NCBI GenBank assembly: GCA_965216875.1
Contig: OZ244207.1
Location: forward strand, 8,032,001-8,096,000
Direction: 5' to 3'
Length of the DNA: 64,000 bases
Source: Rubripirellula sp.
GTDB taxonomy: Bacteria > Planctomycetota > Planctomycetia > Pirellulales > Pirellulaceae
Part shown: piece after piece, positions 1 through 64,000 of the stretch
Position numbering within the stretch: position 1 is the first letter of the stretch
Layout: each line of letters begins with the position of its first letter
Notes under the pieces: model-generated
Databases searched by the model: none
The model's input: only the letters and a program-made list of their open reading frames with translations
What the model was told of the DNA's origin: nothing
Translations under genes and position numbers: made by a program

Positions 1-2
1 GC

Positions 3-1076
3 CTGTTCGCTGTCGGGCCGATCGCCCTCGCCGATTGGCCACTCCCCAGAGGGAATGCCCAGTCAACCGGGTACACCGACCAGACGTTGCCCGAAACACT
101 CGAAGTTGCCTGGGAGTACAAAGCGGAAGAGGCGATCGAAACGACGCCCGTTGTTGCTCAGGGACGCGTCTTCTTGAGCGATGTGATGGGACGTTTGTAT
201 GCCGTCAATGAATCGGATGGCTCGGAGATCTGGAAAAAGAACTACGACACCGGCTTCATTGCATCGCCTGCGGTCAACGGAAAACTCTTGGTGATCGGTG
301 ATATCGAAGGGAATCTTTACGGTCTCGATGTCGCAACCGGCAATGAAACTTGGAAGGCAATGACCGATGGTGAAATCAACGGCGCGGCGGCCTTTTACAA
401 AGACAACGTGTTGGTCACCAGCCAGGACGGCAAGCTTTATTGCTTTCGACAAAAAGACGGTTCACCCGTTTGGACCTACGCCACCGACGACCAGATCCGC
501 TGCAGCCCAGCCCTTGCCGGCGATCGTACTTTCCTTGGTGGCTGTGACGGGCGATTGCATATCGTTGATCTAAAGACCGGCAAAGCGGCGACAGAACCGC
601 TTCCACTGGGGGGACCGACCGGCAGTACTCCGGCCGTGCGCGACAACAAAGCCTTTCTGCCAATCATGGATGGAGCGATCTTTGCCTTCGATTGGTCCAA
701 GCCAGCAGAGCTTTGGCGATACGAAGACGACGAACGCAACCAGGAATACCGAGGAAGCGCCGCGATCTCCGAAGACTTGGTGATTGTGAGCAGTCAATTC
801 AAACAGGTTGACGCGATTTCGATCGAGACCGGAAAACGTAAATGGCGTCACACGCTGCGACGGCGCGCTGATGCTTCGCCCCTGGTCGCCGGTGATGATG
901 TCTGGATCGCCGCGACGGACGGACGGCTGATTCGCCTTGCTCTCAAGGACGGAACGGAAAAGTGGCAATATGAAGTTCGCGGGGCGTTCATCGGCGCCCC
1001 GGCGATTTCCAACGGAAAACTCTTCATTGCCGACGACGACGGTGTGTTGCGGTGTTTTGCAGCACCCGCGAACTAG
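3..1076 (+). CDS. PQQ-like beta-propeller (BamB-like) protein, 5' truncated by the window edge
   Basis: The frame is open from base 3 (LFAVGPIALADWPLPRGNAQSTG..., typical signal-peptide end and DW..RG start). Repeated A.D..TG...W blades. Confidence 0.85.
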   Translation: MFAVGPIALADWPLPRGNAQSTGYTDQTLPETLEVAWEYKAEEAIETTPVVAQGRVFLSDVMGRLYAVNESDGSEIWKKNYDTGFIASPAVNGKLLVIGDIEGNLYGLDVATGNETWKAMTDGEINGAAAFYKDNVLVTSQDGKLYCFRQKDGSPVWTYATDDQIRCSPALAGDRTFLGGCDGRLHIVDLKTGKAATEPLPLGGPTGSTPAVRDNKAFLPIMDGAIFAFDWSKPAELWRYEDDERNQEYRGSAAISEDLVIVSSQFKQVDAISIETGKRKWRHTLRRRADASPLVAGDDVWIAATDGRLIRLALKDGTEKWQYEVRGAFIGAPAISNGKLFIADDDGVLRCFAAPAN

Positions 1077-1195
1077 CGACCGAAACATTCGCTTGTCGAA
1101 CGTGTGGGGAGCAAACGCCGCGCTTCGCGTTTTGGGCGTAGGTACTACAATGGGTCGTCGCCCCTTTCACGAATCACCAGCCCCCACGAGATTGC

Positions 1196-2509
1196 ATGTC
1201 TGCCGCGAGCGATAAAAAGACCGAAGTCGGCAACTACTTCATCTCAAACTATCCACCCTACAGCACGTGGAAAAAGGATGAACTCGCCGCGGTCCGCGAG
1301 GCGCTGAACAATCCGCCGCGACAGGACACGCCACTTGGGCTTTACTTGCACATCCCGTTTTGTCGCAAACGTTGCAAGTTCTGTTACTTCAAGGTCTTTA
1401 CCGACGTCAACGCGGCGGAAGTTCAACGCTACGTCGACGCCCTCTGTGCCGAAATCTCGATGGTCAGCGAGTTGGCGGTGATGGGCGATCGCCCCTTCCG
1501 ATTCGTCTATTTCGGTGGTGGCACGCCAAGCTTTCTGTCGCCGAAACAACTCACCAAACTTGCCGGTCGACTTCGCGAGCACATTACATGGGATGGCGCC
1601 GAAGAGGTCACGTTTGAATGCGAGCCAGGAACTCTGAGCGAAACGAAGGTCAAAACGCTCCGCGAAGAACTTGGTGTGACGCGACTGAGTCTTGGTGTCG
1701 AGAATTTTTCGGACGCCATTCTCGAAGAGAACGGACGTGCTCATCTTTCAAAGCAAGTCTTCAACGCTTGGGAATGGATCGCCGCGGCCGACTTTCCCAA
1801 TGTCAACATTGACTTGATTTCAGGCATGGTGGGCGAAACGTGGGACAACTGGCGCGAGAATGTTCGCAGGACACTCGAGCTCTCGCCGGAAAGTGTCACG
1901 ATCTACCAAATGGAACTGCCCTTCAATACGGTCATCAGCAAGGACTTGATTGGCACCGGCGCCGAAAGTCCAGTTGCCGATTGGGATACCAAACGCGCTT
2001 GGGTTCAGTACGCATTCGATGAATTCAAGCAAGCGGGCTACAGCGTCAGCAGCGCCTACACGGTTGTCAAAGACCCAAGCAAAGTGAATTTCTCGTACCG
2101 TGATAATCTCTTCAGCGGTGCCGATCTGTTAGCGACGGGGATCGCAAGTTTTGGGCATGCCAGCGGCGTGCACTACCAAAACCTCCCTGACCTCGAAAAG
2201 TATCTCGGCACGATCGAATCAGGGGCGTTGCCGCTTGGTCGCGGTTTTGTGCCGACGGATGATCAACGCTTGATTCGTGAACTCATCCTGCTGCTCAAGC
2301 TTGGCAAACTGGATGCTGGCTACTTTCGCGACAAGTTCGATGTTGATGTTGTCGAGCGTTGGAAAAAAGAGTGGGACGGTCACGTTCAAGACGGGTACGC
2401 GACGATCGAAGGCGACAACATTCGCTTGACCGATGCTGGATTGCTTCGAGTGGACGGGTTGTTGCCCGTTTTCTTTGAACCGGAACACAGGCAGATTCGA
2501 TACACGTGA
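1196..2509 (+). CDS. HemN-like (coproporphyrinogen III oxidase family) radical SAM protein
   Basis: LYLHIPFCRKRCKFCYF (CxxxCxxC), YFGGGTPS, RLSLGVE, NIDLISG. Confidence 0.9.
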   Translation: MSAASDKKTEVGNYFISNYPPYSTWKKDELAAVREALNNPPRQDTPLGLYLHIPFCRKRCKFCYFKVFTDVNAAEVQRYVDALCAEISMVSELAVMGDRPFRFVYFGGGTPSFLSPKQLTKLAGRLREHITWDGAEEVTFECEPGTLSETKVKTLREELGVTRLSLGVENFSDAILEENGRAHLSKQVFNAWEWIAAADFPNVNIDLISGMVGETWDNWRENVRRTLELSPESVTIYQMELPFNTVISKDLIGTGAESPVADWDTKRAWVQYAFDEFKQAGYSVSSAYTVVKDPSKVNFSYRDNLFSGADLLATGIASFGHASGVHYQNLPDLEKYLGTIESGALPLGRGFVPTDDQRLIRELILLLKLGKLDAGYFRDKFDVDVVERWKKEWDGHVQDGYATIEGDNIRLTDAGLLRVDGLLPVFFEPEHRQIRYT

Positions 2510-3009
2510 GCGACAATCAAACATCGAGTCCTGGTTCCGAGGGCGGCGAGGATTCGTTCACGTTTGCAATGGGCGAATTCGAGGCGCACTTTCCGCGCGA
2601 CCGATCCTACGTCACCAACCACATGTGGGGCAAAGAGATTGGCGGCGGGCGTTGGCGGTTCGGATTGACGGCTTATGCGGTGCGTCTGCTTCAGGATGTT
2701 TACTTCCTGGATTGGATCGTTGATCCGCCCCAAGCCATCGAGTTGCGCGCCCAAATCGGTTCGATCGAGAGCAAGAAAGCCGAGAGCGACTTGTTTGCAC
2801 CGATCGCTGGGACGTTTGCATCGATCAACGACGCGACCATCGACGACCCTTCGTTGATCAACGCCGATGCTTATGAACAAGGCTGGTTGATCGAGATCGA
2901 TGCGGGGGCCGTGACCCCGAAACTGTTGTCACCCGACGAGTATGCGGACCATCTTAACGAAGCGTGGGAAGTGGCTCAGCGAACGATCAAAGGCCAGGTC
3001 AATCAGTAG
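2506..3009 (+). CDS. gcvH: Glycine cleavage H-like lipoyl-carrier protein
   Basis: HMW...GLTAYA, IESKKAESDLFAP (lipoyl-Lys motif), INADAYEQGWL. Overlaps the upstream stop by 4 bp (GTGA). Confidence 0.8.
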   Translation: MSDNQTSSPGSEGGEDSFTFAMGEFEAHFPRDRSYVTNHMWGKEIGGGRWRFGLTAYAVRLLQDVYFLDWIVDPPQAIELRAQIGSIESKKAESDLFAPIAGTFASINDATIDDPSLINADAYEQGWLIEIDAGAVTPKLLSPDEYADHLNEAWEVAQRTIKGQVNQ

Positions 3010-3025
3010 CGTTTGAAACACGCAA

Positions 3026-3514
3026 TCAATCGTCGTATGGAGGCGACGGTGGAGGCGGAGGTCCGCCAGGCGATGAAGCTGCCATCGCTCCCGCCATTTC
3101 TGCGGCGGCGCGTTCGGCCAACATGCGTGTTCGCCCCGTCATGGTGCCATTGAAATAGAGTGGCGAGATCCACGAGTTGCCCGACATCGGCACGCTGATG
3201 TCGACCTGAACGATCTCTGTTTCGTCTGTGATCGGGTCAGGCGTGATCGAGACCGTTGCACCAGTGATCGAGAATTGAGTCAAGTGATCTTGAGCGTGTT
3301 GCTCGATGGCGGTGGTGTCGGCGCCCACGATGATTCCCTTGCGAGCGGCGAGGTACGAGGCGTGGTCAATCGCGTGCTCCATCATGTTCAATCGAACAAA
3401 CTCGATGGAAGCGAACACGATGGTGATCAAGATCGAAATGGAGATCGCAAACTCGACCGCTGCCGCCCCCTGTCGCTTACATGACCGCTGGTGGCGTTTG
3501 ATTACCTTGTTCAT
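3026..3514 (-). CDS. TadE/TadG-family pilus assembly protein
   Basis: RQGAAAVEFA prepilin-like motif followed by a hydrophobic helix and AARKG. Confidence 0.85.
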   Translation of the reverse strand: MNKVIKRHQRSCKRQGAAAVEFAISISILITIVFASIEFVRLNMMEHAIDHASYLAARKGIIVGADTTAIEQHAQDHLTQFSITGATVSITPDPITDETEIVQVDISVPMSGNSWISPLYFNGTMTGRTRMLAERAAAEMAGAMAASSPGGPPPPPSPPYDD

Positions 3515-3523
3515 GATTAGCAA

Positions 3524-4630
3524 CTACTGGGTGAGAATCGATGGCAAGCGACGTGCGATGTCGCGAAACGCTTGGTTCAATTGAGATGCGTCGACGGCGT
3601 GATAGTGTGTACCGCCTGTCGCGTCGGCGATGTTCTGCATGAGCGTCTGGTCAGCCCCATCGCTGAAACTGACGGTGTAGATCGGGATCTCGGCAGCGAC
3701 CGCATCGTTGGCGATATCAAGCGGATTGGGCCCTTTGGTATTGTTCCCGTCACTCATCAACACCATCGCCTTGTTTGCCCAGGGACGAGAGTAGCCAGAT
3801 GCGTTGACGGTCTCGATGCCTTCAGTGATTCCGTCACCGATGTTCGTGCCGCCACCCTTGAATGATTGCGAGATCAAGTCGAGTTCATCGGAGATTTCTT
3901 GGTAGGTTGTGGTCAGGTCTGCCAAGCGTGTTGCGGTTGACGAATACCCAACCAAACCAATCTTCTCGACCTTTCCGGTCGCATCGAGTTCCGCGCAGAA
4001 GTTGTCGACCGAAACGACAAGGTCGAGCCAGCGACTATTCGGTGGAACCGGATCCCCGTAGGACCAACCGGGCGGAGCAGCCGCCGGTGTACCGCTGACT
4101 GATTCATCCGAGGCAAATGACATCGAGCCGCTCGTGTCAACGACTACGACCACGTCGAGGGTCGTTTGTGCATGCGAGGCCTGCGAGCGCGGCCGAATGT
4201 CAAAGTTCGTGCCCATGATTGGAAAAAAGGGCTGAACGGCATCGCCTGCGCCATCAGCAAAGGCGTTTGTGGTCAAGCGGACTGAGTTTCCGTTCGTCCC
4301 CGCAACAAACGTGTAGGGAGCATCGGAGGACGCGCGTTCACTCAACCCAAACTCGAGGTCGTTCGCCTCGATTGCCATGATCTTCGCTTCAACCGGGTTC
4401 AATTGAGCCAGCTGTTGTGCCGCAGCGAGTGCCAAATCTTCATCGCCGGTTGCAACGTACTCAACACCCGCTGCGCGCGTTGCCGCGTCGGTGACGATTT
4501 GCAATTTCGTGTTCACGAATTGGATGTACGCCAAGTTGACAGCGAGTGCTGCCAACGCAAAGAGAACGGGCAACAGGATCACCATGGTGATCATTGTTGC
4601 AGCGCGTCGTTTCTTCGCTCGTCTTGTCAT
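3524..4630 (-). CDS. TadG-like protein with vWA domain
   Basis: N-terminal TM helix and DAATRAAG, MIDAS motif DTSGS, GGTNIGDG, MSDG. Start uncertain (4630-4675). Confidence 0.85.
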   Translation of the reverse strand: MTRRAKKRRAATMITMVILLPVLFALAALAVNLAYIQFVNTKLQIVTDAATRAAGVEYVATGDEDLALAAAQQLAQLNPVEAKIMAIEANDLEFGLSERASSDAPYTFVAGTNGNSVRLTTNAFADGAGDAVQPFFPIMGTNFDIRPRSQASHAQTTLDVVVVVDTSGSMSFASDESVSGTPAAAPPGWSYGDPVPPNSRWLDLVVSVDNFCAELDATGKVEKIGLVGYSSTATRLADLTTTYQEISDELDLISQSFKGGGTNIGDGITEGIETVNASGYSRPWANKAMVLMSDGNNTKGPNPLDIANDAVAAEIPIYTVSFSDGADQTLMQNIADATGGTHYHAVDASQLNQAFRDIARRLPSILTQ

Positions 4631-4690
4631 ATCTCTTTCATCCATCCATATAGGAACGGCGTTTGGTCCCAGCAAACGGGTGCCGGTTGG

Positions 4691-5179
4691 TCACTCAGTT
4701 CGCATGATGACCGTTTCGGAAAGCGTTTGGCCCTCGTAAAAGATCGCGCCGAGCACCGAGTTCTGTTCGCAATCGGCCGCGACGGTCACCGTCAATAAGT
4801 CACCCACTTCGGTCGTGGTTGGATCGGGACTAATCGTGATGTTGTAGGCCTCGATTCCACGATCATCCAAAATCAGTTGGCACTGAGTTTGAACTGCGGA
4901 CTCGTCCGTTCCAGGCAAGATCCCAATGCGAGCGCCTTCGTAGGCTGTCACCGCCAGGTTCTGCTTCAGCTGCAGCATTACGCAGGCCTCGATGGTTGCC
5001 AGCAAGATCACCACCAAGACTGGCAGGCAAATCGCGAGCTCGACAACCGCAACGCCAGCAGGATGACGCGATTGCGTTTTGCCAACACACCGAGAGGGAC
5101 GCTTTCTCGAAAGCACTGATTTGTTCCGCGCGAGAATGGGGCTCCAGACAGCACAGTTCCCGTTGTGACCCCTGCGCAT
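4691..5179 (-). CDS. TadE-family protein
   Basis: GVAVVELAICLPVL...AYEGARIG. Start uncertain. Confidence 0.8.
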   Translation of the reverse strand: MRRGHNGNCAVWSPILARNKSVLSRKRPSRCVGKTQSRHPAGVAVVELAICLPVLVVILLATIEACVMLQLKQNLAVTAYEGARIGILPGTDESAVQTQCQLILDDRGIEAYNITISPDPTTTEVGDLLTVTVAADCEQNSVLGAIFYEGQTLSETVIMRTE

Positions 5180-5310
5180 GCTGTCTGATCAATTGCAGCA
5201 AGGGCCGTCATTGGGAACGATAGTGCGCTCCATGACCGCTTGGGCCCGCATGTTCGACCCGATGGGTGTTGGAATGCCCCATCGCTAGTAGGCATTGACG
5301 ACCGTAGCGG

Positions 5311-6102
5311 TTATGCCGAATGTCGATGCCGATGGATGAACGCCGCAGCCACTTTCGCGACAAATTCGAGATCGTCGGCATTGTTGGAAAGCAGGTGATC
5401 CGCCTCGGCGATTGACACCAAACTGACGGCAGTCTCGGCCGCGGAGGATCCCTTGATCAGGCCCATGATCCTGAGCGCATGATCGAACCCAACCGTTTCA
5501 TCAACGGGAGAATGCAGCAGAAGTGTTGGGGTTTGGACGGTCGCGAGCTGTTTCGGTACATCGTGAACTCGAAAGTCGTCAAGCATCGCTTTGCGTATCG
5601 AGTACTCGCGTCCGCCGATCGTGACTTGGCCGATTCCCTCACTGGCAATCCGCGGATCCATTCGCTCAAGCAGGGTTGCCAAGTGTTGCGTGTCACTGGG
5701 GGCGGCCAAGGTGACGACCGATCCCAATTCGGATCTCTTCGCCGCGGTTGCCAACGACGCGACGCCGCCGAAGCTGTGACCAATCAATGATGACACGGGA
5801 CCCAGGTTGGTCTCGGCAAACGCGATCGCTTCGCCGAGGTCAGCCAAGTTGGTGGTGAAGTTTGTGCGTGAAAAATCACCTTGGCTGCCACCGAGGCCGG
5901 TCATGTCGTAGCGAAGGACGGTGATGCCATGGTCGGCCAAAGCACGCGAAATGCGCACGATCGCTTTCAGGTCTTTGTTGCAAGTAAAGCAATGGCTAAA
6001 GACAGCGACCGGCGCGTCATCGCTCGACGATTCGTCAACGATTCCGGCAAGCTCGAAACCGCTTCCGCCGGGAAATGAAACTCGATAAGACCTACGACGC
6101 AC
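5311..6102 (-). CDS. Alpha/beta hydrolase (OsmC-associated N-terminal type)
   Basis: HCFTCNKD, GHSFGG nucleophile elbow, HSPVD, ADHLL. Confidence 0.85.
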   Translation of the reverse strand: MRRRSYRVSFPGGSGFELAGIVDESSSDDAPVAVFSHCFTCNKDLKAIVRISRALADHGITVLRYDMTGLGGSQGDFSRTNFTTNLADLGEAIAFAETNLGPVSSLIGHSFGGVASLATAAKRSELGSVVTLAAPSDTQHLATLLERMDPRIASEGIGQVTIGGREYSIRKAMLDDFRVHDVPKQLATVQTPTLLLHSPVDETVGFDHALRIMGLIKGSSAAETAVSLVSIAEADHLLSNNADDLEFVAKVAAAFIHRHRHSA

Positions 6103-6139
6103 GATGAATCAAGCGGTCCAACGCCGCAAACGAATGATC

Positions 6140-7156
6140 TTAGTTTTGGCTTCCGTCGGTTCCGATGCGTCCCGCTTGGAACGCTTCGGCCATCGCCATG
6201 GGCACCTCGGCTTCGGCCAGCACCAACTGGGCGCGATTTTCGGCGACGCGGGCTTTCATCTGTTGCTCTTCGGCGATCGCCTCGGCACGTCGACGTTCCG
6301 CTTGAGCACGGGCAACACGTGTGTCAGCTTCAGCTTGGTCGCTTTGCAAACGAGCGCCGATGTTTTCGCCAACATCGATGTCACCGATGTCGATCGAGAC
6401 AATTTCAAACGCGGTCTGGGCATCAAGTCCACGCGACAGAACGACTCGGGTGATCATGTCGGGATTTTCCAACACATCAAAATGACTGTCGGCCGAACCG
6501 ATCGAGCTAATGATTGCTTCGCCGACACGTGCGATGACGGTGTCTTCGGTCGCACCACCGATCAATTGTTCGATGCTGGTTCGAACCGTAACGCGGGCGC
6601 GGACACGAAGTTCAATGCCATTCTTGGTGATCGCGCTGAGCGTCGTTTTTCCACTTCGCGATGGATCGGGGCAATCAATCACTTTCGGGTAGACGCTCGT
6701 TTGCACCGCATCAAGCACATCGCGGCCAGCCAAGTCAATCGCAGCGGCTTGGTCAAAGTCGAGAGGGATCTCGGCACGGTGTGCCGCGATGATGGCGTGA
6801 ATCACATTCATCACGTTGCCGCCGGCCAAATAATGGGCTTCCAATCGCTTCGTACTGATCCCGGTGTTGCGATCAATGTTCAAACCGGCCTGCGCCGACA
6901 TGACCTTTGCCTGAACGACCACTTGCGGGTTCACTTTGGTGAAGTGCATGCGGATCAAGTTGGAAAGCTTCACGTCGGCCGTCGACATGTACGCTTGAAA
7001 CCAAAGCTTGAAATACTTGGCAAAGAAGAAGAGCAGGATGGCGCCGACAAAGGCAGCAAAAAAGCCGCCAATGATCCCCGCGATTTGCCAGGGGGTCAGC
7101 TGGATGGCGGGCGGTACTAGGAATGCAAAGACTGGTACAGTCATTGGTGTCGTCAT
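6140..7156 (-). CDS. floA: Flotillin-like protein FloA (YqfA/UPF0365)
   Basis: [43 protein letters not shown]. Confidence 0.9.
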
Positions 7157-7233
7157 GATGTCTCGTCCACAAACGGAATCTTGCTGCGGTCCCTAAAATG
7201 ATAGGGGGGCTGGACACCCGTGCAAAGTCACCG

Positions 7234-7343
7234 TCGCAAGGCACGCCCCTGCCCATCGCAACACAGGCTCCTGCCCGTCGCAACACAGGCTCCTGCCCGT
7301 CGCAACACAGGCTCCTGCCCACCACGATGCAAGCTCCTGCCCA
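7234..7343. repeat. Intergenic tandem repeat, 5 x 22 bp (tcgcaacacaggctcctgcccR)
   Basis: Three near-exact central units (7256-7321) and two degenerate flanking units, with no spacers. Confidence 0.9.
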
Positions 7344-7394
7344 TTGCAGCGTCGGCCCGTGCATTGACTCAAAACGCCCGACGCCGTTTCAGCG

Positions 7395-7649
7395 TCAAAC
7401 GAACTTTTTCAGCACTTCGGCAACCTTGGCCGGGTCGTCCGATTCGACCAAGTGTTTGATCTGGTCTTCTGGTAGGCCCATTTTTTCGAGATGACTGGCG
7501 AGCCTTTTCCAGACGGTGGCTCTTTTTTTTCCTTCAGCCAAATACAGGTCAGTCACCGCTTCTTGGGCCTTTTGCAGTCCAATGGCATCGCGGTTTTGGT
7601 AATAGTTCTTGATGATTTTTTCTTGGTGTCGGCTGCGTTGTTGGCTCAT
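7395..7649 (-). CDS. Small conserved hypothetical protein
   Basis: Preceded by an AAGGA RBS; plausible helical 84-aa product (HQEKIIKNYYQNRDAI). Confidence 0.7.
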   Translation of the reverse strand: MSQQRSRHQEKIIKNYYQNRDAIGLQKAQEAVTDLYLAEGKKRATVWKRLASHLEKMGLPEDQIKHLVESDDPAKVAEVLKKFV

Positions 7650-7860
7650 GGGGCGAATCCTTCCTTTGTTGGCTCGAGAGTGCGTCCACTGTCGGCGAGA
7701 CCGAGACAGTGAGCGGGGGATCGATCAGGCCGGGCGTTCGGCCTGATTGGACCGGGAATATCGTATTTGGGCTACATGTTTTATAGTAGGCTCTTTCAGT
7801 GCCTAGCCTAGGCACTGGAAGCCCGACGAAATTGACTCGAACGACCGAAAGTGACTGGGA

Positions 7861-8286
7861 ATGACTGTTTGCCGTGGTGTCCGCGGGGCAACAACCGTTG
7901 AGGCGGATGATCGCGAACAAATCCTTTGTGCGACGCGCCACCTTCTGGGGTTGATGATCCGTCGCAACAACATCGAATCAGAAGATGTGTGCAGTGTGAT
8001 GTTTACGGTCACACAGGACTTGAGCGCCGAATTCCCAGCTCTCGCCGCACGCCAATTGCGGTGGCTCGACGTGCCGCTCATCTGCAGCTACGAAATCGCC
8101 GTCCAAGGTTCGCTCGAAAAGTGCATTCGCATCTTGGTCCACTGGAACACCGACAAGCCACAGTCCGAGATCGAGCACGTCTACTTGCACGGGGCCGAAA
8201 AGTTGCGGCCCGATTTGTCAGATTTGCCACCGGTCGACTTTGACGAGTTGGAACAGTGGATCAGCGCACACCTTTCACAGGAGTGA
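7861..8286 (+). CDS. aroH: Chorismate mutase, AroH class
   Basis: [40 protein letters not shown]. Confidence 0.92.
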
Positions 8287-8290
8287 GCTG

Positions 8291-9208
8291 GTGGCAAGGC
8301 CTGTCAATGTTCGCTGGCTGGCTCGACCCGAACTGAGTGTGGTGCAGGCGGCCTATGTGGTCGCCTCGGGCACTCCCTGTGTCGATGCCAAGACCGAACA
8401 GATGTTGATTGAACCGGTAACGGCGATCAATACGCGCTTGATTTCGTCCTCGGTCGATGTGTCCACGTTTTGGCAGCGGTATCGCACCGAAATCTCGGCC
8501 GACGAAAACCATCAACGCGCATGCAACGCGGCGCTGATCACCGCTGGCTGCAGCGAACTGCAAGTCGAGCAGACCGGCAAAGCGATCTCGAGTCTGCTTA
8601 GCGAATGTCGAATGAGATTCCAGAGTCGATTTCCAAAGCTGACCGAACAGCTGCAGTTGCGACTCAAACCACTCCAGGACCGCTGGGATACCGCCGGCCC
8701 CGGACTCCTCCGCGCTGTTCAGATTCAAACCGGTTGCAAAGCGTTTCCCAGTCGTGTCGAAGGGTTGCTCGTTCAACCGATGCGCGGCGGCGATGGCGGC
8801 ACTGAATCAGAAAAGCGGTTTTGGATCGAGGCGGTCCTTACCGACATTGACCCGATGTTGCCGGAATACTTGCGCGTCGCCTGGTTGATCGCCAAAGCAC
8901 ATTTGACCAAACAGTTTTGCTCGGATGAGGATTCCGACGAAGACTTAAGGGAAGCTTGGTCGCTCGCTGCGGCAATGCTGGTTCTCGAGGCTGCCTCGCA
9001 GCTGCAACTGCTCATGCGTGATGAACTGCCCGTAGGTCCGGCCGTGCAACATTGGCGCCTCGGAAGTTCGCCTTTGGCCGAACGACTCGACACGTGGTGG
9101 AAAGCGATGAAGGAGTCGGGTAGTGAAATCAACGTCGCGGTGGAGCAGCTGCGTCAGCAGATCAAACCAGCCCCCGAGGCTGACGTTGATTTTGATACCG
9201 ATATTTAA
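8291..9208 (+). CDS. Hypothetical protein
   Basis: Long ORF directly after aroH (GTG start at 8291); no motif recognised. Confidence 0.6.
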   Translation: MARPVNVRWLARPELSVVQAAYVVASGTPCVDAKTEQMLIEPVTAINTRLISSSVDVSTFWQRYRTEISADENHQRACNAALITAGCSELQVEQTGKAISSLLSECRMRFQSRFPKLTEQLQLRLKPLQDRWDTAGPGLLRAVQIQTGCKAFPSRVEGLLVQPMRGGDGGTESEKRFWIEAVLTDIDPMLPEYLRVAWLIAKAHLTKQFCSDEDSDEDLREAWSLAAAMLVLEAASQLQLLMRDELPVGPAVQHWRLGSSPLAERLDTWWKAMKESGSEINVAVEQLRQQIKPAPEADVDFDTDI

Positions 9209-9214
9209 GAAGCC

Positions 9215-9418
9215 TTCGTTCGTCGTACCGCCTTTAGGCGGCGACTTTCCGTAGCTACCTTCGCCAGAAGGTGGTGCGAATTGTTCGAGGTGCGTGCAAG
9301 CACACACCCTACTTTCTTTCGTTCGTCGTACCGCCTTTAGGCGGCGACTTTCCGTAGCTACCTTCGCCAGAAGGTGGTGCAAATTGTTCGAGGTGCGTGC
9401 GAGCACACACCCTACTTT
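9215..9418. repeat. Two tandem 103-bp units, each with three REP-like hairpins
   Basis: Units start at 9215 and 9318. Each has ccgcct-tt-aggcgg, GTAG-ctaccttc-gcca-gaaggtgg and, on the minus strand, GTAG-ggtgtgtgc-tt-gcacgcacc. Confidence 0.85.
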
Positions 9419-9915
9419 TCTCGCGTCATTTCAACCGCGGGGCCTTGGTGGGTTTTTCCGTTGGTGGTGATGCTCCAGGTCTGTTTGATTTTATTTTCAC
9501 TGACAAACTCGATCTTCAGCCCCGACATGTAGGTGCTCCCTTTTTCGACACCTGAATTCTCGGCGAGCTTGAATGCCACCGCGTCATCGGAAGCACCGGC
9601 CAGTTGCATGTGCGGTTGATTGCCGAGCATGCAGTAGTGCGTCAATTCAAGCTTGCCCCCGCGATCGTGATAGACCGTCACCATTTCCATCGGCGAGCCA
9701 GGATTGAAGGTCTCGATCACCGCACTCCCCCCTGCGGTCACACGATAGACAAGCGTCACTTTCTGGGGCCCATGCCCGTGATCCGCTTTGCCAGTCCAGG
9801 TACCGACGAGCCCTTTGATCTGTTTCAACGCGTCCGAACCCTCGTGTTTGGGCAGCTCCTGGCCGGACAGCGAAGTCGAGATCAAGCAGAGGGAAAGTAG
9901 TGCCACGAATCGCAT
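9412..9915 (-). CDS. Secreted hypothetical protein
   Basis: Signal peptide; LVGTWTG, GGSAVIET, MVTVYH, LTHYCMLGNQPHM. Confidence 0.75.
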   Translation of the reverse strand: MRFVALLSLCLISTSLSGQELPKHEGSDALKQIKGLVGTWTGKADHGHGPQKVTLVYRVTAGGSAVIETFNPGSPMEMVTVYHDRGGKLELTHYCMLGNQPHMQLAGASDDAVAFKLAENSGVEKGSTYMSGLKIEFVSENKIKQTWSITTNGKTHQGPAVEMTREK

Positions 9916-10103
9916 CGGATGTCTCCATTGAGAGGGAATTCGGCAATTCTACACCAACAATCGGCTGATTTTTTCAGGTTGTTGCGTGCGATCGGAATGG
10001 CCGCGCCTTAAAATGAGACACGTCGTGGGCGGCATTTTGCGGGCACCTTTTTGCCCCACCGACCTGAAAACCTGTTCATTTATCAACACCTCCTGAACGA
10101 CTC

Positions 10104-11924
10104 ATGGTGGCGTACCTTTCGGTTCGAAGCGGCCCGGAAAAAGGCAAACAATTCCTGCTCGATCCTAATCGTCCGATGCATGTCGGTCGGGGCACAACGT
10201 GTGAAATCATGCTGACCGATCCGGTCAGTTCTCGGTTCCATGCCGTCGTCTATTTCGAAGACGGCAACTGGCATTTGCGTGACACGAGCAGCCGCAATGG
10301 GACGCTGGTCAATGGCCAGAAGACCGATCACGCGCGGCTCCTTGATCAGACGATCGTCAAGGTGGGCAGCACGGAGATGCAGTTGCTTGAGCCGGGGTCA
10401 GAAGATGGCGAGAGCTTGCTGACGCAAACGGTCTACGAAGACATCACGTCGATCGAGCGAAGCTGGAAACCGGAACACGAAGACCCGCTTGCCGTCGTCG
10501 CCACGACAGGTCACCTGCTTGACCTGTACACGCTGAGCTTGACTTTGTTGCAAAGCGACAACCCAGACGAAGTGATCGACACGGTGATCGAGTTGCTTCG
10601 TGATCGTACGCGCGCCGACGTGGTTGGGCTGTCTTTCGATTCAGGTGACGGACGGCTTCGACCCCAACGTGTTGTTCCGCCTGACCAATCGGATGCGGTG
10701 ACGATTGGCAAAGGCTTGATCCGCCGCGTCGTTCGCGAGGGCGAAGCGATTTGGATCAACGAGCATTCCACCAGCGAAATCAATCCGAACGTTTCGGACG
10801 ATTGGTCCGATGTGATCTACGTGCCGCTCGATAGCGGCAACGACAACATGGGCGTGCTTCACCTGTACCGCGCGGCGCCGACGTTCGAAGAATCGCACTT
10901 TGAACTTGCGGTCGCTGCTGGCCGATTGCTGACCGTCGGGCTTTCGCGTGCCTTTGAACGTGATTCGTTGCGTGCCGAAAAACGACGTATCGCTGATCGA
11001 AACGCCGACAACGACGAACTGCTCGGCAAGAGCCCCGTCATGATGAAGTTGAAGGCCAAGATTCAACGTGTCGGGCAAGCGACCGGCAGCGTCTTGATTC
11101 GGGGCGAAAGTGGTGCCGGAAAAGAGCTTGTCGCCCGAGCCGTTCATCGTGAGAGTCCGCGGAACCGGCGCCCGATGTTGACCGTCAACTGTGCTGCGAT
11201 TCCACGGGACTTGATCGAAAGCCAACTGTTCGGACACCGCAAAGGGGCGTTCACCGGCGCCGATAACGATCACATCGGTTGGTTCCAGCAATCGCATACC
11301 GGAACCTTGTTCCTTGATGAGATCGGTGAGCTGACGCTCGAAGGCCAAGCGAAATTGCTTCGCATTCTAGAAGGGCATCCCTTCTTGCCCGTCGGCGCGA
11401 CGGAAGAAGTCTTGGTCGACGTCCGAGTGATCGCGGCGACCAATCGCGACCTCGCCGAGTTTGTGCGCGAGAAACGATTCCGCGAAGACTTGTTCTATCG
11501 GTTGAGTGTTTTTGAGTTGATCGTTCCGCCACTTCGCGATCGAGACGATGACCTCGACATGTTGATCGATCACTTCCTTGATCACTTCCGTCGGCAGCAT
11601 GGTCGGGCTGAACTCGAGATTTCCGAAGCGGCGCGCGAACGACTCACCACCTATCCGTGGCCAGGGAACGTGCGCCAGCTCCGCAATGTGATCGACAGCG
11701 CCGTCGTGATGGCCGACGATCCACGGATCGAGGCCGAGGACCTTGGTTTGCGTGACGCAGGGCTGAGTCGGATGGACACCCTGCGCATCGACGAGTGGGA
11801 AAGGCGTCTGATTCGTAAGGCGCTTGAACGCGCCGGCGGAAGCGTTCCTGAAGCAGCCAAAATGTTGGGCATCAGTCGTGCGACCGCCTATCGCAAGATC
11901 ACCGAGTACGACATCCAACGCTAG
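10104..11924 (+). CDS. Sigma-54-dependent activator with FHA and GAF domains
   Basis: FHA (VGR..SRFHA..SRNGT), Walker A GESGAGKE, GAFTGA, FLDEIGE, WPGNVRQL, C-terminal Fis HTH. Confidence 0.93.
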   Translation: MVAYLSVRSGPEKGKQFLLDPNRPMHVGRGTTCEIMLTDPVSSRFHAVVYFEDGNWHLRDTSSRNGTLVNGQKTDHARLLDQTIVKVGSTEMQLLEPGSEDGESLLTQTVYEDITSIERSWKPEHEDPLAVVATTGHLLDLYTLSLTLLQSDNPDEVIDTVIELLRDRTRADVVGLSFDSGDGRLRPQRVVPPDQSDAVTIGKGLIRRVVREGEAIWINEHSTSEINPNVSDDWSDVIYVPLDSGNDNMGVLHLYRAAPTFEESHFELAVAAGRLLTVGLSRAFERDSLRAEKRRIADRNADNDELLGKSPVMMKLKAKIQRVGQATGSVLIRGESGAGKELVARAVHRESPRNRRPMLTVNCAAIPRDLIESQLFGHRKGAFTGADNDHIGWFQQSHTGTLFLDEIGELTLEGQAKLLRILEGHPFLPVGATEEVLVDVRVIAATNRDLAEFVREKRFREDLFYRLSVFELIVPPLRDRDDDLDMLIDHFLDHFRRQHGRAELEISEAARERLTTYPWPGNVRQLRNVIDSAVVMADDPRIEAEDLGLRDAGLSRMDTLRIDEWERRLIRKALERAGGSVPEAAKMLGISRATAYRKITEYDIQR

Positions 11925-13177
11925 TGATGCGAGCGATACTTTCGGCTCCCGGCTCCCGTGGCGACGTCAATCCGATGATTGCGATCGGACGTGCGCTCAA
12001 AACGATCGGCTTCGAAGTTGTGATTTCGTTGGCCGAGCCTTATGCCGAGATCGCCCAGCACGCTGGCCTCGACGTGGAACCGGTCGTTTCGTCCGACGCG
12101 TTTCATCAAATGGTCGGCGACCCGAATGTTTGGAAACCGATTCGGGGACCGCGAGCGTTGATGCGCGGCGTCGCCTCCGAATTCCTTGCCGCCCACTACG
12201 AAGTGATTCGCAGGCACCATCGGCCCGGCGAAACCGTTTTGGTCTCGCATCCACTCGACCTTGCTTCACGTGTGCACCGCGATTTCGATTCAAACACTCC
12301 GCTGGTGGATGTCCACTTGGCTCCGTCGATTCTGAGAACAAGCAAAGATCGGCCGCGTCTTTCTCCTTGGTGGTTCGAAACATGGATGCCCAACGCGGCG
12401 ATGTCGGCGACCTATTGGTTTGCCGATTGCTTCTTGATCGACCCACTCATCTGCAAGACGCTCAATCCATTTCGAAAGCAACTTGGTTTGCCGCCTGTGC
12501 GTCGTGTGCTTGATCGTTGGTGGCTCTCACCCGACAGGATCCTGGCGATGTATCCCGAGTGGTTCGCGCCGGCGACAGCGGAGTACTCGCCGCGTTTGAA
12601 ACATGTTGGTTTCCCGTTGGACGATGCCGACGATCGACCCTGCGAAGTCGTCAGCGATCGTCCCGTTGTCTTTACGGGCGGGACCGCACACCATCACAGT
12701 CTCGCATTTTTCCAGCGGGCAATCGATGCTTGTGTCGAGCTCGACCAGCCCGGTTTGTTGGTCTCGACCCATGAAGAGAACTTCCCGCTTTCGATTCCGT
12801 CGCTCGTCAAAACGGCGTCCTACGTTTCGTTTTCAAACTTGCTACCACAAGCCAGCATGCTCGTGCACCACGGCGGGATTGGAAGCACTTCCCAAGCCAT
12901 GTCAGCGGGTATTCCCCAGGTTGTCCGCCCAATGGCGTTTGACCAATTCGATAACGCAACGCGAGTCGAACACCTCGGCTGTGGTCGATGGCTCAAACGG
13001 GACAAAGATCTCGCCCAAACGATTCGACAGCTTCTCGATTCGAAAGACATCGCCAGTAGCTGCGGGCGCACCGCCAAGCAAATGAACGCCACCAACGAAA
13101 CCGCCGCCGCCAAAGCGGCAGCCGAGATCGCTGCAGTCTTGCAGAGGTCGGCAAAAAGATGGCGGGCAGAAGAATGA
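11924..13177 (+). CDS. GT-B glycosyltransferase (GT1/MGT, RhlB-like)
   Basis: GSRGDVNP, VHHGGIGSTSQAM.AGIPQVV.P.AFDQFDNA. Confidence 0.88.
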   Translation: MMRAILSAPGSRGDVNPMIAIGRALKTIGFEVVISLAEPYAEIAQHAGLDVEPVVSSDAFHQMVGDPNVWKPIRGPRALMRGVASEFLAAHYEVIRRHHRPGETVLVSHPLDLASRVHRDFDSNTPLVDVHLAPSILRTSKDRPRLSPWWFETWMPNAAMSATYWFADCFLIDPLICKTLNPFRKQLGLPPVRRVLDRWWLSPDRILAMYPEWFAPATAEYSPRLKHVGFPLDDADDRPCEVVSDRPVVFTGGTAHHHSLAFFQRAIDACVELDQPGLLVSTHEENFPLSIPSLVKTASYVSFSNLLPQASMLVHHGGIGSTSQAMSAGIPQVVRPMAFDQFDNATRVEHLGCGRWLKRDKDLAQTIRQLLDSKDIASSCGRTAKQMNATNETAAAKAAAEIAAVLQRSAKRWRAEE

Positions 13178-13655
13178 AGAGGGAGAGGACAGAAAGATAG
13201 GAGACAGAAAAATGAATGCCGATCACGTGACTCCCGTCCCCTTTTCTCCATCGTCCCCGTGTTACTTGCTCTTAGGCCGGAGGCCGGCATATTTCTGCCG
13301 GTGGCGTGAGCCACCGGACTACGTCCCCTTTTCTTCCCCGCCAAGCAAATGAACGCTTCCAACGAAACCGCCGCCGCCAAAGCGGCAGCCGAGATCGCTG
13401 CAGTCTTGCAGAGTTAGGCAAAAAGATGGCGGGCAGAAGAATGAAGAGGAAGGGACAGAAAGATAGGAGACAGAAAAATGAATGCCGATCGCCTGATGAC
13501 CTATCTCTCTGTTTTTTTGCCCACCATTTTTCTGTCGCTCTTTCCCCGTACTCTCGGCCTTTTTTCTCCTTCCGCTGTCGAATTAGCGATATCTGAGATT
13601 GCCGCAGTCATACTGAGGTAGGCAAAAACATGGCGGGCAGATAAATGAAGAGGCA
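13143..13655. repeat. Cluster of purine-rich dispersed repeats (ggcaaaaagatggcgggcagaa...gacagaaaaatgaatgccgatc), a REP hairpin and a re-duplicated GT 3' piece
   Basis: Units near 13150, 13417 and 13621 (partial). REP-like ccggtggc-gtga-gccaccgg-actac at 13298-13322. Bases 13338-13410 copy the GT gene end. Confidence 0.85.
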
Positions 13656-13701
13656 AAGGGACGCAACAAAGAGGCCTGACCCCTTTGATATTTCGATTGC
13701 G

Positions 13702-13980
13702 TTAAAGGTCACCTAACCCTGCAAGACTCTTTTCAACGGACTGGTTTGAAGGAAGCTCGATAACTTCTCCAATCTCTTTTCGGACCAAGAGCGGCCCATT
13801 CCCAGCCAACGCATGGCTGAAGTCTCGCGTTTCCCAATACGCCTTCGTATTGTAGAAAAAAACGAATCCAACATCGTGTTCCTCAACAACCTCTGGATTG
13901 AAAGCAAGTTCTAAACCGGTATTTCTTTCAATCGCCGCAAGGTACTGATCAGCGATCACTTGAGCTTCTTCTTGATTCAT
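13702..13980 (-). CDS. Orphan immunity protein, YrhB/Imm35-like
   Basis: GFVFFYNT..Y.ET.D...ALAGNGPLLV signature; GGAGG RBS; low GC. Confidence 0.75.
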   Translation of the reverse strand: MNQEEAQVIADQYLAAIERNTGLELAFNPEVVEEHDVGFVFFYNTKAYWETRDFSHALAGNGPLLVRKEIGEVIELPSNQSVEKSLAGLGDL

Positions 13981-14050
13981 TCTAGGGCCTCCCCGGCGAA
14001 GCCTTTTCCCAATCATTCGCTTCGCTCAAGTCGTTTGTCGCGGCGATTCT

Positions 14051-14446
14051 TCATGGCCACGGAAGTTCCTCAATTGCCACCGGACATTCAACCGGTGGCT
14101 GAAAATTCCTCTCTTCAAGATGAGTGAGAAAACTGGGTGGCAAAGAAACATTGTGTTGGTCCACATAATGAGCCAAGTCATCTGGCCATAGCCAGCAGCC
14201 ATCAGATCGGTATGCGCTGCTACCACAAAGCTCTTCGCAGAGTAAACACTTTGAATTCGGTCCTGATGCAACAACGACAAGTGGGGCATTCAGAAGATAA
14301 GAAACGACCTTTTTCTGCTCGAAGCCTGACCAGTCCGCATCTGCAACAGCTTCCACTTGCGGAAGATCAAGTTCACCATCGTCTGACCGCCAGAATCCGT
14401 ACCACTGATGAGACCAGTTTGCCACAATAGAATCGACCGGTAGCAT
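14051..14446 (-). CDS. Putative orphan immunity protein
   Basis: AAGGA RBS right after a toxin fragment; CLLC...SDGCWLWPDDLAHYVDQHNVSLP motif, of a type I recall next to Rhs tips. Confidence 0.65.
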   Translation of the reverse strand: MLPVDSIVANWSHQWYGFWRSDDGELDLPQVEAVADADWSGFEQKKVVSYLLNAPLVVVASGPNSKCLLCEELCGSSAYRSDGCWLWPDDLAHYVDQHNVSLPPSFLTHLEERNFQPPVECPVAIEELPWP

Positions 14447-14457
14447 ACGAAATTCCT

Positions 14458-14668
14458 TTACGGAGACGTTCGAGGAGTAAACGTTGTGAACTCACCTGGG
14501 TCACGGAAGTTCGGAACAGTGCGACCACCAACACGCCGACCACCGCTTATGAAGTGACTGCCGTTCTCGGTTGCAAAAATAAACTTGTTGGGCGCAGAAA
14601 CCGGCACGTTGAGTTTATTGGCAAGATTCTGTGCAAACCCAGTTGCACATTGACCTGTGTTGCAAGAT
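14458..14668 (-). pseudogene. Orphan toxin C-terminal fragment (caspase/C80-peptidase-like SCNTG motif), truncated at the Y1 element end
   Basis: SCNTGQCATGFAQNLANKLNVPVSAP...FTP-stop. No start codon; begins at the GGGGAC repeat stutter. Confidence 0.6.
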
Positions 14669-16178
14669 GGAACGACATGGAACGACGTGGGGACTGGAAC
14701 GACGTGGGGACAGAGCATTAAGTGTAGCGACGCGGGGACAGAGCAGGCAGGCGACGCGGAGACAGAGCACGATTCTATTTGATGTTATTGACGTGGCGAA
14801 TTTACGAGCGTTAAATGGAATCGGTCGAGATCGAAGAACGGTCCAATCGGCTTTCGCAAACTGGCTCTTCAAGACGCGGCTCCAGTTGCCGACCTTTGTC
14901 TTGGGGCTCTTCGATGGCTAGGTCTTCTCGCCGTGATGTGTTTGATCCTGTCGATGTAAACGTCGCTCACGTCATCAACCGCACCGTACGCAGGTGCTTT
15001 CTCTTCGGCCAAGATGAATTAACTGGCAAGAACTTTGACCACCGAAAAGTGTGGATCGAAGAGCTGCTCGAACACTTTGCGGCACATTTCGGCATCGATC
15101 TGCTCTGCTTTGCCGTCCTCTCGAATCACTATCACCTCATCCTGAGGACTCGGCCCGACGTGGTCGCAACTTGGGACGACACCGAAGTGGCTCGCCACTG
15201 GCTGATGATCTGTCCGCATCGAAAGGTCGACGGTAAACCGGCCCAGCCGAGCGAATCGGAATTGAACATGATTCGTAAATGCCCGGTCAAACTCGCCGAG
15301 ATTCGCAAACGACTGTCCGATATCTCGTGGTGGATGCGGCTGCTCAACCAACGTGTTGCCCAACGAGCCAATCGTGAGGAGGAAGAATCAGGCCGGTTCT
15401 GGCAGGATCGTTACAAAGCGATTCGCATTGTCGATGAAGAATCACTATTGGCCTGTGCCGCCTACGTTGACCTGAATCCGATCCGAGCCGCGACCGCCGA
15501 GACGCTCGAGGGAAGTGACCATACGTCGGTTCAGCGCCGGATCAACTCCGAACTCGTCAAACATTCGAAGTTGCCGACCGAGACTAGACGCACGCAGCTT
15601 GCTGAGTTCCTTGCGCCATTAACGCTTGACGAACGTTCGGGCGAAGTGGGGCCGATGCCGAGCGAAACCGATTTCCGGTGCAGCGACAAAGGGTTTTTAG
15701 CGATTGATTTCGAAGGCTACATCGAACTACTCGATTGGACTGCTCGCCAGGAAGTCAAAGGTAAACAAGGCAAGACGCCGACGTCGATGCCTCCGATCCT
15801 TCAGCGTCTCGGAATCGAAGCGAGTAGCTGGCTCGAATTAGTGCACTCCTTCGGCAAGACCTTCCGCATGGTCGCGGGACGTTGCGACCGGGTGGATTGC
15901 ATACGAGGTCATGAAACCGGTCGCCGGTTTCGATTGACACCTACAGCGAGGCGTCTCTTGCCTTCCCGGCTGACGGCGTAGCAGCCTTTCTCCCGTGCAA
16001 GCTAACCGCACCGATCAGCTAGCGGTACGCGCGGCCGTTAAGAAAACGGCCGAAAACTTGCAGCCCCAGACCTAAGTGACCCGATCGAAGCCAGAAGAAA
16101 GTTTCGCATCAACACGATGGTCTCGCGCCAACTCATCGCTAGTGGTCTGTCCCCATGTGCCGCTCCCCATGTGCCGTT
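14669..16178 (+). mobile_element. Y1/HUH transposase element with inverted GGGGACAG termini (TIRYT/RAYT-like)
   Basis: Left end: ggggacagagca at 14706 and 14734, ggagacagagca at 14758, with stuttered ggaacgacgt. Right end: ctgtcccc at 16147-16154, with stuttered ccccatgtgccg. Confidence 0.7.
14914..15981 (+). CDS. Y1 tyrosine (HUH) transposase, IS200/REP-associated (RAYT-like) family
   Basis: HVINRTVRR, SNHYHLIL (HUH), GRFWQDRYK, AYVDLNPIRA (catalytic Tyr). Confidence 0.88.
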   Translation: MARSSRRDVFDPVDVNVAHVINRTVRRCFLFGQDELTGKNFDHRKVWIEELLEHFAAHFGIDLLCFAVLSNHYHLILRTRPDVVATWDDTEVARHWLMICPHRKVDGKPAQPSESELNMIRKCPVKLAEIRKRLSDISWWMRLLNQRVAQRANREEEESGRFWQDRYKAIRIVDEESLLACAAYVDLNPIRAATAETLEGSDHTSVQRRINSELVKHSKLPTETRRTQLAEFLAPLTLDERSGEVGPMPSETDFRCSDKGFLAIDFEGYIELLDWTARQEVKGKQGKTPTSMPPILQRLGIEASSWLELVHSFGKTFRMVAGRCDRVDCIRGHETGRRFRLTPTARRLLPSRLTA

Positions 16179-16532
16179 CGACTGCCATCCAGGCACCACG
16201 GCCTGTCATTCGGCGATCGTCCATGCTCGCCGTGTCTGCGACGCTTTCCCATGCTCGGTTCCAGCGCGGCGGCATCGTGCCGAAGATTGCGACGGCCATC
16301 GTGGCCGTCGCTTGTTGCGCTCGAAGTTGCGCGGACTCGGCATCCAGCCGAAGAAGTTGCGGGGCATCGTGCCCCGCCGGGCTTAGCGCCGTCCAATTGC
16401 GCGCGGGTAAGCCAAGCGGCGCAGTGGTTCCGACGGCTTGCAAGTGCGTCCAGATGGAAAGTCGTTTGGCCGTCGGTTTCAGTTGGAACATCAACCGAGG
16501 TTTCGCCGCGACTGGTCAATCGTTCGCTTCGG

Positions 16533-16844
16533 TCACGTCGTTTGTCGCGGCACTTGTGCGTGAAACGCCTCTTCTGCTTCGCAGACAAGCTTGCCAAGTT
16601 CTGATTCGTAAGGCCACCCGTCCGCAACAGCCATGCCCATGTACCTGTTGGGAATTTCAGCATTCAAAGGATCAGCAAGTGCCGATCGCATTTGCAGAAG
16701 CGTTTGCAGAAAACGTTTAACCTGCGGGTTCATGTAATCAGGGAGGCTTGTGTCGCGATCCCCTGCAACGTGTCTCTCCGCACGTTCAATTGCATTCTCG
16801 ACTCGGTCAACGGCAGTTTCTCGGTTCATTGTCTTAGCCTTCAT
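16533..16844 (-). CDS. Cognate immunity protein of the Rhs toxin (helical, possibly Tsi6-like)
   Basis: ATGA overlap with the Rhs stop; small and helical (LQTLLQMRSALAD...MGMAVADGWPYESELG). Confidence 0.7.
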   Translation of the reverse strand: MKAKTMNRETAVDRVENAIERAERHVAGDRDTSLPDYMNPQVKRFLQTLLQMRSALADPLNAEIPNRYMGMAVADGWPYESELGKLVCEAEEAFHAQVPRQTT

Positions 16845-19800
16845 GGGGCGATCAGATTGTCGAGGTCCGCGATGTACTTCTGAATCTGACCGCCGGGATA
16901 GAAGCCCTGACGAGCTGCTGGACCTTCAAAGATTGTCGTGCCAGGACGAATCTGGAACTGACGGAAATGAGTCATCTGATTCCAATCCGTCGGAAGTGCC
17001 AACGAATTGCGAGTCGCGGGGAATTCTTCAAACAGATAGCGACCTTTAGGCCATGCGTTTACGTTGTCAAAGTAACGAATGCCGTACTCAGCATCCCCAG
17101 CTACTCGGACTTGCATCGCCTTTCGATCGAACGATTCGAGTACTTGCTTCCGGATATGACGCGGAACACCGGCGTCTCGCAACTGCTGTGACGCCTGCCG
17201 AACTCCTGCATACGCTTCCGGCGTTGCGTGCCTGACCGTCGCTGTTGGACTTGGGGCACGTAGTAGTGACCTGCCAGATCCTAACAAGCTAACGGGCGCT
17301 CCTGCAACCGCATTGATCGATTCAGCCGCTAGTTCTCCGGCAACTCCTCGTAGTCCAGCGGTCGCCGCGGCGCGGAAGAGTCCGGCACCGAGGCCCGCCG
17401 CGTAAAACTCTGGTTGAATCGACGTGATTCCCGCGTCTTCGAGGCCGACGGGAATCGATCGTAACGATCGAAGACGCGTGATGATACCTCCGGTTTCGCT
17501 CTCAAAACCAAATGCGTCCGCTCCATGCAACGGCCCTAGGTTGATTGGTAAATTATCCAATCCCTCCGCCCTGAATTGATTCCACAGGTCGCCTTGCAGT
17601 TCCCTCAACGCCATCCGTTCACTGATTGATAACGCGTCCGACCCTCCGGTCGCGTAGAGGTAGTCGGAGCGCTGGCCAGCTGCCTCGTAGGTGAACATCA
17701 TGTCCAAGGCGCGGATTTGTTGGGGGGTATACTTATTATCGAGGAATCCCATCGCTTGGTCCGCGCGGAGATGCTGCAAGCCGTACCGCTCACCGTAGTG
17801 CAGGCGATTAGCGGCATACTGCGTCTGTACGATACTACTTGCGGCACTCGTGAAACCTCCTACGGCACTACTCAGCTGACTGCTAACTGCTCCTAGGTTG
17901 CCGACGCTGATATTGCCTATCGCTGAGCCGACACCTTGCGCGAAATTCGAAACCGATTCCCAACCACTCGGCGTGGGTTGGGAATTTGCGTAATAGCCAG
18001 CAAGGCTTCCCACAACGCTACTGGCGGTAGAGTTGACCGCTGTCCCAATGCTGCTACCCAGCGCGACGAGCGGGTGCCCACTCAAAACAAGTCCGCTTGG
18101 ATCTCGGAAGTTGACCGGATCGCCGGCGGCATAGCTGTAAAGATTGACTCCTCCAGCGTGCCCGATCGGGTCTTCGCTGATGAACCGACCTTGGCCGCCG
18201 TCGTACCAGCGGGCGCGATTGTTGTAGAGCCCGACATCGCTGTCCCAGCTGCGCCCTGCAAAGGCCGCATCGACGGCAAGGGCATCAAGCGCGACCGACG
18301 ACTCGGTGTCATCAAATACGCCGGTGATGTCGCCAAAAGCGTCGTATTCGAGATGCTGTACCAGCAGCTCGTCGGCACCGATCAGAACATCCCGAACGCT
18401 GCCATTGTGGTCGGTTGCTGTCCAATAGGGACCGCTTTGCGTCCCGCCGTGAATAAGCGGATCGACGTATTCTTGCTCGTAGATTGGCGTGTCGGTCGCC
18501 GGTCCACTAAGCACGCGCCGCTTGTAGCTGCCATCAGTCGTGGTGGTATCGTCCGCGCCGGTCTGGTCGGTCCAGTTGCCTTGCAAAACCGCAACCAGCT
18601 GATCGCCTTGATAGACATAGTGTTCGACATCACTGATGTCCCAGTCGCCACCGCCGTTTTGCGTCTCGACGATTTTTCGCACCAACAGATTGCCGTTGCT
18701 GTAGGTCAAGCGAACACGATCCGTTGCCGAGCCCACAGCCGATGGCTTTTGACGCACCTCGACCAGTCGGTTGCGATGGTCCCAGACGTATTCCACGTAG
18801 TCGCCAGGACCGTTGTCACGTCCGGTGAGATTGCCTTCATTGTCATAGGTGTAGGCTGGGCCCGACCCGCCGTCGGTCGTGATGCGGTTGAAATCGCCGA
18901 CGACTTGGTTTGCGACTTCAACGCCATTGTCAAGGACGCGATCACGATTTCCGGCACTATCAAGTTCGAAGACGCGATCGACGCTCGCACTCAAATCGGT
19001 CGCCGAGACGTGGTTGTCAACCAGATCGTAGTCCCAACTGGCCAACCGCCCCGCGTCGTCAAATCCGGCGACCTCGGTGCGGCTTACATCGAGAGTTGGC
19101 CATGAGCTCGTCGAGTCGACCTGGGTGATCCGCGATGCGTTGTCGTAGAGGTAGTCATACGTGGCAAACGGCGAAGCTGACTCACTGTCGCGGCGGTGGG
19201 CAATCTGTTCCAGCCGACCGGAGGGATCGTATGCAAACTGCGATCCAAAGTAGAAATCGAATCCGTTCGTTCCCGTCTGCGGATCATTGTCGGTGTCAGC
19301 GTGACGGGTGATCGACGTGGTACGCCCCGCATCGTCGTAACCAAAGGCAACCGACTTCTCTCCCTGACCTTGCGCGGCCGCTTCGTTGATTAGGATCTGT
19401 CGTCCCAGCGAATCGAATTCAATCACCGCGTCCACGTAGGTGATGTTGTCATCGGGAATCGATTGATTGATCGGCTCGAACGTCTGCTTGTATTGGTAAG
19501 CGTTCAGTCCCGTGCCGGAGTAGTTCGTTAGGTCGTCGTGTTGGTAGGTCTGTAATAGTTGGGGGTTGCCGCGACTGGCGCCTGACGCGTCATCGGAATT
19601 CAACTGTTGGACAAGCCGACCAAGAGCGTCATACTCGAACGTGTCGGTGTAGACCTGCTGTTGGCTGTACGCGTCATCTAGGAAGTAGGAACGCGTTAGC
19701 CGTCCGAGCTTGTCGTACTCCCAAGCCAGTGTTTGTTCGGCAGTGGAGCCGTTGAGGAACGTCTCGCTCGTTTTGCGATCGAGTCCGTCGTAGTCATAGT

Positions 19801-22800
19801 CGGTCACTCGGCCGTTTCGATCGGTCATTGAATCGAGGTTGCCGCGGTTGTCGAATTGATAAGTTCGCGTATTCGTCCCCGTTTCGGTCGTACCTTGGAT
19901 TTCTTTAGTGACGCGATTGAGATTGTCGTAAACGAACGTTGTCTGGTTGCCGTTGGGGTCGGTCAACGCCGTCATGTTGCCACGTTCGTCGAACGCAAAA
20001 ACCGTCTCAAGGTCGGATGCAGTGGGCATCACTGTGGTTTGCGAGACAATATTGCCAAAGGAATCGTGCAGGTAATCGGTCTGGTTGCCTTCGCCATTGG
20101 TGTGTGAGACAAGGTTTCCGCTTGCGTCATAGCGAAAGTGCTCGACCAGGTCCGAGACAAGGCCATCGGTTGGCGTGGGATCAGGGTGAACCACTTTCAC
20201 TTGGCGATTCAAAGCGTCGTATTCGAATGTGGTGGCGATGCCCGTCGCATCGACTCGTTTCACAACGTTGCCGACACGGTCGTAGCCCGTCGTTGCGGTT
20301 GCATCGATCCCGCCTGAATCGGATGTGACACCAATCGGTCGATTGGCATCATCGTAGGCGTAGCTCGTCGTCACCGAAGCTTCACCTGTTCCGGTGTAGC
20401 TGGTGATCGTGAAGGTTTCGTCAATCAAGTTCCCAGCCGCATCGTAGAAAAACTCCGTACGATGGCGACCCAGATCGGACTGATTCGGTGCGTCCATCCG
20501 CTGAACCGTCATCCGGTTAAGCAGGTCGTATTCGTAGCGGTTGACGACATTGACGTTCGGATCCGAGGAGTTCACAGCGGAAAAGGACGCGACCCGGTTG
20601 CCCACGGCATCGTATTGCCATTCATTTCGGACAAAATCGTTGTCAAGACTTAACGCGGTGGAATTCAGTGTTTCGGCGGTAAGGCGATTCCGCGAGTCGT
20701 ATTCAAATCGATCGACGCGGGTCGGGACGCCCGGCGCCGACTCGGATGTTTCGCGGACGTTTCCATACCCGTCGATCTGGTAGTCGATTACAAGGCTTGC
20801 CAAAGGATTGGACGAGCTTCCGGCAACGTCATCAGGATCAGGAAGTGTCTGCTGAACCAGTCGATTCAGTTCGTCGTAGTCGGTCGTCGTGATGTAGCCA
20901 GGAAAATCGCCGAGTGCGACTTCCGTTGTCGTTAAATTACCGTTGCCATCGTAGCCGAACCGTGTGACGGCATCGTCTGATGGTGCGAGCGTAGTAACGA
21001 CTCCGTTGACCAAAGCCGATCGTTGGGCACGTTCCTCGACCAGTCGGTTGAGTTCGTCATAAACGAACGTCGTCTCGTAACCCAATGGATCGACAGAACT
21101 GACGAGGTTTCCAGCGTCGTCGTAGGAGCTAAGCGAGACGGGCGGAGCTGTGGCGCTGGTGCCGTCAGGATGGGCACCACTTTGACGGACCACACGCCCG
21201 CGGGAATCGTACTGCGACGCAATGGCGTGTCCCAAAGCGTTGACGGAGGCGACAAGTTGGCCTGCAGTGTCATAGACCCACTCGCTGCGGTTACCAACCG
21301 CATCGGTGATTTGAACTGGCCGATCAAGCGCGTCGTAGACCGTTTGCTGGACGTGCCCATTGGCATCTGTCATCGCGACTCGATTACCTGCCGCGTCGAA
21401 CTCGTGCGTAACGATTGGGCTAAGTTGACTAAGCGAGCCGTCGGGATCCGGCAGGATGGATTGATTCAATCGGCCGAACGCATCAAACACATTCTCCGAC
21501 CTTGCTCCGCGTTCGTTTTCCTCAAAACGAACGCGACCTGCAGCATCGTATTCGACAAGACGCTGTGTCCCATCCGCGTGAATCGTCTGCGAGAGTCGCC
21601 CAAGTGAATCGAAGGTAAAGTGGATGGATTGCACCACGTTTTTGCCGAGCGTACCGTTGACGGCCGTCAATCCAGTTTCAACCCGTTGATGCAAGTCATC
21701 GGCTAATAAGTCGGACGTCGCAATTCGATCATCTGCCAGCAGTGTGTCGTAGACAATTCGCACGACCGCGTTGCCCGCTGAATCAAACCCGGTCGTCTCG
21801 ACATAGATAGGCCGTTGGTTTGCCGTCGTTCGGGCGCTGGTTGACGGATCGGCGTTTGCAGCATCTGCGGCGGCAAGAACCATTGTCTTGACGATGCGGC
21901 CGAGATCATCGTGGAAGTATTGTGTGACGTTTCCACGAGCGTCAATGGACTCAATCAAATCGCCAAAGTGGTCGTACTTGTTGGCAACTTGAGTTTCGAC
22001 GGAGCTGTCCTTTGCGGCCAGCGCAGCGGTCACTTGGCCGCGTGGATTGTACGTGACTTCGCTTTTGCGCTGCAACTCATCAACGGTGGAAACGACGCGT
22101 CCCAATCCATCGTAGGAGGTATGGTTGGTCGAGCCATCTGCAAGGTTGGTTTGGATGACACGGTCACGGTTGTCATACACGAGTTCGGTAACACGGCCGA
22201 TCGGGTCGGTCGTCGAGACTGGGTTACCTTTCGCGTCGTAGGTGGTTACCCACTTCGATCCGCTCGCATCGACGCGTGAAACGATGTTTCCGCGATAGTC
22301 ATATTCGATCGTTGTGCCACGTCCAAGCGGATCAATCGATTGGATGATCCTTCCACGGCGATCGTATTCAAATTCAGAGACCAGATCGTCGTCGGTGGTA
22401 AGCGGGTCGCCTAGGTTGACCGACTTCGTTAGTCTGCCGACGTCATCGTAACTCGACGCGACGGATCGACCCGTGCCGTCGGTAAGCAGCTCAGGTGCGC
22501 CGGTATGATGGTACTGAGACGTTTGAATCAGTAAGCCGCTGTCGGAAACCGTTGAAACGCCCTGGCGTAATTCCGTAACATTCCCCGCTGCATCATAGGT
22601 AAACGTTTTTGTGAAAGCGTTGTAGTGGTCGCCAGCGGACGGATCGACTGTTTGATCCACGACCGACTCGACATACGATCCTGAGGTGTCGGGGCCATCG
22701 TAGATGCGGTACGCCGCTGTCGAGTCCGCTCCCGCGACGGTCGTCCAGGTGGTCGCGATGCGATAAAAGCCCGGGACTAGGTTGCTAAACGACCAGGTTG

Positions 22801-25800
22801 CGTGGTTCTGTTGCCCAACCAGAAGCGACGTGAGTTTGATCGCGTCGCCGTGGTATTGATTGAGGCCCGTACCACTTACGGGGCCTGTGTCACCTCCCGT
22901 GGTGTACATCGCGAAGGTCCCCGTGGGACCACTGAAATTGTCGTCGCTGATTCGAATCAATTGCCCCAGGCCGTCCTGGTCGATTCGTTCGATTCGAATC
23001 GCATCAGCGACAACGGCCCCCTCGCCAGCGACCGACTCGAGGCGGATGGTCAGCGAATCTCCGGTGACTTGGAATCGAGATCGTTGTTCTTCGGTTGGCT
23101 GGGTTTCGTCGCGGAGGACTCGCCAAACGACCGCTTCGTTCTCTTCGGTATCGGTTGAGTCGAAGTGACCTCGAGCAGATGTCTCCGACGCAAGCATCCC
23201 AACGTTGACGCCACTGGAGTGGTAGGTGAACGTTGTTACGTTGTCTTCGCCGTCCGTCAGGCTTGTGAGACGACCGGCGCCATCATATTGCATCGACGTG
23301 GAGCGTTCGTTCGCCGTGCCAACATCGCGATGGATGCTGGATTGGCTAACAATATGCTCGCTGCCAATGTCCGTGGCTTGCACGTAGTTGAACTCAGTGA
23401 CAGTTCCCAGTGGATCAGTTGCCCGGTAGAGGCGTCGATTCTTGAAGTCTTGCGTGTTGTAGTACTCAAATACCTCGGTTGCCCCGACCTCATCGGAACG
23501 ATCACGCATCAAGTATTCCGTTCCATCGACAATGCCACCGCTGCCATCCTCGACACCCCAATGAGTGATCACTCGAGAACGATCGTCATGAACGTGGCGT
23601 AGGAGTCGACCACTTTCCTCGTGCACGTAGGTGGTCACATTGCCGTTTTCATCAGTGAATTCGGTGGTGTTTGTGAAGAGGTTGTAATTGAAGCTATGCG
23701 ATGACTTTGGAACAAAGCTCTGGCCTTCGACAACTCCCTCGGTGACGCGAAACGCGCGTTTGTTGGCGTAGTACTCGTAGTCGTGGTAGGTGTCGTCGGC
23801 CTCGATGATTCGAGACATCAGGCCTGTGCTAGGTCCAGCGGCATGGTACTCATATTCAACCTTGTCAAATTCCGGGTTCGTTGCACTGGTGAGCCGAGTT
23901 CCCGCTGGATCGTACTGGTACGTCCAGGTGGCCTCGACAATGCCATCAACAACCTTCTCGACTTCGTGAATCGTTGTGGTCGAGTCATAGTCAAAACGTA
24001 GTGCACGCGAAGTTGTGGCGATATCGTGTACGGCTTCAAGCTCAAACTGTCGAAACCAGTGGTAGTCCAATTGAACACCGTGGCCGTCGCGATCAACGAC
24101 CGAGGAGAGTCGAGCGACATAGTCCAATTCTGTATCGGCAGCGACGGCTGTCACGTTGCCATTGAAGTGATGCTCCAACCCAGTGTCAGATCGATAAACA
24201 AAATTCCCGCTCGTCTCTGTTAGTACGCCGAAGAGTTCTACGGGCGTTTGCCATTGATTGCCAACTTTGGTGAAGGTGTGACGGACACCCGCGGAAGTGA
24301 ACCAGATCATTTCGTCCGGTTTGGTTGGGTCTTGCATCAAGCGATCCCCAAAACTGTGCGTCCAGCCAACGCCCAATCCGACATCAAATTCGGACTGAGA
24401 GTCGTAGTGTCTAGCAAAGTTCAGCGCGACTCCCTTGTTGGGCATAACAACGTCAACATCATCGCGGAACATGTTCCCGTTGAGAACGTTGACTGGATCG
24501 CCGACGTAATTTACGAAATGGGTGGCGGCAGCCTTGATGGTGTCTAGCGTTTGCGCGACCGCGTTGCCTGAGAATCCACCGTTCATTGTCGTGCCGCCAA
24601 GCTGCTGGATCGCATATTGAGCGACGCTGACGCTTGCAGAAAGAGATTTATCTAGAACATAAACTCCTCCCTCCCAATACGACGTGTCATCCCCGGCATA
24701 GCTGTGTGCCTCTGGGATCACCGCTGTCGCCGTATCCACCACATTAGTGGTCAGCTTAATCCAGACTTCATCGAGGATCGCAGGATCTTGGTTGGGCAGT
24801 AGCGATTTGAGATCGGCGCTCGATGTCGCGACGAGGTTCGTACGATTTGCTTGGAATGGGTAATGGTTGGGGCCTTCGCTGGCTCGTTCGCCGAGTTCTC
24901 CACGTACATAGACCGTGCGCCCACCGGGCTCGTCGATGCTATCGATGACCCAGACCGAATTCAAATCCGCGCCGGTGATCGCCGGATCTCCGATGTAAGC
25001 ATCCCGCAGCCCGCGAATCGTCGATACGCTTTCGGTGTTGATCGTTTCCTCGATCACACCACTTTCAAGTGCTGATGCGTTGTAGCCGGTAAGTTGGAAG
25101 AGTTCTTCGTTGCCGAGGTCTGTACTTGATTCGTCCAAGCGAATGTCAATTGAACCGAACGAGCCACCCGGAAGATCGACACCCAAATTGCGAGGTACGA
25201 TGGGACTCTGCAGATGGCTGAAATCACCTGAAAGCAATATGTCATCTGCTAGCACAAGCCCCGCTTGGACATCTCGGTCGTACGGCACATGGTGCATTAA
25301 CGCTTGAGCATGCCTAGCGAACCGCCTTTGGTCATACCAGTATTTTGACGACACATACTGAGTGACATATTCGATGTCAGCGATTGTGGGAGTGTCACCC
25401 GCAGAAATGATCGCTTCACGCCGACGAATCAGGGCGTCATTGGAGTACTGGTCTGCATCAATCGATACGTGGTAATGTCGTCCGAAATCGACGTCGTTGA
25501 TTTGGAATTGCAACGGATTACCGATCGGCACCGAAACGCCCGGCCGAGCTCGATGAATCTGCAAGGTGTTGGTGCCCGCTGGCAACTGAACGGAAGAGCC
25601 GACAGTGTTGCCATCCACAGTAAAGGTCAGCTGGTTGTTTGCATCGACAAACACAGTCATCGCGTCGAGTGCAGCATCGGGCACGATCACATCATGCGAC
25701 CAAGTGTTGGCGACTAGGCGGACCCGATGAGTGTGGTTCAGGGCGAGTGTGGGATTGGCAACCACGTCGCTGAAACTGCCAAGGATTGTTATGCCAGTCG

Positions 25801-28789
25801 CATTTGCATAGCGACCGTCGGTATGAATGGGCTGATCAGCAAGCCGCTTTTGAATGATGGGGCCGTCATAGGGTATCTGCGAGATCGACGCACTCATGCC
25901 ACTGCTGTGAAGCTCTTCGGCGAGCCGGTCTTCAAAGTATTCGATCGGCAGTTGGTCGGACGTCGCGATGTAATCAAACTCATCAAATTCGCCGTTCGGA
26001 CCCGTGAGGGTCAATTCGATTCCGCTTTGGCGGTTCTTCAACTTGAACGACGGGTCGATATCAATCCACTGAAGGCCTTCGTCGGTAGGGACCTTTGCTC
26101 TGACCCACGCGTGAGTGATCTCGGTAATTCCATTTCCAAGGTTCGTAACACCACTACCCGAGAGTGCGTTGAAAAGAAGCAATCGTGCTGCGTGGTGCTC
26201 GCGGGTGCCCAGCCAATCTTGGAGTTCGTCATCGCCAAACTGGACGTCGCCGGTGACGATTTCCGCTTCGATGCCGATCTCGGCGAGCTTGTTAACAAGT
26301 AAAGCGGACTGGTCCCATGGATTCCCTCGTTGAGTCTCCTCTGTCGCCTGAGGTCCCTTCATAAAGCCTGGGTAGAGCTGCATCTCGACGTTGTTGTAGA
26401 CGTCCAAGAAGGCGTTGGTGGTCGCTTGGTAAGGCCCGTCACCATCCACCGGCTCTTGGCCAAGTGATTCGCTGTAGAAGCCGTCGAACCAATCGCCCCA
26501 GTCGGAGTCAACGGTGTCGAATGTCAGGTTCCCACTGGATGAATCGATATGAGAGGTGCTGACATGCCAAGCCGGAGCTGCCGCATTGTCTTGGCTGGGC
26601 GATGTATCGTTGGCAAGCGACGGATTGGTCGAGGCAACGAGGTCGTCGCGTCCGTCGCGATTGACGTCCACAACGAAAAGGTTGCCTCGAAATGCATTGG
26701 ATTGGTGTTCGTGCGACAGCCCTGCCGTAAGCAGTTGCGGTGTTCCGGTTGCTCCGAGTCCGAGTACCCGCCATCGACTATCGTCGACGGATCCATCATT
26801 GGTGATGCTGTCTTTGCGACCGATCAACTCTTCTCTGCCGTCACCATCAAAATCACCAACGAGTACTTCCTCGTCATGCCAGTCGGGACTGAGACTGGTC
26901 GAATAGGGGACGAAGCTCGTTGTGTCTGAAATCGCGATCGTCCATTGCCCCGTCGGATCGCGATACGCAAGATCATCGCGGCCGTCACCATTAAAGTCTG
27001 CGGCACGCCAGGTTTCGGCCGCCGCCGCTAGGCTTAGTACTCTAACACCATCGCTAGAAACAACGTCAAGTGTCGATGCTTTGTAGGACAGCGACTCTAT
27101 CCTGCCGTCTCCGTCAAAGTCGCCCTCCACGGCAAGTTCGTGTTCGTCAAGCTTGTCGGGCGCGATGCCAGACGCGAGCTTTGCGATGGCATTAGCGGAA
27201 AGTGGAACGCCAAAAATTGCGAAATCGTCAATGTACCCGTCGCCACCTGCACCCAAGTGGCCGCCCACAAACAGGGCTGTAAAGTCGGTTGGCAGCAGTG
27301 CCGCGGTGGTATCCGAAGCAACAAGGTGCCCATCGATCCAAATCGACTTGTCCGAACCATCTTGAACAAAGGCAAAGTGCCGCCATTGACCCGGCAAATC
27401 GACTGGGCTGTCGAGGCTCAGGCTCTGGCCCGGGTTTTGGAATCCTGCCGTATCGAAGTAGAGTCGGTTGTCACCGTAAGGTGCTCTGATCGCCAAGCCA
27501 ATGCCAGAGTCGCCAGAAGGAGCTTCGCCAAATACGGTTACAGCATCTCCAAGGGAGTCGATTTGCTGCCAGTACGAGATTGTGAGCCCGTTTGTCAAAC
27601 CAGTATTCAAGAAGCTAGCGTCATTGATCACGCTGTAGCCAGATCGGGTGTTCAGAGCATAATCACCGACCTTGCCAGATCTTCCCCCAGTGTTGTGAGA
27701 GTGTTCGGCTCCGACAAAGTCAGCGGTTGCGTTGTTGTATGTGCTTCGAGCACTGTCAGCCGAGCTGGCGTCGTTGTAGTCGAAATAGGCAATCAGCTCG
27801 AAATCTGTCTTGACTGACACTTTGGCAGGCGTGTGGAGCGTGCCGTCCGTTACCCATACATAGAACTCGTCGTCCCCTTCGAAACCGGAGTTGGGTGTGT
27901 AGGAGAACGACCCGTCCGTTGCGACAGTGCCTGGCTGAAGCGTGCCGTTCGCTGGCGGCGTATTACTGAGAACCGACAACGCCAACCCCAATGGATGCGA
28001 GTCGTTTGTGAGCACGCCGTCAGATGAAGCAATCGTGATCTGATTACCATGAGTGCCGTATGCGTCGTCTACGGACGTTGGCGCATCCTCAGGCGAGCTG
28101 GCGGAAGTGCCGTAATTTGGCTGGAACTGGGCATAGTCGAATAAGTTGACGACGCCATTGCCCTCATAGTCAAAGACGGGGTTAAAGTTGGGGTGCGAGG
28201 AAACGTAACCGTAGGTGGATCGGAACGCGGCGAAGTCAAACAGGCTAACAATCCCGTCACCATCGCTATCCCCGAACAGCCTGAATAGCTGATGTTGCGA
28301 TTTGGTGCCGTAGATGAAGTCATCACCTCCAACACCATCGCCATTGCCGTCCAACGCGATTCCGTCGGCAGTAACCAATGAAGAATTGATTCGAAGCTGA
28401 TAAATACCATCGGTCAGTGAAGCGGGAGATGTCCCGCGGTCTTGCACGCTCGGCCCAGGCTGGAATGTTAGCGATACGACGGTTTTTCCATCGACGACAC
28501 TCGAGGATGTAACATCGGTCGCGAACTCTGCCGTGTTCATATTAGCGACAACAAATGCGTCGCCGCCGCTGATTGACACCTCGGAATCGAATACGACAGA
28601 AATCTCGGTCAGATGCGACCGATGTGTGTCGCCTCCATTGATTTCGACCAGTTCAATTTGCGGTGCAATGTTTGCGGCAAGTAGCGAGCGTGACTCCAGT
28701 CGCTCCAAGAACGCTTTGCGTTTCTTTCGGTTTTTGCGTGCTGTAAGTGCATATTTTGACCGCAGAAGTCCGTTTCGTGGTTTGCGCAT
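16841..28789 (-). CDS. Giant Rhs/YD-repeat polymorphic toxin (3982 aa)
   Basis: In order: planctomycete LERLESRSLLA motif, dockerin-like GDSDGDG repeats, Ig-like, LamG-like, FG-GAP (GDFDGDG), transglutaminase-like, DUF6531-like GDPVN...GWT, many YD repeats, Rhs core RFISEDPIG...NLYSY...DPSGL, then a ~415-aa tip. Confidence 0.93.
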   Translation of the reverse strand: MRKPRNGLLRSKYALTARKNRKKRKAFLERLESRSLLAANIAPQIELVEINGGDTHRSHLTEISVVFDSEVSISGGDAFVVANMNTAEFATDVTSSSVVDGKTVVSLTFQPGPSVQDRGTSPASLTDGIYQLRINSSLVTADGIALDGNGDGVGGDDFIYGTKSQHQLFRLFGDSDGDGIVSLFDFAAFRSTYGYVSSHPNFNPVFDYEGNGVVNLFDYAQFQPNYGTSASSPEDAPTSVDDAYGTHGNQITIASSDGVLTNDSHPLGLALSVLSNTPPANGTLQPGTVATDGSFSYTPNSGFEGDDEFYVWVTDGTLHTPAKVSVKTDFELIAYFDYNDASSADSARSTYNNATADFVGAEHSHNTGGRSGKVGDYALNTRSGYSVINDASFLNTGLTNGLTISYWQQIDSLGDAVTVFGEAPSGDSGIGLAIRAPYGDNRLYFDTAGFQNPGQSLSLDSPVDLPGQWRHFAFVQDGSDKSIWIDGHLVASDTTAALLPTDFTALFVGGHLGAGGDGYIDDFAIFGVPLSANAIAKLASGIAPDKLDEHELAVEGDFDGDGRIESLSYKASTLDVVSSDGVRVLSLAAAAETWRAADFNGDGRDDLAYRDPTGQWTIAISDTTSFVPYSTSLSPDWHDEEVLVGDFDGDGREELIGRKDSITNDGSVDDSRWRVLGLGATGTPQLLTAGLSHEHQSNAFRGNLFVVDVNRDGRDDLVASTNPSLANDTSPSQDNAAAPAWHVSTSHIDSSSGNLTFDTVDSDWGDWFDGFYSESLGQEPVDGDGPYQATTNAFLDVYNNVEMQLYPGFMKGPQATEETQRGNPWDQSALLVNKLAEIGIEAEIVTGDVQFGDDELQDWLGTREHHAARLLLFNALSGSGVTNLGNGITEITHAWVRAKVPTDEGLQWIDIDPSFKLKNRQSGIELTLTGPNGEFDEFDYIATSDQLPIEYFEDRLAEELHSSGMSASISQIPYDGPIIQKRLADQPIHTDGRYANATGITILGSFSDVVANPTLALNHTHRVRLVANTWSHDVIVPDAALDAMTVFVDANNQLTFTVDGNTVGSSVQLPAGTNTLQIHRARPGVSVPIGNPLQFQINDVDFGRHYHVSIDADQYSNDALIRRREAIISAGDTPTIADIEYVTQYVSSKYWYDQRRFARHAQALMHHVPYDRDVQAGLVLADDILLSGDFSHLQSPIVPRNLGVDLPGGSFGSIDIRLDESSTDLGNEELFQLTGYNASALESGVIEETINTESVSTIRGLRDAYIGDPAITGADLNSVWVIDSIDEPGGRTVYVRGELGERASEGPNHYPFQANRTNLVATSSADLKSLLPNQDPAILDEVWIKLTTNVVDTATAVIPEAHSYAGDDTSYWEGGVYVLDKSLSASVSVAQYAIQQLGGTTMNGGFSGNAVAQTLDTIKAAATHFVNYVGDPVNVLNGNMFRDDVDVVMPNKGVALNFARHYDSQSEFDVGLGVGWTHSFGDRLMQDPTKPDEMIWFTSAGVRHTFTKVGNQWQTPVELFGVLTETSGNFVYRSDTGLEHHFNGNVTAVAADTELDYVARLSSVVDRDGHGVQLDYHWFRQFELEAVHDIATTSRALRFDYDSTTTIHEVEKVVDGIVEATWTYQYDPAGTRLTSATNPEFDKVEYEYHAAGPSTGLMSRIIEADDTYHDYEYYANKRAFRVTEGVVEGQSFVPKSSHSFNYNLFTNTTEFTDENGNVTTYVHEESGRLLRHVHDDRSRVITHWGVEDGSGGIVDGTEYLMRDRSDEVGATEVFEYYNTQDFKNRRLYRATDPLGTVTEFNYVQATDIGSEHIVSQSSIHRDVGTANERSTSMQYDGAGRLTSLTDGEDNVTTFTYHSSGVNVGMLASETSARGHFDSTDTEENEAVVWRVLRDETQPTEEQRSRFQVTGDSLTIRLESVAGEGAVVADAIRIERIDQDGLGQLIRISDDNFSGPTGTFAMYTTGGDTGPVSGTGLNQYHGDAIKLTSLLVGQQNHATWSFSNLVPGFYRIATTWTTVAGADSTAAYRIYDGPDTSGSYVESVVDQTVDPSAGDHYNAFTKTFTYDAAGNVTELRQGVSTVSDSGLLIQTSQYHHTGAPELLTDGTGRSVASSYDDVGRLTKSVNLGDPLTTDDDLVSEFEYDRRGRIIQSIDPLGRGTTIEYDYRGNIVSRVDASGSKWVTTYDAKGNPVSTTDPIGRVTELVYDNRDRVIQTNLADGSTNHTSYDGLGRVVSTVDELQRKSEVTYNPRGQVTAALAAKDSSVETQVANKYDHFGDLIESIDARGNVTQYFHDDLGRIVKTMVLAAADAANADPSTSARTTANQRPIYVETTGFDSAGNAVVRIVYDTLLADDRIATSDLLADDLHQRVETGLTAVNGTLGKNVVQSIHFTFDSLGRLSQTIHADGTQRLVEYDAAGRVRFEENERGARSENVFDAFGRLNQSILPDPDGSLSQLSPIVTHEFDAAGNRVAMTDANGHVQQTVYDALDRPVQITDAVGNRSEWVYDTAGQLVASVNALGHAIASQYDSRGRVVRQSGAHPDGTSATAPPVSLSSYDDAGNLVSSVDPLGYETTFVYDELNRLVEERAQRSALVNGVVTTLAPSDDAVTRFGYDGNGNLTTTEVALGDFPGYITTTDYDELNRLVQQTLPDPDDVAGSSSNPLASLVIDYQIDGYGNVRETSESAPGVPTRVDRFEYDSRNRLTAETLNSTALSLDNDFVRNEWQYDAVGNRVASFSAVNSSDPNVNVVNRYEYDLLNRMTVQRMDAPNQSDLGRHRTEFFYDAAGNLIDETFTITSYTGTGEASVTTSYAYDDANRPIGVTSDSGGIDATATTGYDRVGNVVKRVDATGIATTFEYDALNRQVKVVHPDPTPTDGLVSDLVEHFRYDASGNLVSHTNGEGNQTDYLHDSFGNIVSQTTVMPTASDLETVFAFDERGNMTALTDPNGNQTTFVYDNLNRVTKEIQGTTETGTNTRTYQFDNRGNLDSMTDRNGRVTDYDYDGLDRKTSETFLNGSTAEQTLAWEYDKLGRLTRSYFLDDAYSQQQVYTDTFEYDALGRLVQQLNSDDASGASRGNPQLLQTYQHDDLTNYSGTGLNAYQYKQTFEPINQSIPDDNITYVDAVIEFDSLGRQILINEAAAQGQGEKSVAFGYDDAGRTTSITRHADTDNDPQTGTNGFDFYFGSQFAYDPSGRLEQIAHRRDSESASPFATYDYLYDNASRITQVDSTSSWPTLDVSRTEVAGFDDAGRLASWDYDLVDNHVSATDLSASVDRVFELDSAGNRDRVLDNGVEVANQVVGDFNRITTDGGSGPAYTYDNEGNLTGRDNGPGDYVEYVWDHRNRLVEVRQKPSAVGSATDRVRLTYSNGNLLVRKIVETQNGGGDWDISDVEHYVYQGDQLVAVLQGNWTDQTGADDTTTTDGSYKRRVLSGPATDTPIYEQEYVDPLIHGGTQSGPYWTATDHNGSVRDVLIGADELLVQHLEYDAFGDITGVFDDTESSVALDALAVDAAFAGRSWDSDVGLYNNRARWYDGGQGRFISEDPIGHAGGVNLYSYAAGDPVNFRDPSGLVLSGHPLVALGSSIGTAVNSTASSVVGSLAGYYANSQPTPSGWESVSNFAQGVGSAIGNISVGNLGAVSSQLSSAVGGFTSAASSIVQTQYAANRLHYGERYGLQHLRADQAMGFLDNKYTPQQIRALDMMFTYEAAGQRSDYLYATGGSDALSISERMALRELQGDLWNQFRAEGLDNLPINLGPLHGADAFGFESETGGIITRLRSLRSIPVGLEDAGITSIQPEFYAAGLGAGLFRAAATAGLRGVAGELAAESINAVAGAPVSLLGSGRSLLRAPSPTATVRHATPEAYAGVRQASQQLRDAGVPRHIRKQVLESFDRKAMQVRVAGDAEYGIRYFDNVNAWPKGRYLFEEFPATRNSLALPTDWNQMTHFRQFQIRPGTTIFEGPAARQGFYPGGQIQKYIADLDNLIAP

Positions 28790-29172
28790 CCTGAGCTCAA
28801 ATGATATGTGCCATGGCCGATGCGACGGCCGGTTCAGTAACTGCCTTTACCAGCACCGACATGCAGCCGGCGAGAGTTATTCTCACGATACAGGTCGTGA
28901 GCGGTCTTTGCGATAGGGCAATCGCAAAAATAAATGGCATCGACAACCCTTAATATTTAAAGGTGAAGCGACGAACTCTCTGCTCAATCCTTCCATGATG
29001 CGGAGCCGCGACAGCCGTATTCTTCCAAAAGGATTTGGTGTCGAACACCGTTATCGGATGATGAAGAACGAGATAGCAAAATGATGGACGGAAAAAACAA
29101 GAGCTGATCGCAGTCCATGTTTCTCTCCCTCTTTCCGCAGCCATTTGACGGTGTGGGCTAGGGCCCTCTTCG

Positions 29173-29295
29173 GTTGTTGCTGACAGGTTGGTTTTGGACG
29201 ACCTGGGCGCAATGCGTGTGCGGAGACTTGATCGAGATTTCCAATCGGTCTGACTTGCCAATGCATCGGCGACGTGGCGGCTGATCGTCTCGAAC
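29173..29295 (-). pseudogene. Degenerate copy of the 3' end of the CobW-like GTPase gene
   Basis: Aligns to 31219-31343 (DALASQT.W..DQVSAHALRPGRP.PT) with substitutions and frameshifts. Confidence 0.85.
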
Positions 29296-29344
29296 CGACC
29301 GGGAACTGTGGTGCAAGAAAAGACCTCCGTCCCCTGTTTTCCTC

Positions 29345-29637
29345 TGCTCGTGCACCACGGCGGGATTGGAAGCACTTCGCAAGCCATGTCAGCGGGGATT
29401 CCCCAAGTCGTTCGCCCGATGGCGTTTGACCAATTCGATAACGCAACGCGAGTCGAACACCTCGGCTGTGGTCGATGGCTCAAACGGGACAAAGATCTCA
29501 CCCAAACGATTCGACAGCTTCTCGATTCGGATGACGTCGCCAGCAACTGCGGGCGCACCGCCAAGCAAATGAACGCCACCAACGAAACCGCCGCCGCCAA
29601 AGCGGCAGCCGAGATCGCTGCAGTCTTGCTGAGGTAG
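29345..29637 (+). pseudogene. Duplicate 3' end of the glycosyltransferase gene
   Basis: Matches 12858-13142 with about 12 mismatches in ~285 bp (hand count); ends VLLR-stop. Confidence 0.92.
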
Positions 29638-29985
29638 GCAAAAAGATGGCGGGCAGAAAAATGAAGAGGAAGAGGGACAGAAAGATAGGAGACAGAAAAA
29701 TGAATGCCGATCGCGTGACCCCCGTCCCCTTTTCTCCATCGTCCCCAAGTGTTACTTGCTCTTAGGCCGGAGGCCGGCATATTTCTGCCGGTGGCGTGAG
29801 CCACCGGACTACGAGATCGCTGCAGTCTTGCAGCGTTAGGCAAAAAGATGGCGGGCAGGAAAAGGAAGAGGAAGAGGGACAGAAAGATAGGAGACAGAAA
29901 AATGAATGCCGATCGCTTGAAGACCAATCTCTTCGTTTTTTTGCCCATCATTTTTCTGTCGCTCTTTCCCCCGTACTCTCGGCCT
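29630..29985. repeat. Second copy of the purine-rich repeat plus REP block
   Basis: Colinear with 13143-13560, including the REP hairpin at 29788-29812; lacks most of the 13323-13390 insert. Confidence 0.85.
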
Positions 29986-30118
29986 GCGCAGCACCGGTTT
30001 TCACCACTCGCTCCGTCCACAATTCCCCGGCTGTTTCGAATGGTATTTGCGTCGTTGGCAAACTCAGCGATAATCGGGCCGAAGTTCTAGGTCTTCCACC
30101 GTCTTTCCATTCGAACGC

Positions 30119-30352
30119 ATGAAGTTCACTACACATGAGCAGGCGCAAGCCGATGAGCAGCAGTACTGGCGCTCGAGAACGCCGGAAGAACGCATCCAAC
30201 AAGTCTTTCGGTTGCTGAGACTGAATTATGGCGATGCAGTTGACCGAAGACTGGAAAGAGTTCTTACGATTACTCGAATCCCACAAAGTGGACTACATGA
30301 TCGTCGGGGGGATTGCGGTGGCGTTTCACGGTTACCCGAGAGCGACCGGTGA
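30119..30352 (+). CDS. Small partner protein of a nucleotidyltransferase (putative antitoxin-like)
   Basis: YWRSRTPEERI...RLERVL motif; overlaps the next gene. Confidence 0.55.
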   Translation: MKFTTHEQAQADEQQYWRSRTPEERIQQVFRLLRLNYGDAVDRRLERVLTITRIPQSGLHDRRGDCGGVSRLPESDR

Positions 30353-30662
30353 CCTAGACATTTTCTACGCCTCTTCGTCTTCGGAACAGTTGGCAGCAGC
30401 GGTGAAAGCGTTTGGGTTTCCCGTCGATCCAAATCAGTTGGCGAAAGAACGAGTGTTAGCGCAACTTGGAAAAGAGCCGTTCAAGATCGAGTTGATGAAT
30501 TTCATTTCCGGAGTTCGTTTCGAAGAGGCAACGACGGTTCGAGGCCAAATCGACGGCGTAGCCGCAACCTTCATCTCCAAAGAATCGCTTTTGAAAAACA
30601 AAGCAAGCACCAACCACAGCGAACGCCCTCGAGACGCAGACGATCTAAACCGTTTGCAATAG
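30234..30662 (+). CDS. Nucleotidyltransferase (DUF6036/AbiEii-like pol-beta fold)
   Basis: YMIVGGIAVAFHGYPRATGDLDIF, L.KNK....RPRD..D. Confidence 0.8.
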   Translation: MQLTEDWKEFLRLLESHKVDYMIVGGIAVAFHGYPRATGDLDIFYASSSSEQLAAAVKAFGFPVDPNQLAKERVLAQLGKEPFKIELMNFISGVRFEEATTVRGQIDGVAATFISKESLLKNKASTNHSERPRDADDLNRLQ

Positions 30663-30698
30663 CAACTTCTTGAACCGGAAAAAACTAAACGGGCATGC

Positions 30699-31215
30699 TG
30701 AGGTAGGCAAAAAGATGGCGGCAGAAAAATGAAGGGAAGAGGGACAGAAAGATAGGAGACAGAAAGATGAATGCCGATCGCTTGATCACCTATCTCTTTG
30801 TTTCTCGCCCACCGTTTTTCTGTCCCTCATTCCCCGTGCTCTCGGCCTGCCGAATAAGCGACAGCTGAGATTGCCGCAGTCATGGTGAGGTAGGCAAAAA
30901 GATGGCGGGCAGAAAAATGAAGAGGAAGAGGGACAGAAAGATAAGAGAGCGAAAAATGAATGCCGATCGCCTGAAGACCTATCTCTTGTTTTTTTGCCCA
31001 CCATTTTCTGTCCCGCTTTCCTCGTGCTCTCGGCCTGCCGAATAAGCGACAGCTGAGATCGCTGCGGTCATGGTGAGGTCGGCAAAAAGATGGCGGGCAG
31101 AAAATGAACAGGAAGAGGGACAGAAAGATAGGAGACAGAAAAATGAATGCCGATCGCGTAAAGACCTATCTCTATTTTTCTGCCCACCATTTTTCTGTCC
31201 CTCTTTCCCCAGACC
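30699..31215. repeat. Three tandem ~186-bp units of the purine-rich inverted-repeat family
   Basis: tgaggt(a/c)ggcaaaaagatggcgg starts near 30699, 30886 and 31074; each unit has an inverted ttgcccaccatttttctgtcc arm. Confidence 0.85.
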
Positions 31216-32334
31216 TCAGTTGTTCGTGACTCGGTGGGTTGGCGTTGGACGGCCTGGGCGTAATGCGTGTGCGGAGACTTGATCGACGTTCCAATTGGTC
31301 TGACTTGCCAGTGCATCGATCACGTTGCGGCAGATCGTCTCGAGTTGATCGGGATCCATCGCGACTCTCGCGTTGATGGTGACCTGCATCTTTCCTGCGA
31401 CGCTGCGGCCTGCTTTGAGTCCGATGTCGATGACGCCATCGTTGGAAACGACGTTCGCGACCGCCTGTGTGTCGCCTGCCAACACGGACGTCTTTAGGTG
31501 AGCGATTTGACCGCCTGAGTCAATGACTTTAGTCGCTGCACTTGAAACGATGGTCGAGGCAACGTCGTCCAAATCGAGTTGGCTCGAGCCCGTCAGGATT
31601 GCGGAGAGATTGACCCAGCCAAGTTCGGCTTCCCCATCGGCGTAGGTGTCGTAGTCGATCGCAAGCAGGCGCCGCCCCGCTTCCATTGGCGAATCAATGT
31701 GCGTCATCACCGCATCGACACCTTCGCCTGACACAGGACTGACCGCGACCACCGGAACACCTTCGGCCACCGACGAGAGCTGACTCGAAAGCTCCTGGAT
31801 CTGCTCGGCGTCAAGCTGGTCCTTGCGGCCGATCATCACATAATCGGCCTCTTCAAGTTGTTTGCGGAAGATGTATTCCGCTTGAGGCGAAAAGCCGCTC
31901 CGTTTTCCGCTCGCTTCTCCCGCCAAGATCTTCTTGCCGTGCGAAGGTTTAAGGATCACTCCGAACGGTGCGAGTTCAAATCGATCGCCGAGCAATTGCT
32001 GAAGTGGCAAGATCACGGTGGCAACCAAGTCGGTGCAGCTGCCTACGGGTTCGGCAAGGAGTACATCGGGTGTTTCTTCTTGTGATAACTTGCCGGCGGT
32101 TTCGACCAAGTCATCGAAACTACAGCAAAAGCAGGCCCCAGAGACTTCGCCCACATCAAACCCGCGCGAACGAAGGTTATAGGTATCGACAAGGTCATCG
32201 GCTTGATCGTTGGTGATGATGCCGACCCGCTTGCCCTGGGCAACGTAACGTGCGGCCAATTCACCGATCAAAGTCGTTTTCCCAGCACCCAGGAAGCCAC
32301 CGATCAGAACAAAGCGAGTCTTGTCGTGTGCCAT
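31216..32334 (-). CDS. CobW/HypB/UreG (G3E) P-loop GTPase
   Basis: IGGFLGAGKTT, ITNDQ, GACFCCSF, AEPVGSC. Confidence 0.9.
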   Translation of the reverse strand: MAHDKTRFVLIGGFLGAGKTTLIGELAARYVAQGKRVGIITNDQADDLVDTYNLRSRGFDVGEVSGACFCCSFDDLVETAGKLSQEETPDVLLAEPVGSCTDLVATVILPLQQLLGDRFELAPFGVILKPSHGKKILAGEASGKRSGFSPQAEYIFRKQLEEADYVMIGRKDQLDAEQIQELSSQLSSVAEGVPVVAVSPVSGEGVDAVMTHIDSPMEAGRRLLAIDYDTYADGEAELGWVNLSAILTGSSQLDLDDVASTIVSSAATKVIDSGGQIAHLKTSVLAGDTQAVANVVSNDGVIDIGLKAGRSVAGKMQVTINARVAMDPDQLETICRNVIDALASQTNWNVDQVSAHALRPGRPTPTHRVTNN

Positions 32335-32460
32335 ACAGCTGCTGGAACGTGTTGGTTGTGGAAGGAATGTAACGGAATGCAAACGGGGGAACTTAGCGAA
32401 TGAAACACCTTGCCGCGGCTGGTCGGATCGATTTGACGGATAACCGGTTGGTAATCTGCC

Positions 32461-33168
32461 TCACCGTTCGATCCCTTCGAACAATCGGGAACCGACGCGT
32501 ACCATGGTTGCCCCCTCGGCGATTGCTGCGGGGAAATCGCCACTCATGCCCATCGAAAGTTCCGCCAGCGACCTGCCTGTCGACTTTTCGAGTTCATCAC
32601 GCAGTCGTCGTGTCTTTTCAAACTGTTGTCTTGCCGCTGATGGGTCCGTGCCCCAGCCCGCCATCGCCATCAGGCCGCAGACGTCGATTCCCGCTTCAGG
32701 AAGATTGTCGAGCAATCCTGGAAGCTCATCAGGAGCCAGGCCGGTCTTGGCTTCATCGCCACTAATATTCACCTCAAGCAAAACGCGAGCCGTCGTTTGC
32801 TGGGACACTGCCTCGTCAGCGATCGCTTGTAGCAGTCGCATGCTATCGACAGAGTGGATCAATGGACGTTGCTTGAGCGTTCGGCGAATCTTGTTGCGCT
32901 GCAAGTGTCCGATGATGTGCCAATCGACCGAGAGGTTGTCGGGCCAATCCTCGGCCTTGCTCCAAAAGTGTTGAGGGCGGCTTTCACCGAGGTGGGAACA
33001 ACCGACTTGTGCGAGAGCGATGGTTGTTTCGCGATCAACGTATTTGGAAACCCCGACGATGTTGATTGAATTTGGATCACGGTCGGCGGCGAGTGCTGCT
33101 TTTTCAACCTCGTCGACGACGGCCGACCAGTTCGCGCGAAGTCGTTTTTGCAGGTCCAAGTCACTCAT
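32461..33168 (-). CDS. yggS: PLP homeostasis protein YggS/PLPBP
   Basis: VGVSKY, WHIIGHLQRNK, LSMGMSGDF, VRVGS. Confidence 0.93.
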   Translation of the reverse strand: MSDLDLQKRLRANWSAVVDEVEKAALAADRDPNSINIVGVSKYVDRETTIALAQVGCSHLGESRPQHFWSKAEDWPDNLSVDWHIIGHLQRNKIRRTLKQRPLIHSVDSMRLLQAIADEAVSQQTTARVLLEVNISGDEAKTGLAPDELPGLLDNLPEAGIDVCGLMAMAGWGTDPSAARQQFEKTRRLRDELEKSTGRSLAELSMGMSGDFPAAIAEGATMVRVGSRLFEGIER

Positions 33169-34999
33169 CTTCGTGATCGTCTACGGTCACCAGTTCGTCA
33201 AGGCTTCCGTCGCCCATATCAAATCTTGCCGCAAAGAAGTCTGCGACAAGGTGTTTGCCCAGTACGCTTCGCGGGCAGGGGACGCCGAAGGAGCGGTACA
33301 CGAGCCACTGTTCCGAGCCAAGTTGAATTCGAAAGCCGGCTGCTTCATCGCGGCCAACGATTCGTAGTTCTTGTGCGACGGTCAATTGTCGCCACGTTCG
33401 CTTACGTCCGAACCGACGTTGTTGGAAGTCAAACCAAATCGGTGCATAGAGACGACCGTGCCCGCTCGACGTCAATTGTAGATGACCATCGGGCGTCGCA
33501 GTGAGCGTTGCGTCGGTTGGGCCTACTTTCCATTCCCCAGCCGAGAGCGGCAGGACAAGCCCCCGTCGTTTGGAGTCACCGAGGTAGAGCTCGCGAGTCT
33601 CTTTTTCTTCCTCAACTCCGATCGAATCGCCAAGCGGCAATCGCAAGTCGTAGCGAATCTCGCGGTCGGGTTGGTAGTTGGCACCGCCGCGTGGAATCAC
33701 GCTGTCGGCGACGAGCACACAGCGATCGTCCCGCACCAACATGAACTGACGTTGCAGCAAGAGGTCGCTGCCCCAGGCTTGTTCAATCTCGAGATAGTGC
33801 ACGTCATCGTCGGTGTACTCACAGGTCAATTCCCAGTCGCCGGAAGGTTGCTGGGTTTGGCCTTCGACGTCGATCATGGTCTCGCAAGGTCCGGACAAGA
33901 CCTTGCTGCGGCCGGCGTACAATTCGAATTGCACTTGGTCGCCCGAATAGTCAATGTGCATGCGGCCCCGGCGCACGTCCCAATCGGGGAACATGACGGC
34001 GACCTTGGCTTTTTCACTGTGGTGAAAGGCTTCCGGTAAACAGACTTCCCAGGCAAGCCGTCCGCCCGATTGCGACTCGCCAAGTGCCGCTGCGACCGCG
34101 GGCCGCAACGCATCAGGGTCGATTTCGGTGAGCGACTCAAGCAGCCCATCACTGGCAAGGTCAGCGGCGAGTTCTTTACGTGAAGCGTTGCTGAACGCGG
34201 TTTGTCCGGTATGGATCGTCGATGCGGCGACCCAGGTTGCTAGATCATCGGCGATCCGCTGTTGTTGTTTTTTCCATTTGCGTTGTGTTGTTTTTTCCAA
34301 CAACGCTTTGCAGCGCAGCAAAGAAGCAAGCACCAAACGCGTGTGGGGCAAACTGGCGATGGCTCCGTCAACCGCTTCCTCTTCGTGTGCACACCAAGCT
34401 GACAATGCATCAGCAGCGGAGCGTTGGATTCGCTTGCACGAGGGTAGCACTTGCAAACGCCAAGCAAGGGTGAGACCCAATTCGGCATCGAGTAACAAGT
34501 GCGCGCCCGTCGGTGTGACGCCGCGCTGGAGGAAAGATTCACGCAGTTGTTGTAGGCATCCAAGCAGGTCCCACCAGACGCGTTGTTCCAGATGCCGCGT
34601 CAGTTGCGGCAGTGCGGATGCCCAAAGAACGGCGACCGCCGCGTCGGAAGTGGTGATCTCATGCGAGCTCTCGAAATCGTCGATTGCTTTTTGCGCCGCA
34701 GCGTTGAGATCAAGGTCGCGGTGTTTTTTAGAGATTCGTCCGTCACAGGCAAGTTTGCTTAACAGGCCGACCAGCGTCGTGTCGGCACTTGTCCGATCAG
34801 GTGATTCGGTGGCCGCTCCTTCTGCGGCGGCAATGCCCCAGCGATAAACCGATCCCCCTTTGACGCTCGCTCCAAACACGTCGGCAACCGAATTGCGCCC
34901 CGGTTTGGCGAGCTGCTGGCAAAGCGACTCCCATTGGTTGTCATCGCGCGCGTGTTGCGTTTTCTTACGTTTCGATTTCGCAACGGTTTCAGTCGACAT
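33161..34999 (-). CDS. Conserved hypothetical protein
   Basis: 612-aa ORF overlapping the yggS start; no catalytic motif recognised. Confidence 0.75.
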   Translation of the reverse strand: MSTETVAKSKRKKTQHARDDNQWESLCQQLAKPGRNSVADVFGASVKGGSVYRWGIAAAEGAATESPDRTSADTTLVGLLSKLACDGRISKKHRDLDLNAAAQKAIDDFESSHEITTSDAAVAVLWASALPQLTRHLEQRVWWDLLGCLQQLRESFLQRGVTPTGAHLLLDAELGLTLAWRLQVLPSCKRIQRSAADALSAWCAHEEEAVDGAIASLPHTRLVLASLLRCKALLEKTTQRKWKKQQQRIADDLATWVAASTIHTGQTAFSNASRKELAADLASDGLLESLTEIDPDALRPAVAAALGESQSGGRLAWEVCLPEAFHHSEKAKVAVMFPDWDVRRGRMHIDYSGDQVQFELYAGRSKVLSGPCETMIDVEGQTQQPSGDWELTCEYTDDDVHYLEIEQAWGSDLLLQRQFMLVRDDRCVLVADSVIPRGGANYQPDREIRYDLRLPLGDSIGVEEEKETRELYLGDSKRRGLVLPLSAGEWKVGPTDATLTATPDGHLQLTSSGHGRLYAPIWFDFQQRRFGRKRTWRQLTVAQELRIVGRDEAAGFRIQLGSEQWLVYRSFGVPCPRSVLGKHLVADFFAARFDMGDGSLDELVTVDDHEDE

Positions 35000-35329
35000 G
35001 GAAAGAACTTTGCCAGAGTTGAGGACCTGGGTGCCAGAGCCGATGGTCCAGAGTTGATAGGATCAGGGTGTTCGTCTTGAGAGGCGGAAACTCGATCGCC
35101 GGTGGCGAATCTTTCGCCGCTGGAAGCGTCACTCAAAAGGCCAATTTGCACTGAATCATCGCTGCCGAGACCGAGGCACGAAAAATGCACTCCCCTAACC
35201 GTCTAGGGTGGTATCCCGGCCGAGGCGTTCCCTCGCCACACTCGACCCGATACCTTAACTAGTTAGCAAAGAGATGCCAGCACGGCGGATTTTGTGATTC
35301 TTCGATCGCAGCGAAAAGAAAAGCTCGTT

Positions 35330-36250
35330 ATGAAAAACCGTACCAAACCATCGGCGTTTTTCCGTCCCCTGCCAATGATCGCAGTGGGGCTCTTCTGCTC
35401 GGCCGCGATCGGGGATCGGTGCGTTGCCCAGCAGGGATCGGATGAGGGCCAGGCAAAAGAGACTCAGGAGTACGCGGATCCGAAACGTCCGTCTCTGTCG
35501 GATCCGATCAAAGAGGTTGAAACGCCTCTCGACGAATATGTGACCCCCGAGATGGTGGCACGCAAGGCCTTCGATCCTCCGCCTGGGGCCAAGATGCTCT
35601 CGAAGAATCACCTGTGGGTCGACACTAAGAAGAAGCGGGTTTACATCGACGGCTACGTTGCGATTCGCGACGCAGCGCTAGAAATGTTCGCCTGTCCCGC
35701 GGGCACGAAAGAACACGAGTCCTTGGTCGGCAGTCTCGCCAAGCCTCGCAACGTGCATGCGGCGCTGCTGGCGGTTGGGGCCAAGCCGGGTACCCCTGTG
35801 CAGTTCCACCCCAAGTTTGTCCCAGCCACTGGCCAACAGATTCGCGTTTGGGTGACTTGGCTGGATCAGGACGGCAAATTCCATCATGTCGACGCACGTG
35901 ACTGGATCATGAAGGCCAAGACCAAAGAGGCGATGCGATCGGAATGGGTGTTCGCCGGAAGTGGGTTTTGGGAAGACGACGGCAAGCGGTTTTACCGAGC
36001 CGACGCAGGTGACATGATCTGCGTTTCGAATTTCAGTAGCGCGATGTTGGACTTGAACATTGCCAGTAGCGCCGAAGCCGATCAGCTGCTTTATGTCCCC
36101 AAGACCGAGTTGATCCCCGAGCGTTTCACGCCGCTGCGGTTGGTGTTGGTGCCAATTCCCAACCCAGGCCAAGCGGGGGCGGATTCCAAGGAAGCGAAAG
36201 AGCGTTTGAAACCGCCGACCAAAGAGATTCTTCCCAAGCAATCCAAATAA
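35330..36250 (+). CDS. Exported YdjY-domain protein
   Basis: Signal peptide; LEMFACPAGTKEHES, VHAALLAVGAKPG, WVFAGS, ICVSNF. Confidence 0.75.
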   Translation: MKNRTKPSAFFRPLPMIAVGLFCSAAIGDRCVAQQGSDEGQAKETQEYADPKRPSLSDPIKEVETPLDEYVTPEMVARKAFDPPPGAKMLSKNHLWVDTKKKRVYIDGYVAIRDAALEMFACPAGTKEHESLVGSLAKPRNVHAALLAVGAKPGTPVQFHPKFVPATGQQIRVWVTWLDQDGKFHHVDARDWIMKAKTKEAMRSEWVFAGSGFWEDDGKRFYRADAGDMICVSNFSSAMLDLNIASSAEADQLLYVPKTELIPERFTPLRLVLVPIPNPGQAGADSKEAKERLKPPTKEILPKQSK

Positions 36251-36546
36251 GGTCTAGGTCTCCAGCACTCGATTTGATTGGTCCGCCCCGGGGGACACCC
36301 TCCTGTTGCGGAAGGCGAACCAGTTGCTCGGGGGCGGTGCGCGGGTGCGTCACCGGTTCAACCGGCCTCATTTCGGCGCAAACCCTACGTTCGGAACCAC
36401 TCACCGAACGATTCTTAAAAAACTCGCTTGCGTGCAACCTAGTTTTGTCCGTTCGCAGAATTGCCCCAACGCCTGCGGGACCCTTTAACGCGTTCGGCTC
36501 TGTCCATAAAGAGCCGACTCTCACCCCAAAAGAGAGACCTAGCGAG

Positions 36547-36972
36547 ATGTCCAGCCAAGAACCTGTCGTCTTGATCGCCGAAGACAATCCAGGCCTAGCA
36601 CGAGTGCTGTCCTACAAATTCAAGCAAGCTGGCTTCGCTTGCGTGATCTGTGGTGACGGACAAGCGGCTTGGCAGGCGTTTCAATCGCATCACGTCAAGG
36701 CTGTAATCAGTGATCAAGAGATGCCAAGGATGTGTGGGGTCGAACTATTCCGCAAAATCCATACATCTGACCCCTATGTTCCACTGTTCCTGATAACAGG
36801 GCATCAACATGAGTTAGCGGAGTCAGGAATTGAGGAAGAGTTGAACGTCGCGCATATCTTTGGAAAGCCGTTCAGCCCAACCGCAGTCATTGAAAAGGTG
36901 ACTGAGACGATTGAGCTGCAGGCAGCCGAAGGAAAACTGAAGTACGCACAACGAGCCTTCGCCTCCAGGTAG
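36547..36972 (+). CDS. Single-domain response regulator (receiver)
   Basis: VLIAED, SDQEMPRMCG, LITG, KPF. Confidence 0.88.
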   Translation: MSSQEPVVLIAEDNPGLARVLSYKFKQAGFACVICGDGQAAWQAFQSHHVKAVISDQEMPRMCGVELFRKIHTSDPYVPLFLITGHQHELAESGIEEELNVAHIFGKPFSPTAVIEKVTETIELQAAEGKLKYAQRAFASR

Positions 36973-37042
36973 ACGCGCCACACAACAACACGACATACCG
37001 GACTTGGCAATCCGAGATAGCCTCGCCCCCAAAACGCTATCG

Positions 37043-38566
37043 ATGCAAGAAACCATCCCCCTTCAACCGCAGAGTGACGACCCCTTGGTCAGTTCGTTAC
37101 GAGACGAACTTGGCTTCGATGTCGAATGCTGTGACGCGGCCGATCCGCTGGTCAGTGAAATCCTGATCTCGATTATCGATGCGCCCGATAAGGCGGTCGT
37201 CAAAACGTGCGGTGATCATGCCACCGTTGCCATCTGTTTGCCATCGGGCAAACTTGCGGTGTGGAAGACACCCCTCGAGTTCGCCAACCAATCGGCCCGA
37301 CACGCTTCGACCTTTGTTGCCAGCCAACAGATGCAGCGCGAGAACGAGGCCCTCAGCAACGAAAACGAAGCACTCGCCATTCAAGTTGCCGATGACTTCG
37401 AAGGCTTGTCGCTGGTGCGATCGCTCGCCGCATGCCTCGAGTTGCCAGCTGACCGAAGAAGCATTCCTGAAGGTGTGCGTCGCTTTTTACATCCACTGAC
37501 GACCGGCGTTTGTGCCGAATCGATCGCAGCCGTCTTTTTGGGTGACGACGAACTGGAATGGCAGACGCCATTTTGGTCCGGCGCTGAACTCATCCCGGTT
37601 GTCGCTTTGCAAGACCTGATCGGTCAACACATGGGCGAAGCGACAAGACATCCGGTGGTCCGAAATGACCGCGACCAGTTCCCAGCAGGCATCGCGGCTG
37701 AAGAAATTCGAGAATTGATCCTCGTTCAAGTGCGCAGCGAGGGACGTTTGCATGGTTGGTTGTTGGCCTGCAATCGCGTCGATGCCGCGCACCAGGACGC
37801 GTCGTGGGAACAAACCGGTTTTTCGACGATCCAAGCATCGTTGTTGGAAACGGCTGCCAACCAACTCGCTGCCCAACTGCATAACTTCCAGTTGCTGCGT
37901 CAGCGAGAGGAATTGTTTACTGACGTGGTTCGCGCACTCGTCAACGCGGTGGAAGCCCGTGACCCATACACCAGTGGTCACAGTGAACGCGTCGCACGCT
38001 TCGCACAATGCCTGGCCCTCGCTGGCGGCGAGTCGGAAGCTGGCTGCGAGAGAATCTATCTGACTGGTCTTTTGCACGACGTTGGCAAAATCGCGATTCC
38101 CGATGGCGTGCTACGAAAACCAGGCGGCTTGAATGACGCCGAACGCCGCATCATCGAAACACACACCGACGCGGGTTGGCGCATCCTGCATGAACTCGAT
38201 GCGCTGCGCGATGTCCTTCCCGGCGTTCTTTACCATCACGAACGCTTCGATGGCAAAGGCTATCCCGATGGCCTGATCGGCGAAAACATTCCGCTTGATG
38301 GCCGTATCCTGGCCGTATGTGATGCGTTCGACGCGATGACAAGCAGTCGTCCCTACCGTACCGGGATGTCGACGCAAGATGCCGTCGACATCATGCAGAA
38401 AGGCGCTGGAACTTATTGGGATCCAAAGATCGTGACGCTGTTCATGGAGAATATCGAATCGATTGACGAGATTCGTCGAAGCCATCGTCCACGCCCACAG
38501 GTCACACGCCCCGCACCGGTTGATGGAAAACCATCCCTGGATCCAATTCCAGTTCCAACCGAATAG
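37043..38566 (+). CDS. HD-GYP cyclic-dinucleotide phosphodiesterase with GAF-like N-terminus
   Basis: EARDPYTSGHSERV, LLHDVGK, HHERFDGKGYP. Confidence 0.9.
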   Translation: MQETIPLQPQSDDPLVSSLRDELGFDVECCDAADPLVSEILISIIDAPDKAVVKTCGDHATVAICLPSGKLAVWKTPLEFANQSARHASTFVASQQMQRENEALSNENEALAIQVADDFEGLSLVRSLAACLELPADRRSIPEGVRRFLHPLTTGVCAESIAAVFLGDDELEWQTPFWSGAELIPVVALQDLIGQHMGEATRHPVVRNDRDQFPAGIAAEEIRELILVQVRSEGRLHGWLLACNRVDAAHQDASWEQTGFSTIQASLLETAANQLAAQLHNFQLLRQREELFTDVVRALVNAVEARDPYTSGHSERVARFAQCLALAGGESEAGCERIYLTGLLHDVGKIAIPDGVLRKPGGLNDAERRIIETHTDAGWRILHELDALRDVLPGVLYHHERFDGKGYPDGLIGENIPLDGRILAVCDAFDAMTSSRPYRTGMSTQDAVDIMQKGAGTYWDPKIVTLFMENIESIDEIRRSHRPRPQVTRPAPVDGKPSLDPIPVPTE

Positions 38567-38606
38567 ATTCGATTGGGATTCTTCGGTCGACTCTCAATCT
38601 GGGTTT

Positions 38607-39058
38607 AGGTTCGAGATAGGCGGAGAAGAGAGACAGAAAAATGTGGGGCAGAAAGATGAATCTCCTTTTTTGCCCGCCATCTTTTTGCCAATCCATCACT
38701 CACCTCTTCCATTTTCTGTCGTCCATCTTTCTGTCTAACCCGGTATTGGGCAGCCATGAGTGAAGGAAACTGGTTGCTTTATCAGGTTCGAGATAGGCGG
38801 CGAAGAGGGACAGAAAAATGTGGGGCAGAAAGATGAAGAGCTCAGGCAATGAATCTCCTTTTTTTGCCCGCCATCTTTATGCCAATCCATCACTCACCTC
38901 TTCCATTTTCTGTCGTCCATCTTTCTGTCTAATCCGGTATTGGACAGCCGTGGGTGAATGAAACTGGTTGCTTTATCAGGTTCGAGAGAGGCGGCGAAGA
39001 GGGACAGAAAAATGTGGGGCAGAAAGATGAAGAGCTCAGGCAATGAATCTCCGTTTTC
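38607..39058. repeat. ~2.5 tandem 175-195 bp units of the purine-rich repeat family
   Basis: aggttcgaga.aggcgg...gacagaaaaatgtggggcagaaagatgaa starts at ~38607, ~38783 and ~38978. Confidence 0.88.
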
Positions 39059-39090
39059 TGTCGAAACCTCGTGTAGCCACTTGCAAACAG

Positions 39091-39107
39091 TTGGCAGCAC
39101 CTTTGCC
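39091..39107 (+). promoter_or_regulatory. Possible sigma-54 (-24/-12) promoter
   Basis: TTGGCAGCACCTTTGC has GG-N10-GC spacing, ~95 bp upstream of the kinase start. Confidence 0.3.
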
Positions 39108-39200
39108 CCACGCGTTTCGCATTGATTTATCTATTTCGCCCTTGCGTTGTCCGTTCTAATAGAAGCGGGACAGTAAGCTAGCGCGAACCAGGGGCATTCC

Positions 39201-41060
39201 GTGTCGAACCGTCGCGGGAATGAAAATCAGAACGAACGTAGGGCGATCGCGCACTATGAAATTCTGGATGAAGTTGCCGTCGGCGGTATGGGACGCGTCG
39301 ATCGTGCCCGCGACACCCGAAGCGGGAACGTCGTCGCAATCAAACGCTTCATCGAGACGCGAAGCGCCGACGTCGAGGAACTTCGCCAGCGTTTTGAAAG
39401 GGAATGCCACCTGCTTGACGGCCTGGCACATGAGAACCTAGTTTCGATCTTGGACCACGGTGTCCACGAGGGCGACCATTACCTCGTGATGGAGTTCGTC
39501 GAAGGTATCAATCTTCGGCAGTGGATGGATCAGCGCACAACCGTCGAAGTCGAACAGACGAGCCGATTGATCCAGGGAATCGCGGCTGCCGTTTCTTACC
39601 TACACGCTTGCGACATCGTTCATCGCGACTTGAAGCCCGAGAACGTCCTTGTCGACGGGCAAGGCCAGGTCAAAGTCACTGACTTTGGACTCGCCGTTCC
39701 ATTGACGGATGTTGGCTCCATGACGGTTTCGGGGCAAGTGCTTGGGTCGAGTGATTACATTTCGCCCGAACAGCGTCATCGGCTACCGATGGATTGCCGA
39801 AGCGACCAATACTCGTTCGCGATCATCTGTTACGAGATGCTGACTGGTGAGCGCGCGCGGTTTCTCTACGAGCCACCATCGAAACTGAACCCAGCTCTTG
39901 GCGATGGCCTGGATCAAGTCATCCAACGAGCCCTTGATAAGGAGCCCGGAGAGCGGTTTCATTCGATCGACGACTTCGTTGACGCGCTCCAATCAGAGTT
40001 GGCCGCACTGACGCCGCGACGAGGGCAATCCCGAAATTGGGTCGTGCCGGGAACCATCGTTATCAGTCTGGTTGTTGTCATCGCCTACTTGCTTGTGCGT
40101 GATCGCGATGGAGTGCCGAGGAGCGTGAAGCGAGAGTTGCCGCCGATCGTGTCGGCGTTGGATGCGGCGGTCGAAAAAAACGAAGTTCAGCAACTGCAAA
40201 TTCAGTGGTCCGACTATTTGGGAATTGAGGTCAACCAGGTTTCGAGGACCGGGATTCCCCTGGTGCTCGTTCCGCCTGGTGAGTTCATGATGGGAGCAAC
40301 GGCAAGCGACATCGCCGACCAGCCTTTTGTGTCGTCGATGCACCCGGCGGGCGGACAAAACATGATTCCGCGTCACAAGGTTTCGATCTCTCGACCGATG
40401 TTGGTGGGCGTCTACGAAATCTCCGTTGGGCAGTTTCGAGAGTTTGTCAAAGAGACTCAACACACCACTGATGCTGAGAAGCGATCGGTTCAAGCCGAGG
40501 GTGACGCAGCGACGTGGGCAGCACCCGGTTTCGAACAGTCCGATCGGTCACCGGTAGTTTATGTTTCATGGGCCGACGCGTCCGCTTTTTGTACATGGCT
40601 CTCGGGCAAGGAGGCCAAGCCGTTTCGATTGTTGACCGAAGCGGAATGGGAATACGTCTGTCGCGCTGGGACACAGAGCACTTGGTACTTTGGCGACGAC
40701 GTCGAGCTTGTCAAACAGCACGCTCAAATCGTCTCGACTAACGATCCTGCATTGGTCCCGAACGACGACCTTTCAAAAAATCCCTTTGGGCTCTTTGGGA
40801 TGTGCGGCAGCGTCGATGAATGGTGCCAGGACGTGTTTGCGGTCGATGCCTACAACGATCACGAAGAAGTCGACCCGACCGGACCACCCCCGTCATCGCG
40901 AGCACAACGGGTCATTCGAGGTGGGGCCCATCCAGGTGACCCCTGGTACACTCGAAGCGCCGTCCGCCGTGGCAGACCGTACTATCGAGGCGAACGAAAG
41001 ATTGGGTTGCGTGTTGTGCACCCGATCGAGTTACCGAGAATCGAATCGGATTCGATCTAA
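39201..41060 (+). CDS. Ser/Thr protein kinase - TM - FGE-sulfatase (SUMF1) domain fusion
   Basis: GGMG.V, VAIK, HRDLKPEN, DFG, SPEQ; TM helix; PGEFMMG, RLLTEAEWEYVCRAG, NPFGL, RGG. Confidence 0.92.
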   Translation: MSNRRGNENQNERRAIAHYEILDEVAVGGMGRVDRARDTRSGNVVAIKRFIETRSADVEELRQRFERECHLLDGLAHENLVSILDHGVHEGDHYLVMEFVEGINLRQWMDQRTTVEVEQTSRLIQGIAAAVSYLHACDIVHRDLKPENVLVDGQGQVKVTDFGLAVPLTDVGSMTVSGQVLGSSDYISPEQRHRLPMDCRSDQYSFAIICYEMLTGERARFLYEPPSKLNPALGDGLDQVIQRALDKEPGERFHSIDDFVDALQSELAALTPRRGQSRNWVVPGTIVISLVVVIAYLLVRDRDGVPRSVKRELPPIVSALDAAVEKNEVQQLQIQWSDYLGIEVNQVSRTGIPLVLVPPGEFMMGATASDIADQPFVSSMHPAGGQNMIPRHKVSISRPMLVGVYEISVGQFREFVKETQHTTDAEKRSVQAEGDAATWAAPGFEQSDRSPVVYVSWADASAFCTWLSGKEAKPFRLLTEAEWEYVCRAGTQSTWYFGDDVELVKQHAQIVSTNDPALVPNDDLSKNPFGLFGMCGSVDEWCQDVFAVDAYNDHEEVDPTGPPPSSRAQRVIRGGAHPGDPWYTRSAVRRGRPYYRGERKIGLRVVHPIELPRIESDSI

Positions 41061-41074
41061 ATCGGATTGGAAAG

Positions 41075-41205
41075 AAAGATGTAGGGCAGAAAAAGGAAGA
41101 GGTCGAAACGTTAGGCAAAAAGACGTGGGGCAGAAAAATGAATGTTGATCGCCTGACGACCTCTCTTCATCTTTCTGTTCCGAAGTTCTCTGTCCCTCTT
41201 CCCTG
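41075..41205. repeat. Degenerate copy of the purine-rich repeat family between convergent genes
   Basis: ttaggcaaaaagacgtggggcagaaaaatgaatg..gatcgcctga.gacct. Confidence 0.7.
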
Positions 41206-41212
41206 ATCACAC

Positions 41213-42196
41213 TTACTTGAGCCGGACGCGGCACAGGTAGCTGTCGGCGGTGATGTAGAGGGTCTTGCCTGTGTCATCAAAGGTGCAGTTGCTTGTGCGT
41301 CCGCCGGTGATGATTCGACCAAGCAGTTTTCCTTCGGGGGTCATGACATAGATTGCACCGGGGCCACTACCAAAGATCGTGCCGTCGGCTGCGATCGCCA
41401 ATCCATCTGGAAGACCGGGAAGCTCTTTCATGTATTGCTTGGCGTTCAGCAGCACCTTGCCTTCGCCAAGCGTCTTGTCGTCTTTGATCGGGAAGGCCAT
41501 CCAAATGGGATTGTCCGGATCGCTTTGGGCAACGTAAAGCGTTTTTTCGTCGGGCGACAAACCGATCCCATTGGGGCGAGCAAGTTGCTTGGTGAGCAGA
41601 GTGAGTTTGCCGTTGGGTGCTAAGCGATAGACCCCACAGAAATCGAGTTCACGTCGTGGGTCGGATGCACGTTCGGGCAAACCGTAGGGTGGGTCGGTGA
41701 AATAGATGGAGCCATCCGATCCAAAGACCAAATCGTTTGGGCTGTTAAGCCGTCGTCCTTCGTAGTTGTCCACCAGCGTGCGTTTGCCACCACCACGCGT
41801 CAAAACAGAAACTCGGCGGTCGCCATGCTCGCAGGCGGTCAGGCGACCTTGCGGGTCAAGCGTCAGGCCGTTGCTGCCAGGTTCGAGCCCGTAATAGCTC
41901 ACCCCGGTGTAACCACTTGGGTTCATGAACAACTCAATGCCGCGCGCTTCGGTCCAGCGAAAGATGCTGTTTCGTGGAATGTCGGAAAAGAGTAGGTGCC
42001 CGCCCGATTCGTCTTTCACCCAAACGGGACCCTCGGTCCAAGTGAAGCCGCCGGCGAGTACTTCGATTTTGGTTTCGGCTGCAATCTTCTCGTCAAACTT
42101 GGGGTCAAGACTCTCAAGTCGACCAATCGTCTCGGGAGTCTGGGCCAGCGCAGGGAGTGCGAGCATTAAGGCAGCAAAGAGGGACGCGAAACGCAT
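41213..42196 (-). CDS. SMP-30/gluconolactonase family protein
   Basis: Signal peptide; WTEGPVW, GSNGL, LNSPND, FTDPPYG, PNGIGLSPD, PDG. Confidence 0.9.
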   Translation of the reverse strand: MRFASLFAALMLALPALAQTPETIGRLESLDPKFDEKIAAETKIEVLAGGFTWTEGPVWVKDESGGHLLFSDIPRNSIFRWTEARGIELFMNPSGYTGVSYYGLEPGSNGLTLDPQGRLTACEHGDRRVSVLTRGGGKRTLVDNYEGRRLNSPNDLVFGSDGSIYFTDPPYGLPERASDPRRELDFCGVYRLAPNGKLTLLTKQLARPNGIGLSPDEKTLYVAQSDPDNPIWMAFPIKDDKTLGEGKVLLNAKQYMKELPGLPDGLAIAADGTIFGSGPGAIYVMTPEGKLLGRIITGGRTSNCTFDDTGKTLYITADSYLCRVRLK

Positions 42197-42281
42197 CGTT
42201 TTTCAATCGCAGAGAGGGCAAGAAGGGTGAACGGGCAGGCCCCAATTGTACTTGCTCCCAACGGCAAATGTGACTCGCGCG

Positions 42282-42743
42282 TTAGCCCTCCGAATCGACC
42301 ACCGCAGGGGCAACCGCTTCTGCGTCAGTGAGCGGGGCGGGACGATTGGGCTCGAACATCATTTCCGCAATACTCGACTTGCCAAGCGTTTCTTCGACCA
42401 ACGCCAGCGACTCGTCGAGCCGGGCGTGCATCGGGCACAGCTGTTTGCAGTGAGAAGGGAGCGAGAGCGGGCAGCCATGGATTCGCTCGAGCGGGTCAAC
42501 CGCATTGACCACATCAAGCACGGTCAACTCCGTCGGCGAACAGGCCAATTGAAAGCCTCCACCGACTCCGCGGCGGGAACTCAGGATTTCCGATCCAGCC
42601 AAATCATGCAGGATTTTCGACAAATAGCTCGTCGGAACCTGAGTGGCATCGGCAATCACGCGATTGCCAATCGGCCCTTTGGCTTGATGCTGGGCCAGGT
42701 AGATCACGGCTCGGAGGGCGTATTCGACGGTCTGTGAGAACAT
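42282..42743 (-). CDS. Rrf2-family transcriptional regulator
   Basis: SQTVEYALRA, YLSKIL, SRRGVGGGF, Cys cluster CPL...C..LCPMH. Confidence 0.9.
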   Translation of the reverse strand: MFSQTVEYALRAVIYLAQHQAKGPIGNRVIADATQVPTSYLSKILHDLAGSEILSSRRGVGGGFQLACSPTELTVLDVVNAVDPLERIHGCPLSLPSHCKQLCPMHARLDESLALVEETLGKSSIAEMMFEPNRPAPLTDAEAVAPAVVDSEG

Positions 42744-42823
42744 CCGGGGGCTCGATTGGGACACGAAACTGAGTCCTAGCTTAGCCGTTTTTCCCAGAAA
42801 AAAAGGGGGATGATTCATAAAAA

Positions 42824-42881
42824 GGACAATCTTGTCCGATTTTGGTCTTGTTGGGCTGTTTAAATCGGACAAAGATATCCG
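42824..42881. promoter_or_regulatory. Two palindromic operators GGAYA-N4-TRTCC
   Basis: ggacaatcttgtcc (42824-42837) and cggacaaagatatccg (42866-42881) lie in the divergent promoter region next to the Rrf2 gene. Confidence 0.6.
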
Positions 42882-42966
42882 TAATTGGCTTGCAGGCGAT
42901 TCGCGCCGTTGTTGCGCAAGCGAGCCAAGGCGACCTCTCAGACAACATCGCACCGGAGTTTTGATT

Positions 42967-43500
42967 GTGACAAAAACCCCCATCGTTCTGTTTGCCGCAT
43001 TGGCGGTGACCGTTGTTTCCAGCGTTGGCCTGTTTGCGCAAGACGCGAAAAAGAAAGCCAAGAAAGATCGTCCGCTCGAGCGAACACGCAAAACGGTTCG
43101 AATGCTCGACGACATCTACAAAGGTGGCATCGTTGCGATCACCGATAACTATGTGAACGACAAAGACACGATTCCAGCGGGGACGGCGTTCAAGCAAGTC
43201 TTCAAATCGGCAGAGGAAAAGGGCTGGCATCGAGTACGATTGGTCGACGGACTCGGCGAACCACTCAACGAGGAAAACGCACCCGAAGACGCGTTCGAAA
43301 AGAAGGCCCTCAAGGCGTTGGTGGCTGGCGAATCGAAATGGTACGAAGAGGTCCAAGTCGAAGGCGACAAACGTGTTTTGCGAGTTGCCACGCCCGTGCC
43401 AGTTGTGTTCGAGAAATGCATCATGTGCCACGACAACTACGAAGGCGTCCCGGCTGGCCAAGCGATCGGTGCGTTGACCTACAAGATTACTGTCGAGTGA
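42967..43500 (+). CDS. Exported c-type heme protein (DUF3365-like)
   Basis: Signal peptide; NAPEDAFEK, CIMCH, GALTY. Confidence 0.8.
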   Translation: MTKTPIVLFAALAVTVVSSVGLFAQDAKKKAKKDRPLERTRKTVRMLDDIYKGGIVAITDNYVNDKDTIPAGTAFKQVFKSAEEKGWHRVRLVDGLGEPLNEENAPEDAFEKKALKALVAGESKWYEEVQVEGDKRVLRVATPVPVVFEKCIMCHDNYEGVPAGQAIGALTYKITVE

Positions 43501-43549
43501 TCGGCTCGACCTAGAACGCTAGAAAGAGCGAAAAGAGAACACGGAGTTT

Positions 43550-44854
43550 GTGATGAACGTTTCACGCAGTTTGGTCTTTGCCGTTCTGGTTGCGATCGCT
43601 CCGATCGCAAGTGCGCAGAACGACTTTGAACAAGCGCCGATTGAATACCACACGGCGCCCGTTACGGACGCGATCGAAAAACTGCGCGTCGCGCTTGAAG
43701 CGGGAGAAACGAAACTCGAGTGGGACGAGCAGCACGGTTGGCTGACCGACCTGATGAAAAAGCTTGACGTTCCCGTTTCGTCACAAACGCTTGTCTTTTC
43801 CAAGACCAGTTTGCAAATCTCGCGGATCACGCCTCAGCGTCCGCGAGCGTTGTATTTCAACGATGACATCTATGTCGGTTGGGTCCAAGAGGGCGACGTG
43901 GTCGAGCTGTCGGCAGTCGATCCAAAGCAAGGACCCGTGTTCTATTCGATCGCCCAAAAAGAGAGCGGCGGTCCTGTGATCAAACGTGATCGTGGGCATT
44001 GCACCGTCTGTCATGCCTCGTCTCGCACGCAGAACGTTCCTGGCTTTTTGGTTCGCAGCGTCTATCCCAGTCGCAACGGGACACCCCACTATGGGCTTGG
44101 AACGACGACGACCGATCATTCGACCGATCTGTCGCAACGTTTCGGTGGTTGGTATGTCACCGGCACGCACGGCGCGATGCGACACATGGGCAACGTCATA
44201 GCGGAAGAAGATGCCAGCGATCCGATCGACGCTGAAGCGGGGGCCAACCGAACGACACTTGACGGTTTGGTCAATACGGAACCCTATTTGACCGACAGCA
44301 GCGACATCGTCGCGTTGATGGTGCTTGAGCATCAATCACAGATGCACAACTACATCACCCGAGCAAATTACGAAGCACGTCGGGCGAAGCACCAGGATCA
44401 AATCATGAGCAAGTTGCTCGATCGACCTGACAATTATGTCAGCGATTCAGCGAAACGCAGGATCGCCTCGGCGGGCGACAAGTTGCTCAAATACCTGTTG
44501 TTCGTTGACGAGCTGCAGTTGTCATCGCCCATCGCAGGATCGTCGGACTTTGTCAAAGACTTCGAAGAGTGTGGGATTCGAGACAAGCGTGGTCGGTCGC
44601 TACGTGACTTTGATCTTGAGACGCGGTTGTTCAAGTACCCCTGCAGCTTCCTGATCCACACCACGTCCTACACCGGACTTCCTGAAGAGGTGCGAGCCTA
44701 CGTCGAAGATCGCTTGGCAAAGGTGCTATTGGGGCAGGACACGTCGGGAGACTTTGAACACTTGACCCCGAACGATCGACAAGCGATTCGCGAAATCCTC
44801 TCCGACACACTACCTGGCTTCCGCGAACGTGTTGAAGACGCCCGGCGCTCGTAG
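43550..44854 (+). CDS. Exported protein with a single CxxCH heme motif
   Basis: Signal peptide; LVFSKTSLQ, PRALYFNDD, CTVCH. Confidence 0.75.
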   Translation: MMNVSRSLVFAVLVAIAPIASAQNDFEQAPIEYHTAPVTDAIEKLRVALEAGETKLEWDEQHGWLTDLMKKLDVPVSSQTLVFSKTSLQISRITPQRPRALYFNDDIYVGWVQEGDVVELSAVDPKQGPVFYSIAQKESGGPVIKRDRGHCTVCHASSRTQNVPGFLVRSVYPSRNGTPHYGLGTTTTDHSTDLSQRFGGWYVTGTHGAMRHMGNVIAEEDASDPIDAEAGANRTTLDGLVNTEPYLTDSSDIVALMVLEHQSQMHNYITRANYEARRAKHQDQIMSKLLDRPDNYVSDSAKRRIASAGDKLLKYLLFVDELQLSSPIAGSSDFVKDFEECGIRDKRGRSLRDFDLETRLFKYPCSFLIHTTSYTGLPEEVRAYVEDRLAKVLLGQDTSGDFEHLTPNDRQAIREILSDTLPGFRERVEDARRS

Positions 44855-44916
44855 GCTGGCCCTAACCCGCGTGTACCGAACCTCTTCGTAGCGGCGTCTG
44901 CGTCGCGGCCAGCGGC

Positions 44917-45795
44917 TCAGTGTTTGCGGCCTTTGTAGACGCGGATCCAGTCGACCCACATGATGCTTTGATCGAGGTTGGCAAGCTCTTTATCGGTGGG
45001 TGTGATTCCGTCGTCACTTCGCCAATCTTGATCTTCGGTGTTGATGATGATGTGCATCGGTTTGCTGAGGCCGGTTCCAGCAGTGAAACCTTTGGGGTCG
45101 ATGATCGACTTTCCTGACACGGTGCGCACGAGCTTACCGTCAACGTAGTACTCCAAGTGCCAGGGATCACGCCAGTAGACGCCAACGCGGTGGAAGTCTT
45201 TTCGCCAGTTCGTTCCATCCCTGTACCAACTGCCGTCATCGGTCGGCTGATAGTCTTGAAAGGGCGATCGAATGAAAACGTGGTGGCTAAGGTGAAGTCG
45301 TTCAGCAGTCCATTTTTGGTCGGCCCGCTGGCTGCCATACGCTTCGATGATGTCGATCTCTTGAGTCGAATCTTTGCTTAACATCCATACGTTCGATGCA
45401 AGGACAAGTCCGCTAATCTTGACTTTGGCTTCGACGTAGAGCGGATAGGTGAAGGTTTCGTTTGACGAAATCACACCTGCATAGACTTTGTCCGTCGACG
45501 GTTTTCGGGATGCAGCGATCCCTAGGTGGCCGCCAGTGACATAAGAGTGGCCGGGATTGAACTCCGTGCGGCCAGGGCCAAGCCATCGATTGATGAATGA
45601 TGATTTCCATCGCCGCTTAAACGCATCAGGCTTTTCCGTTGGCTTTGTCGTGTATCGGAAATCATCGGAAACGGGTTGCAGTTCCCATTTCATCCCATCG
45701 GGAGCATGAGCGGGGATCGAAATTCCGTCCCAGTCGGCGGCCCAAACTGGTGGTGAGATGCCCAGTACGACCAAGAGTGCGACCAAACGTTTCAT
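44917..45795 (-). CDS. GH16 glycoside hydrolase, probable beta-agarase
   Basis: Signal peptide; [13 protein letters not shown], catalytic [28 protein letters not shown]. Confidence 0.85.
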
Positions 45796-46838
45796 GTTGC
45801 CGGCACGTCGGCTTGTGGTTCAGTTTGCGTTTCGGAACGCTGTTCGGCTTTGCGGTACAGGTTTGCCATTTCGAGCATCAATGATTCGAGAGCTGTGTAG
45901 TAGGGAACGCGTTTCATCGTCTCCTTTTGCGATCGCAGTTGATCGAGTCGCGATTCGATGTCACTTCGAAGCTTGATTTCGTCGGCGGTCAGCAGCAAGC
46001 CACCTTGCGACGGCGACAGGGTGAACTTGGCGGCGGTCTTTCCGTCGAGTGCGGCGTTCCCCTTGGCTTTCGCGATCGGCCGAGTGCCACGGAACATTTT
46101 CGCTGGCGTTCCTTTCGCGTCACCATTATCGTCCAGCAACGCATGCTCGGTGCTGATACGAGCTTCGGAATCGTAGAACGCTTGCACATCGGAACTCGCG
46201 CGCAAGAACGCTTCTTGGATCGAAACTTCGTCGTCGTGGTCGAGGTCTGCATCGGCGGACGTGATTGCTTCGGCAAAGAACTGTCCGAACCGCGAATAAT
46301 TCTGCTCGCTGCCGCTCTTGGTTGCCGTGACGATGACTCGATTGGGTCCCGATAATCGATTGATCAGCGGGCCGCTGGCAGAGTGGCAACCAATCACAAC
46401 GACCGGCCGTTTGACCGGTTCAAGCCAGTTGGCCAGTTCGGTGGCCGAAACGTCGCGCCCCTTCATGTTGAACTTGGCGACATTGTTTGCGTAAGTGCCA
46501 TGACCGATCATGACGAGCCAAAGGGGCGTCTCGATTTGCTGGCTCGCTTTTTCGATCGCATCCTGCAGTCTTTTGCGGTCTGCTGCGGATTCGTCCGCCT
46601 CGATTCCGATGGTTGCGATCGACAGATTGGATTGCTCGGCAACTTTTTTCCATGTGTCGGCCCAATTCGAAAACTGGTCGCCGTACTCGTCCGTTCCGCT
46701 TGCCCCGACCACCAAGATGATGTCGGCAAGCTTTCTTTCGGACGCGGGGGCAGGGATGCCGGTTGCGATGGTGCAAAGGACCAGGGCAGCGAACCACGCG
46801 ATCATTTTCGATGTTGGCAACACCATGTTTCTAAGCAA
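45792..46838 (-). CDS. Exported hypothetical protein of the MoxR operon (caspase/C13-like fold possible)
   Basis: [26 protein letters not shown]; overlaps both neighbours. Confidence 0.7.
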
Positions 46839-49233
46839 GCCCTTTCCAGCGGCGAAGTCCCCATTCGGCGCACAAGCACAACATCGCCAAGCCCATCACC
46901 CACGCGCTGTGCCAGATCGGATAGATCCAAGTTTCGCGAACGGGAACTTTCTTGTTCGGCAGATCCGCCGCAAACTGGTCCAGTTGGTCGTCAACCACCA
47001 CTTCGCCACCGGTCTGCTGAGCAATCTTCGAAAGAAGTTTGCGGTTGATTTGCAGGTCACCGAATTCGGCGGCGCCGGTTTGGACCGTCCATCCCGCGGT
47101 TGCTGATCCGACGTGACTGCCATCGGCCGCAGTGATCATCGCTTCGACGTGATAGCCGCCTGGTGTGCGCGACCAATAACTCGCTTTGTAGGTGCCCGCA
47201 AGCTGACCGTCTGCGTCGGCATTAAGCGTGAACGTTTCGCCTTCGATGGGCGAGATCTTGAATTTGACCGTGGCGTTGTCAAGCGGCAAGTAGGACTCGT
47301 CGCGCGCCACGGCAATAATGGTGACCGGTTGGCTTGGATCCTTGCTCGATTCGACACGCACCTCAGCGCGTCGGGGAACTTCGTTGACGAGCCAATGAGT
47401 GATCTGCCGCCACGTTTGAGCGGCGTCATCAGGGTGCTTTTCATCACGCCGCATCGACCATCGCCACAGGTCACCGATGGGAATCGCGGCCGAACGTCCT
47501 TTTCCGAAACGTTGGGCAACGATCGCAGGCAACGTTTTACCGTCGCGTGTATCGACCGTTGCCATAAGCGATGCGCCCGGTTTGACGTCCCCGACTTCAT
47601 TGAGGGTAAGGAAGGGAGGCATCGAAGCGGTGCGTTGTCTTTCGCCCGCTTCATTGTCTCGCAGTCGCATCCATGGTTGCAGCATGCCTTCACGCGTGAT
47701 CGACAGATTGACGGGGCCAAAACCCTCTTCCCGCTGCCGGCGAGGTGCGTAGACGGGTGCGAGATCGCCCAGTGGCGTGTCACCAAATCGTCGGCTGTCA
47801 AAGGACTCTTGGCCGCCCAGCATCAGCAGCCCGCCACCTCGCGCGGAGACGAACTTTTTCAGCAGCAACATTTGATCTTGAGTGAAGAATTCCGGTTCCA
47901 GGTCGTCAAGAATCACGCCATGGTAGGCAAACAGTTCTTCGCTCGATTCGGGGAATCCATCACTGAGTTCCTCGGACTCTTTGACACCGAGTCGAATGAT
48001 GACCGGTTCATCGTACTGCTGCGCCGCGTCTTCTTCGTCTTTTCCCAATCCGGCAAACAAGGGGTTCGTGCCGCTGACACCACGGTCTCGGAAGCTGAAT
48101 TTGGGTTCCTTTTTGGCGATTCGTAACAGCGCCACCATCTGAATCTCGGCATCCTCTTGCAATGCACGACGAATGAATTTGTACTCCCAGTTTGGTCGTC
48201 CAGCGACATAGAGGATGCGGTAGGGGCCGGTCGCTCGGTTCACGGCAACGACGCGGTGGTTGTTTGCTAAGGTCGCTTCATTGGTCTTGGGGGATTCGCT
48301 TGTTGGTTTGCCATCCTTGAATTCGTCGCGGTCTCCATCGACAAAGGCTGCCACGCGAAAGAAATTGACGCCAGCTTGGTCGGGCCGAAAACGAAATCGA
48401 ACTTCTCCGCCGCCGTCCGTTTCGTTTGTTTGAGTCTTCTTTTCTTCGATCACTTTGTTCGATGCGAGGTCGATCAATTGCACGACAACCGATTGGTCAT
48501 CCATGGCGACGGAGTCGACCGATATGCGGATGGTTGTCGGCGCCGACTCAAAATCGGTTTGGCGGATGCTGACATCGCTGATGCGAAGGTCACGCACATC
48601 GTCGTTGATCGCGGGCAGTACCGGATAGATCGGGAAACCGAGCGTCGACCAATCGAAATCGGTACCCGGTAGATCCGTCAGGTTGCCGTCGGTGAATAAC
48701 AGCACGCCGCCGACGGGGCGACCGGCGAAACGCTCTTGCAGCGATCGCAGACTTGCCGTGAGCGAAGAGACGTATCCATTGAGCGGTAGCGATTGGAAGT
48801 CTTCGACGTTTTCCAAGCGTGCATCGAACGAATAGGTCCGCACATCAAATGCCTGCGCCAATCGGACTCGCCATGGACTCTCTTTGTCAAGGCGATCCAT
48901 CACCGTGCGACCGCGACTGCGATCATCTGAGATCGACTTGAGCTGCATGCTTTGACTGTTGTCGGCTAGGATCGAAACGATGTTCGCTTGGGGCCTGGGC
49001 CGTGTGCCGCTGCGTAGCGGTTCCAGCAAGCAGATGGCGATCAACACGATCGCGACGATCTTCAAAAGCGATGCGACAACGCCGACGGGTCCGGAAGTCC
49101 CGCGCGCGGCGTAGTTCCAAATCACCAGCAACGTGATCACGATCACCGCGATCCCCGCTGGCACAACCCATTCGGGTGCTCCGAGCAAATAGTTGCCCGG
49201 GTCGATGGTGGAAGCGACTGCGTTTTCGTTCAA
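46831..49233 (-). CDS. Membrane protein with vWA-like and DUF1355/GATase-like domains
   Basis: N-terminal TM helices, DNSQSM, FTDG, GGGLLMLGG, GKGRS, C-terminal [10 protein letters not shown]. Confidence 0.8.
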   Translation of the reverse strand: MNENAVASTIDPGNYLLGAPEWVVPAGIAVIVITLLVIWNYAARGTSGPVGVVASLLKIVAIVLIAICLLEPLRSGTRPRPQANIVSILADNSQSMQLKSISDDRSRGRTVMDRLDKESPWRVRLAQAFDVRTYSFDARLENVEDFQSLPLNGYVSSLTASLRSLQERFAGRPVGGVLLFTDGNLTDLPGTDFDWSTLGFPIYPVLPAINDDVRDLRISDVSIRQTDFESAPTTIRISVDSVAMDDQSVVVQLIDLASNKVIEEKKTQTNETDGGGEVRFRFRPDQAGVNFFRVAAFVDGDRDEFKDGKPTSESPKTNEATLANNHRVVAVNRATGPYRILYVAGRPNWEYKFIRRALQEDAEIQMVALLRIAKKEPKFSFRDRGVSGTNPLFAGLGKDEEDAAQQYDEPVIIRLGVKESEELSDGFPESSEELFAYHGVILDDLEPEFFTQDQMLLLKKFVSARGGGLLMLGGQESFDSRRFGDTPLGDLAPVYAPRRQREEGFGPVNLSITREGMLQPWMRLRDNEAGERQRTASMPPFLTLNEVGDVKPGASLMATVDTRDGKTLPAIVAQRFGKGRSAAIPIGDLWRWSMRRDEKHPDDAAQTWRQITHWLVNEVPRRAEVRVESSKDPSQPVTIIAVARDESYLPLDNATVKFKISPIEGETFTLNADADGQLAGTYKASYWSRTPGGYHVEAMITAADGSHVGSATAGWTVQTGAAEFGDLQINRKLLSKIAQQTGGEVVVDDQLDQFAADLPNKKVPVRETWIYPIWHSAWVMGLAMLCLCAEWGLRRWKGLA

Positions 49234-52200
49234 CGTCCGCTCCCTAAGCTTTCGTAGTATTTGCGAACCGCATCGGCGTACTCATCAGGCACGGGGTCGC
49301 GGTCGATCGGCACGTTCGCATTCTTGTCAGCCGAACGGCGCAGGAGTTCTTCAGAAACATCGCGTCGCAGTTCCCGAAGCGGAGTGGCGATCATTTCGTC
49401 GACCAACGCCCAGCGTGGTTCTTTTGAATGTCGCTTGTAATCACGTCGCATCTCACGAGCACGGTCGCGAATCCTCGCCGCACGCGAACGCAACTCGGGG
49501 TCATCCACCATTTCTTCGACATCACGCAGGCCGTCAGTCCATTCGCGAAAACCATCGCCAGTAAGGGGTGATGCGAGCCCGGGGTTTTCGGCAGCGAACT
49601 GATTCATCGCCGACTGACGCTGCTGAGAGCCTTGCGGTTGGCCGTTTGGTTGCTGGCCTTGTTGTTGGTTCTGCGACTGCGGTTGTTGTCCGGCTTGTCC
49701 GGACGGTTGCCCTTGTTGTTGCTGCTGCTGGCCTTCTCGTTGTTGTCCTTGCTGTTGGGACGGTTGTCCTTGCTGCTGCGACTCTTGTTGGCCCTGTTGC
49801 TGAGATTGCTGTTGGCCCTGCTGCTGAGACTGTTGCTGAGATTGCTGTCCTGGTTGTTGAGACGATTGTTGACCTTGTTGTGAGGATTGCTGCTGCCCTT
49901 GTTGTTGGGGCTGGTCCGAGTCAGAACGCTGCTGGGCGTTGGGTTGTCCGCTCTGTTGCTGCGACGATTGCTCCGAGGGATTGTCACTCTCGTTTGGGTT
50001 TTGCCCTCCTTGTTGCTGCGAAGACGGTTGGCGATTCTGTTGTTGGCCATCTTGTTGGTTTTCACTCGGCCGATCGCCGCCACGTTGTTGGTTTGACTGC
50101 GAAGCCGGTTGTCCGCTCTCCGCGTTCTCCTGAGTGCCCTGTTGAGGGTCGTTCCGGCGAATCTCGTCATCGAGTGACCGTTCGAGTCGCTCGAGTTGAC
50201 TGAGTGCTCGGGCCAATGCTTCGGTCTCATCACCAAGTACCGTCGACGCGGCTTCTTCGAGATCTTCTCGCAGTTGATCGAGTCCTTCGGCAGCCTGTTT
50301 CTCAAACTCTTGAGCTTGAGGATCATATCCTCGCCGCAGCAACTCGGATGTGTTTTCGAGTGACCGATCGACTTGTCGCTGTCTTGTTTTGCGGTAGGAG
50401 TCATAGAGCTTCTGGGCGAGCAGCGGTTCAGCAGATTCGGCCTGTTCGACCGTCTCTTGCATCTTGTCGAGAAGTTCGCCGAGTTGTTCTCGCTGTTGAT
50501 CGAGCTGCTTGAGGATCTCTTCACGCGGGTCGGTGCCGCGAAGGCCTTGGGCAGGATCGTTTTCGTCTATGTTGGCAAGTTGCTCGGAGAGCTTTTCCTG
50601 GTTTTGGTCGAGCTCTTGCGCGTCGCTCCGCATTTGCCGCATCGTTTCATTGAATGCACCGGCAGCTTCACGTCGGAATTCATCTCGCATTTCTTCGAAT
50701 TCGCGTTCGGCTCGTTTGCCGGCCGAAAGGGCTTCTGCGGCATCGTTTTCTCGCAACGCCTCGCTGGCTCGCCGAACGTTTTCGCGGGTTTCATCCAATC
50801 GCTCGGCCGCATCGCTCATCTGCTGTTGGTTTTCAGGTTGCTGCATCCTTTCGGCAAGCTCGTCCGTTTCGCGAAGCAAATCTTGTTGCTGTTCGCGCAG
50901 GCGTTGCAGCTGCCGTTTGATCTCCTCTTGCTCTTCTTCCGTCTCGGCTTGCTCAAGAGCAGACTGTAGTTGTGCAAGTTCCTTATTCAGGTCTTCTTGT
51001 CGCCGTGCGAGCTCGCGCAACCGATTGAGCACTTGGCGTATTTCGCGTTGCAACTGTTCTTGCTCGGAGTTCTCTTGGGCTTGCTGCTGCGTCTCGTACC
51101 GGTTTTCTTCCTGGTCGATCTCCAGTTCGTTGATTTGTTGCTGCCGGCGTTGGGCGCTGCGGTTCTGCGGTTGGCCTTGGTTTTGTTGTTGCTGTCGCCG
51201 TTGGACTTCAAACTCGCGAGCACGTAGTTTCAATAGTCCTGCATACGCTTGTTGGGCGGCGATCATTGCTGGGTCGAGCGGATCGACATCGTTGCCGTCA
51301 ACGGCATTCGAGAATTCATCGTAGGCTGTTGTCATGGCGCCTCGAATCACCTCGACGATTTTCAAAGAGCGTTCGTCTTGGATTTTCTCGGCAAGTTGTT
51401 CCATTTGCAAAATGGCATCGCTTTGTGAATCCTTCAGCAAGGTGGCGTTGTCACCAAAGTCTTGGCTCGGCTGTTCACCTCGCTCGGCACGAATCACCGT
51501 CCAGGTTGCGTTGATGATTTCCTTTTGCAATTCGGCCAATTGTTCCGCTTGCTGGCCGTTTTGGTTTTGTTGTTGCTGCTGTTGTTGTTGACCAGATGGC
51601 GGCGGTTGGCCTTCGCGAAAGATCTCGTCAAAGGGACGCACTTCGGCAAAGAACATGTCCGACTCGGTGCGGCGGACGTCGCCGTCGGGCCCAAAGTCTT
51701 CAGCCCAAAAGAAATAAGCAAACAGTTGATCGGGCTCGGCTTCGAGTGCTTCGAATTCAACCAGGCGTTCAAGCTTCTCGGTGGCCCCTCGCGGGATTTC
51801 TTCACCAAGCGTCATGTCCACGATCGGGCCACCGCTGAATCGGTAAGACATGCCGGCGCGGGCGACGCCAAAATCATCACGGACTTCGGCGCCGAGCAGG
51901 AGTTCTTCGATTGGCGAAACGACAACATCGCGAGCTTGAGATAGCTTTAGTTTTGGCGGTTGGTTCGGAAGGACTCGGGCGATCAACTCGGGCGGGTAGC
52001 GGTTTTCGCGGTGATCGGCGTCCACCAATTTCAGCGTCAAGCGTTTCGTTTCTTGAAGGTCGATCGATGTGCTGTAGGCACCAGGGCTTGCATCGTCTGG
52101 CTCAAGTGCGATTCGTTCGCTGCCATCTTTCGAAACCAGTTCGGCCGAGATGACGTCCTTGTTCAGAAAACAGATCCATTTCACTTCCGTGCCAACAACG

Positions 52201-53120
52201 GCCGAGACTCGCACGGTGTCTTCGACGCGTTTGTCTTCGAGTTTGGTGTACTCGGGGTAATCGAGTTGGGCGTCGGAACGTACGAGCGTTGGGAATTCAA
52301 ACACATCGACCGAGTAGGTGTCGCTTTCCCAATCGTCGGTGATGATTTGGTACGTGAAGGGTTTGTCGATCGAAGCGACGAATCCGCCAACGACGGGGTC
52401 GTCTAAGTTCTGTGTCATGGTGATGCGACGTTGGTCTCCGTCTTGGTCGACACAAATCAGTTCGGCTTGATCGGGTACCAGCTCGCGTGCGATCCCCTCG
52501 AAGCGAGCCGTGATGACGAGACTCGTTCCGCGTGCTACTTCCGTGTCGCCGGGAGTGACCGCAATGTTGATCTTTGCAGCCGAAAGGTTTGAGCTGCTGG
52601 ATCCGCCCGTTCGCGAGGTTTGTTCAGAGACGGCAAGGAGGGACAGCACGACACACATGAACGCCGTCGCCACCAAACCTGACAGCCGGCTGAGAATGAG
52701 TTTTCCGGTCGGTACAACATCGGTCCATCGATGGGTCCATGAGTGATCGCGTGCCTCGTTGATCACTCGACGTTGCAAATAGCCCAGCTGTTCCTCATTT
52801 TCCGATTGGCTAAGTGCGGTGAGTAGCCGTTGTTTCAAACTCGGAAACTGGTCTTCGATTTGTGATGCGACAAGTCTCGGGTCGCGATAGCTGAGCCGAC
52901 TGGCAACAAACGCGATCAAGAAGGCGATGACGGCACCCAGCAACATCGCAAAAGCGAGCTGAGGTCCAAGCGAAATCCCGCCTCCGCCGCGCGCGTCAAC
53001 GTAGACTCCGAGTCCTGCAAGCCCGACGACGAGAGCGATGAGACCAAGCAGTCGCCACAAACGCAGGCTTCGCAGTCGGCGTGTCACGGGGCGAATTCGA
53101 TCGGAAATGGAATCGTTCAT
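49230..53120 (-). CDS. Large membrane-anchored coiled-coil protein with Gln-rich region (DUF4175-like)
   Basis: TM helices, Ig-like part with DDFGV, long E/Q/R coiled coils, poly-Q linker, C-terminal PVPDEYADAVRKYYESL. Confidence 0.8.
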   Translation of the reverse strand: MNDSISDRIRPVTRRLRSLRLWRLLGLIALVVGLAGLGVYVDARGGGGISLGPQLAFAMLLGAVIAFLIAFVASRLSYRDPRLVASQIEDQFPSLKQRLLTALSQSENEEQLGYLQRRVINEARDHSWTHRWTDVVPTGKLILSRLSGLVATAFMCVVLSLLAVSEQTSRTGGSSSSNLSAAKINIAVTPGDTEVARGTSLVITARFEGIARELVPDQAELICVDQDGDQRRITMTQNLDDPVVGGFVASIDKPFTYQIITDDWESDTYSVDVFEFPTLVRSDAQLDYPEYTKLEDKRVEDTVRVSAVVGTEVKWICFLNKDVISAELVSKDGSERIALEPDDASPGAYSTSIDLQETKRLTLKLVDADHRENRYPPELIARVLPNQPPKLKLSQARDVVVSPIEELLLGAEVRDDFGVARAGMSYRFSGGPIVDMTLGEEIPRGATEKLERLVEFEALEAEPDQLFAYFFWAEDFGPDGDVRRTESDMFFAEVRPFDEIFREGQPPPSGQQQQQQQQNQNGQQAEQLAELQKEIINATWTVIRAERGEQPSQDFGDNATLLKDSQSDAILQMEQLAEKIQDERSLKIVEVIRGAMTTAYDEFSNAVDGNDVDPLDPAMIAAQQAYAGLLKLRAREFEVQRRQQQQNQGQPQNRSAQRRQQQINELEIDQEENRYETQQQAQENSEQEQLQREIRQVLNRLRELARRQEDLNKELAQLQSALEQAETEEEQEEIKRQLQRLREQQQDLLRETDELAERMQQPENQQQMSDAAERLDETRENVRRASEALRENDAAEALSAGKRAEREFEEMRDEFRREAAGAFNETMRQMRSDAQELDQNQEKLSEQLANIDENDPAQGLRGTDPREEILKQLDQQREQLGELLDKMQETVEQAESAEPLLAQKLYDSYRKTRQRQVDRSLENTSELLRRGYDPQAQEFEKQAAEGLDQLREDLEEAASTVLGDETEALARALSQLERLERSLDDEIRRNDPQQGTQENAESGQPASQSNQQRGGDRPSENQQDGQQQNRQPSSQQQGGQNPNESDNPSEQSSQQQSGQPNAQQRSDSDQPQQQGQQQSSQQGQQSSQQPGQQSQQQSQQQGQQQSQQQGQQESQQQGQPSQQQGQQREGQQQQQQGQPSGQAGQQPQSQNQQQGQQPNGQPQGSQQRQSAMNQFAAENPGLASPLTGDGFREWTDGLRDVEEMVDDPELRSRAARIRDRAREMRRDYKRHSKEPRWALVDEMIATPLRELRRDVSEELLRRSADKNANVPIDRDPVPDEYADAVRKYYESLGSGR

Positions 53121-53136
53121 CTCACTTGCTCCCAAC

Positions 53137-55332
53137 CTACGTTTGCGGTCCTGGGGCCGGTTCGGGTGTGGTGTCGGACGCTTCGTTCCCACTGCGACTG
53201 ATGACGCCGCCAAGTAGAGTTTCGAGTGCCAACAACGCGAGCGCTGCCACGAGCAACCATTGCCAAAGGCGTTGGCGTTTTTCCAGCTCGATGTCTCTCA
53301 GTTGGCGCTGTTTGGCCTGTGTTTGCTGGGTCGTTTCTTGTGCACCCAGCGTGATGCCAAAGCGTTCAAAGTCAGTGTCTGCGATCGTCTCGGTTTGGCT
53401 TTCGGATGCGGCCAGGTTGACCGCAAAACTGGACGCGAGGTCACCTTCATTGAACGTGTAGATGCCGGGTTGGTCGATCTGCGATGCGTCGGCGTCGGTT
53501 TGGAATTCGAAGGCTGCGCCCGAGGGACGCGTGATCGTCGCCAAATCGGAGGGGGAGTGGTTGATCGATTCCCCGACCGCAAAGCTCGTTGATTGGTCTT
53601 GGGAATCTGTTGTGTCGAACAGACGGAAGATCAACGGTACAAATTTGGTTGAAAGGGCGAGCTGGCTTTCCGATGGTTGCCATCCAGTACCAAGCACCCA
53701 GAGTCGCCCGCCAGCGCGTTGCTCATCGACCGTCCATTCAATGAGTGCGGGGTCGCCATCATCAAAATGGCAGAGAACGTTCCAACTGGAATCGAGGTCT
53801 TTGATTTGACGATGTGACCAGATTCGGATCTTGGTGAAGTCGTTGAATTGGGGATCTGCCATTGTCGCAAAGACAGGATGTGCGAAATCGATGCGTGAAA
53901 ACATCACGTAGTCGTCAATTTCTGCTTCCGCAATCACCAGCGGTTTTGCTTGCGGAGCGTCCGGGTCCGCGTCGTCGCGTTCTACTTGAGTCAACGAACC
54001 AATGCTGATCGCGTGGTCGGAACCCTTGCCCGCTGAAGTCAAGACATAGAGAACGCGTCCGCCTCGATTGATGTATTCACGAAGTCGCTCCGTGACGTCC
54101 GAGGACAGTGGCGTGGCGACAACGATCAGCGGTGTTTTGACTGGATCAGGAGTTTGTGTAAGTTGATTGGGTTCAGCCGATTCGACGGTGACGATTCGTT
54201 GTGAATTGTTCCAGGGCACGCGTTGCAGGTAGTACAACAGGCTCTCACGCGGTTGGCCTGAGACCGAACCCAAATAGAGCAGTTTCAGTTCCCTTTGCTT
54301 TGGACTGACAAGGTAGCGAACGTTGTCGAACGAATGATCGTCGCCACTGAGAACAAGGGAGTCGATTCCCGGTGTCGGGCTTGGCATGCGAATGACACGG
54401 GACTGGCCTGGGGGAACTTGGACGGGCAGTTCCGCTGCTTGCGAAGACGCTTCACCACTGGCATTTGCCCATCGCAACCGAAACCTCGAGTCCGTGGAGT
54501 CGGCTGCGTTGCTGATTCGCACACGCACCTTCGTCTCGTCTTCTCCCTCAGCCTTGATTCGCTCCGAGAGAAGTTGAGCGGATGCGTTGGTTCGCTCTTT
54601 AGGAACGACCTTCTTGATGTCGAGACGCATTTTTTCGGGCCACTCAAACACTTGCAGGCTTTCGAGTTGGCTGCCGGCTTGCATGTCGGTGATCAGGATC
54701 ATGTGGGCTGGACCGCTGCCAAGCTTCACCGCGTCTTCCGGAGCATCTTCGCTTTGCGGCGGCGTGTGCGCAGTCGCGAGGTCGGCTGCAAAGGAGATCG
54801 CCTTTCCCGTTTCCGTGGCAAGCCAAGTCGGCGTGGTTTCCTTGAGCAGACGTTTGACCGATGCCTTGCGTTGGGGCAGCGCAAGCTCGGCCGATTGTTC
54901 GAACCCGAGGAGGGTGCGTGGTGCTTGGTCAAACGTGACCAACGCGATTTGGTCGGCTGCTTGAAGATCGTCGATCACTTCTTCGGCGTGATCGAGCGCT
55001 TGTTGCCAAAGCCCAGCCCGCTGCATGCTGGCGCTGGTGTCAACGACCAGCACCATGCGTCGCGCGGGAACGTCCGAGTCGGATAACGCGGCCGTTCGCA
55101 AGAAAGGCCGAGTGAAAGCGGCCGCTAACAACAGTAACGCCAAGGCTCGGATCAGCAGTAGCGGCCAGTTGTCGAGGCGGCTTTTTCGCGTCAGCCTCGG
55201 GGGCGTCGGCTGCAGGAACATCAGCGAACTGAATTCAACTTCGCCCTTGGGTCGCCGGCGAATCAAGTGGAAGAGGATCGGTAAGCCAATCGCCAATGCG
55301 CCGGCAAAGTACAGCGGTGCAAGCAAACTCAC
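53137..55332 (-). CDS. BatA-domain/vWA membrane protein
   Basis: LPILFHLIRR...FSSLMFL (BatA), DTSASM, ITDMQ, C-terminal TM helix. Confidence 0.85.
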   Translation of the reverse strand: MSLLAPLYFAGALAIGLPILFHLIRRRPKGEVEFSSLMFLQPTPPRLTRKSRLDNWPLLLIRALALLLLAAAFTRPFLRTAALSDSDVPARRMVLVVDTSASMQRAGLWQQALDHAEEVIDDLQAADQIALVTFDQAPRTLLGFEQSAELALPQRKASVKRLLKETTPTWLATETGKAISFAADLATAHTPPQSEDAPEDAVKLGSGPAHMILITDMQAGSQLESLQVFEWPEKMRLDIKKVVPKERTNASAQLLSERIKAEGEDETKVRVRISNAADSTDSRFRLRWANASGEASSQAAELPVQVPPGQSRVIRMPSPTPGIDSLVLSGDDHSFDNVRYLVSPKQRELKLLYLGSVSGQPRESLLYYLQRVPWNNSQRIVTVESAEPNQLTQTPDPVKTPLIVVATPLSSDVTERLREYINRGGRVLYVLTSAGKGSDHAISIGSLTQVERDDADPDAPQAKPLVIAEAEIDDYVMFSRIDFAHPVFATMADPQFNDFTKIRIWSHRQIKDLDSSWNVLCHFDDGDPALIEWTVDEQRAGGRLWVLGTGWQPSESQLALSTKFVPLIFRLFDTTDSQDQSTSFAVGESINHSPSDLATITRPSGAAFEFQTDADASQIDQPGIYTFNEGDLASSFAVNLAASESQTETIADTDFERFGITLGAQETTQQTQAKQRQLRDIELEKRQRLWQWLLVAALALLALETLLGGVISRSGNEASDTTPEPAPGPQT

Positions 55333-56324
55333 GTTGCACCTCCCGATCGGCTGGCACCTGAAATCATTCCAGCGCGACTTGGCCCACCACTTCGACGTTG
55401 CTGGACCGACACCACATTGAATAATGCGTTCTCGAGCGGTTCGTCGGTACGCATCATGAACAGGTCAACGCCAAGTGCGTCGCACGTTGCTTGAATCTGT
55501 TTCTGATGTTCTTCAAACCTCTCGCGGTACGACTCTCGCGCGGCATCCGGGTCGAGATAGATTTCACGACCCGATTCCATGTCGACCACCATGCTTGGCG
55601 ACTCAAGATGGAGCTCAAGCTCGGAGGGGTCGAGTGTTCTCAGGATCATCACTTCGTGGCCACGCGATCGCAAGTAGGCAAGGTTGGTACGAAGCGTTTC
55701 GATCGACGCAAGCAGATCGGAAACCAGGATGATCAATCCGCGACGACGCACGAGTGATGCGATCTGTTTGAGCGGCGTGTCGATGTCGGTCCCCGTTCCT
55801 GCGACGGGACGCGAAAGAGACACGAAGAGTTGGCGTAGATGTCCTGGGCGATTGCGGGCACTGATGAAGTCGCCGATTTCTTGGTCGAACGTCAACAGGC
55901 CGATGCTGTCTCGTTGAAGCGTCAAGTAATAGGCGATCGTAGCAACCAGTGTTCTGGCATATTCGATCTTTGCATAGTCGAGCGATCCGAATCCCATCGA
56001 TTTGCTTTGGTCAAAAACCAAATAGCAACGACGATTCGTTTCGTCTTCGAATTGTTTGATGTAGTAGCGATCGGTTCGTGCAAAGAGCTTCCAATCGAGC
56101 GACCTCAGGTCATCGCCCACCGTGTAGGGTCGGTATTCACTGAATTCGACCGAAAACCCGTGATACGGACTACGATGCAGTCCGTTGTAGAAACCTTCGA
56201 CAATCGCTTTGGCGCGAAGTTGCAGGTTCTTGATGCGCATCACAGCAAGCGGATCGATATCGGCAACACGCGACGATTTGTCGGTTGGGGTGCTGGTTCG
56301 ATTGGGTGATGCGTTGCTCGCCAT
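55329..56324 (-). CDS. DUF58 protein
   Basis: GLHRSPYHGFSVEFSEYRPY..GDD...DWK, DQSKSM. Confidence 0.9.
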   Translation of the reverse strand: MASNASPNRTSTPTDKSSRVADIDPLAVMRIKNLQLRAKAIVEGFYNGLHRSPYHGFSVEFSEYRPYTVGDDLRSLDWKLFARTDRYYIKQFEDETNRRCYLVFDQSKSMGFGSLDYAKIEYARTLVATIAYYLTLQRDSIGLLTFDQEIGDFISARNRPGHLRQLFVSLSRPVAGTGTDIDTPLKQIASLVRRRGLIILVSDLLASIETLRTNLAYLRSRGHEVMILRTLDPSELELHLESPSMVVDMESGREIYLDPDAARESYRERFEEHQKQIQATCDALGVDLFMMRTDEPLENALFNVVSVQQRRSGGPSRAGMISGASRSGGAT

Positions 56325-57337
56325 CAGTTCGCTTGTGTTGGCACGGTCGACAGCAGTTGGTCGATCACATTTTCGATGGTGACGCCTTCTGCTTCCGCCT
56401 TGTAGCTAAGCAGGACTCGGTGGCGAAGTGTGGGGTGGGCCAATGCGCGTATGTCGTCGATGCTGACGTGGGCTTGGCCGGTGAGGAGTGCGCGTGCTTT
56501 GGCGCCCAGCACGAGCGTTTGTGCGGCACGCGTTCCGGCACCCCAGCTAACCCATTGATTGACAAAGTCGGCAGCCCCCTCGCGGCCAGGGCGTGTCGCC
56601 GCTGAGAGTCGAACAGCATACGCCGCTGTTTCTTCTGCAATCGGTACTTTGCGCACCGCTTCGTGGAAACGAAGCACATCTTCGCCGGAAAAGAGCGGTT
56701 CAATCGGTTCCGGTCGACTTGAGGTCGTTTGCATGACAACTGCAAGCTCATCTTGAGGCGGCAAGTAGTCGATCAGAACGTTGAAAAGGAACCGGTCAAG
56801 CTGTGCTTCGGGAAGCGGGTAGGTGCCTTCCATTTCGATGGGGTTTTGGGTCGCCAAAACGAAGAAGGGCTCTTCAAGTGGATAACGCCGGCCGGCTGCA
56901 GTGACTTGATGCTCCTGCATCGCTTCAAGCAGCGCCGCTTGCGTCTTTGGAGGCGTTCGGTTGATCTCGTCAGCCAGAATCACGTTGGCGAAAATGGGAC
57001 CTTTGACGAATTGGAGTCGCCTTCCGCCCTCTTCGGTTTGCTCCAAGATCTCCGTGCCGGTGATGTCGGCGGGCATCAGGTCGGGTGTGAACTGGATGCG
57101 TTGAAAGTTGAGGTGGAAGATCTTGGCAACGCTGCTGACAAGCAACGTCTTGGCGAGCCCCGGCGCGCCGGTGATCAAACAGTGTCCTCCGGCGAACAAG
57201 CAGATGAGCAGCTGTTCGATGACATCGTTTTGCCCCACGATCACCTTCGACAACTCGCGCGTGATTTGGTCTCGACCGGTTCGGATTTGTTCGACAATGC
57301 GAGCTTCTTCTTCGACGGACATCGTTTCGGCAGACAT
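56324..57337 (-). CDS. moxR: MoxR-family AAA+ ATPase
   Basis: GAPGLAKT, RIQFTPDLMPADITG, DEINR, ATQNPIEMEGTYPLPEAQLDRF. Confidence 0.93.
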   Translation of the reverse strand: MSAETMSVEEEARIVEQIRTGRDQITRELSKVIVGQNDVIEQLLICLFAGGHCLITGAPGLAKTLLVSSVAKIFHLNFQRIQFTPDLMPADITGTEILEQTEEGGRRLQFVKGPIFANVILADEINRTPPKTQAALLEAMQEHQVTAAGRRYPLEEPFFVLATQNPIEMEGTYPLPEAQLDRFLFNVLIDYLPPQDELAVVMQTTSSRPEPIEPLFSGEDVLRFHEAVRKVPIAEETAAYAVRLSAATRPGREGAADFVNQWVSWGAGTRAAQTLVLGAKARALLTGQAHVSIDDIRALAHPTLRHRVLLSYKAEAEGVTIENVIDQLLSTVPTQAN

Positions 57338-57427
57338 AGGCAATCAGGAATTCAGGATCAGCGGTTCAGAATCGATGGACGTGTAATGACGATTGTTTGG
57401 GGCGGCGGCATCGTTCCGCCACGGTGA

Positions 57428-58267
57428 CTAATGGGTCATCGCGTAGGTCACGATGTTGATGCCCATTGGGTACGCTTTTTTGACGGAGTATTCATCGAAA
57501 TACCATTGTTGTTCACCTTCGCGTTCCCAGCCGTCACCCAGGTCGGTGTTGTGGCAAATGAACACCATGATGCGATCGTTGTCATCGGTGATGGCGCGGT
57601 AGTGAGCGACACTCGTGTCACTTCCATCACGTGACCACTCGAAAGACTGTCCGCGACTTGCGCCACCCAACGCGGGGACTTGCGGCTTCTCTTTCATGTC
57701 GTAGACACAGTGGAAGATCTCGTGTGAAAGCGGGACTTCGAAAGGATCGCGATCGGGAAAGACTCGCTTGAGTTCGCGACGCAGGTTCTCGTATTGGCTG
57801 TCGCCCCAAAAATCGTCGACCATGAGGAAGCCGCCATTGAGACAGTACTTGCGCAGGGCGTCGATTTCGTCGCCGTGAAAGACGAGCGCACCGGGTTCGA
57901 TGATGTAAATGAACGGGTAGTCAAACAATTCGGGATCAGTCAGACGCAGCACGATCGGTTCTGGGTTGACCTTGAGCGAAGTGAGTTGCTGGAGTCGTAG
58001 CGAGAAATTCAAGTCGCTGTCACGCCAATCGGTTGCCCAACCCCCACCACCGCGGCCGTAGCCACCGTAGGAGTCGTATTGAATACGGACAAACGTGAAC
58101 GTGTCTTTTTCAAAGGCCGGGTCAATCTCCCAGTCCGGAACACCATTGCGATCATTCGGGTCTTGACGACGCCAGCGTTGGGCGGTCGCCACACTGGCGA
58201 TCAGCACAAAGCAGGCCGCGAAACCGAATTGCAGCCAACGTTTGGCCAACATCCTGGGCATGGTCAC
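57428..58267 (-). CDS. DUF4159 protein
   Basis: FTFVRIQY, YPFIY, GGFLMVDDFWG, HNTDLGDGWE, MGINIVTYAMTH. Confidence 0.85.
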   Translation of the reverse strand: MTMPRMLAKRWLQFGFAACFVLIASVATAQRWRRQDPNDRNGVPDWEIDPAFEKDTFTFVRIQYDSYGGYGRGGGGWATDWRDSDLNFSLRLQQLTSLKVNPEPIVLRLTDPELFDYPFIYIIEPGALVFHGDEIDALRKYCLNGGFLMVDDFWGDSQYENLRRELKRVFPDRDPFEVPLSHEIFHCVYDMKEKPQVPALGGASRGQSFEWSRDGSDTSVAHYRAITDDNDRIMVFICHNTDLGDGWEREGEQQWYFDEYSVKKAYPMGINIVTYAMTH

Positions 58268-60948
58268 TGTGCTTCCTCCGGTTGTTCGACGTCCTCATCC
58301 GAGGAGGCTTGTTTCGTCGCCGTCTCGGGTTCGGGCGCTTCATCACTTGCCGCTTCATCTTCGACGTCAGTTTCCGAGGACTGGGCCTCGATGGTAAGCA
58401 GCAAACGCAATGCGTCTCGGTAACGCGGGGCGACTTCGAGCGCATTGAGGACATGTTGTTTGGCGAGGTCGACGTTGCCAAGTTCCGATTGTGCTTGTGC
58501 GATTCGAAATTCGATGGCCGCGGGGTCGACCGGATCCATCGCCGCCATCGATTGCAGGGACCGCACGGCTGGTTCGTGTTGGCCCATCGCGCTGGCCGCG
58601 CTCGCGAATGCTTGGTGGCCGTCAGGGAGCAGCGGTTGAATGGCGAGGTATTTCTCGGCGTACTCCAACGTCTTTTCCCAGTTCTCTTCCTCGACCGACA
58701 ATTCGATCAAGCGACGTAGTGTTGGCAATGGATCGCTGGAAAGGGTTGCGATGCGATCAAGGGTGTCACGCTCCGCTTTGGTGTCGTCGAGGTTTCGATA
58801 GACAACCGCGAGCATCTCGAGTGGGCCACCACGCACGCCGGTTACCGCATCGAGTTGGACGAGTGCTTCAAGATGTGGTTTCGCGAGGTCGAATTGCTCG
58901 GCGGTAATGAAGGCGTCGGCGAGACCGCGAAGACCCCAGTAGTTGGTCGGATGATTCTTGACCCACTCGACAAGCTCTTGTGGTTTCGGTTGCTCGGGAA
59001 GTTCGTCTCGGGACCAGTCGGCTTTCGGTGCAAAGTCATCGGCAACTTTGCGGGCATAGTCTTTGAACTGGCTGTCGAGTTTATCCACCGAGCCAACGTT
59101 CTTTGCCAATGCATCGTTGATGGCAAGCCCATCGCCGAGGTCAACAAGGATCTGTTTCAACGCATCCATGCCGTACTTGTCAACGATGAATTCGACGACC
59201 AACGACGACTCGTAGTAAGCGAACTGAAGATGAATCGGCGAAGGCGGATTCATGAACGCGCCACTGAGTTGACTTACGGGTGGCAGGTCGTCGGCCAGCA
59301 ACATCTCGCGATAACGGGGCGTCATCTTCTCGCCCCACGACGCGTCCCGTTGGCGTTCTTCGTAAACGGAGATGCCCTCACTAAGCCAACGTGGCATTCG
59401 GTTGCGCGTCTTTTCGAGCGTGACGACGTGACAGAATTCGTGCCACAACACGCTTTTCCAATTTGCCGGACGCTCACCCTGTGATGCCGGACTGTTGGCG
59501 GTGATCACGCGTCCGAAACAAACACCGAGGTAGCCTGCTCCGCCCGGCAGACCGAAGGTGCGAATGGCAAAGTCCTTTTGCTGAGGGAAGATCTCGACGA
59601 CGATCGGTTCGGTCGGCTGCATGTCGTACTTGGTACACAGGACCTGTTTGGCTTCGGTGAGAAGATCGAGGACATCCTGTCCGTAGATTTCTGCCTCGAC
59701 CGATTCCATTCGAACAAGGATGTCATCCTGCTCGAGAAGTTTGAACTTTGCGACACGATCTCGAAGCGTTGCCAAGTTGTGGGCAACCACGTTGTAGGGG
59801 TCTTCATCGGCCACCGTGCTGGCAAGTTGCCAACCGACGGTGTCATGGCCGAGACGCAACAGGTCTTGAGCAAGCTCGAAGCGTGCGGGAGTGAAACTGG
59901 GGTCGAGTTCAAGTGCCTTGCGTTGGTACTCGGCGGCTTGTGCGAAACGGTATTTTCGCGAGAGCTTTTTGCCAATCAGGTGATCGACCTGCGGGTTATC
60001 ACTCCAGGTGCTTAGTGCAGCGGCCCGCATGAGTTTTTCGATTTCGTATTTGCCACGCAGGTGTGCGAGGACGGCGAGCAGTGCCCAAGCGTTTTGATCG
60101 TGGGCGTTGATCGTCAAAATGTGATCGATTTTCTCTTCGGCGTCATCGTACGCTTCCCGGTCGATTAACGTTTCCGCTTGCAGCAGCAGACTCGGGATGT
60201 GGTTTGGATTGATCGAAAGTGCGTGATTGAGAGCGGCGGTTGCTTTCTCGGAATCCGAAGGTTGCCAGGCACGCGCTAGCAGGTAGGAAATGCGAGCGTC
60301 ATTAGGATCGGTTTGCTGTGCGTCTTGCAGCGTGTCGGCTGCGACTTTGAAGTCGCCCTTGTCGAGTGCCAGTTCGGCCGTTGATAGATAGGCTTGAATG
60401 AATGTCGGATCGGCATTGCGAACGCGATCAAAGAAGAGGTTCAAGACTTTCTTGGCGTCTTCACCCTTACTGGCAAAATAGCGACCCGCTGCGATCAGGT
60501 TGTCTCGGCTTGCGAATCGACTGGTTGAACTTTGCAGCAGCAGAAAGAACTGGCGATCGGCTTCGGCAGCTTCCTCGGGAAGGTTGTTGTGCCGCAGGAC
60601 GTCGATTCCCTGGAGTCGCAGCGTCAAGCTCATCGGGTAACGCCCGATCGCGTCGAGATACGTTTTCTTGGCGTCGGCGTATTGGCCGGTTGCCATTTGG
60701 CATTTGATTAAGAGCCTCGGCCAACGCTCATTCCAAATCCCTTCTTCCACTTGGCTGGCAGCGACTTCGGTCGCTTCGTCGTATTTGCCAGTTAGAAACT
60801 TGCTCTCGGTGTCTCGAAAGTCGGCGGCATGAATGGGGGAATTGCCAACCATCACAGCAAGGATGGTTAACAACCCACCGAGTGCCCAACAGCGCAAAGG
60901 GAGAGCGACGAACAGAGGAGTGCGTGGGGCCAAAGGCGGGAGCTCCAA
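58264..60948 (-). CDS. TPR protein with zincin (peptidase MA-like) domain
   Basis: Multiple TPRs; LWHEFCHV...PRWLSEGISVYEE. Confidence 0.82.
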   Translation of the reverse strand: MELPPLAPRTPLFVALPLRCWALGGLLTILAVMVGNSPIHAADFRDTESKFLTGKYDEATEVAASQVEEGIWNERWPRLLIKCQMATGQYADAKKTYLDAIGRYPMSLTLRLQGIDVLRHNNLPEEAAEADRQFFLLLQSSTSRFASRDNLIAAGRYFASKGEDAKKVLNLFFDRVRNADPTFIQAYLSTAELALDKGDFKVAADTLQDAQQTDPNDARISYLLARAWQPSDSEKATAALNHALSINPNHIPSLLLQAETLIDREAYDDAEEKIDHILTINAHDQNAWALLAVLAHLRGKYEIEKLMRAAALSTWSDNPQVDHLIGKKLSRKYRFAQAAEYQRKALELDPSFTPARFELAQDLLRLGHDTVGWQLASTVADEDPYNVVAHNLATLRDRVAKFKLLEQDDILVRMESVEAEIYGQDVLDLLTEAKQVLCTKYDMQPTEPIVVEIFPQQKDFAIRTFGLPGGAGYLGVCFGRVITANSPASQGERPANWKSVLWHEFCHVVTLEKTRNRMPRWLSEGISVYEERQRDASWGEKMTPRYREMLLADDLPPVSQLSGAFMNPPSPIHLQFAYYESSLVVEFIVDKYGMDALKQILVDLGDGLAINDALAKNVGSVDKLDSQFKDYARKVADDFAPKADWSRDELPEQPKPQELVEWVKNHPTNYWGLRGLADAFITAEQFDLAKPHLEALVQLDAVTGVRGGPLEMLAVVYRNLDDTKAERDTLDRIATLSSDPLPTLRRLIELSVEEENWEKTLEYAEKYLAIQPLLPDGHQAFASAASAMGQHEPAVRSLQSMAAMDPVDPAAIEFRIAQAQSELGNVDLAKQHVLNALEVAPRYRDALRLLLTIEAQSSETDVEDEAASDEAPEPETATKQASSDEDVEQPEEAQ

Positions 60949-61213
60949 CGGGAACCGAAGCTAGAAACCCTATTCTAGCGTGGGCGTCCACTAGCGTGGG
61001 GCACACCAGCACGACACCGAATGCAGGATTCAACCGCATCGAAGTCGTAGAGTTCCGCAAAAGAACGCGAAACCGGCGATCAATCGCGGATTTGCCCGCT
61101 GGCGATTCATGAAATGTTTGGTGCCCAACGGGACGTGGATCAGAGCGTAAACTGGTGCGCTGTGAGCAAATTTGTACCATTTCGTAATGCGACATACTTA
61201 AGGCACCAGTGAC

Positions 61214-62281
61214 GTGACAATCAATCTCGTGCGACGCCAATGCGTTGCAGCTTTCGTTTTGTGTGCGACCGTGATGGCTCAGCTGAATTCGCCTATCGAT
61301 GCCCAGGAACCCAACGCGGCGGAGGAAAAAACGTTGCGTATTGGGATCATTGGTTTGGACACTTCGCATGTTCCGGCATTCACCGGAGCGTTCAATCAAC
61401 AGCCGCCCGATCCGACCATGCAAAACTGCCAAGTGGTTGCAGCCTACCCACACGGCAGCCCTGACATCGAATCGAGCACCAGTCGCATTCCCAAGTACAC
61501 CGCCGAGGTGAAAGAGAAATGGGGATTGGAAATCGCCGATTCGATCCCAGAACTGCTTGACGATGTCGATTGCATTTTGCTTGAAACTAATGATGGCCGT
61601 CCGCACTTGGAACAGGCGCTGCAGGTTTTCGAAGCGGGCAAACCGGCCTTTGTCGACAAGCCAACCGGATCGAACCTTGCCGAGGTTGTCGCGATCTTTC
61701 GAGCAGCGAAGCACTACAACGTGCCGATGTTTTCCAGTTCTTCGCTGCGTTACAGCGAGGGGGCACAGGCCATCCGAAATGGCAAGGTTGGACGCGTTCT
61801 CGGTTGCGACGCTTACAGTCCCTGTTCGCTCGAGAAGACGCATGTCGATTTGTTTTGGTATGGCATCCACGGTGTCGAGTCGTTGATGACGTGTATGGGC
61901 ACCGGATGCGAAAGTGTCACGCGGACGTCGACCGATGACTTTGAACTCGTGGTTGGAAAGTGGTCGGACGGGCGTCTGGGAACCTTCCGTGGTTTACGTG
62001 ACGGGAAAAAGGGGTACGGTGGCACGGCATTTGGTGAAAAAGGGATCGAGCCGATCGGCCCCTATGGTGGCTACAAGCCGTTGGTTCAACAGATCGCGAC
62101 CTTTTTCCGAACGCGAGTTGTCCCTATCGAACCGAAGGAAACCATTGAGTTGTACGCATTCATGCAAGCCGCACAGGTCAGCAAAGAACGCGGCGGTGTG
62201 CCGGTGACCATCGCAGAAGTAATGAAGCAAGCCGAGGCCGAGGCGACAAAGCTGCTCGAAGGCAAGTTGAAAGGACGCTAA
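61214..62281 (+). CDS. Gfo/Idh/MocA oxidoreductase with signal peptide
   Basis: IGIIGLDTSH, FVDKP, WYGIHGVE. Confidence 0.88.
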   Translation: MTINLVRRQCVAAFVLCATVMAQLNSPIDAQEPNAAEEKTLRIGIIGLDTSHVPAFTGAFNQQPPDPTMQNCQVVAAYPHGSPDIESSTSRIPKYTAEVKEKWGLEIADSIPELLDDVDCILLETNDGRPHLEQALQVFEAGKPAFVDKPTGSNLAEVVAIFRAAKHYNVPMFSSSSLRYSEGAQAIRNGKVGRVLGCDAYSPCSLEKTHVDLFWYGIHGVESLMTCMGTGCESVTRTSTDDFELVVGKWSDGRLGTFRGLRDGKKGYGGTAFGEKGIEPIGPYGGYKPLVQQIATFFRTRVVPIEPKETIELYAFMQAAQVSKERGGVPVTIAEVMKQAEAEATKLLEGKLKGR

Positions 62282-62805
62282 TGAAAGGGCTTCGACGAAT
62301 TTATGCACGCGGAGTTTTCTATCCGACGCTGGCTTGGAACTACACGCTTGGACGGATCCTTAAAGTTCGCAATTGGTGGGACCGTGTTGATCCGCAGGTG
62401 ATCGTTGGTGCCTACCCGTTCGCGCGAGACGCTCAGGGCCTTTACGACGCGGGCGTTCGCGCTGTGGTCAACACTTGCGAAGAGTACGAAGGGCCACAGG
62501 AAGAGTACGAGCGATTGGGAATCGAACAGCTCAGGATTCCAACGACCGACTTTACCCACCCACGGTTGGAAGACGTTGCTGCTGCGGTCGAGTTCATCCA
62601 ACGGCACGTCGACGAAGGCCACACGGTCTACATCCATTGCAAAGCGGGCCGAGCGCGAAGTGCCACCGTTGCCCTCTGTTGGCTGATGAAGTACCGCGCG
62701 ATGACGATGGATGAAGGTCAAGCAAAACTGCTCGAGAAGCGGCCGCACGTGAACCCGCGACTGACTCAGCGCGAAGTGGTGCAGGACTACGCGGAAAGCT
62801 TGTAG
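62281..62805 (+). CDS. Dual-specificity phosphatase, PTPMT1-like phosphatidylglycerophosphatase
   Basis: YARGVFYPTL N-terminus, HCKAGRARSAT active site. Confidence 0.85.
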   Translation: MKGLRRIYARGVFYPTLAWNYTLGRILKVRNWWDRVDPQVIVGAYPFARDAQGLYDAGVRAVVNTCEEYEGPQEEYERLGIEQLRIPTTDFTHPRLEDVAAAVEFIQRHVDEGHTVYIHCKAGRARSATVALCWLMKYRAMTMDEGQAKLLEKRPHVNPRLTQREVVQDYAESL

Positions 62806-63003
62806 GTGACACAACGTTCGTTGTGTCTAGGCTCCGGGCCCCAGGCTCTAGGCGGACGGGCTTTGGGTGGACGGGTGAAGATACTGGCTGAAGTTCGGTT
62901 CGGCGAACCGGCCTGTGGCGACGAAGTTCCGTTGGGAGTAAAACAAGTACTCGGGCAGAGTCTTTTCGAAAAACTATCTTTTCACCAGGCCTAGGGGCAG
63001 ACA

Positions 63004-64000
63004 ATGGATGGTGGTCGCAAGTTGTTGGCGTCGGCCGATGCGCGTGACGAGAGTTTGGCGTCTGTGTTGCAACTTGCGATGTTGCCAGGAATCGGACCGC
63101 GAACTCTCACTGCATTGCTCAGTGCATTCGGGGACGCACCTTCGGTGTTGCAATCCGATGCCCAGCAATTGCAACAGGTTAGCGGCGTCGGAGCGAAACT
63201 CGCTCACGTGATCACCACGGCGGCCCATCACGTGGATGTCGCGGAAGTGATCGACTGGTGCGACAAGCATGACGTTGAGATTGTCGCGCAAGGATCGCCG
63301 CACTATCCGGCTGGGCTCGCCGATTTGGTCGACGCGCCGCCCGTGCTTTTTGTTCGTGGTCGCTGGCGGCCGGAAGATCAATTGTGCGTGGCCATCGTTG
63401 GTACGCGGCATGCGACCTCCTACGGATTGAAGCAAGCCGAACGGTTTGGCTATAGCCTGGCAAAAGCAGGCGTGACGGTCGTCAGCGGCTTGGCTCGCGG
63501 GATCGACGCGGCGGCACACAACGCATCGATTGATGCGGGCGGTCGAACGATCGCCGTGCTTGGAAGCGGCTTGGCGCATCTGTACCCGCCTGAACACGCT
63601 GGATTGGCTGACGCGATCGCCGCTGATGGTGCAGTCATCAGCGAGTTCTCGCCGCTGGCCAAGCCGCGCAGTGGCATGTTTCCGCAACGCAATCGATTGA
63701 TCGCTTCGCTTTCGTTGGCGACCTTAGTTGTCGAGGCACCTGACCGCAGCGGCGCATTGATCACCGCGCGTTTGGCGGGCGAGCAGAACCGAGACGTGCT
63801 TGCTGTGCCTGGTGCCGTCACCAGCCGTGCGTCGCAAGGTTGCAACCAATTGATTCGCGATGGTGCGACGCTCGTCCGCTCGGTCGATGATGTTCTCGAA
63901 GCACTCGGGCCGCTCAGCGAACCGGTGGTGACCGATGATGGACACCAGGTTCACAGTCCGGCAGAGCTGCGTTTGAACGAATTGGAACGCAAGGTGCTCG
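63004..64000 (+). CDS. dprA: DNA-processing protein DprA (runs off the window end)
   Basis: Translated by hand, absent from the ORF track: LPGIGPRT, VAIVGTR, VSGLARGIDAAAH, FPQRNRLI, VVEA..RSGALITA. Confidence 0.92.
   Translation, partial: MDGGRKLLASADARDESLASVLQLAMLPGIGPRTLTALLSAFGDAPSVLQSDAQQLQQVSGVGAKLAHVITTAAHHVDVAEVIDWCDKHDVEIVAQGSPHYPAGLADLVDAPPVLFVRGRWRPEDQLCVAIVGTRHATSYGLKQAERFGYSLAKAGVTVVSGLARGIDAAAHNASIDAGGRTIAVLGSGLAHLYPPEHAGLADAIAADGAVISEFSPLAKPRSGMFPQRNRLIASLSLATLVVEAPDRSGALITARLAGEQNRDVLAVPGAVTSRASQGCNQLIRDGATLVRSVDDVLEALGPLSEPVVTDDGHQVHSPAELRLNELERKVL

Follow-up and report, generated by a model that had tools for sequence, protein, structure and literature searches.

TIRtrons (TIRYT elements) were described by Di Nocera et al. 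in 2013 as a Y1 transposase gene placed between inverted repeats tagged GGGGWSAS, the repeats being dispersed as single, paired, and clustered copies and R. baltica being named as rich in them (PMC3733652). In the TnpA-Y1 classification of Quentin et al. in 2018 (PMC6006769), TIRYT was tied to subclass 2.1 (238 aa, NHVH or NH[YF]H, YIELNP or Y[IV]HLNP, and a C-terminal HTH-like domain), while for subclass 2.3 (NHYH, YVDLNP, about 325 aa, an insertion between HuH and Tyr, a long tail, and several copies of moderate identity) REP-like flanks were not found; in the cited parts of the two papers, the descriptions of TIRYT and of subclass 2.3 were based on sequence alone. TnpA-REP/RAYT and IS200/IS605 TnpA form a 5'-phosphotyrosine that is transferred to an attacking 3'-OH, and they cut at set sequences (CT, CA) via a guide tetranucleotide beside a hairpin (Corneloup et al. 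2021, PMC8266576). IS91 one-ended transposition (PMC13181058) involves an HUH enzyme and one fixed end, with failed termination carrying adjacent DNA, with single-strand circles, and without target duplication; its ends oriIS and terIS are distinct, and its target is a tetranucleotide. Orphan rhs-CT/rhsI arrays (Koskiniemi et al. 2014, PMC3967940) are composed of a full Rhs gene followed by core–tip–immunity modules; the expressed tip is replaceable via homologous recombination, and orphan use was explained through duplication plus recombination. A 2026 preprint (10.64898/2026.07.13.738213) mentions, in the part cited, IS sites and Xer systems, not TIRYT, adjoining poly-immunity clusters. TIRYT ends as heads of Rhs cassettes were not found in the open-access literature, a scope that excludes the supplements of PMC3733652 and PMC6006769 and papers under subscription, any of which may list such ends.

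The window was a 64,000-nt stretch of Rubripirellula sp. contig OZ244207.1 (positions 8,032,001 to 8,096,000), and it carried an Rhs island with the following features:

11924-13177, plus strand: glycosyltransferase (GT) gene, left island border (Pfam EryCIII-like_C, E 7.5e-20).
12858-13323, plus: left copy of a 469-nt direct repeat bracketing the island and containing the GT 3' end, repeat B, short-family ends, and REP (95.5% to 29345-29813).
13228-13258, minus: short-family TIRYT end GGGGACGGGAGTC (13228-13241), 11-nt flank, and truncated end GGGGAC (13253-13258); related junction at G000:5743005.
13280-13323, minus: GTAG-footed palindrome belonging to a dispersed REP-type family (43 genomic BLAST hits, four surrounding the Y1 gene at G000:5390428); the direct repeat stops at the palindrome foot.
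13323-13337, minus: junction J1, truncated short-family end GGGGAC plus 9-nt flank, from the sequence.
13338-13496, plus: 160-nt copy of 13071-13230, joined at J1 (95% identity).
13668-13693, minus: short-family end GGGGTCAGGCCTCTTT plus flank, directly past the Imm35 stop; the same end brackets an intact short transposase (G001 L320).
13702-13980, minus: Imm35 immunity gene (Pfam PF15567, E 1.6e-12).
13986-14006, minus: possible decayed end (GGCTTCGCC GGGG..AGGCC) just ahead of the Imm35 start, read by eye against G000:6183038 and the G002 heads.
14010-14044, minus: 35-nt repeat past an immunity-like gene, second copy at 16517-16551, resembling the inner part of G002 head 2.
14051-14446, minus: 131-aa ORF past the truncated tip, from its position the likely immunity gene of that tip (no Pfam hit over cut-off).
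14458-14668, minus: truncated toxin-tip fragment, cut at the left junction of the element (69% to the C-terminus of Rhs-type protein P0002).
14669-14705, plus: stutter array, 10-nt flank in three copies, one with a partial end, from the sequence.
14706-14746, plus: long-family left ends GGGGACAGAGCA (14706, 14734), from the sequence.
14914-15981, plus: Y1/HUH transposase, 355 aa, with subclass 2.3 signature (NHYH, YVDLNP; H72, H74, Y184; Pfam Y1_Tnp 25.6 bits, cut-off 23).
16142-16178, minus: long-family right end GGGGACAGACCAC (16142-16154) plus stuttered flank, from the sequence.
16180-16551, minus: non-coding leader-like DNA, 16328-16384 matching leaders of head-led G002 Rhs modules (86-91% over 57-59 nt).
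16533-16844, minus: 103-aa ORF past the Rhs gene, from its position the likely cognate immunity gene (no Pfam hit).
16841-28789, minus: full-length Rhs protein, 3982 aa (RHS_repeat E 2.8e-107, DUF6531, TIGR03696 core).
29186-29304, minus: diverged copy of the CobW 3' end (85% to 31237-31354).
29316-29344, minus: junction J2, short-family end GGGGACGGAGGTCTTTT (29316-29334) plus 10-nt flank, an island head on the Rhs strand, from the sequence.
29345-29813, plus: right copy of the direct repeat (95.5% to the left copy).
31216-32382, minus: CobW-family gene, right border (Pfam cobW, E 2e-20).

The Rhs locus contained a full Rhs gene with the core motif, a tip, a small downstream gene, and more tip and immunity genes; by this gene content it is a polymorphic toxin locus with orphans, tip toxicity and immunity protection being predicted.

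The HUH enzyme of the island is, as classified from its sequence, a long TIRYT-type transposase of subclass 2.3 with GGGGACAG ends. Its HuH motif lay in LSNHYHLIL and its Y motif in AYVDLNP, its 355 aa included 110 residues between H74 and Y184 and a 170-residue tail, and four full long-gene copies (43-100% identity) were present in this genome, all as in subclass 2.3; the assignment was made by motifs, length, and copy number, the tree only parting long (100/99) from short rows. H72, H74, and Y184 were invariant in 57 aligned sequences. GGGGACAG at 14706 and 14734 and inverted CTGTCCCC at 16147 surrounded the gene as GGGGWSAS-fitting inverted repeats of the TIRYT kind, and the TIR-associated Y1 class mentioned in the initial annotation does exist, as TIRYT (PMC3733652). 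An inverted pair was found in 26 of the 61 related loci having at least 300 nt on both flanks, GGGGACAS words were the top 8-mers near the long gene in 44-45 of 78 loci, and the genome contained 244 GGGGACAG sites, of which 153 were clustered; no base was conserved at +8 to +29 across 153 ends. No GTAG-footed hairpin lay within 600 nt on either side of the island gene, and the flanks of the six further Y1 genes inspected in this genome were palindromic and lacked GGGGWCR. Elements in G001 and G002 were present as 9, 5, and 3 copies at 98.8-100% identity, and no fixed target duplication over 12 nt was seen, 17 copies (three of them cut by contig ends) having no common flank stretch longer than 12 nt; near-identical copies with such unshared flanks mark these elements as mobile. 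In L052, L076, and L117, Rhs sequence was interrupted by long-family ends at 8-12 nt, and the long-family element of the island was a later or separate insertion that cut the orphan tip. The island enzyme had no sequence match in PDB (profile E 0.7 to a 140-aa transposase), and its AlphaFold model (mean pLDDT 74.7) was uninformative because the HUH core was badly built and no fold reached Z 5.

The junctions in the window were real and lay 9-11 nt outside GGGG-tagged ends; joins about 10 nt from such ends, as originally proposed, were seen here and in relatives. At 13323, GTCCCC plus 9 nt was followed by a copy of GT 13071-13230, and the join was placed at +9/+10 because paralogue G000:5743199 shares 10 flank nt with this site. 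At 29329, GTCCCC plus 10 nt was followed by a 469-nt copy (29345-29813) of 12858-13323 (95.5% identity), the GT part of which looks like another allele (seven synonymous and six other codon changes over 97 codons, the first six all synonymous). Likeness of the truncated tip to its best homologue P0002 (69%) began at SCNTG, namely, at +10/+11 of the last stutter (14669-14705). CTGACCCC at 13676, located 18 nt from the Imm35 stop, had no donor fixing its join, and this exact motif was present in one other genome among 200. Assembled contigs from four runs (at most three samples, one study) showed zero differences from the window over 13463-14885 and 15279-29374 and spanned the tip junction as well as the right end; the far side of the 29344/29345 join comprised 30 letters in contigs, one below the bridging rule, and 13337/13338 was covered by none of the contig pieces listed (four runs, one strain). 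As for two of the checks suggested at the outset, (i) no circle or empty-site joint was observed in the contigs of these four runs of one strain, contigs dropping rare variants, and (ii) the best GT and CobW matches were adjacent in 0 of the 30 relatives listed, these queries giving no syntenic allele. No cognate enzyme was found for repeat family B, one of six GxxExxY genes lying near a hit.

The initial annotation assigned the junction motifs to the island transposase as its own termini, an assignment that fails because these motifs agree with the ends of another, short TIRYT family kept here only as fragments. Past GGGGWC, the junction motifs run GGGGACGGRRGTC(TTTT) or GGGGTCAGGCCTCTTT, versus GGGGACAG(A/G)GCA in the long family, and four of the cited motifs (13236, 13323, 29329, and 13676) were of the short type. 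The 29329-type end bracketed 225-249-aa NHWH/YVERNP genes in L162, L220, L258, L259, and L261; a Y1 gene of about 238 aa between GGGG-tagged inverted repeats was found at these loci plus L318 and L320, the family motifs being NHWH or NHFH, and YVERNP. Short- and long-family proteins were at most 21-38% identical, over short stretches only, and this genome held four long genes and only fragments of the short one.

Tandem duplications were found at CTGTCCCC as 22 events over 244 sites, 14 of which overlapped +9 to +11, with no peak at the 91 unclustered CTGTCCCC sites. At other GWCCCC sites, 200 of 5061 had a duplication versus 206 of 5000 random ones, and both profiles were flat. The bare GWCCCC hexamer (5305 sites, flat profile) was rejected as a signal; the proposed association of junctions with GTCCCC/GACCCC was confirmed at the places cited in the window and exceeds chance only for full ends. 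Also rejected was GWCCCC-N5-7-TCC, whose genome-wide count, suggested as a check, was not enriched (258 versus 206-264 at six other offsets). Of 111 tandem events (deduplicated, from five sets), most began between -5 and -14 relative to the first G and a few as far out as -17; all 35 units of at least 20 nt started within -14 to -5, with 3' ends spread from -1 to +30. In the short family, 14 of 15 events started at -6 to -13, and at the G002 heads 10 of 11 started at -6 to -12 (one multi-copy row dropped in each). The offset was loose, about -5 to -14. Such a set start with a free far end, seen in both families, would fit nicking at a fixed distance followed by rejoining to whatever 3'-OH is available.

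In relative G002, gene-less solo ends head many short Rhs-core ORFs. Of 24 short core ORFs, 10 had GGGGWCRS in the 300 nt upstream on their own strand, compared with 8 of 308 control ORFs (Fisher P 1.6e-8, such P values being overstated because the genomes are kin), and 1 of the 24 had it on the other strand; AAAGGGGWCR had 30 sites in 9 of 21 Rhs regions versus 3 sites in 3 of 20 control regions. Head 1, which corresponds to the left end of L318, an intact short element, had 13 copies. Nine of them lay no more than 3 kb from a TIGR03696 core, a nearness partly by construction because head 1 is fused to Rhs DNA through one ancestral fusion. Its 78 pairs shared up to about 1040 nt inward and at most 12 nt outward, and each copy was therefore joined separately. 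Tips behind heads had no BLAST match to one another (45 core ORFs), and several heads led just 27-80 nt of shared DNA. Head 2, GGGGTCAG-N5-GTTTTCGGT, was present only in G002 among 61 genomes, and no transposase was tied to it in them. A further end sequence alongside GGGGACAGAGCA and GGGGACGGGGGTC was GGGGTCAGGAGCC. A 3.4-kb stretch inside G002 element L315 was rejected as cargo because the 629-aa protein that it encodes is presumably an IS66-type transposase. In agreement with the initial annotation, solo ends are active well away from any transposase gene, and in G002 they precede Rhs cassettes far more often than background.

The Rhs link is patchy and weak outside G002, and most elements lie away from toxins. 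The strict head pattern stood ahead of 3 of 61 short core ORFs outside G002, and AAAAGGGGWCRGG was near a core in 0/17, 0/7, 0/4, 0/7, and 2/9 cases in five genomes; G345 (21 cores) and G337 (12 cores) had no AAAAGGGGWCRGG and G208 (33 cores) had one, while G326 and G348 had more than 200 copies but 1 and 0 cores, respectively. In favour of a link, Rhs cores were found in 6 of 78 long-family loci versus 0.5 expected (137 cores, about 197 Mb). A dedicated toxin shuffler, as first envisaged, is not supported: Rhs or toxin genes were neighbours at 8 of 78 related loci, an Rhs core lay within 5 kb of just 1 of the 20 long-family end clusters in this genome, and Rhs was found at none of the 119 loci with the 29329-type end; nor was the proposed toxin/immunity swapping seen as an exchange of the expressed tip. 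Rhs tails also contained other mobile DNA.

From these sequence patterns, the junctions are probably scars of TIRYT-type HUH transposases of two families. Each would open one strand roughly 10 nt 5' of its GGGG end and link this end to a free 3'-OH lying at a variable distance, so that a solo end could carry neighbouring DNA, including Rhs toxin–immunity cassettes. The scheme would start from what is seen in both families, an end motif of its own with joins at a fixed distance outside and a variable far end. The nick would fall on the GGGG strand, the enzyme staying on the end-bearing piece, as HUH chemistry suggests (PMC8266576). The free 3'-OH would then be extended by 7-60 nt and rejoined, giving a stutter, or a longer peel would end in a long duplication, in fusion to a foreign 3' end, or in circle formation. 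The G002 heads show an end that was fused once to an Rhs fragment and then joined again at numerous new sites within Rhs arrays, oriented with the toxin strand and ahead of different tips. Least securely, homology in the Rhs part, or here in the GT 3' end, might steer or fix the far end; the 469-nt repeat and the head at 29334 could fit arrival of the island from another strain. The best explanation is a general and selfish activity from which toxin arrays profit in some lineages: gene-less ends lie about 10 bases from joins and at the start of spare toxin cassettes, so the transposases likely help build and reshuffle arrays, and such one-ended activity likely builds Rhs orphan arrays in some planctomycetes. 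A more tentative proposal, on balance doubtful, is that TIRYT ends serve as one-ended origins building Rhs arsenals: a solo end would be nicked about 10 nt upstream, a single strand with core, tip, and immunity gene peeled and circularised or joined at a new site, and recombination via the Rhs core would install the new tip and leave the old one as a head-led orphan. This circle model predicts the same tip as head-led orphan and as expressed tip, which was not found among 45 G002 core ORFs.

It is rather unlikely that TIRYT elements and their miniature copies were passengers inserted in neutral Rhs tails like any IS, with deletions leaving solo ends and homologous recombination alone making the arrays. 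That account would accommodate Rhs-rich genomes with zero or one such end (G208, G337, and G345), the location of most elements and miniature pairs among ordinary genes, the heads leading only 27-80 nt of common DNA, and the orphan tip destroyed by the long element in the window, and tip exchange via recombination is established (PMC3967940). However, head-1 copies keep one Rhs fusion point yet share at most 12 nt outward, which counts against recombination copying because recombination would carry longer outer flanks; two-ended insertions should leave inverted pairs, and of 24 ORFs, 10 had a head on the toxin strand versus 1 on the other strand.

The version in which the long-family enzyme of the island recognises every GWCCCC-type end in trans as a dedicated toxin/immunity shuffler, including GGGGACGGGGGTC and GGGGTCAGGCC besides its own GGGGACAGAGCA, is very improbable. 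Both end types do share GGGGWC and the offset, the genome holds four long genes and only fragments of the short one, and a long gene or remnant lies within 4 kb at two of its three Rhs loci. Against it, the two families have separate bracketing motifs, Rhs is distant from 19 of the 20 long-family end clusters, neither Rhs nor toxin genes neighbour 70 of the 78 related loci, and the hexamer alone gives no signal. Very improbable, too, is an origin without nicking, in which an end-bound protein or the G-run would stall the polymerase and slippage or template switching would produce stutters and joins. The loose offset and a mild excess of 2-5 nt microhomologies, often in the G-run (34 versus 20 expected over 111 events), would suit it, yet 53 of 111 joins lacked microhomology (random joining would give 59), neither the 91 unclustered CTGTCCCC sites nor the other GWCCCC sites showed a peak, and all 57 sequences compared retain the catalytic H-x-H and Tyr.

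Should TIRYT ends be one-ended origins of this kind, orphan modules would have a transposase-driven source, and the enzyme would be an HUH nickase that measures distance, in contrast to the IS200 and REP enzymes with their guides. An HUH enzyme whose cut is placed by its distance from a short motif and which joins any 3' end would also be a new kind of tool for joining single-stranded DNA. The fixed 10-nt offset names strand, place, and substrates for a first assay, and the head-led G002 modules offer a concrete, testable source of orphan 5' ends in one lineage.

Compared to TIRYT, the island element had the same Y1 gene, GGGGWSAS inverted repeats, and dispersed repeat family, but some long-family copies had other motifs and those in G002 direct ends; stutters and a toxin link were seen here and a cut site and one-ended movement are proposed, none of them given in the cited parts of PMC3733652. 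The island enzyme carried the subclass 2.3 signature (PMC6006769), yet the 2.3 genes here had motif-tagged ends and moved as near-identical copies. The short family was close to subclass 2.1 in length (225-249 versus 238 aa) and in its GGGGWSAS-like ends, but its NHWH/YVERNP differed from the 2.1 consensus listed there. HUH-Tyr chemistry like that of RAYT and IS200/IS605 (PMC8266576) would be expected of the present enzymes from their family, whereas the join here lay at a set distance in variable sequence beside a non-hairpin end; the GTAG-footed hairpin flanks of REPtron/RAYT (TnpA-REP groups 2 and 3) were lacking within 600 nt of the island gene. The orphan rhs-CT/rhsI arrays had the same layout as the present locus, and a transposase-made orphan 5' boundary, not described in the cited part of PMC3967940, is proposed here. 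IS91 (PMC13181058) would work alike, but the island elements were not members of it, having two like ends instead of oriIS/terIS, a short variable flank travelling with the end, and no target sequence seen; the sharing pattern of head 1 would nonetheless fit IS91-like one-ended mobilisation of adjacent DNA.

The window corresponds to C1:8032001-8096000 of the source genome G000 (8.26 Mb, 56% GC). Its toxin island was located between a glycosyltransferase (GT) gene and a CobW gene, and this interval contained a gene for a 3982-aa Rhs protein, an immunity-like ORF, the Y1 transposase, a truncated toxin tip with its ORF, and Imm35:

11924-13177, GT gene, one island border
12858-13323 and 29345-29813, 469-nt direct repeat bracketing the island (95.5% identity)
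13135-13660, 29630-29990, 30690-31210, 38600-39050, and 41075-41205, repeat family B (GGGACAGAAAGAT / ATTTTTCTGTCCC; 14-15-nt period)
14914-15981, Y1 transposase gene
29186-29304, copy of the CobW 3' end (85% identity)
30228-30662, DUF2204 nucleotidyltransferase gene with repeat family B on both sides
31216-32382, CobW gene, convergent with the GT gene, other island border

All joins cited in the initial annotation were found in place: at 13323-13337, GTCCCC plus 9 nt was followed by a 160-nt GT-end copy, and at the end of 29316-29344, GTCCCC plus 10 nt was followed by the 469-nt repeat copy. The truncated tip displayed 69% identity to the C-terminus of the Rhs-type protein P0002, the similarity beginning directly past the last 10-nt stutter (short tandem duplication at an element end). 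At 13148-13177, the resident GT gene had TCG in place of the TAG of both partial copies, and thus it read nine codons further, into repeat B. A 22-nt tandem array (7231-7362) and a 101-nt direct repeat (9215-9418) were observed outside the island, and the stretch 28990-29050 resembled a putative decayed planctomycete attC site.

The island transposase (355 residues; closest named relatives from Pirellulaceae and other planctomycetes) carried NHYH and YVDLNP, the signature of TnpA-Y1 subclass 2.3 as defined in PMC6006769. The GGGGACAG ends of its element matched GGGGWSAS, the TIRYT end consensus (PMC3733652); TIRYT is the TIR-associated Y1 class named in the initial annotation. This long family had four full copies, with GGGGACAG stacks alongside, and one fragment in G000. 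Among 78 related loci, several of them from the same genomes, GGGGACAS words were the commonest 8-mers within 500 nt of the gene (44-45 loci), an inverted end pair was present in 26 of the 61 loci having both flanks, and end motifs differed among subfamilies. Sets of nine, five, and three copies at 98.8-100% identity in relatives had unrelated flanks with no target duplication of >12 nt, and the long-family units are therefore mobile elements. One element in G002, a genome of the same genus, had GGTGCCACCCACC as both end motifs in direct orientation (L114-L118, five copies at 98.8-100%), which would suit same-strand excision. At end clusters of G000 (e.g., 6854167, 8123818, 6556003, and 5743012), long-family ends were often joined, 7-13 nt out, to members of other dispersed repeat families, which may have supplied the 3' ends.

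The GWCCCC hexamer, proposed as the junction signal, was rejected as such. G000 had 5305 copies of it, 54 of them in the window; duplication junctions gave flat profiles both at other GWCCCC sites (n = 5061) and at randomly chosen sites (n = 5000), and the TCC extension of the proposed GWCCCC-N5-7-TCC stayed at background level. The 244 sites of CTGTCCCC had 22 distinct tandem events, 14 of which overlapped +9..+11. Counted on the GGGG strand from the first G, duplicated units mostly started 5-14 nt 5' of it, a few as far out as -17, and ended anywhere from -1 to +30. The 111 deduplicated events behind this pattern came from G000 (18), the set of 78 related loci (58), G001 (two families, 26 and 4), and G002 (5); a sixth set had no events, and the total includes two multi-copy rows whose joins were ambiguous. 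All 35 units of ≥20 nt began within -14..-5 (P of about 1e-12 for uniformly placed starts, a null in which kin are wrongly counted as independent), and microhomology was 0 in 53 of the 111 joins (59 expected at random), with some excess at 2-5 nt. The short family (second TIRYT family, 225-249 aa) shared this offset (14/15 events starting at -6..-13), and 10/11 stutters at the G002 heads described below began at -6..-12. HUH enzymes are left with a 5'-phosphotyrosine after cutting, which is resolved by a 3'-OH (PMC8266576). A nick at a set distance, followed by elongation from the free 3'-OH and religation, would leave the 5' start fixed and the 3' end variable, and we infer that the duplications arose in this manner.

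The initial assignment of all termini to one enzyme was not borne out: motifs at 13236, 13323, 29329, and 13676 matched end types that bracket short Y1 genes elsewhere. The sequence GGGGAC(GGRRGTC...), next to an A-rich flank, was present at 13236, 13323, 29329, and 29724, and the motif at 13676 was GGGGTCAGGCCTCTTT. The 29329-type end occurred at 119 loci beyond G000 (106 metagenome and 13 genome; 26 with short flanks), nine with a short Y1 gene and none with Rhs; its inverted pair enclosed a 225-249-aa NHWH/YVERNP gene at L162, L220, L258, L259, and L261. The 13676-type motif lay on both sides of a gene 62% identical to the short-family one (L320 of genome G001). The short family was reduced to two fragments in G000 (6182405 and 5624874), and therefore at least two enzymes made the window joins; the one owning most of them would thus have been lost or have acted in a donor strain, and the long enzyme may recognise short-family ends too. 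Repeat family B (about 50 BLAST matches in G000) had a core similar to the TIRYT end, and no cognate enzyme was found for it. Another Y1 gene (G000, 5390428-5391087) had a YIDRQMEHH motif like subclass 1.2, and its flanking palindromes belonged to the same family as window 13280-13323; subclass 1.2 is described as lacking REPs.

The proposed motif link to Rhs/immunity genes was strong in G002 (45 Rhs cores) but patchy in other genomes. Of the three Rhs loci in G000, two had ends on the Rhs strand immediately downstream of an immunity-type gene, and the second of these further contained remnants of both transposases. Rhs cores were present at 6/78 long-family loci versus 0.5 expected, and in L052, L076, and L117, Rhs sequence was interrupted 8-12 nt from an element end. 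In G002, AAAGGGGWCR had 30 sites (15 in one stutter array) in 9/21 Rhs regions versus 3 sites in 3/20 control regions. Of the short core ORFs, 10/24 were preceded within 300 nt by a same-strand end and 1/24 by an opposite-strand end, versus 8/308 control ORFs; for the strict head pattern (a solo element end preceding an Rhs module), these were 7/24, 0/24, and 0/308, respectively. Head 1, 49 nt like the left end of intact short element L318, had a single fusion point to Rhs coding sequence and 13 copies genome-wide, nine ≤3 kb from a listed core, a proximity partly due to its fusion to Rhs DNA; its copies shared ≤12 nt outward (78 pairs) and 27 to ~1040 nt inward. Head 2 had 12 copies (≤1 mismatch), eight within 3 kb of a core, with outward sharing of ≤14 nt (10 copies examined), and window 16328-16384 was 86-91% identical to its leaders. 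Head-led tips in G002 were mutually unrelated. Single head cases came from G208, G331, G023, G324, and L016, the sole AAAAGGGGWCRGG copy of G208 preceding an orphan (spare core-tip-immunity module). A 17-nt flank-plus-end unit was repeated 15 times in tandem upstream of an orphan Rhs module at L279:11559-11806.

Dedicated toxin shuffling, as initially proposed, was not supported: of the 20 long-family end clusters in G000, only one lay ≤5 kb from a core. Named neighbours of the 78 loci were mostly enzymes (e.g., sulfatases and kinases), with an Rhs or toxin domain in 8/78. Outside G002, the strict head preceded 3/61 short core ORFs; the A-footed motif lay near a core in 2/44 cases (five genomes), was absent from Rhs-rich G345 and G337, and exceeded 200 copies in G326 and G348, which had 1 and 0 cores, respectively. 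AAAAGGGGWCRGG numbered 251, 212, and 70 copies in G326, G348, and G323, respectively; among the matches listed for G326, many were arranged as inverted pairs with a spacing of about 60 nt, a burst of miniature elements. No tip was found as both orphan and expressed tip among the 45 G002 core ORFs, and contigs of four runs of one strain contained neither a circle junction nor an empty site. TIRYT ends appear to be heads of orphan Rhs modules, strongly in one genome and patchily elsewhere, an arrangement of which no description was found in the literature searched.

On the Rhs strand, the island ran from a short-family head (29334) through a diverged CobW piece, Rhs, and orphans plus Imm35 to the GT repeat. 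Over 97 codons, the copy on the right showed 7 synonymous and 6 other differences, of which the first six were synonymous, as though it were another allele. The island geometry would result if a piece beginning at the head had come from a related strain and been fixed via recombination in the GT end; it would equally result if a long stretch had been duplicated locally and then replaced. The direct repeat terminated exactly at a GTAG-type palindrome foot, and a REP-type enzyme may therefore have contributed to this end. The long element cut an orphan tip, either afterwards or as a separate event.

These elements are of a known kind, TIRYT, the long family falling into subclass 2.3 and the short one being 2.1-like. 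Their apparent distance-set nicking and one-ended joining work like the one-ended transposition of IS91 (PMC13181058), but the elements here are not members of that group.
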